Assembly: GCA_050178385.1 (NCBI GenBank)
Contig: JBFXGD010000033.1
Coordinates: 1-27,409, forward strand
DNA from: Calditrichaceae bacterium
Lineage (GTDB): Bacteria; Calditrichota; Calditrichia; Calditrichales; JBFXGD01
Reading direction: 5' to 3'
Length of the DNA: 27,409 nt
This document shows positions 1-27,409 of the stretch, piece by piece (positions within the stretch are counted from its first letter, which is position 1; each line of letters begins with the position of its first letter). The notes beneath the pieces are model-generated. The model was given only the letters and a program-made list of their open reading frames with translations, was not told the DNA's origin and did no database searches. A program made the position numbers and the translations under genes.

Positions 1-3000
1 GATATATCTTTTCGGAAATCCCCTTCAATGTCATAAACAGATTGAAGATTATATGAAGGATTGTCAGGTAATAATTGATCGATAAACCATAGACGCGTCT
101 GAGAGAATGAGAGCGACATTTGATCGGTCCTGAGAACCCGGGTTATTGACTGATAATGTTTGGAAGATCCCGTCATATCAATTGTTTTCGCCAGACTTTG
201 GATAACAGGATTCTCAAAAATAGTCCTGAGCGGAATCTCGATACCAAATTCATCCCGGATCCCGGAAATCAGTCTTGTGGCGAGAAGGGAGTGCCCTCCC
301 AGGTTAAAGAAATCATCATTCGCGCCTGTTTTATCCACCCCTAAAATATCTGAGTATATTTCCGCCAGCTTTTTCTCTGAGTCACTTCGGGGCTGAATAA
401 ATTCGCGTCCTGAACCCATGGCGGATTCATCAGGTTCGGGCAGCGCGCCGCGGTCAATTTTGCCGTTTGGTGTTTTGGGAAACTCATCCACCCAGACAAA
501 AAGGTTTGGGAGCATGTATTCCGGCAACTTCTGTTTTAAAAATTCTCTCAGATCCGGTACCGATGGTTTACTACTGTTTTCGGTTATCATATATGCCGCG
601 ATTCGTTTGTCGCCGGTCACTCTTTCCCTGACGACGACTACAGCATCTTTAACGGCGGAATGGGAGACGATATTGTTTTCAATCTCACCAAGCTCTATCC
701 TGAATCCTCTTACTTTTACCTGATGATCAATTCTTCCGAGAAATTCAATGCTGGCGTCGTTTCTGTAACGGACCAAGTCGCCCGTTTTATACATGCGCGA
801 GCCGGGCTCAACCGAAAACGGGTCCGGTAAAAATTTCTCACCGGACAACGCGGGTCTCGCGAGATACCCTCTTGCCAGACCTTCCCCGCCGATATACAAC
901 TCTCCGACGGCACCAACCGGAACCGGCCGGCAGTTTTCGTCAAGTATGTAAAATCTTGCGTTCACGATAGGTTTTCCTATGGTGGGACGCGAATTAAATG
1001 ATCTGACGGGACAAATGGTTGAATCGACTGTGCATTCCGTAGGACCATACATATTGTATGTTGCCGTTGAGGGTAACCCCGCCAGCATATTCCATGTCGA
1101 TTCGTCGATTGCTTCACCACCCGGAAGTAGCGCGGAGGGCACCCATTCAGGATCATTGAGGAGCCCGGCTGAGATTAATAACTTAAGTTGCGATGGAACA
1201 CAGTCGAGCAGGTCAACCCGGTGTTTTTTCAAATAAGATACCATTAATTTGCCTTCACCGCGCACCTCATCAGGAATGATGATCAGGCTGTGCCCTTTAA
1301 ACATCATGACCAGCTGCTGAACAGAGGCGTCAAAGGAGATTGGCGCGTTCAGGCTTATGTTCAGACGCTCTTCGCCCAAGGGCTCATAAATTGACTTTTC
1401 GAGATTTTTCATCAGGTTTACTGCCGAACGGTGTTGAATCATAACCCCTTTTGGCAGTCCGGTTGTACCTGAAGTGTAAATGATGTAAGCGAGATTTGCC
1501 GGATTCATATTAATCTCAGGATTTTGGCTTTCTTTGACCTGATTATTTTCAGGAATTTCATCAGTATTGATGATTAGAATGTTTTCATCCTTAAGCTTCT
1601 CTGAAAATTGTTCGTTTGTGATCAAAATTTTCGAGCCCGAATCTTTGAGCATAAACGCGATACGTTCTTCCGGATATGATGGATCCAGCGGCAAATAGGC
1701 GCCGCCCGATTTAAGGATTCCCAGAATGCTGATGATCATTTCCGGTGAGCGTTCCATACAGAAGGCTATGATACTCTCCGGTCCCGCGCCCAGCTTTTGC
1801 AGTCGATACGCCAGCCGGTTAGCCTTCGAATTCAATTCATCAAAGGTCATCTTGCTCTCACCTGAAATAACCGCGTATTGATCCGGATGCGCGTCAGCGG
1901 ATTTTTCAAAAATCCGGTGCAGACATAAATTCATCGGAAAATCAACGGTATGACTGTTCCATTCCTGTGTAAGGGTTTTAATTTCAGATCCTGACAGAAC
2001 AGGCAGTGTTGAAATATTCTGATTTGGATTTTGCAGAAATGCGTTCAGTAATACCTGAAAATGGTTTAGCATACGTTTGATGGTATCCGGAAGGAAAAGA
2101 TCCGTATCAAATTCAAACGAAACGGATAAATGGCCGGCGGATTCAGCGGCTGTGAACGACAGATCAAACTTAGCGCTGTCACTTTCAATCGGGATGGACT
2201 TCATGTTTAATCCGGGAAGTTCCATGCTGACAGATGTTTCGTTCTGGTAAGTGAACATCACCTGGAAGAGCGGGGTATGATTCATACTTCGTTCGGGATG
2301 AAGCTCTTCAACGAGCATTTCAAACGGCAGATCCTGGTGATTAAAAGCCCCCATGACCGCGCTTTTAACTTTTTGCACCAAATCTCTGCCGGTATCCGAT
2401 TTTGATATGGATGCCCGGATGACAAGTGTGTTGACAAAAAATCCGATTAAATTTTCTGTTTCAGCCCTGTTGCGATTTGCTATGGGGGTACCGACCGTTA
2501 TATCCGTCTGATTTGTGTAACGGTACATAAGCAGATAAAACACGGTCAGCAGCGAAATATAGGGCGTAATGCTGTTTTCGGCGGAGAATTTTTTTACCCT
2601 GTTTAATATATCCGGATTCAGCATGATTTCCTGACGGGATCCGTTATATGTTTTTATTGCAGGTCTTGCAAAATCCGTCGGAAACTGCAATACAGGCACA
2701 TGATCTCCTAAGACGGATTTCCAGTAATGGAGCAACTTACCCCGGTCTTTTCCATCGAGACGATCGCGCTGCCATTTGGCAAAATCTGCATACTGAATGC
2801 TCAGTTCAGGGAGATTACATGGTTTTTCTTCGACGAAATGTTTATAGTATTCTGAAAATTCTTTTAAAAATATTCCGATGGACCAGCCGTCCGCAATGAT
2901 ATGATGCATCACAAAAAACAGGACATAATCTGACTCAGAGAGCCGGAAAAGGGATATTCTACAGAGAGGTCCTTTGTTTAGATCAAACGGAATCCTGCTT

Positions 3001-3398
3001 TCTTCAGTTATTTTTTTCATTAGCACAGATTCTTTTTTGGCGGCCGGATACCGGCTAAGATCTGCAATCGTCAAATTTTCACCTGAGTCATTTGAAATTA
3101 CCTGCATCGGTGTGCCGTTAACAGTGGTGAAAGTGGTGCGCAATATTTCATGCCTGGTGATGATTGAATCGATGCTTTTTTCAAGCGCTTTTAAATCCGG
3201 TTTGCCTTTCAATCTCAGAGCCGCGGGAATGTTATACGCACTGCTGCGGGGCTCGAACTGATAAAGAAACCAGAGACGCTGCTGCGAGTAGGAAAGGGGA
3301 AAAGCATTCGAAAGGACGGACTTTTCCTTTAATTTTAACTCCAGAAGCTTCCGCTTTTCAGGCGATAGCGATTCAATCAATTTAGAAAGGTCAGCCAT
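1..3398 (-). CDS. NRPS C-A-T-C..., 3'-partial (>1132 aa); module 6 Gln-like; absent from the supplied ORF track because it has no stop in the window
   Basis: Hand translation from ATG 3396-3398: MADLSKLIESLSPEKRKLLELKLKEKSVLSNAFPLSYSQQRLWFL...MHHIIADGWS (~2880-2909)...YTSGTTGLPKG...FDASVQQ...NMYGPTECTVD...FFNLGGHSLL (~282-311)...LSFSQTRLWFIDQL (start of the next C)...DFRKDI at the edge in the same frame. It overlaps the upstream stop by 8 bp (ATGGCTGA). Confidence 0.95.
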   Translation of the reverse strand, partial: MADLSKLIESLSPEKRKLLELKLKEKSVLSNAFPLSYSQQRLWFLYQFEPRSSAYNIPAALRLKGKPDLKALEKSIDSIITRHEILRTTFTTVNGTPMQVISNDSGENLTIADLSRYPAAKKESVLMKKITEESRIPFDLNKGPLCRISLFRLSESDYVLFFVMHHIIADGWSIGIFLKEFSEYYKHFVEEKPCNLPELSIQYADFAKWQRDRLDGKDRGKLLHYWKSVLGDHVPVLQFPTDFARPAIKTYNGSRQEIMLNPDILNRVKKFSAENSITPYISLLTVFYLLMYRYTNQTDITVGTPIANRNRAETENLIGFFVNTLVIRASISKSDTGRDLVQKVKSAVMGAFNHQDLPFEMLVEELHPERSMNHTPLFQVMFTYQNETSVSMELPGLNMKSIPIESDSAKFDLSFTAAESAGHLSVSFEFDTDLFLPDTIKRMLNHFQVLLNAFLQNPNQNISTLPVLSGSEIKTLTQEWNSHTVDFPMNLCLHRIFEKSADAHPDQYAVISGESKMTFDELNSKANRLAYRLQKLGAGPESIIAFCMERSPEMIISILGILKSGGAYLPLDPSYPEERIAFMLKDSGSKILITNEQFSEKLKDENILIINTDEIPENNQVKESQNPEINMNPANLAYIIYTSGTTGLPKGVMIQHRSAVNLMKNLEKSIYEPLGEERLNISLNAPISFDASVQQLVMMFKGHSLIIIPDEVRGEGKLMVSYLKKHRVDLLDCVPSQLKLLISAGLLNDPEWVPSALLPGGEAIDESTWNMLAGLPSTATYNMYGPTECTVDSTICPVRSFNSRPTIGKPIVNARFYILDENCRPVPVGAVGELYIGGEGLARGYLARPALSGEKFLPDPFSVEPGSRMYKTGDLVRYRNDASIEFLGRIDHQVKVRGFRIELGEIENNIVSHSAVKDAVVVVRERVTGDKRIAAYMITENSSKPSVPDLREFLKQKLPEYMLPNLFVWVDEFPKTPNGKIDRGALPEPDESAMGSGREFIQPRSDSEKKLAEIYSDILGVDKTGANDDFFNLGGHSLLATRLISGIRDEFGIEIPLRTIFENPVIQSLAKTIDMTGSSKHYQSITRVLRTDQMSLSFSQTRLWFIDQLLPDNPSYNLQSVYDIEGDFRKDI

Positions 3399-6300
3399 TC
3401 CTTGTCATATCCCGTTTATTGGATTTTAACTTTTGATTTAACATTGTTTTTGTTTCATCTTCCGACAATTTATCTATGCTTAAAAGCAATGCTTCGAGAT
3501 CTTCCCCATCCCGGTCAGCGCGTTGTATTTTAACCGGTTCCCCGTTTCCATCTGTTGCGGCTATTTTGATAATTTCCCTGGAAAGCTCTGCTACTGTGGG
3601 TTTTTCAAACAACAGGCTCAATGGCAGATCGGCTGAAAATCGCTCCCGGATTTGAGACATGAACTGAGTGGCGAGCAGGGAATGACCGCCAAGTTCGAAA
3701 AAATTATCGTGAATGCCGGTTTTGTCTAAATTCAGGAGTTCTGTGACAATCACGGATAGTTTTTCTTCGGTTTCATTGGTCGGCGCGGTGTACACAGACC
3801 GCAGGCTCTCACGAGAAAATTCCGGTTCAGGCAATGCTTTCCGGTCGATTTTTCCGTTTGGAGTGAGCGGCATCGCGTCGAGCATGACAAAAGATGAGGG
3901 AATCATGTATCCGGGCAACCGTTCATTCAATTGTGATTTCAATTCAGATACATCAGGTTCATGCCCATTCACGGTCACAATGTATGCAACCAGTCGTTTG
4001 TCGCCGGGTAAATCTTCACGTACCATTACGAATGTTTCATGTACGTCATCAAATTCATCAATAATGGCCTCAATTTCTCCCGGCTCGATGCGGAATCCCC
4101 TTATTTTTACCTGTTGATCGATACGGCCAAGAAACTCTATATTTCCGTCCGGCAGATATCTGACAAGATCACCGCTCTTATAAAGTCTGCTGCCCGGCGA
4201 CTCGCTAAAGGAATCCGGGATAAATTTTTCAGCGGTCAGTCCGGGTCTGTTCAGATAACCTCTTGCCAGACCGACACCGCCAATATGTAATTCTCCCGCC
4301 GTGCCCGTTGGTACAGGTTGAAGCGACTTGTCCAGTATGTAAAGACGGAAATTGTCAATAGGCCTTCCAATGGGAGGCACGAGGCCCGCTTCCGGATCAA
4401 CCTGATACATGGAGGCGCAAACAGTTGTCTCTGTGGGGCCGTAGGCGTTAAAAAATGATCTTCCTTCCGACCAGCGACGCGCCAGATCAATGGTGCATTT
4501 TTCACCCGCGGTTATTATCGTCATAAGATCAGGAAGCGGTTCATCCGGCAAAACAGCCAGCACGGAAGGCGGCAGGGTCACGGTGGTGATTTTTTCATTT
4601 TTGAGGATGTCATAAAGATTTTGTCCGGCAAGCAGTTCGTCCTTGCCGGCAAGACAGAGCGTACCCCCGTTCAGCAGCGCCATAACGATCTCCCAGACCG
4701 ATGCGTCAAAGCTGAGTGACGCAAACTGAAGTATTCTGCTGCCCTGACGAATGCCAAAGGCCTTTTTTTGAGCATTTGCAAGATTTAAAAGTCCCCTGTG
4801 AGGCAGTAATGTACCTTTCGGACGACCTGTTGAACCCGATGTATATATGACATAGGCCAGATTTTCAGGAGTCAGCTTACTCTCAGGATTCTTTTCCGAA
4901 CCGGATGAAAATATTTCAGTTTCCTTATCCAGAAGAATCATGTGAACATCTGTTTCAGGTAAATTGGCCAGTATCGCTTCATGAGTTATAAGCGCTGAGA
5001 TACCCGAATCTTTGATCATATATTCAATCCGGTCTTTTGGATAAACAGGATCAATCGGAAGAAAGGAGCCGCCAGCCTTTAAAATTGCCATTACCGAAAC
5101 GGGGATATCCATCGAGCGGGGCAGGCAAATTCCGGTAATTTTATCCGCGCCAATTCCATGTTTTATAAGCATACGCGCCAGTTGATTGGCTTTCTCATTC
5201 AATTTTTTGTACGTCAGAGATTGATTCTCCTGGGTTACAGCAACCGTATCCGGAAACTCTTCCGCTAACTGTTCAAACCATTGATGGACGGTCGCGCTGT
5301 CAGGATAGTCAGCTTTTATGTCATTCCATCCGGAAAGAATCAACTTAAGCTCATCTTTACCAATGATGCCTAATTCAGAAACTCGTTTATCGGGATTGCT
5401 GATAATTTCAATTAAAATATTTTCAAAATGATTCTGCATCCTTAGAATGGTGGCAGGATCAAAAAGATCGGTGTTGAATTCAAAATAACAATCCATTCCA
5501 TCCGTGGCTTTCGCTATTGTCAGAGTGAGATCGTATTTTGCTGTCAGGTTTTCAGTCTCGATCGGTGTGATTTTAAATTCGGGCATCTCAGCCATTTCAA
5601 ACGGAGCGTTCTGTAACACAAAAGCAACCTGAAACAGGGGAGAATGGCTCATGTTCCGCTCAGGCTGGAGTGCCTCGACGAGATATTCAAATGGTAAATC
5701 CTGATGCATAAACGCGTTCAGGGTTGTATCACGTACCTGTTTCAAAAGCTGCTTAAAGGTGGGCATATCCCAAAATTCTGCTTTCAATACCAATGTGTTC
5801 ACAAAAAATCCGATAAGATTTTCCATTTCGGAACGTGTACGGCCGGCAATTGGCGATCCCACTAAAATTTCATCCTGCCCTGTGTACCGGTGCAAAAGTG
5901 TCTGATATGCCGCCAAAAGCGTCATAAAGAGTGTGGTTCCTTCTTTCCGGCTGAGCTGGAGTAAATCATCGGATAGGCCGCCCGAAAGATGCTGCTTTAT
6001 CGTCCGCCCGTTAAAAGTTTGTGTGGCGGGACGCGGATGATCGGCAGGCAGTTCCAACACCGGTGGGTTTGTTCCTATTTTATTTTTCCAGTATTCAATT
6101 TCCTTTTTAAGTTTCTCGCCCTGCAGCCAGTTTCGCTGCCAGATAGAAAAATCGGCATACTGAATCGGCAGCGCATCAAGCGGTGATTCCTTCTTTTCTT
6201 TAAAAGCCTTATACAGTGAAGCAAATTCATTAAGAAGTACACCAATTGACCAGCCGTCAGCGATAATATGATGAATGGTTATCAGGAGTATATGATCGTC

Positions 6301-9300
6301 AGATTTTAATTTGATTATTTTTGCTCTTAACAATGGTCCTGATTCCAGATTGAAAGATTGACGAGCATCCTCAGCAGTGATTTTCTGACTTTTAAGATGC
6401 TTTTCATCATCCGGAATTCCGCTCAGGTCTAAATTTTCGATTTTTATCTTCAGTTCGGGCAAAATGACCTGATGCGGATGACCTTTCTCGCTTTTAAAAA
6501 CGGTTCTCAGAATCTCGTGTCTGACAATGATTTGATTCAGGCAGCGTTCAAAAATCCCGAGATCGATATGTCCATGAAGATGAAGCGCGGATGGGATGTT
6601 ATAATACGCATTTCCGGGCGCCAACTGATCCAGAAACCATAATCTTTGCTGTGAAAAAGAAAGTGGTGTTTCTGCATCTCTTTTTTCAGGCGCAAGAGCG
6701 GGGATATCCTGATCATTCCGGTCATCTCTGATATTTCCTATCTGCTTTGCAAGGGCAGCGATTGTGGGATTTGAGAAAAAATCGGGTAGTGAGATTTCAA
6801 CCGCGAAGATATCCCTGATTCTTGATGCCAGCCGGGTAGCAGTTAATGAATGTCCGCCCAGATCAAAAAAATTATCATGAATGCCAATTTTCTCGATACC
6901 TAAAATCTTGCTCCAAGCAGAGGTTAACAGTTCATCGACCTGATTCCCGGGTGCGGCATATTTATCATCACGAATCAAATCGGCCCCTTCTGGTACAGCC
7001 AGAGCTGCTCTGTCAATTTTTCCACTTGAAGAAACAGGGAACTGATTCATAGCTATATAATAGACCGGTATCATATATTCCGGCAGATGTTCCTTTAGGT
7101 AGCATTTTAATGATTCAGCGTCAGGATTTTTCTCAAATTCAGGCATGTAATAAGCGATCAGCGCTTTTTCACCGGGTGTTTTTTCGAATACCGTGACGAC
7201 AACTTTTTTAAGATCTTTATGGTTGGAGAGTACGGATTCGATCTCACCCGGTTCGATTCGGAATCCGCGAATTTTAACCTGATCGTCAATCCTGCCTATA
7301 AACGCCAGATTTCCGTCACCGATGGATCGAACAATGTCACCGCTTCTGTATAGTCTCGAGCCGGGTTGATCCGAAAACGGATCGGGTATAAATTTTTCAG
7401 CTGTTAATCCGGGATTATTTAAATATCCGCGCGCGATTCCCGGACTGCTTATACATAACTCTCCCGGAACTCCCTGCGGCTGAGGATAGAACTGTTCATT
7501 GAGTGTGTATGCCCGCACATTATCAATTGGTTTTCCAATGGGAATATTGTCAGTAAACGATAAATCCTCATGGATGGGAAAAACCGTCGCGCAAACCGTC
7601 ACCTCCGTAGGCCCGTATCCATTGACGAAATTTCGTCCGATCCTCCAGCGGGACGCGGTATCCCGGGTACATGGTTCGCCGACCGAGCCAACCACATCGA
7701 GATCCGGCAAATCTTTTTCTGATAAAATTGCCAGCAGGGATGGCGGGGCGACAAAAGTAGTCACTTTTTGATCTCTTAATAATCCGGTTAGTCTTTCTTC
7801 AGAGAGCAATGTGTCCCGGTCAGACATAATGAGACATCCTCCCTCTAAAAGTGTGCTGAATATTTCCACAACGGATGCATCGAATGAAATAGACGCGAGC
7901 TGAAAGAAGGATTTGCCGGCGGAAATATGAAAAACCTTTGCCAGAGCCAATGATGTGTTTACAGCTCCAAGATGCCGCAACAAAGTGCCTTTTGGCCGTC
8001 CGGTGGAGCCGGAAGTATAAATGATATATGCAAGATTTTCTGAAGACGCGGCACATTCAGGATTTTTATCTGATTCACCGGAAATAAGATCATCGGAGAT
8101 TTTAATATCAATAACCCGCAATTTGCCGGACGGCAGCTTTTGTTTCAGGCCGTTTTCAGAAAGAATAAGACCGACACCGGAATCTTCCAGAATATACTTC
8201 AGGCGTTCATCAGGCGTGGACGGATCGATCGGCAGATACGCGCCGCCTGCTTTCAGAACCGCAAGAACGCTGATAATCATCTCCGGCGAGCGATTGAGAT
8301 ATACCGCAACCAGATATTCAGGACCAACACCTTCTCTTTTTAATATTGCAGCCAGCTGATTTGCCCGTTTGTTCAAATCTGAATATGTTAAAATTGTATC
8401 ATCGAACCGCACAGCATGATAATCAGGATGCGCCTTTGCCTGCTCTTCGAATATCTCATGCAGGCATCTGTTCGCGGGAAAATCGGTTTGTGTTTTATTC
8501 CAGGACCTGACGATTGTTTCTATTTCGGTATTTGTCAGCAGCTTAATTGCTGAGACGGTTTGCTCCGGTTCAATTACCATGGAAGCCATTATCACTTCCA
8601 GATGTCCCAGCATCCGGTTTATTGTTTCGGCATCGAATCGATCCGTCTGATAGGCGATTTCCAGAACAATATCTTCATGCGCGGATCCAACCACCGTCAG
8701 GGGATAGTTGGTCTGCTCTATGGCGTTAATGTCAAATATCCTGATCTTATTATCAAAATCATTTAATGAAGAGCTGACCGGATAATTTTCGAATACCACG
8801 ATGCTTTCAAATAACGGTAAATTGCCCTTTATTCCGCTCAGTTTTTGAACTTCTGCCAGGGCACTGAACTCAAACTGTCGCATTCCGGCGGACTGCTGAT
8901 GAATCTCTTTCAAAAAGGTCATCATCTTTTGTCCGGGCGATACCCTGATTCTCATGGGAAGCGTATTTATAAAAAGGCCGATCATGGATTCGACTCCGTC
9001 CAGTTCCGGCGGGCGGCCTGAAACAGTGACGCCAAAAATAACATCCTTCTCGCCGCTGTATCTGCTTAAAAGGACCGACCAGGCAGCCTGGATCAGAGTA
9101 CTGATTGTAAAGTGATTACTTCTTGTAAAGCTACTGATGTTTTCAGATAAGGAAGACGATAAGCGTCTCATGGATTTTTCGTATCCACCGGTTTTAGCAT
9201 GCCCGCCGGCAGGAAGATCGACGGTTAATGGAGTCGGCGCCGTAACATCACTCAGCTTTTCCTTCCAATATTCTTCCGCGGTTCGGACATCCTGCTGATT

Positions 9301-9858
9301 AATCCAGTTGATGTAATCCCGGTAAGGACGCGTTTTTTCAAGACGGATATCCCTGTTTGCGACAAATGATTCATACAGAGTGAATATTTCTTTAAACAGT
9401 AATGGAAGAGACCAGCCGTCGATAAGACTATGATGATTACTCCAAACTATCTGCCAGACCTGCCTTCCGATCCTGATGACCGCCAAACGCAGCAAAGGAG
9501 CTTTTGACAGATTGAATCCCTTTGCCCGGTCATTTTTTAGATAGTAAGACAATTTTTCATGAATCTGATTCTCGGAAAAATCTATCCAATCGAGCTCTTC
9601 TATTGGAACTTCAACCGATTTATGAACAACCTGGAGCATTTTTTCAATCTTCTTGTAAACAAAGGATGTTCGTAATATAGGATTACGCTGTACGGCTTCT
9701 TCAACCGATTTTTTGAACGCTTCGGTATTGAATTCACCGGAAATATTAAAAGTTGTTTGTTCAAAATATACACTGCTTTCCGCAGAGAATATGCTGTGAA
9801 AAATCATTCCCTGCTGCATGGGGGAAAGCGAGTATACGGACTCTATATTTTTATCCAT
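3391..9858 (-). CDS. Two-module NRPS C(DCL-like)-A-T-C-A-T (2155 aa); modules 4 (unknown) and 5 (Phe)
   Basis: The first C has YSLSPMQQGMIFHS, WSNHHSLIDGWS, SGRP...GLFINTLP and VFENYP (D-donor type). Second C HHIIADGWS; T motifs GGHS twice; pockets DAVVGVGVCK and DAWTIAAVCK. The ATG directly abuts the previous stop (TAAATG). Confidence 0.96.
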   Translation of the reverse strand: MDKNIESVYSLSPMQQGMIFHSIFSAESSVYFEQTTFNISGEFNTEAFKKSVEEAVQRNPILRTSFVYKKIEKMLQVVHKSVEVPIEELDWIDFSENQIHEKLSYYLKNDRAKGFNLSKAPLLRLAVIRIGRQVWQIVWSNHHSLIDGWSLPLLFKEIFTLYESFVANRDIRLEKTRPYRDYINWINQQDVRTAEEYWKEKLSDVTAPTPLTVDLPAGGHAKTGGYEKSMRRLSSSLSENISSFTRSNHFTISTLIQAAWSVLLSRYSGEKDVIFGVTVSGRPPELDGVESMIGLFINTLPMRIRVSPGQKMMTFLKEIHQQSAGMRQFEFSALAEVQKLSGIKGNLPLFESIVVFENYPVSSSLNDFDNKIRIFDINAIEQTNYPLTVVGSAHEDIVLEIAYQTDRFDAETINRMLGHLEVIMASMVIEPEQTVSAIKLLTNTEIETIVRSWNKTQTDFPANRCLHEIFEEQAKAHPDYHAVRFDDTILTYSDLNKRANQLAAILKREGVGPEYLVAVYLNRSPEMIISVLAVLKAGGAYLPIDPSTPDERLKYILEDSGVGLILSENGLKQKLPSGKLRVIDIKISDDLISGESDKNPECAASSENLAYIIYTSGSTGRPKGTLLRHLGAVNTSLALAKVFHISAGKSFFQLASISFDASVVEIFSTLLEGGCLIMSDRDTLLSEERLTGLLRDQKVTTFVAPPSLLAILSEKDLPDLDVVGSVGEPCTRDTASRWRIGRNFVNGYGPTEVTVCATVFPIHEDLSFTDNIPIGKPIDNVRAYTLNEQFYPQPQGVPGELCISSPGIARGYLNNPGLTAEKFIPDPFSDQPGSRLYRSGDIVRSIGDGNLAFIGRIDDQVKIRGFRIEPGEIESVLSNHKDLKKVVVTVFEKTPGEKALIAYYMPEFEKNPDAESLKCYLKEHLPEYMIPVYYIAMNQFPVSSSGKIDRAALAVPEGADLIRDDKYAAPGNQVDELLTSAWSKILGIEKIGIHDNFFDLGGHSLTATRLASRIRDIFAVEISLPDFFSNPTIAALAKQIGNIRDDRNDQDIPALAPEKRDAETPLSFSQQRLWFLDQLAPGNAYYNIPSALHLHGHIDLGIFERCLNQIIVRHEILRTVFKSEKGHPHQVILPELKIKIENLDLSGIPDDEKHLKSQKITAEDARQSFNLESGPLLRAKIIKLKSDDHILLITIHHIIADGWSIGVLLNEFASLYKAFKEKKESPLDALPIQYADFSIWQRNWLQGEKLKKEIEYWKNKIGTNPPVLELPADHPRPATQTFNGRTIKQHLSGGLSDDLLQLSRKEGTTLFMTLLAAYQTLLHRYTGQDEILVGSPIAGRTRSEMENLIGFFVNTLVLKAEFWDMPTFKQLLKQVRDTTLNAFMHQDLPFEYLVEALQPERNMSHSPLFQVAFVLQNAPFEMAEMPEFKITPIETENLTAKYDLTLTIAKATDGMDCYFEFNTDLFDPATILRMQNHFENILIEIISNPDKRVSELGIIGKDELKLILSGWNDIKADYPDSATVHQWFEQLAEEFPDTVAVTQENQSLTYKKLNEKANQLARMLIKHGIGADKITGICLPRSMDIPVSVMAILKAGGSFLPIDPVYPKDRIEYMIKDSGISALITHEAILANLPETDVHMILLDKETEIFSSGSEKNPESKLTPENLAYVIYTSGSTGRPKGTLLPHRGLLNLANAQKKAFGIRQGSRILQFASLSFDASVWEIVMALLNGGTLCLAGKDELLAGQNLYDILKNEKITTVTLPPSVLAVLPDEPLPDLMTIITAGEKCTIDLARRWSEGRSFFNAYGPTETTVCASMYQVDPEAGLVPPIGRPIDNFRLYILDKSLQPVPTGTAGELHIGGVGLARGYLNRPGLTAEKFIPDSFSESPGSRLYKSGDLVRYLPDGNIEFLGRIDQQVKIRGFRIEPGEIEAIIDEFDDVHETFVMVREDLPGDKRLVAYIVTVNGHEPDVSELKSQLNERLPGYMIPSSFVMLDAMPLTPNGKIDRKALPEPEFSRESLRSVYTAPTNETEEKLSVIVTELLNLDKTGIHDNFFELGGHSLLATQFMSQIRERFSADLPLSLLFEKPTVAELSREIIKIAATDGNGEPVKIQRADRDGEDLEALLLSIDKLSEDETKTMLNQKLKSNKRDMTRNG

Positions 9859-12800
9859 TTATTCTTCCAGGTTATCATTTAATTCGGACAACATCTTATC
9901 AATCTCCTCCTGATCCAAATTGACATCAAGAAAGTCTGACGGTGTATAGTCCCCGGCAGCGGTTTTTTCACAATGGTCAATTAACTGCTGAAGCTCATCC
10001 ATGATATTGTTTAAAAACAGTCTGATCGTCTCATCCTTTATTAAATCGCTGCTGTAATCAACAGAAATATTAAGACTCTTGTTTACAATCGTACCACTGA
10101 TATCGAGCAGATGTGTTCTTTTGGCCTTTGGGGAACGTTCGGCGCCTGTATTCGGATCTATTCCATTGAAGAGATGTCCGGAATCCTGTAAACCGAACTG
10201 ACCGAGATAATTGAAGGATATATCGGGAACAGGGGCCGATTTTAATTGCTTCCTGATGGTCATGTCATCACATAAATAGCGGAGTAATCCGAATCCTATG
10301 CCGCGGTTCGGAATCATTCTCATCTGCTCTTTTACCGTTTTCAGCGTATCCTGAATGTGAACCGTTCCATTCATGCTCAAAGACAGCGGATATGCTGATG
10401 TAAACCACCCGACTGTTCGTGACAGATCGACATCATCAAAAAGATCTTCCCGGCCGTGACCTTCGAGCTGAACAAATAAATGATGTTTTCCGGTCCATTT
10501 AGCGTACGCCCGGAATATCGCCGTGAGCAGATTTTCATGTATCTGGGTATTGTACAAAGATGGTACGGATTTTAGAAGTTTTTGAGTTTGTTGCGCTTCC
10601 AGTACTAAACTCAGCCTTTTGGTTGACGATTCACTGTTTTTTCCGTCAGGGAAATCAACAGGCACTCTTTGTTTCTCACCCGATAACTGATTTTGCCAGT
10701 ATGGAGTTTCCTGCTTTATAATCTGAGCATTCGCGAATTTTTTCAGGCTTTCTGTCCAGATTTTATATGGAGTTGTTTTTGTCGGAAGTTCAATAGTCCG
10801 CCCCGATTGACGCAGTTTATATGCAGAATCCAGATCTTCCAGTAAAATTCTCCAGGATTTGCCGTCAACAGCCAGTTGATGGATTGTAATGAATAATCTG
10901 TCGGAATGGGAAGGATCCATCTTAAAATAGGCAGCTCTTATCAACGGACCGGTGGAAAGATTATGATCTCCCTGCAATTTATGGCACTCATCCGCAAGAC
11001 GTCCGGTTTGAAGATCAGCGGGTAGATTTGTTAAATCAATGACCGAGAACGGGATATTCTTTGGTATATCGGAATATTTTTGGAGAAATTTGCTTTTCCC
11101 AGTGGCAATTTTTAGTCTCAGAGCGTCATGATGTCTGATAAGTTCTCCGAATATCTCATTCAGGTATTCCGTATTCAGGCTGTCTTTTACAATAAGAAGC
11201 ACCGATTGATTCCAATGATGATTTTCAGAAAAATCCTGCTCAAAAAACCACTTCTGAATCGGTGATAATTCAGCTGTTCCAGTTACAAGTCCCTGCTCTG
11301 TGATGATTTCCTTTTTTGTTTCCGATACGGATGCCAGAAATTCGATGGTCGGGTTCTCAAAAAGCTGCTTGGGTGAAAGGATCAGACCGGCATTTTTTGC
11401 TCTGGCGATTGCCTGAATACTGAGAATTGAATCGCCGCCGAGTTCAAAAAAGTTGTCTTTAACCCCTATTTTATCAATACCCAATAATTCCTGCCAGATA
11501 TTTACAAGGATTTCTTCGTTCCTGCTACCGGGGGCTGTGTAACCTGTCTTTAGATCAGAGCGTTTGATTTCAGGTTCAGGCAGGGCTTTGCGGTCCACTT
11601 TTCCAGTCGCGGCCACCGGCATTCTGTCCAGAAACATAAAAGCGGAAGGTATCATATAATCAGGCATTGTTGATTTAAGATGAGTTCTTAGCTGTTCGGC
11701 GTTAACCTTATCACGCCGAGCCGGAACAATATATGCAATCAATTGTTTGTTTCCGGCTACCTCTTTGCTCATGACGATCGCTTCTTCAACTTCATCATGA
11801 AAAAGTAGGGCAGACTCTATTTCGCCAAGTTCAATCCTGTATCCGCGGATCTTGACCTGATTATCGATTCGCCCAAGAAATTCTATGTTTCCGTCGGGAA
11901 GAAACCTTGTAAGATCACCGCTTTTATACATACGGCTGCCTGCATCAGGGTTGAAAGGATCGGGTATGAATTTTCCCGCTGTCAAATCGGGTTTTTTCAG
12001 ATAACCTCGTGCCAGCCCTTCACCTCCGATATGCATCTCTCCTGGAATTCCTTCGGGTACGGGTTTCAACTCTTTGTCCAGAATATAAATTCTGTAATTT
12101 GGAAGTGGACGCCCTATGGGGATATTAGTTCGGTCCGCGGGCATTTTTTCTGTCAAATACCAGGATGCGGCTACGGTTGTTTCTGTCGGACCATAGGCAT
12201 TATAGAAATTGCGCCCTGATGACCAGCGGTCCACGATTTCTCTTGTGCATACATCTCCTCCGGACGCCAGGGTATCAAGATCCGAAAATTGCGTGCTATC
12301 GACTACCGATAGAACGGACGGCGGAAGGACGGCATTGGTTATGCGGCTCTTTTTCATCAGCTTTACAAAACCTTCTCCGGGCAGCATCGAGTCCTGGCTT
12401 GTAAGATAAAGGGTCGCTCCCGATGTGAGCGCCGTAAAAATGTCGGCAACCGATCCATCAAAACTGTATGAAAAGAACTGAATAACCCGCCGGTCTTTGT
12501 GAATATTAAATTTTTTCTGATAAGCCAATGCGAGATTTATTACACTTCGATGCTGAATAGGAACGCCTTTTGGACGTCCGGTTGATCCCGATGTAAAAAT
12601 AACATAAGCAAGATTGAGTTCACAGACATCCGTTTTCGGATTTGCCGTACTTTCAGTGGCAAAATCTTTCGAATTACTTTCAAAACTTATTAATTCAGTT
12701 CCCGTCCCCGGAAAGCCGTTCAAAAAACGATCCTGGGTCAGAATATATTTTATACAGCAGTCCTCGATGGCAAATGCAAGTCTTTCTCGTGGATAATACG

Positions 12801-15800
12801 GATCAAGAGGCACATAAGCCGCTCCGGATTTCAGAATTCCCAAAATCCCTGTTACCATTTCAATCGAACGCTGAACCGAAAGACCGATAAATTGTTCGGG
12901 TCCGGCGCCTTTTTTGATCAGATGATTCGCGATCTGATTGGCCCGCTCATTCACTTCCCTATAAGTCAGACACGAATCTTCAAAAACCAGAGCTGTTGTA
13001 TCAGGCGTTTTTTCAGCTTGCAGCTCAAAATAATTGTGAATCGTGACATCACGGGGATAGTCGCCTGGAAGGTTATTCCAGCGATGGATAATTTTTTCAT
13101 AATCAGCCGCGGAAAGCAGGGGATAGGTGGAAATCTTTCTCTCAGGCTGATCAATAACAGCTGTTAATACATTTATAAAATGATTATGCATTCTGCTGAT
13201 GGTGGTTTCATCAAATAAATCGGTGCAATATTCCCAGCCGCAGTCAAGATGCCCATTGTTGTCGGTGATGTTTAGGGTAAGATCGAATTTTGATGTCCTC
13301 GTATTGATCTCAATCGGCTCAATATTAAGATCTCTCAGGTTCAGGGACTGAACTGATTGCTGCTGGTAGGCAAACATGACCTGAAAAATCGGTGAATGGC
13401 TGAGGCTTCGCTCAATTTCCAGACCGTCAACAATCTTTTCAAATGGGATATCCTGATGGGCTAGCACATTTAGTGTTGTTTGTTTTATCCGGTTCAGGTA
13501 TTCAGTGAAAGTCGGATTATCAGCAAAATCTCCCCGAAGAATAAGGGTATTGACAAAGAAGCCGATTAAATTTTCAATTTCCCGATGGTTCCTGTTTGCG
13601 ACCGGGGTACCGACAAGAATAGTATTTTGTCCGGAATATCGGTGTAAAATTACCTGAAAAACAGAGAGAAGAATCATGAAAGGTGTCGCTTCCGTCTTTC
13701 TGCTGAACAAACGAATTTTATCACTCAGTTCCATGGGTAAACTGAAATGAATAACGTTACCTCTGAAAGACTGCACCGCCTTCCGTGAACGGTCCGCGGG
13801 CAATTCCAGCAGTGTGGAAGCGCCGTGAAGCTGTTCCTTCCAAAAATTGATTTCCAGCTTGATACGATCTTTTGACATCCATTCTTTTTGCCATACCGCA
13901 AAATCGGAATATTGAATATCAAGTTCGGGCAGTTCGGGAGATTCATTCTTAAGGTAGGCGTTATACAGCGCATTTATTTCCTTCATTAGCACCTCCATCG
14001 ACCATCCGTCAGAAATGATATGGTGCATATTCCAGAAAAATATATGCTGATCTTCTCTCAGTTTAATAAGTTTCGTTCTGAACAGCGGTACGACGGACAA
14101 ATCGAATGAAAACTGTGCTTCTGTTTCAAGGATTTCAAAGGCAATTTTTTCTTTTTCCGGATTGGTTGAAAGATCGGTTTCCGGAAGTTCGATATTAATC
14201 TGATCATGAACCCGCAGATGGGCTATGCCGTCGATCGTCTGAAACGCGGATCTGAGAATATCATGCCGGCTCGCGGTGATCCGAATACTCTTTAGAAGTG
14301 TCCGTTTATCAAGTTTTCCCGTAAGCCTGATTGCGGCCGCGATGTTATAGTTATGATTACCCGGTTCAAACTGATCAATAAACCAGAGTCGTTCCTGAGC
14401 GAAAGAAAGTACCGGAGTACTTTTTTTGGAGGCTGGCCGGATGACCGAATATTTTTCACTTTGATCTACAGGCCTGTCATTCTCTGAATTACTTGTATAG
14501 AATGAATTTATCTCTATGCCGAATAATCGTTCGGTTGTTTTTTCAAATTGACGGCTTAAATATGCCGCATATTGATGGATTGTGGGGTAGAGGAAAGCAG
14601 TCCGGACTGATAAAGACTCATGAAGTTCTTCCTGAATTCTGTTTATCAGAACCGCGGCCTGAAGTGAATTACCGCCGAACTCAAAAAAGTTTTGATGAAT
14701 ACCGGCAGGAGTTCTTTCCAATACTTGTTCCCAGGCAGCGAAAAGATACTTTTCCAGTGAATTTTGCGGTGGTATATTTTCTGCAGAATCTGTGTAAGTA
14801 TGATAGGGATCCGGAAGAGCATTCCGGTCAATTTTTCCGTTTGGCGTCAGGGGAAATTTATCCAGCTTCATCAGAACTGATGGTACCATATAATCGGGAA
14901 GACTTTGCAGTAAAAAGTCTCTCAGCGCCTCCGGAGACGGATTTTTATCCTTTTTTGGGATAAAATAACCAGTCAGATTGCCTCCGGTTGAAGTGATGAC
15001 TACCGCTTCTTGGATATCAGGATGAATTCTCAGATTATATTCAATCTCTCCAAGTTCTATCCTGAAGCCTCTGACTTTTACCTGATGATCAAGGCGTCCA
15101 AGAAACTCCACCGTTCCATCATTCAGAAGCCGTACCCGGTCACCTGTTCTGTACATTCGGGAACCGGCGTTTTTCGAAAAAGGATCGGGAATAAATTTTT
15201 CAGCCGTTAGCGCGGCTTTCTTATAATACCCGCGTCCGACGCCTTCACCACCGATAAACAATTCTCCCGGGATGCCCGTAGGTACCGAATTCATCCATGA
15301 ATCGAGAATATAAAATTTCGCGTTGGCTACCGGCCGTCCGATTGTGGGTTTTTCGGACGTCGGAACGACAGGAAACATGGTGGAATCCACGGTACATTCC
15401 GTCGGACCGTACATATTATAAAATTTTGTGTCACGGAATTGATGGAGTTTTTGCCAGGTGTTTTCATCAATCGCCTCACCACCGGGCAGAACCGCCAACG
15501 GCTTCCATCCCGAACCATCGAAAAGCCCGGAAAGAATGAGCAGTTTTAACTGAGAAGGAACACAGTCCAAAACATCCAGTCTGTTTTTTTTGATAAAAGA
15601 AACCAGTCTTTCGCCATCGGCGCGGATGTCCTGTGGAATGATAAAAATGGAATGTCCGAAGGTAAGCGTCAGAATTTGCTGAATTGATGCGTCAAAGGCG
15701 ATCGGAGCATTCAGGCTTACTCTTAGGCTTTCACCGTCAAAGCTGGCATAGACCGTCTCAAAAAGGTTTGCCGCGAGATTCAGCGCTGACCGGTGTTGGA

Positions 15801-17796
15801 TCATGGCCCCTTTTGGCCTGCCGGTGGAACCTGATGTGTAAATAAGATATGCCAGATTGGAAGAATCAATTGTCAAAACCGGATTGGTATCATTCTCCTC
15901 CGCAAAAATATCCCACTTTTCATCGAGAGATAAAACAGGGAGATCTTCCGGGAATAGATTTTTGTCAATGGAATTGTGAGTAATCAGAATTGAAACATTG
16001 GCATCATTCAGAATATAAGAAATACGGTCAGCGGGGTATGAAGCGTCTAAAGGCAGATAAGCGCCCCCGGCTTTCCAGACAGCCATCATACTGACAATCA
16101 TGTCAACAGAACGGTCCATAAGAATACCGATGATGGATTCTGCCGCTGTTCCGCGGTTGATCAGATAATGCGCAAGCTGATTGGCCTTACGGTTTAATTC
16201 AAAATAGGAAATTTTTTCGTTTTTATAATAAATGGCAATGGAACCGGGGGAGCGCTGTACCTGTTCTTCAAATTTTTTCGGAATATTACTTTCTGTAGAA
16301 AAATCAAGCGTCCCGCTGTTGCATTTCAATAATATTTCATCTTTCTCCGCATCTGTAATCATATTCAGAGTGCTGACAGGCGCATGGGGGGATTTGACGA
16401 TATTCATGAGCAATTCAATATAATGGCTAACCATCCTTTCGATGGTCTCTGATTTGAAAAGACCGCAATTATATTCTAAATTTCCCAGCAGATAATCGTC
16501 TTTTTCCTCGAGCATCATCAAAAGATCAAATTTTGCCGCACCGGTTTCGAAATCAATTCTGCTCAGTTTTAGATTTGCGAACCGCATTTCGGCAAGGGGA
16601 TCTCCCTCAAGCTGAAACATCACCTGAAAAAGCGGATTATAGCTGAGATCTCTTTCGGGTAGCATGGTTTCAACTAATTTCTCAAAGGGTAAATCCTGAT
16701 TATCGTATGCGTCGATAGCCCTTGATTTAACGCGGTTGATTAAATCACTGAAAGATGGATTATCATGGAAATCAGCACGTAATACCAGGGTGTTGACAAA
16801 AAATCCTATAAGATTTTCGGTTTCTTTGCGATTTCTGTTTGCGATTGGAATACCCACACCAAAGTCCCGTTGACCGGAATAGCGATAGAGCAGAGTTTGA
16901 AAAGCGGCCATCATCGTAATAAACAGGGTTGATGATTCACCTCCGCTTAAAGCTCTGAGTTTAATTGTCAAATCAGCCGGAATGTTAAAATGATGATGGT
17001 GCCCGCTAAATGACTGAATTGTCGTCCGTTGATAATCGGCCGGTATTTCAAGAAAATGGGGCATTCCCGAAAGCTGATCATTCCAGAACTCAAGCTGTTT
17101 TTTTATTTTATCAGAATTCAGACCGGATTCCTGCCAGGCGGCATAGTCCGCGTAATCGACAGCCAAATCGGGCAGGTCGGCTTCAATGCCGGAGATTTCA
17201 GAATCATATAAAGCGGATAGCTCTCTCAAAAACACGCCGAGAGACCATCCGTCAGCAATAATATGATGAAGTGTAATCAGCAAGATATGCTCGTCCGGTT
17301 TAAGTTGTATCAGCCTGATTCTTAGTAAGGGCGGTTTGGAAAGGGAAAAGGCGGTCCGCGCTTCCGATTTCGCGAGTTCAATGACTTTTTTATCCTGATC
17401 TTTCGCGGACATATCTCTCAGGTCCGTAGTATCGGGAATTATTGTAAGAGATGTTTCAATTTTTTGGACGGGATTTCCGTTTTCGGTGATAAAATATGAC
17501 CGAAGTATTTCATGCCGCCTGAGAATCCGGTTAATTCCCGATTTCAGCGCCTTTACATTCAATGGGCCTTCAAGCCTCAGAGCGGCGGGGATATTATAGA
17601 ACGGATTTAAAGGGGATAGTTGATCAAGAAACCATAACCGTTTTTGAGCAAATGAAATTGGATATACGGAAAGATTGCTTCTTCTTGGTATGGTATCCTG
17701 GTGATTAATATGTTTATTACCGCTCTGAAGTTTTCTTCTGAGAATTTCCAGTTTCTCAGGAGAAAGATCCTCGAGACGCTTGGATATATTAGACAA
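9859..17796 (-). CDS. Two-module NRPS C-A-T-C-A-T-E(variant) (2645 aa); modules 2 (Gln-like) and 3 (unknown, PheA-like scaffold)
   Basis: C motifs HHIIADGWS and HHIISDGWS; two complete A domains; T motifs GGNS and GGDSI; E motifs PIQKWF, HQLAVDGKSW, LEGHGRE, RTVGWFTS, FNYLGQF; C-terminal YTPSDF; TTG start at 17794-17796 with SD-like GAAGGAA. Confidence 0.96.
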   Translation of the reverse strand: MSNISKRLEDLSPEKLEILRRKLQSGNKHINHQDTIPRRSNLSVYPISFAQKRLWFLDQLSPLNPFYNIPAALRLEGPLNVKALKSGINRILRRHEILRSYFITENGNPVQKIETSLTIIPDTTDLRDMSAKDQDKKVIELAKSEARTAFSLSKPPLLRIRLIQLKPDEHILLITLHHIIADGWSLGVFLRELSALYDSEISGIEADLPDLAVDYADYAAWQESGLNSDKIKKQLEFWNDQLSGMPHFLEIPADYQRTTIQSFSGHHHHFNIPADLTIKLRALSGGESSTLFITMMAAFQTLLYRYSGQRDFGVGIPIANRNRKETENLIGFFVNTLVLRADFHDNPSFSDLINRVKSRAIDAYDNQDLPFEKLVETMLPERDLSYNPLFQVMFQLEGDPLAEMRFANLKLSRIDFETGAAKFDLLMMLEEKDDYLLGNLEYNCGLFKSETIERMVSHYIELLMNIVKSPHAPVSTLNMITDAEKDEILLKCNSGTLDFSTESNIPKKFEEQVQRSPGSIAIYYKNEKISYFELNRKANQLAHYLINRGTAAESIIGILMDRSVDMIVSMMAVWKAGGAYLPLDASYPADRISYILNDANVSILITHNSIDKNLFPEDLPVLSLDEKWDIFAEENDTNPVLTIDSSNLAYLIYTSGSTGRPKGAMIQHRSALNLAANLFETVYASFDGESLRVSLNAPIAFDASIQQILTLTFGHSIFIIPQDIRADGERLVSFIKKNRLDVLDCVPSQLKLLILSGLFDGSGWKPLAVLPGGEAIDENTWQKLHQFRDTKFYNMYGPTECTVDSTMFPVVPTSEKPTIGRPVANAKFYILDSWMNSVPTGIPGELFIGGEGVGRGYYKKAALTAEKFIPDPFSKNAGSRMYRTGDRVRLLNDGTVEFLGRLDHQVKVRGFRIELGEIEYNLRIHPDIQEAVVITSTGGNLTGYFIPKKDKNPSPEALRDFLLQSLPDYMVPSVLMKLDKFPLTPNGKIDRNALPDPYHTYTDSAENIPPQNSLEKYLFAAWEQVLERTPAGIHQNFFEFGGNSLQAAVLINRIQEELHESLSVRTAFLYPTIHQYAAYLSRQFEKTTERLFGIEINSFYTSNSENDRPVDQSEKYSVIRPASKKSTPVLSFAQERLWFIDQFEPGNHNYNIAAAIRLTGKLDKRTLLKSIRITASRHDILRSAFQTIDGIAHLRVHDQINIELPETDLSTNPEKEKIAFEILETEAQFSFDLSVVPLFRTKLIKLREDQHIFFWNMHHIISDGWSMEVLMKEINALYNAYLKNESPELPELDIQYSDFAVWQKEWMSKDRIKLEINFWKEQLHGASTLLELPADRSRKAVQSFRGNVIHFSLPMELSDKIRLFSRKTEATPFMILLSVFQVILHRYSGQNTILVGTPVANRNHREIENLIGFFVNTLILRGDFADNPTFTEYLNRIKQTTLNVLAHQDIPFEKIVDGLEIERSLSHSPIFQVMFAYQQQSVQSLNLRDLNIEPIEINTRTSKFDLTLNITDNNGHLDCGWEYCTDLFDETTISRMHNHFINVLTAVIDQPERKISTYPLLSAADYEKIIHRWNNLPGDYPRDVTIHNYFELQAEKTPDTTALVFEDSCLTYREVNERANQIANHLIKKGAGPEQFIGLSVQRSIEMVTGILGILKSGAAYVPLDPYYPRERLAFAIEDCCIKYILTQDRFLNGFPGTGTELISFESNSKDFATESTANPKTDVCELNLAYVIFTSGSTGRPKGVPIQHRSVINLALAYQKKFNIHKDRRVIQFFSYSFDGSVADIFTALTSGATLYLTSQDSMLPGEGFVKLMKKSRITNAVLPPSVLSVVDSTQFSDLDTLASGGDVCTREIVDRWSSGRNFYNAYGPTETTVAASWYLTEKMPADRTNIPIGRPLPNYRIYILDKELKPVPEGIPGEMHIGGEGLARGYLKKPDLTAGKFIPDPFNPDAGSRMYKSGDLTRFLPDGNIEFLGRIDNQVKIRGYRIELGEIESALLFHDEVEEAIVMSKEVAGNKQLIAYIVPARRDKVNAEQLRTHLKSTMPDYMIPSAFMFLDRMPVAATGKVDRKALPEPEIKRSDLKTGYTAPGSRNEEILVNIWQELLGIDKIGVKDNFFELGGDSILSIQAIARAKNAGLILSPKQLFENPTIEFLASVSETKKEIITEQGLVTGTAELSPIQKWFFEQDFSENHHWNQSVLLIVKDSLNTEYLNEIFGELIRHHDALRLKIATGKSKFLQKYSDIPKNIPFSVIDLTNLPADLQTGRLADECHKLQGDHNLSTGPLIRAAYFKMDPSHSDRLFITIHQLAVDGKSWRILLEDLDSAYKLRQSGRTIELPTKTTPYKIWTESLKKFANAQIIKQETPYWQNQLSGEKQRVPVDFPDGKNSESSTKRLSLVLEAQQTQKLLKSVPSLYNTQIHENLLTAIFRAYAKWTGKHHLFVQLEGHGREDLFDDVDLSRTVGWFTSAYPLSLSMNGTVHIQDTLKTVKEQMRMIPNRGIGFGLLRYLCDDMTIRKQLKSAPVPDISFNYLGQFGLQDSGHLFNGIDPNTGAERSPKAKRTHLLDISGTIVNKSLNISVDYSSDLIKDETIRLFLNNIMDELQQLIDHCEKTAAGDYTPSDFLDVNLDQEEIDKMLSELNDNLEE
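9960..11270 (-). other. Epimerization domain with His-to-Gln at the catalytic position (approximate bounds)
   Basis: Minus-strand codons CAT CAA CTG GCT GTT GAC GGC AAA TCC TGG (10852-10881) give HQLAVDGKSW versus the consensus HHLxVDGVSW; the other E motifs are intact. Confidence 0.9.
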
Positions 17797-17801
17797 GGTC
17801 T

Positions 17802-17809
17802 ATTCCTTC
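17802..17809 (-). promoter_or_regulatory. Probable ribosome-binding site GAAGGAAT for the 2645-aa NRPS (TTG start)
   Basis: Minus strand reads CCGAAGGAATAGACC-TTG; identical octamer and 5-nt spacing to the site at 21213-21220. Confidence 0.65.
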
Positions 17810-17829
17810 GGTATAAAATTTAAATCGAT

Positions 17830-20800
17830 TTATTCTCCGGAATTGATGATTTTCTGAACTTCTTCTTCTGACAAACCTTCCAGTTCAGACAGTATGTTTT
17901 CCAGTTCTTCTTGATCTTCACCTAGAGATTGTGATTCTGTAATAACCCGCATCATACCATCGACTGTAGGATTTTCAAATACAGACCGTAATGGAATTTC
18001 CACATTAAAAGACTCACGTAATCGTGAAATGAATTGTGTTGCGAGCATGGAATGTCCACCCAGCTCGAAAAAATTGTCATAAACTCCTATTTTATCAATT
18101 TTTAACAATTGACCGGCTATTGCCGCTATCTTTTTCTCGGTCGGTGTCCGGGGTATTACAAATGCAGATTCCAGGTCCGGGCGCAGATTTTCCGGGACCG
18201 GAAGCGCGCCGCGGTCAATCTTACCGGCAGGTGATAAAGGAAACTGATCTACCCTTATAAAGGCCGACGGGATCATATAATCAGGCAGACGCTTATGAAT
18301 TGCGCCACGAAGTTCTGTGACCGGCAGGTCCTGATTTCTTTCTGTGATATAGTAGGCGATTAGTCTTTTAGTGCCTGGAGAGTCTTCTCTGGCGGTTACA
18401 ATGCTGCGGGATACGCCGCTACACTGATTGAGGGCGGCTTCAATTTCACCGAGTTCTATGCGAAATGCTCTTATTTTAACCTGATTATCCACGCGGCCTA
18501 AAAATTCGATATTTCCGTCAGATAGATATCTTGCAAGATCACCTGTTTTATAAAGAAGACTACCGTTCTCTTTGCCGAAAGGATTTTTGATAAATTTTTC
18601 AGCCGTCAGTTCATGCTGATTCAGGTAGCCCACGGCCAGAGCGCTGCCTCCGATATGCAATTCCCCGGGGATACCGACCGGTACAGGATAAAGATTACTA
18701 TCCAGGATATAAAATTCTCTGTTTGCCCTGGGTCGGCCAATAGAAATGTTGGTACCCCTGAAGTCCCGCGGGATTTCATAAGTTGATGCGGTTATCGTAG
18801 TTTCCGTGGGGCCGTATGCATTAAGCAGCCGTATATCGCTTAACGAAGTCTTTCGCCATAATTCTAAAGTATCGCCTGACATGCGGTCACCGCCGATAAT
18901 CACCAGCCGTAATCGGTTCTTTGGAAGCCATTCCGGATGGGAAGACCAGTCCAGCGCCAGCTGTTGCCAGTATGCTGTCGGCAGATTGATGACGCTTAGA
19001 TCAAATTTCTCGATCTTCTTATGAAAATCAATAGTCGGCCAGATTTCGTCATCTCTCAGGACAAGTCTTGCTCCGCTGATCAATGTTGGCAGAATCTGCT
19101 CCACCGACGCGTCAAAATTAAATGAAGCAAACTGGAGTATGTGGTCATCCGGCTTGATTTCATAATGGTCTATCATGTCACAGCAATGATTCGCTATGGC
19201 CTGATGAGATATAAGGACGCCTTTTGGAGTTCCGGTCGATCCTGATGTGTATATAATATATGCTGGCGGGTCGTTTGTCACTTTAATATCGGGATTCCCG
19301 TCGTTCTCCTGGCTTATTTCAGGCCAAAGTGTGTCGAGACAGATTAGCTCCGCGTTGGAAGACGGGAAATTTTTAGCGATTTGCTCCTGAGTCAGCACAA
19401 ATTTCGCCGCTGAGTCTTCAAGCATAAAACGAATTCTCTCTTCGGGATAGCCCGGATCGAGAGGAAGATAAGTGCCGCCGGCTTTTAAGATTCCCAATAT
19501 TCCGATGATCAATTCAGGAACGCGGTTGACTGATAAACCTACAAAAGTGCCGGGAAGTACATCGTTTCGTATCAGATAGCGCGCTAAACGGTTTGAACGT
19601 GTGTTCAGTTCTTCAAAACTCAGCTCTTTTTTATCCGCAACCAGCGCGACAGCGGAAGGGGATTTCTCAACCTGCTCTTCAAATAATTTATGAACAAATT
19701 TTCCGCAGTCATACCATGATTCCGGTTTGTTGAGAATGGTTGTAATATGCGTAAACTCTTCGCCGGTCAGCATGCGAAGATCGGATATCTTTGAAAGGGG
19801 ACTGATAATTATCGAGTCAATAAGAACTTTAAAATGACCGATAAGCCGTTCCATGGTGTCTCGGTTAAAAAGATCGGTATTATATTCCAGCTTTCCCTGC
19901 AGAATGTTTTCTGTTTCAGTCAGATTCATGATAATGTCAAATTTGGAAGTTCTGCTTTCTATATCAATCAATGAAATTTCCAGATCTGGCAGTGTTATGG
20001 CGTTCTCGGTGGTGTTGTTGTAAACAAACATTACCTGAAACAGAGGCGAATGATTCAGCGCTCGGTTTGGATTAACCGCCTCCACCATCATTTCAAACGG
20101 TAAATCCTGATTAGCATAAGCGTCAAGAATTGTTTTTTTCATTCTCTCAAGGAAAAATGAAAATGCCGGGTTCCCGGAAAGGTCACCGCGCATAACCAGC
20201 GTATTTACAAAAAAACCTATAAGTCCTGCAACTTCGGCCCGGTTTCTGTTCGCGATAGGTGAACCGACACAGATATCGTTTTGACCGGTATATCTGTGAA
20301 GCAGTACCTGAAACACCGAAAGGATGGTCATAAACATTGTGGCATCCTGTTTCAGACTGAAATCTTCAAGTTTTTGCACTTTTTCTTTTTCGATGTTGAA
20401 AATAATATGATCACCCCGGTATGTGCGCGAAGCCGGTCTGGGGCGGTCTGTTGGTATTTCAATTAATGGAGGAATGTCTTTTAGCTGATTTTTCCAGTAG
20501 GTGATTTGCTTGTCAAGCACGTTTCCCCTGAACCATTTTCGCTGCCAGATCGCGTAATCAGCATATTGAACGGGCAATTCCGGCAATGTTATAGATTTGT
20601 TCAGACAATAGGCCGGATATAATTCTTTGATTTCACTAATGATCACACCCATGGACCAGCCGTCGGAAACGATATGATGAATCGTTAAAACCACAATCGT
20701 TTCATCCTTGCTTAGATTTAGAAATGACGCGCGGATCAGCGGCGTGGTCTGGAGGTCAAAGGGTTTTTCCGTTTGGGATATAATGATCTCATTTAGTTGG

Positions 20801-21207
20801 GAATCGAGTTCTTGTTTATCGAGTCCGGACAGATCAACTTCGGGGATTTTAATATCCATTTCCGCTGAAATTACCTGAGCGGGCGATCCATCAATCGCGA
20901 TAAAGGCAGTTCTTAGAACAGAGTGCCTTTTTATAATCGTGTTTATGCTTTTGTTAAATGCCTCTTTGTTAAAATTTCCCTTAATTTTCACCGCTGCGGG
21001 AATACTGTACAAGGAATTTCCCGGTTCAAGCTGATCCAGAAACCAAAGTCTTTGCTGGGCGAATGAAACGGGGATATGGTTATCTTTCGGCTTTTGAGGC
21101 AATATGGCGATTTCTGAAAGATCGATTCCTTCATCAATCAGCATTAATTCGAAGAGTTCTCTTTTTTCCGGTGATAATGCGGAAATTTGGTCAAAGAGAC
21201 TGCTCAT
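17830..21207 (-). CDS. Single-module NRPS C-A-T (1125 aa); module 1, probably a basic amino acid (Arg/Lys)
   Basis: C motif HHIVSDGWS; A motifs YTSGSTGTPKG, NAYGPTE, YKTGDL, GKIDR; T motif FFELGGHSML; hand-read pocket DAENIGAITK; ATG start with upstream GAAGGAA. Confidence 0.96.
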   Translation of the reverse strand: MSSLFDQISALSPEKRELFELMLIDEGIDLSEIAILPQKPKDNHIPVSFAQQRLWFLDQLEPGNSLYSIPAAVKIKGNFNKEAFNKSINTIIKRHSVLRTAFIAIDGSPAQVISAEMDIKIPEVDLSGLDKQELDSQLNEIIISQTEKPFDLQTTPLIRASFLNLSKDETIVVLTIHHIVSDGWSMGVIISEIKELYPAYCLNKSITLPELPVQYADYAIWQRKWFRGNVLDKQITYWKNQLKDIPPLIEIPTDRPRPASRTYRGDHIIFNIEKEKVQKLEDFSLKQDATMFMTILSVFQVLLHRYTGQNDICVGSPIANRNRAEVAGLIGFFVNTLVMRGDLSGNPAFSFFLERMKKTILDAYANQDLPFEMMVEAVNPNRALNHSPLFQVMFVYNNTTENAITLPDLEISLIDIESRTSKFDIIMNLTETENILQGKLEYNTDLFNRDTMERLIGHFKVLIDSIIISPLSKISDLRMLTGEEFTHITTILNKPESWYDCGKFVHKLFEEQVEKSPSAVALVADKKELSFEELNTRSNRLARYLIRNDVLPGTFVGLSVNRVPELIIGILGILKAGGTYLPLDPGYPEERIRFMLEDSAAKFVLTQEQIAKNFPSSNAELICLDTLWPEISQENDGNPDIKVTNDPPAYIIYTSGSTGTPKGVLISHQAIANHCCDMIDHYEIKPDDHILQFASFNFDASVEQILPTLISGARLVLRDDEIWPTIDFHKKIEKFDLSVINLPTAYWQQLALDWSSHPEWLPKNRLRLVIIGGDRMSGDTLELWRKTSLSDIRLLNAYGPTETTITASTYEIPRDFRGTNISIGRPRANREFYILDSNLYPVPVGIPGELHIGGSALAVGYLNQHELTAEKFIKNPFGKENGSLLYKTGDLARYLSDGNIEFLGRVDNQVKIRAFRIELGEIEAALNQCSGVSRSIVTAREDSPGTKRLIAYYITERNQDLPVTELRGAIHKRLPDYMIPSAFIRVDQFPLSPAGKIDRGALPVPENLRPDLESAFVIPRTPTEKKIAAIAGQLLKIDKIGVYDNFFELGGHSMLATQFISRLRESFNVEIPLRSVFENPTVDGMMRVITESQSLGEDQEELENILSELEGLSEEEVQKIINSGE

Positions 21208-21212
21208 TCACA

Positions 21213-21220
21213 ATTCCTTC
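21213..21220 (-). promoter_or_regulatory. Probable ribosome-binding site GAAGGAAT for the 1125-aa NRPS
   Basis: Minus strand reads CAGGAAGGAATTGTGA-ATG; the same octamer precedes the next gene at the same spacing. Confidence 0.65.
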
Positions 21221-21246
21221 CTGATCTTTCATTAAAAGATTTAATA

Positions 21247-24200
21247 TCAATCATTTTTTCTTGCCTTCAGCATATCCGCAGCTTGCTGGTCAGAAATTTT
21301 TTCAATTTGAGCGAGTACGCTTGCCATTTTATCGATTTTATGTGTAGCCTTATTTTTTTCACGGTCAATTATTTCTGCAATCCCTGAAATGGTAGGGTCA
21401 GTGAATAAACTCTGAAAGGGTAATTCAACATGGAATTTTTCACGCACCTGCGCGATAAGCTGGGTTCCGAGAAGTGAGTTACCGCCCAGATCAAAAAAAT
21501 CATCGCGCACGCCGATGGGGTAGATGCCCAATAAATTTTGCCAGGAAGAGACGATCTGTTCTTCCAGTTCTGTTTTTGGCGGAATATAATTCGTTGGCAG
21601 TTCGGGTCTCGAATAGTTTAAATTCCCGGATTTTCGCTCAGATTTTTGAATCAATTTTGATTCGGGGACTTCGGCTGAAACGGCAATCCGGCTTATTCCA
21701 CGAAGAGCAAGAATTCTCATGATGGCGTCCGCAGCGATATCGCTATTTAGGCCGCTTCCTGATTTTGTCTCAGAGCTACGGATTAGCCGGCTGTCCCAGT
21801 TGACGCTTATCCATTGAGTTTGACCTTTACGGTTTTCAAGGCTGGAAAAATTGTCAATATAATGAGCCATCGCCGAATATGCCGCAAACCCGGATTTTAC
21901 ATTAAGAGTAGACAGGGATGAGTGTAAAATACAAAAATCTGACCCATTTTCTACTGTCAGTTTCGTGAGTTTTTTAAAGCTTGCATCCAGATTTTTGATA
22001 GGATTGGTTATGTTTTCAGGGTTGCCATTCGAAATAAAATCCAATAGCGCGGAATCAGAATCAATGTCCGCGAAGATGAATCCGCGAATCGGACCCATAC
22101 TTTTAATACCGGCGTCATAGTCTTTGAAATTGTATAGATTCCCGGTGAAAATTTTAACTCTGTTGACTCTTTTTTCAATTTTTCTGATCTGTCTGATATG
22201 CAGACTGATCTCATTTTTGCTGTCATGAGATTCCAGCCATAAATCCCAGTTTTCTTTGGCGGGAAAAGAATCTGTGAGTAAGATCAGCTTTATTTTCGCT
22301 GATTTACTAAGTTCTTCGGCAAGTAAAAGCGCCGATTTATCAAATCTCCCCGAGATCAAATAAGTTGCATCCTCGCGCAATAACAATTCTTTTTTATCCG
22401 GAACATCCAGCTGAATCGCATCATTATGCCTGGTCCAGCGGTGATGGCCCCGGTAAGCGATAAACCGGTCTGAATTTTGCCCGGAAAATTCGCTGAGAAT
22501 TTGCTCTGAATATTTTCGAGTGAATCCGTTACTGTATTCAACATGATCAAGATCAATCAGGCGAAGACTGATGCCCGGGTTATCTTCAGGTAAAGTAACA
22601 CTTAACCCGGCGAGAGCCGCTTGAGCGGCATCAATTATTTCAGAACCGGTGACGTCAAACATTCCCTGTGTAATGACTCCAATACGCGGTAATTCTGAAA
22701 AACCCATCGTTTTTAATACCCTTGACAGATAAACAAGGCCCTTGATGTGGTCATCTCCACTCAAAAACTCCTTGTTTTGCTTGTCTGATACAATCCCGGG
22801 ACGGCTCATGCTGTATAAAATGAAACCGGGATTGAGGTTATTGTCAGACAAATAATTGAACAGTTGCCGGTGATCATCTTCGAATGACAGGTTCATAAAA
22901 ATGGAGTTTTTATCAGCCACTTCAAAATTATTACCATCATGAACTGTGATAACGTTTGCGGTGTACTCACGGAGTTGATCAGTAAGTTGTTTTGTTAAAG
23001 GATCATGATGCCCGAAGATCAGACAAACGCTATCTTTAAATGCTGAAATCAGCCGGATTTTTCTGACCGGAAGATCGCTCTGTTTCCAAACGGGAATATA
23101 GAACCGGCCTGATGTATCGGTAAGACTTTTTCCATTGGAATCATTTGTGGCTGGTGATGCCTGTTGTTCGATCCAATAACGTTGTCTTTCGAATGGATAT
23201 GTGGGCAGTGATATCTTGTTTCTAAGCTCATTACGGTAAAACGCGCCCCAGTTGATTTCTTTTCCGGCCAGCCAGATTTGTCCGATGAGCCGGTAGATGG
23301 ATAAAGTCGTGGATTCTTCATTTTCGGCTTCGGTTATAATTGACAGCATCCTGTTTTTTAGTCCGGAAGGCCGCGTCTCTGGAAAATTAACGGCAAAACT
23401 GACGATATTTGGTTCCTGCGGTTGATCTGATAAAGATCTCAGGATATCGCTTGGTTGGACGGACTCTGTAAGCAGCTTGAGATAATATTCAGGATCTGTT
23501 GCCTTATCAGGTGTAATAAAATCTCCGCTGACAGAAGAAATATATCTGATTGAAGGTTTTTTTAAAGTGATGCTGGAGATAAAATCTTTGAGACTGCCTG
23601 ATAAATCTGACGGAATCTCATCCGCCACGTTCCTGACAATTGAAGTTTCAGCGTGTCTTATGACCAGATTCATGCTGTCTTCAAGAGCAATGACGCCGGC
23701 AAGATGGGCGCATAGATATTCACCGGAATCAGTTCCTGCCATCATCTCGGGCATGATGCCGAAGTCAATCAACAGACGCGCGAAAGCATACTGAGTGATA
23801 AATGATATTAGATAAGAAATTGATTCTTGTTCAAGTTTTACTTCAGATTTGCTCTGTATGTCAATTTTGTTAAACAGAAGATCCGAAATCGGTAAATCCG
23901 ATTTGTCCTTCAATAATTCACAGCAGTGATCCACATATTTTCTGAATTCGGGGATGTCTTCATATAATTTTTCTGACAATCCGCCGCCTGCAAATGTTCT
24001 TCCTTCAAATAAAAAGGCTATTCCCGTCTGAACCGGGATTCTTTTATGAGAGACGGTGGGGATATTTTCAGCGCCATTATTATTCAACGCATCCAGCAGT
24101 TCCTGATAGGTCCGATACACAATTATTCTTCGGTGATTAAAAGGTTTTCTTCCGGTGTTTAATGTATAATCAAAGTCGGACAAATTTGTATCCGGATATT

Positions 24201-27200
24201 TTATGAGGAATACAGCGAGATTAGACGAAATTTTATCAAGAGCTGTCATGCTTTTTGCTGAAAGAGTGAGCAGATGATATTTGTGTTCAGAAGGATCGGA
24301 TAATGTCTCCGGAGCTTTTTCAATAATAACGTGGGCATTGGTACCGCCGATACCGAAGGAACTAACCCCCGCAAGTCTTTTGGCATTATTCATGGGCCAT
24401 TGCCGGCCGCTGATGGTAAAAGTTATCGGGTTTTCACCTGATTTGATCTGTGGATTTAAATTGTTCAGATGAAGGTGTTTTGGAATATAACCGTTATTCA
24501 GAGCCAAAATTGTTTTAAGAAAACCTGAGATTCCCGAAGCGGCTTCAAGATGTCCGATATTTGTCTTAACCGATCCCACGATCAGGGGGTTGGATGAATC
24601 ACGTTCAACCGTCAACACCTTCTTTATCGCCTCTATCTCAATGGGATCGCCATAGGCGGTACCCGTAGAGTGAGACTCCAGATAATCAATATCATTTGGC
24701 AAAACTCCCGCGTCCTCGAGCGCGAGCTGCAGCACTTCCTGCTGGGCAAGACCTTTTGGAGCGGTGATACCGTTGCTCCGGCCATCCTGGTTAACCGCGG
24801 ATCCCCTGATTATGGCGTGAATTGGATCATGATCGCGAATGGCATCGGATAGCCTTTTTAATAAAACAACCCCGCATCCTTCACCCCGCACATATCCGTC
24901 AGCGCTTTCATCAAATGACCTGCAGCGGCCCGACGCGGAGAGCATTCGCGCTTGTGATAAGGTGACGGATACTTCGGGAGAGAGGATGAGATTGACACCT
25001 CCCGCAATGAACATACCTGAATCGCCTTGTCTCAGGTTCCTGCAGGCATTGTGGATGGCCGTCAGAGAAGATGAGCAGGCCGTATCAACAGAGAGGCTGG
25101 GGCCTCTAAGGTCAAATGTATATGAGATACGATTGGCTGCGAGACTCAGAGCGTTTCCCGTACCCGAATAACTGCTGATGTCGTTAAGATTTTTGTTGTT
25201 AAGCCTTGAATAGTCGTTGGTGCTTATGCCGATATAAACACCTGTATTGCTTCCGGCAATTAAATCAGCGTTTATACCCGCGGATTCAAAGGCTTCCCAT
25301 GTGGTTTCAAGCAACAACCTTTGCTGTGGGTCCATATGAATGGCTTCTTTAGGAGATATCCCAAAAAAATGCGCGTCAAACTGATCTACTCCGCTGATAA
25401 ATCCGCCATATTTTGTGATCATTTTTCCCGGTGTGCCGGGATTCGGATCATAATAATCATCAGCCGGCCAACGGTCTGCCGGAATTTCGGTAATGGCATC
25501 AATCCCTTCTTTAAGAATTTTCCAGAATTCTTCAGGATTATTCGCGCCCGGCATTCTTAAACCATAACCGATCACAGCGATGGGTTCATTTTTTATCTCT
25601 GCCGGCTTTTTCTTTCGATGGAGGAAAATCGGGATTTCACCTTCACTGGCGAGATAGGCGGCTAGCGATCCAATATCGGGGTAATCCCAGATCAGTGTAG
25701 GGGAGAGGGAGCGTTTTAACCATACTTCAAGATCGCCCACCAGACCGACCGCCTGAGCGGAATCCAGACCGTAACCGGCAAAAGGTTTTGACGGATCGAT
25801 TTCCGCGGTATTTATCTCCAACGCTTCGGCCAGACGCGTCGTAAGCCATTCTTCTATCCGGAGGGCATTTTCACTTTTTTGCAAAGAGTGACCGGAAGCA
25901 TGTTCTATATCCCGAATATCTTCGGCATTTTTGTGTGGTTCGGTTTCAACAGATTTTGTGACGAGCTTTAAAAGCCCGTTTTCATATTCATTTTTGCAGG
26001 CGTGTCTCTGTATTTTACCGCTTGATGTTTTTGGAATGGTTCTTGGTTTGATGAGCGCGATTGAATGCGTCTGAATGTCAAAAGTCTCATTAATGATCAG
26101 ACGAATGGCATCGGTAATTTGTTTGACGTTTATATTTTTTGTGTGACGAACTTCAACCACAACAATAAGGCGCTCGGAACTGTCCACATCGATTGAAAAA
26201 GCAGCGGAACATCCGGGTCGGATCTCGGGATGGCTGTTTTCTATAAGATATTCAATATCCTGCGGATAATAGTTTCTCCCCCTGATAATGATCAGATCCT
26301 TAACTCTGCCTGTTACATATAAATTGCCCTTATCGAGAAAACCAAGATCTCCTGTTCTTAGAAACGGGCCTTCTCCCGAACCGGAGATATGGGCATGGAA
26401 CGTTTTTTCTGTCTCTTCAGAGCGATTCCAGTATCCCTGCGCCACATTCACGCCTTTTATCCAGATTTCACCGATCTGCATATCACCGCATACATCAAAT
26501 GATTCGGGATTGACAATCGCGATTTTTTGACCGGAAGGTGTCATGCCGCAGCTGACCAGGGGCATAGCATCCGGTGATTCTTTCTCTGTCAGAATTACTT
26601 TGTTTGCGCCCAGGCCATTTTTATCAAGAATGGTGACGACAGGTTCAGTTTTAAACGCGTTACCGGTTACGAAGAGGGTTGCCTCTGCAAGCCCATAACA
26701 GGGAAGAAAGCTGTCTTTTCTGAATCCCGCGATTTTAAATGTCTCTGTAAAACGTTCAATCGTTTGCTGCCGGACCGGCTCAGCGCCCGTAAACGCGACA
26801 TCCCAATGGCTAAGATCCAGCCCCATCAATTGTTCGGGAGTTATTTTTTTGACACATAAATCATACGCGAAATTCGGCCCGCCGCTAATGATTGATTTAT
26901 CTTTAATCTTTGAAATCGCCTGCAGCCAGCGAATGGGCTGTTGAAGAAAATGTATGGGCGAAATCAATGTGACGGGCGCATTGCCGAAGAGCGGTTGAAG
27001 AATACCTCCTATCAGACCCATGTCATGATAAATAGGCAGCCAGATGACTCCATGTGAATTTTTTGAATAACCAAAGCCCTCATAAATCTGGGCGGAATTG
27101 TCAAGAAGATTTTTATGAGACAGCATGACCCCTTTTGGGATGCCTGTAGATCCGGAAGTGTATTGCAGAAATGCCAGAGTGTCTTCTGAAATCCCGGGAT

Positions 27201-27409
27201 CATCCCAATTGTCCGCCTGGCCACCCAATATATCATCCGTGGAAATCCATTGTAAATTGCCAAGTTCATTTGCCTCAGCGATGCCGGTACTCTTTGTCGA
27301 GAAAAAATCCATTGTAGTGCGGAATTTTCTCAGAAAGGGTACCTTATCCAGGGATTCAGTAAATTTATTCCCGAGTTTTAGAATACGGATCATGTGCAGG
27401 ATTGTATTG
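21247..27409 (-). CDS. Hybrid lipo-initiation/type I PKS protein FAAL-ACP-KS-AT(degenerate)-KR(degenerate)-ACP; 5'-partial (>2048 aa)
   Basis: The frame stays open upstream of the Met at 27393 to the window edge (...NTILHMIRIL), and the FAAL N-terminus is missing, so 27393 is probably not the true start. FAAL motifs FLQYTSGSTGIPKG, WLPIYHDMGLIG, CYGLAEATL, FLRTGDLG, PKTSSGKIQR. ACP GLDS. KS DTACSSSL / HSTGT / KTNIGHLEAASG. Post-AT linker LPTYPFERQRYWIE. Terminal carrier FFDLGGNSL. Stop TGA at 21247-21249. Confidence 0.95.
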   Translation of the reverse strand, partial: NTILHMIRILKLGNKFTESLDKVPFLRKFRTTMDFFSTKSTGIAEANELGNLQWISTDDILGGQADNWDDPGISEDTLAFLQYTSGSTGIPKGVMLSHKNLLDNSAQIYEGFGYSKNSHGVIWLPIYHDMGLIGGILQPLFGNAPVTLISPIHFLQQPIRWLQAISKIKDKSIISGGPNFAYDLCVKKITPEQLMGLDLSHWDVAFTGAEPVRQQTIERFTETFKIAGFRKDSFLPCYGLAEATLFVTGNAFKTEPVVTILDKNGLGANKVILTEKESPDAMPLVSCGMTPSGQKIAIVNPESFDVCGDMQIGEIWIKGVNVAQGYWNRSEETEKTFHAHISGSGEGPFLRTGDLGFLDKGNLYVTGRVKDLIIIRGRNYYPQDIEYLIENSHPEIRPGCSAAFSIDVDSSERLIVVVEVRHTKNINVKQITDAIRLIINETFDIQTHSIALIKPRTIPKTSSGKIQRHACKNEYENGLLKLVTKSVETEPHKNAEDIRDIEHASGHSLQKSENALRIEEWLTTRLAEALEINTAEIDPSKPFAGYGLDSAQAVGLVGDLEVWLKRSLSPTLIWDYPDIGSLAAYLASEGEIPIFLHRKKKPAEIKNEPIAVIGYGLRMPGANNPEEFWKILKEGIDAITEIPADRWPADDYYDPNPGTPGKMITKYGGFISGVDQFDAHFFGISPKEAIHMDPQQRLLLETTWEAFESAGINADLIAGSNTGVYIGISTNDYSRLNNKNLNDISSYSGTGNALSLAANRISYTFDLRGPSLSVDTACSSSLTAIHNACRNLRQGDSGMFIAGGVNLILSPEVSVTLSQARMLSASGRCRSFDESADGYVRGEGCGVVLLKRLSDAIRDHDPIHAIIRGSAVNQDGRSNGITAPKGLAQQEVLQLALEDAGVLPNDIDYLESHSTGTAYGDPIEIEAIKKVLTVERDSSNPLIVGSVKTNIGHLEAASGISGFLKTILALNNGYIPKHLHLNNLNPQIKSGENPITFTISGRQWPMNNAKRLAGVSSFGIGGTNAHVIIEKAPETLSDPSEHKYHLLTLSAKSMTALDKISSNLAVFLIKYPDTNLSDFDYTLNTGRKPFNHRRIIVYRTYQELLDALNNNGAENIPTVSHKRIPVQTGIAFLFEGRTFAGGGLSEKLYEDIPEFRKYVDHCCELLKDKSDLPISDLLFNKIDIQSKSEVKLEQESISYLISFITQYAFARLLIDFGIMPEMMAGTDSGEYLCAHLAGVIALEDSMNLVIRHAETSIVRNVADEIPSDLSGSLKDFISSITLKKPSIRYISSVSGDFITPDKATDPEYYLKLLTESVQPSDILRSLSDQPQEPNIVSFAVNFPETRPSGLKNRMLSIITEAENEESTTLSIYRLIGQIWLAGKEINWGAFYRNELRNKISLPTYPFERQRYWIEQQASPATNDSNGKSLTDTSGRFYIPVWKQSDLPVRKIRLISAFKDSVCLIFGHHDPLTKQLTDQLREYTANVITVHDGNNFEVADKNSIFMNLSFEDDHRQLFNYLSDNNLNPGFILYSMSRPGIVSDKQNKEFLSGDDHIKGLVYLSRVLKTMGFSELPRIGVITQGMFDVTGSEIIDAAQAALAGLSVTLPEDNPGISLRLIDLDHVEYSNGFTRKYSEQILSEFSGQNSDRFIAYRGHHRWTRHNDAIQLDVPDKKELLLREDATYLISGRFDKSALLLAEELSKSAKIKLILLTDSFPAKENWDLWLESHDSKNEISLHIRQIRKIEKRVNRVKIFTGNLYNFKDYDAGIKSMGPIRGFIFADIDSDSALLDFISNGNPENITNPIKNLDASFKKLTKLTVENGSDFCILHSSLSTLNVKSGFAAYSAMAHYIDNFSSLENRKGQTQWISVNWDSRLIRSSETKSGSGLNSDIAADAIMRILALRGISRIAVSAEVPESKLIQKSERKSGNLNYSRPELPTNYIPPKTELEEQIVSSWQNLLGIYPIGVRDDFFDLGGNSLLGTQLIAQVREKFHVELPFQSLFTDPTISGIAEIIDREKNKATHKIDKMASVLAQIEKISDQQAADMLKARKND
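21700..23110 (-). other. Degenerate ketoreductase (structural plus catalytic subdomains; approximate bounds)
   Basis: YLISGRFDKSAL in place of YLITGGxGxxG; GFIFAD in place of GVxHAAG; SSLS...GFAAYSAMAHYID; WISVNWD. Confidence 0.8.
23330..24015 (-). other. Degenerate acyltransferase domain (approximate bounds)
   Basis: FLFEGRT in place of FxFxGQG; GTDSGEY in place of GHSxGEY; no HAFH/YASH motif; a large internal segment is missing. Confidence 0.85.
24320..25590 (-). other. Ketosynthase domain with Cys-His-His triad present (approximate bounds)
   Basis: EPIAVIG, MDPQQRLLLE, DTACSSSL (Cys 25075-25077), ESHSTGT (His 24670-24672), NIGHLEAASG, GVSSFGIGGTNAHVII. Confidence 0.93.
25650..25860 (-). 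other. Loading ACP (approximate bounds)
   Basis: FAGYGLDSAQAV, with the phosphopantetheine Ser codon at 25759-25761, and the C-terminal SPTLIWDYP motif. Confidence 0.9.
25960..27409 (-). other. Fatty acyl-AMP ligase (FAAL) domain, N-terminally truncated by the window (approximate bounds)
   Basis: Adenylate-forming motifs plus the FAAL-type insertion between CYGLAEATLFVTG and LVSCG (~26550-26670); immediately followed by an ACP. Confidence 0.9.

Follow-up and report, generated by a model that had tools for sequence, protein, structure and literature searches.

FAAL lipoinitiation is described for the iturin/mycosubtilin family (PMC11837247). Iturin and mycosubtilin synthetases begin with FAAL-ACP-KS, have an aminotransferase after the KS and contain seven amino-acid modules. 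The locus described here shares their FAAL-ACP-KS start, which likewise feeds epimerase-containing NRPS modules and a final thioesterase (TE); it differs in having 12 modules instead of 7 and no aminotransferase, so that no beta-amino fatty acid would be formed. The cyanobacterial olefin synthase OLS shares the order FAAL-ACP-KS-AT-KR-ACP with this locus (PMC11837247); here, however, the ST-TE is absent, the AT and KR are dead, NRPS genes follow, and the order arose by deletion inside a different ancestor. The LocD-LocC start of locillomycin (Bacillus subtilis; PMC8949500) is an acyl-ligase-primed hybrid in which the KS adds no carbon and a plain acyl group is placed on the first residue, as may occur here. 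There the chain bypasses the KS and the later T domains, three of six modules iterate and the start has no AT or KR, whereas the present line has 12 collinear modules and a full KS-AT-KR-ACP module with AT and KR remnants and a conserved KS; the phylum and the residues also differ. PKS modules without a working AT and without a trans-AT in the cluster, as found here, are reported for barnesin, a lipopeptide from an anaerobe (Sulfurospirillum), and for pseudotetraivprolide (PMC13096860 and PMC12828459). In both, the module elongates an amino acid and retains reducing domains, whereas the module here precedes the peptide, its KR is dead and use of FabD is a candidate mechanism.

An initial sequence-only reading of the locus recognized its architecture and residue order in no characterized cluster, and none was found here; the AT-KR region is at most 31% identical to anything outside the host genus, and sequence searches of the line returned no named pathway at high identity (MIBiG was outside these searches). 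No paper on the cluster or a product was found in the literature searched, which excluded subscription papers and supplements, where BGC tables may list it; six NRPS/PKS terms had no occurrences in the main text of the Caldithrix abyssi genome paper (PMC5317091).

The window analyzed is the whole 27,409-nt contig JBFXGD010000033.1 of a Calditrichaceae bacterium (assembly GCA_050178385.1, hereafter the host genome). As the sequence-only reading had described, ORF coordinates give five collinear minus-strand genes separated by 39, 33 and 0 bp and then overlapping by 8 bp, and the domains were found in the order claimed, FAAL-ACP-KS-AT-KR-ACP / CAT / CATCATE / CATCAT / CAT-C (Table 1). The reported degeneracy of the AT and KR was borne out by loss of active-site motifs on alignment, as was the lack of an aminotransferase after the KS, for which gene 1 has no Pfam match and the orthologue in a second genome of the same genus (G001) leaves no room. 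About 140 FAAL residues sit on the contig that holds the true start of gene 1; translation does not begin at the ATG at 27393. Sequencing run X1, which may be the source sample and hence not independent of the assembly, agrees with it over 22225-27409 except at one base.

Table 1. Features of the window and of the contigs that continue it. Coordinates are positions in the window; dN/dS is for the host genome versus G001.
Feature	Position	Strand	dN/dS	Remarks
Gene 1, FAAL-ACP1-KS-AT-KR-ACP2 (AT, KR degenerate)	21247..27409	-		5′-open; true start on contig C190
FAAL domain	25951..27408	-	0.069	C-terminal ~80%
ACP1	25651..25848	-		Serine motif intact
KS	24298..25587	-	0.080	PKS1 descent; Cys/His/His intact (25066-25083, 24658-24672, 24544-24561)
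KS1-to-PKS2 fusion junction	24267..24390	-		Approximate (ORF residues ~1008-1048)
Dead AT	23209..24018	-	0.24	Ser motif changed (23719-23739); ~65-aa small subdomain with catalytic His deleted
Degenerate KR, structural and catalytic part	21787..23031	-		PKS2 descent; NADPH-binding glycines lost (22330-22350); Tyr kept
ACP2	21367..21558	-		PKS2 descent; serine motif intact; followed by PKS2 C-terminal tail
Gene 2, module 1, C-A-T	17830..21207	-		Predicted Arg (or Lys)
Gene 3, modules 2-3, C-A-T-C-A-T-E	9859..17796	-		TTG start; first A predicted Gln
T-C linker, 44 residues	14428..14556	-		Deletion scar; ~365 residues with a sulfotransferase domain here in relatives
Module 3 epimerase	9940..11259	-		His-to-Gln at 10876-10878
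Gene 4, modules 4-5, C-A-T-C-A-T	3391..9858	-		First C of D-acceptor clade; second A predicted Phe
Gene 5, module 6 and start of module 7	3..3398	-		Module 6 predicted Gln; continues on C194
Module 7 remainder: A, T, E	Contig C194			A predicted Asn
Modules 8-12, TE, MFS, TEII, PPTase	Contigs C124, then C42

Three further contigs joined by linkage and a fourth positioned from synteny complete the line to 12 modules, and G001 carries it entire; modules 11-12 of the host genome cross an unassembled gap of ~498 residues that is bridged by G001 only. Where at least seven NRPS modules had been claimed, the window itself contains six complete modules and the start of the seventh C domain. Of the parts that the first reading had suggested looking for in the flanks, the TE, PPTase and transporter (an MFS exporter) were all found on the contigs that continue the line, and these and the TEII are intact, whereas no dedicated trans-AT lies in the cluster; the sole other AT found in the host genome is FabD of the fatty-acid operon.

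Pocket codes and the nearest solved structures agree with the proposed FAAL-primed N-acyl peptide and its residue order, basic-Gln-X-X-Phe-Gln. For the whole line the predicted peptide is Arg/Lys-Gln-D-X-X-Phe-Gln-D-Asn-X-Phe-Orn-D-Asn-X, and from these residues the product, predicted to be an exported, unsulfated lipopeptide, offers a mass-spectrometry target. Read by eye, the pocket code of module 1 (basic residue) is identical in 16 of 17 clusters, and an Orn module is present in all 12 last genes read. The pockets of modules 3, 4, 8 and 12, written X in the peptide, have other unassigned or aromatic-type pockets as their nearest matches (47-57% identity). We infer D-configuration at residues 3, 7 and 11. 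The third epimerase is ~40-45% identical to the others. The module 3 epimerase had been called dead; its His-to-Gln change occurs in this assembly only, the motif being intact in the G001 orthologue, and one contig of run X3 has a His codon at the site (depth 4.7, possibly an error); the site lies outside the coverage of run X1. The change is probably an artefact of assembly or strain.

By alignment, gene 1 is a deletion fusion of two ancestral genes, PKS1 (contributing FAAL-ACP-KS) and PKS2 (contributing linker-AT-KR-ACP-tail). Its FAAL, ACP1 and KS match PKS1 of relatives; thirds of the KS are 47-76% identical to the relatives' PKS1 versus 40-50% to PKS2, ACP2 and its tail are 46-54% identical to PKS2 versus 29-37% for the alternative, and the crossover maps to the KS C-terminus. 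The fusion removed a statine-like unit of the longer form, an amino-acid module with a separate KS-AT-KR-ACP, and the reduced form is present in two genomes only, the host and G001.

Of 39 genomes from the order (likely Calditrichales), 31 have orthologues, in a cluster of roughly 50-70 kb at a single chromosomal site wherever both flanks are assembled. The long form in relatives comprises a reducing PKS module, an amino-acid module, a second PKS, usually 14 amino-acid modules, and sulfotransferases. It shares with the window orthologous genes, the chromosomal site and the downstream MFS-TEII-PPTase-lipoprotein-sigma54-kinase flank; its C domains mostly group by position, and the basic, Phe, Phe, Orn and Asn pockets are conserved. 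The window lineage, in contrast, has lost the reducing PKS tail, one amino-acid module, KS2, the in-line and flanking sulfotransferases, AraC and one terminal module, and has gained the third epimerase. The in-line sulfotransferase lies between T and C in 14 of the 17 genomes with the gene fetched and is absent from the host, G001 and a third genome, G078. Trees of FAAL-KS and RpoB share 20 of 31 splits (chance, 0.2), with three well-supported RpoB splits in conflict, and no mobile copy was seen in plasmid records (best match 52%). On these comparisons the line has come down by vertical inheritance, its ancestor being a longer lipopeptide system, predicted to be sulfated and statine-like, that is common to most of the order. 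Retention in 31 of 39 genomes, the one site and the species-like tree point to a conserved cellular role. At least four members of the order lack any C domain, which indicates that the product is not essential. Loss of the sulfate donor as a correlate was rejected as inconsistent, since an APS kinase is present in the host genome and was not found in G001 (97% complete); the lipoprotein-sigma54-kinase cassette was likewise not accepted as belonging specifically to the cluster, being kept in four of five genomes that lack the cluster.

After the fusion, the active sites of the AT and KR of gene 1 were lost, as judged by their motifs, whereas the KS remained conserved. In both the host genome and G001 the AT lacks its Ser, Arg and His-bearing subdomain and the KR its NADPH glycines, motifs kept in 22 of 22 other AT and 17 of 17 other KR domains aligned (in variant form in some of these KRs). 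All frames are open in the two species at a dS of about 0.6-1.0. Between them dN/dS is 0.116 for ACP2 (FAAL and KS in Table 1) and 0.02-0.16 for every C, A, T and TE domain measured, as against 0.243 for the AT, 0.375 for the structural part of the KR and 0.163 for the degenerate KR, the last falling within the interval spanned by the E domains (0.15-0.21). In KS domains that do not elongate, the first histidine is usually missing; the KS here keeps both. It departs from invariant columns at 5-6 positions, no more than touching the top of the control range (0-5), and three of the four clear departures shared by both species adjoin the catalytic Cys or His.

The reading we favor by a modest degree is that this KS hands on a fatty acyl chain, without extending it, to a peptide of 12 residues of which 3, 7 and 11 are D. 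FAAL would charge ACP1 with a fatty acid, the intact KS would likely pass the chain unextended to ACP2, the NRPS modules would add the 12 predicted residues, the TE would release the product by cyclization or hydrolysis, and the MFS protein would likely export it. The joint decay of AT and KR fits abandoned extension chemistry, and the C2 extension tentatively placed before the peptide in the sequence-only reading is probably absent, both active sites being lost. The downstream docking tail on ACP2 suggests that the chain still passes through the module. That a plain acyl start is viable is indicated by the line of G078, which runs FAAL-ACP-C-A-T, shares the basic-residue pocket and lacks any PKS; the FAAL of G078 clusters with one from a relative in the family that does have a PKS. 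The locillomycin KS, bypassed with the acyl chain unextended (PMC8949500), is a precedent. Counting against the relay are the two histidines that the KS keeps, its number of departures, which reaches only the top of the control range, the Tyr and E-like dN/dS of the degenerate KR, the use of FabD in trans in other lines, and the occurrence of this form in just two genomes.

The full Cys/His/His triad and low dN/dS (0.080) of the KS would also suit trans loading, in which FabD places malonyl on ACP2, the KS extends by C2, and the dead KR leaves a 3-oxoacyl peptide. We regard this as a possibility of clearly lower standing, and with similar reserve the module as a cis-AT PKS caught turning trans-AT. 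FabD is encoded in the host genome, and the AT remnant consists of the large subdomain only, like a docking scaffold; an AlphaFold model of KS-AT from a 5-sequence alignment (mean pLDDT 49, KS unmodeled, AT blocks mostly 50-94) weakly agrees but was set aside as too poor to use. A possible role for FabD in FK228 is given no weight here. For barnesin (PMC13096860) and pseudotetraivprolide (PMC12828459), the trans-AT is reported to be FabD. Trans loading leaves the joint decay of KR and AT unexplained, however, and is further opposed by the cluster's want of a dedicated trans-AT and by the PKS-free version in G078.

For the product, a role as an exported surface-active amphiphile is put at roughly even chances. 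The neighborhood could instead suggest a metal-binding, siderophore-like lipopeptide: in the host genome and G001 the cluster has a DtxR-feoA-feoB iron-uptake operon immediately upstream (feoB also in six other genomes), an AraC regulator precedes FAAL in 27 of 36 fetched stretches, and the Orn module of the last genes would be in keeping. This is improbable, since no full-length Lys/Orn N-hydroxylase was found in five of five genomes tested (partial flavoprotein matches only), no Asp-type pocket was seen among the pockets read, no receptor, hydroxylase or aryl-acid gene was recognized beside the host cluster, and ppdK, not feo, adjoins the cluster in many relatives.

For the PKS module, an improbable reading is that it is skipped, ACP1 donating directly to the first C domain and KS-AT-KR serving as a dimerizing scaffold only. 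Locillomycin (PMC8949500) and the architecture of G078 are consistent with this, but the KS is conserved as much as FAAL, ACP2 keeps its serine under constraint, and the C-terminal tail of gene 1 is the PKS2 tail that in relatives precedes this NRPS gene. That this lineage has a cluster in decay, without any product, as the dead AT and KR, the lost AraC gene and sulfotransferases and the one E motif change in the window might suggest, is very hard to credit against the open frames in two species, the constraint on C, A, T and TE domains and the intact TE, TEII, PPTase and MFS.

Individually the parts are textbook; what is unusual is the order-wide retention and the traceable deletion, and the window is a test case for a KS in a module unable to load itself, whether by relay, by FabD loading in trans or by skipping. 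We tentatively join the observations into one core-genome, lineage-defining cell-surface lipopeptide of the Calditrichota dating from about the origin of the class, with fixed basic/Phe/Phe/Orn/Asn positions and freely swapped positions between them, in which here a cis-AT PKS has become a non-elongating relay with a full triad, making a 12-mer with an L-L-D-L four-residue repeat. If so, the genomes line up as a natural series, from an extra PKS module through the standard and vestigial states to none, in which PKS-module loss and adenylation-domain swapping become directly testable. Separately, one homologue (P0144) is labeled Calditrichota bacterium GD2 and comes from a 5.0-Mb contig that carries no MAG tag, which suggests that the long form may occur in an isolate.

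ORF coordinates reproduced the five minus-strand genes of the sequence-only reading and their spacing (gaps of 39, 33 and 0 bp, then an 8-bp overlap). Pfam and NCBIfam agreed on its domain order (FAAL-ACP-KS-AT-KR-ACP / CAT / CATCATE / CATCAT / CAT-C), scored the AT and KR of gene 1 weakly, and returned no aminotransferase match among the window proteins, as had been claimed. The window is the whole of contig C33 (genome G000, 3.89 Mb, 94% complete) and is open at both ends. The FAAL start was located on contig C190, which overlaps the window's end (126 bases exact; 94% over 363) with mismatches mostly three bases apart, as expected for a second strain. At the window's start, C194 overlaps at 99.3%, and C124 overlaps C194 at 99.5%. 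Flank retrieval, which the earlier reading had suggested, yielded C42, encoding E-C-A-T-TE, an MFS exporter, a type II thioesterase and a PPTase. C42 and C124 do not overlap; because all seven genes lie on a single contig in the same-genus genome G001 (about 83-88% identity to G000), C42 was placed after a gap of ~498 residues, giving 12 modules, with an epimerase following each of modules 3, 7 and 11, a spacing of every fourth module in this genus.

Gene 1 is chimeric. Its FAAL, ACP1 and KS resemble PKS1, and its linker, AT, KR, ACP2 and tail resemble PKS2, the two separate PKS proteins of the relatives' long-form cluster; the changeover maps to residues ~1008-1048, around a stretch that both KS types conserve. 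Since the long form also occurs in G051 and G052, both outside the order, the fusion is most simply a deletion. In G000 and G001 alike, the AT lacks the serine, the arginine and ~65 residues, the histidine among them, and the KR lacks the NADPH glycines; the KS of gene 1 retains Cys, His, His. Among the best 120 of 7,980 scored candidates, the degenerate AT-KR region was confined to the two proteins of the host's genus, all others having at most 31% identity to it. Between G000 and G001, dN/dS was 0.080 for the KS, on par with the FAAL (0.069), 0.116 for ACP2, 0.02-0.16 across those C, A, T and TE domains that were measured, 0.243 for the AT, and 0.375 and 0.163 for two KR parts. With these losses, the module is predicted to be incapable of either loading or reduction in cis.

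Joint decay of AT and KR beside a constrained KS is best explained by abandoned extension, and we lean towards a KS retained to relay the unextended acyl chain from ACP1 to ACP2, whose tail would face the first NRPS gene. The chain of locillomycin, likewise unextended, is a precedent (PMC8949500, accessible text). Against such a relay, both KS histidines are present, and KS departures from invariant columns are not clearly more numerous than in controls. Loading in trans by FabD, with extension by the KS, is a possible but weaker candidate: FabD is the trans-AT in barnesin and pseudotetraivprolide (PMC13096860, PMC12828459, accessible text) and is present in G000, where the search found no other AT, but the joint decay better fits abandoned extension. 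That the PKS part is skipped entirely is improbable. In line with an unextended acyl chain, genome G078 has a PKS-free start with its first pocket as in module 1; its C domain groups with that of PKS1, yet the pocket is that of the basic module, which suggests an independent, complete PKS loss.

The closest named KS records are both titled Calditrichaceae bacterium (L055, 89%; L056, 63%), which makes Calditrichales the likely order of the host. At E of at most 1e-100, a FAAL orthologue was found in 31 of the order's 39 genomes, counting the host, and in 5 of 47 from the rest of the phylum. Condensation domains were searched for in five of the eight order members without one (81-94% complete), with none in four and a weak partial match in the fifth; the remaining three are 52-73% complete. 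FAAL-ACP-KS and RpoB trees (single-marker FastTree trees of related, non-independent genomes; 34 with both, leaving out G023, which has no RpoB match, and two KS-less FAAL proteins) had 20 of 31 splits in common (shuffled control: mean 0.22, maximum 5) and a Mantel r of 0.79; 17 of the 22 well-supported RpoB splits recurred and three conflicted. Set against nine outside FAALs, those of the phylum fall into a single clade (support 0.94), and the C domains listed from the tree mostly cluster by position in the line. The pattern points to vertical descent with losses.

Relatives usually begin with FAAL-ACP-KS-AT-DH-ER-(KR)-ACP-C-A-T, then KS-AT-KR-ACP, followed by six NRPS genes (14 amino-acid modules in most), and also hold MFS, TEII, PPTase and free sulfotransferases. 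By established logic, a statine-like unit is predicted where KS-AT-KR comes after an amino-acid module. A sulfotransferase domain lies between T and C in 14 of the 17 genomes with the relevant gene retrieved; in the window it is replaced by a 44-residue linker, and no sulfotransferase or AraC gene is left at the host's locus. Here the last gene encodes three modules and an epimerase, against four modules in relatives. The long PKS1 architecture recurs (51% identity) in P0155, a 3,991-aa protein recorded under candidate division KSB1, which is either mislabelled or an extension of the long form into a neighbouring phylum.

The module 3 epimerase had been called dead, which is doubtful: the His-to-Gln change was seen in the window's assembly only, the G001 motif is intact, and one low-depth contig of sequencing run X3 has the His codon, with a neighbouring residue back to the G001 state. 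The window disagrees with two runs at three single bases, likely assembly errors. The following C domain belongs to the D-acceptor clade, and the epimerase is probably active.

Pocket positions were set by gapless alignment to gramicidin PheA, with which modules 5 and 9 share 9 of 10. Module 1 has an acidic pocket residue and, as nearest solved structure, ApnA A1 (which we take to be Arg/Tyr-specific), indicating Arg or Lys. Modules 2 and 6 are presumably Gln; modules 3, 4, 8 and 12 were assigned no residue from their codes. The module 7 code and the full module 11 code (from G001) match one predicted as Asn in PMC3547906, and a code identical to module 10's is assigned to ornithine in PMC3992020 (accessible text of both). 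On visual reading of the codes, 16 of 17 clusters share an identical basic pocket, and all 12 of the last genes read start with Orn then Asn (in some, one position differs); positions between conserved pockets differ widely. Our best inference is an amphiphilic product that is exported and acts at the cell surface. A siderophore, in keeping with the feo and AraC genes that often adjoin the cluster, is less likely because an Orn hydroxylase was found in none of five genomes searched.

The window genes belong to a real, intact cluster, an as yet uncharacterised variant within a known type, the FAAL-primed PKS-NRPS lipopeptide systems (for FAAL lipoinitiation, PMC11837247). Its worth lies in order-wide vertical conservation and in a PKS module whose collapse can be traced. 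The accessible passages of the literature searched give NRPS/hybrid clusters in Calditrichota passing mentions only: genomes hold or express them (PMC13635244, PMC13476314, PMC7960500), and the accessible portions of three further papers name the phylum solely for rhamnolipid genes (PMC13040851), do not name it (PMC12820801), or contain none of six NRPS/PKS terms (PMC5317091).

Features of the window and of related clusters
Source	Positions	Feature
Window	14493-14963 (+)	156-aa ORF antisense inside gene 3; nothing supports gene status
Window	9831, 15073, 26302	single-base disagreements with two runs
G078:C6 (L140)	44532-50081	FAAL-ACP-C-A-T start without PKS
G030:C4 (L173)	13342-18789	FAAL-ACP-C-A-T start without PKS
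G008:C5, G012:C1, G016:C11, G023:C52		sulfotransferase-bearing NRPS gene in two or three copies with differing pockets; lines of 16 modules
G003:C1	1672406-1677100	additional T-sulfotransferase tail on basic-residue NRPS
G007:C1, G012:C1, G016, G017:C147, G023:C52, G027:C88		extra PKS module between FAAL gene and first amino-acid module
G003, G008, G010, G022		several family-f3 genomes; PKS1 without recognisable KR
G003:C1	1681884-1683737	gene of the choline/carnitine acyltransferase family, lying between PKS1 and PKS2; also G026, G051, G052
G003:C1	1645743-1647716	secreted Ig/cadherin-domain protein with C-terminal sorting domain, between NRPS genes; similar genes, by N-terminal likeness only, in G012, G016, G023
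G004:C3	101899-116070	last NRPS ends C-A-T-E without thioesterase
G007:C1	859217-873607	last NRPS ends C-A-T-E without thioesterase
G051:C47	97190-110290	~330-residue interruption of first A domain; a similar 4,360-aa protein has methyltransferase Pfam matches
G052:C49	8242-21330	as G051
G000:C42 (L004)	8164-15449	conserved cassette: lipoprotein, GAF-sigma54 activator, Ser/Thr kinase with PEGA domain, secreted protein; first three genes also in genomes without the cluster
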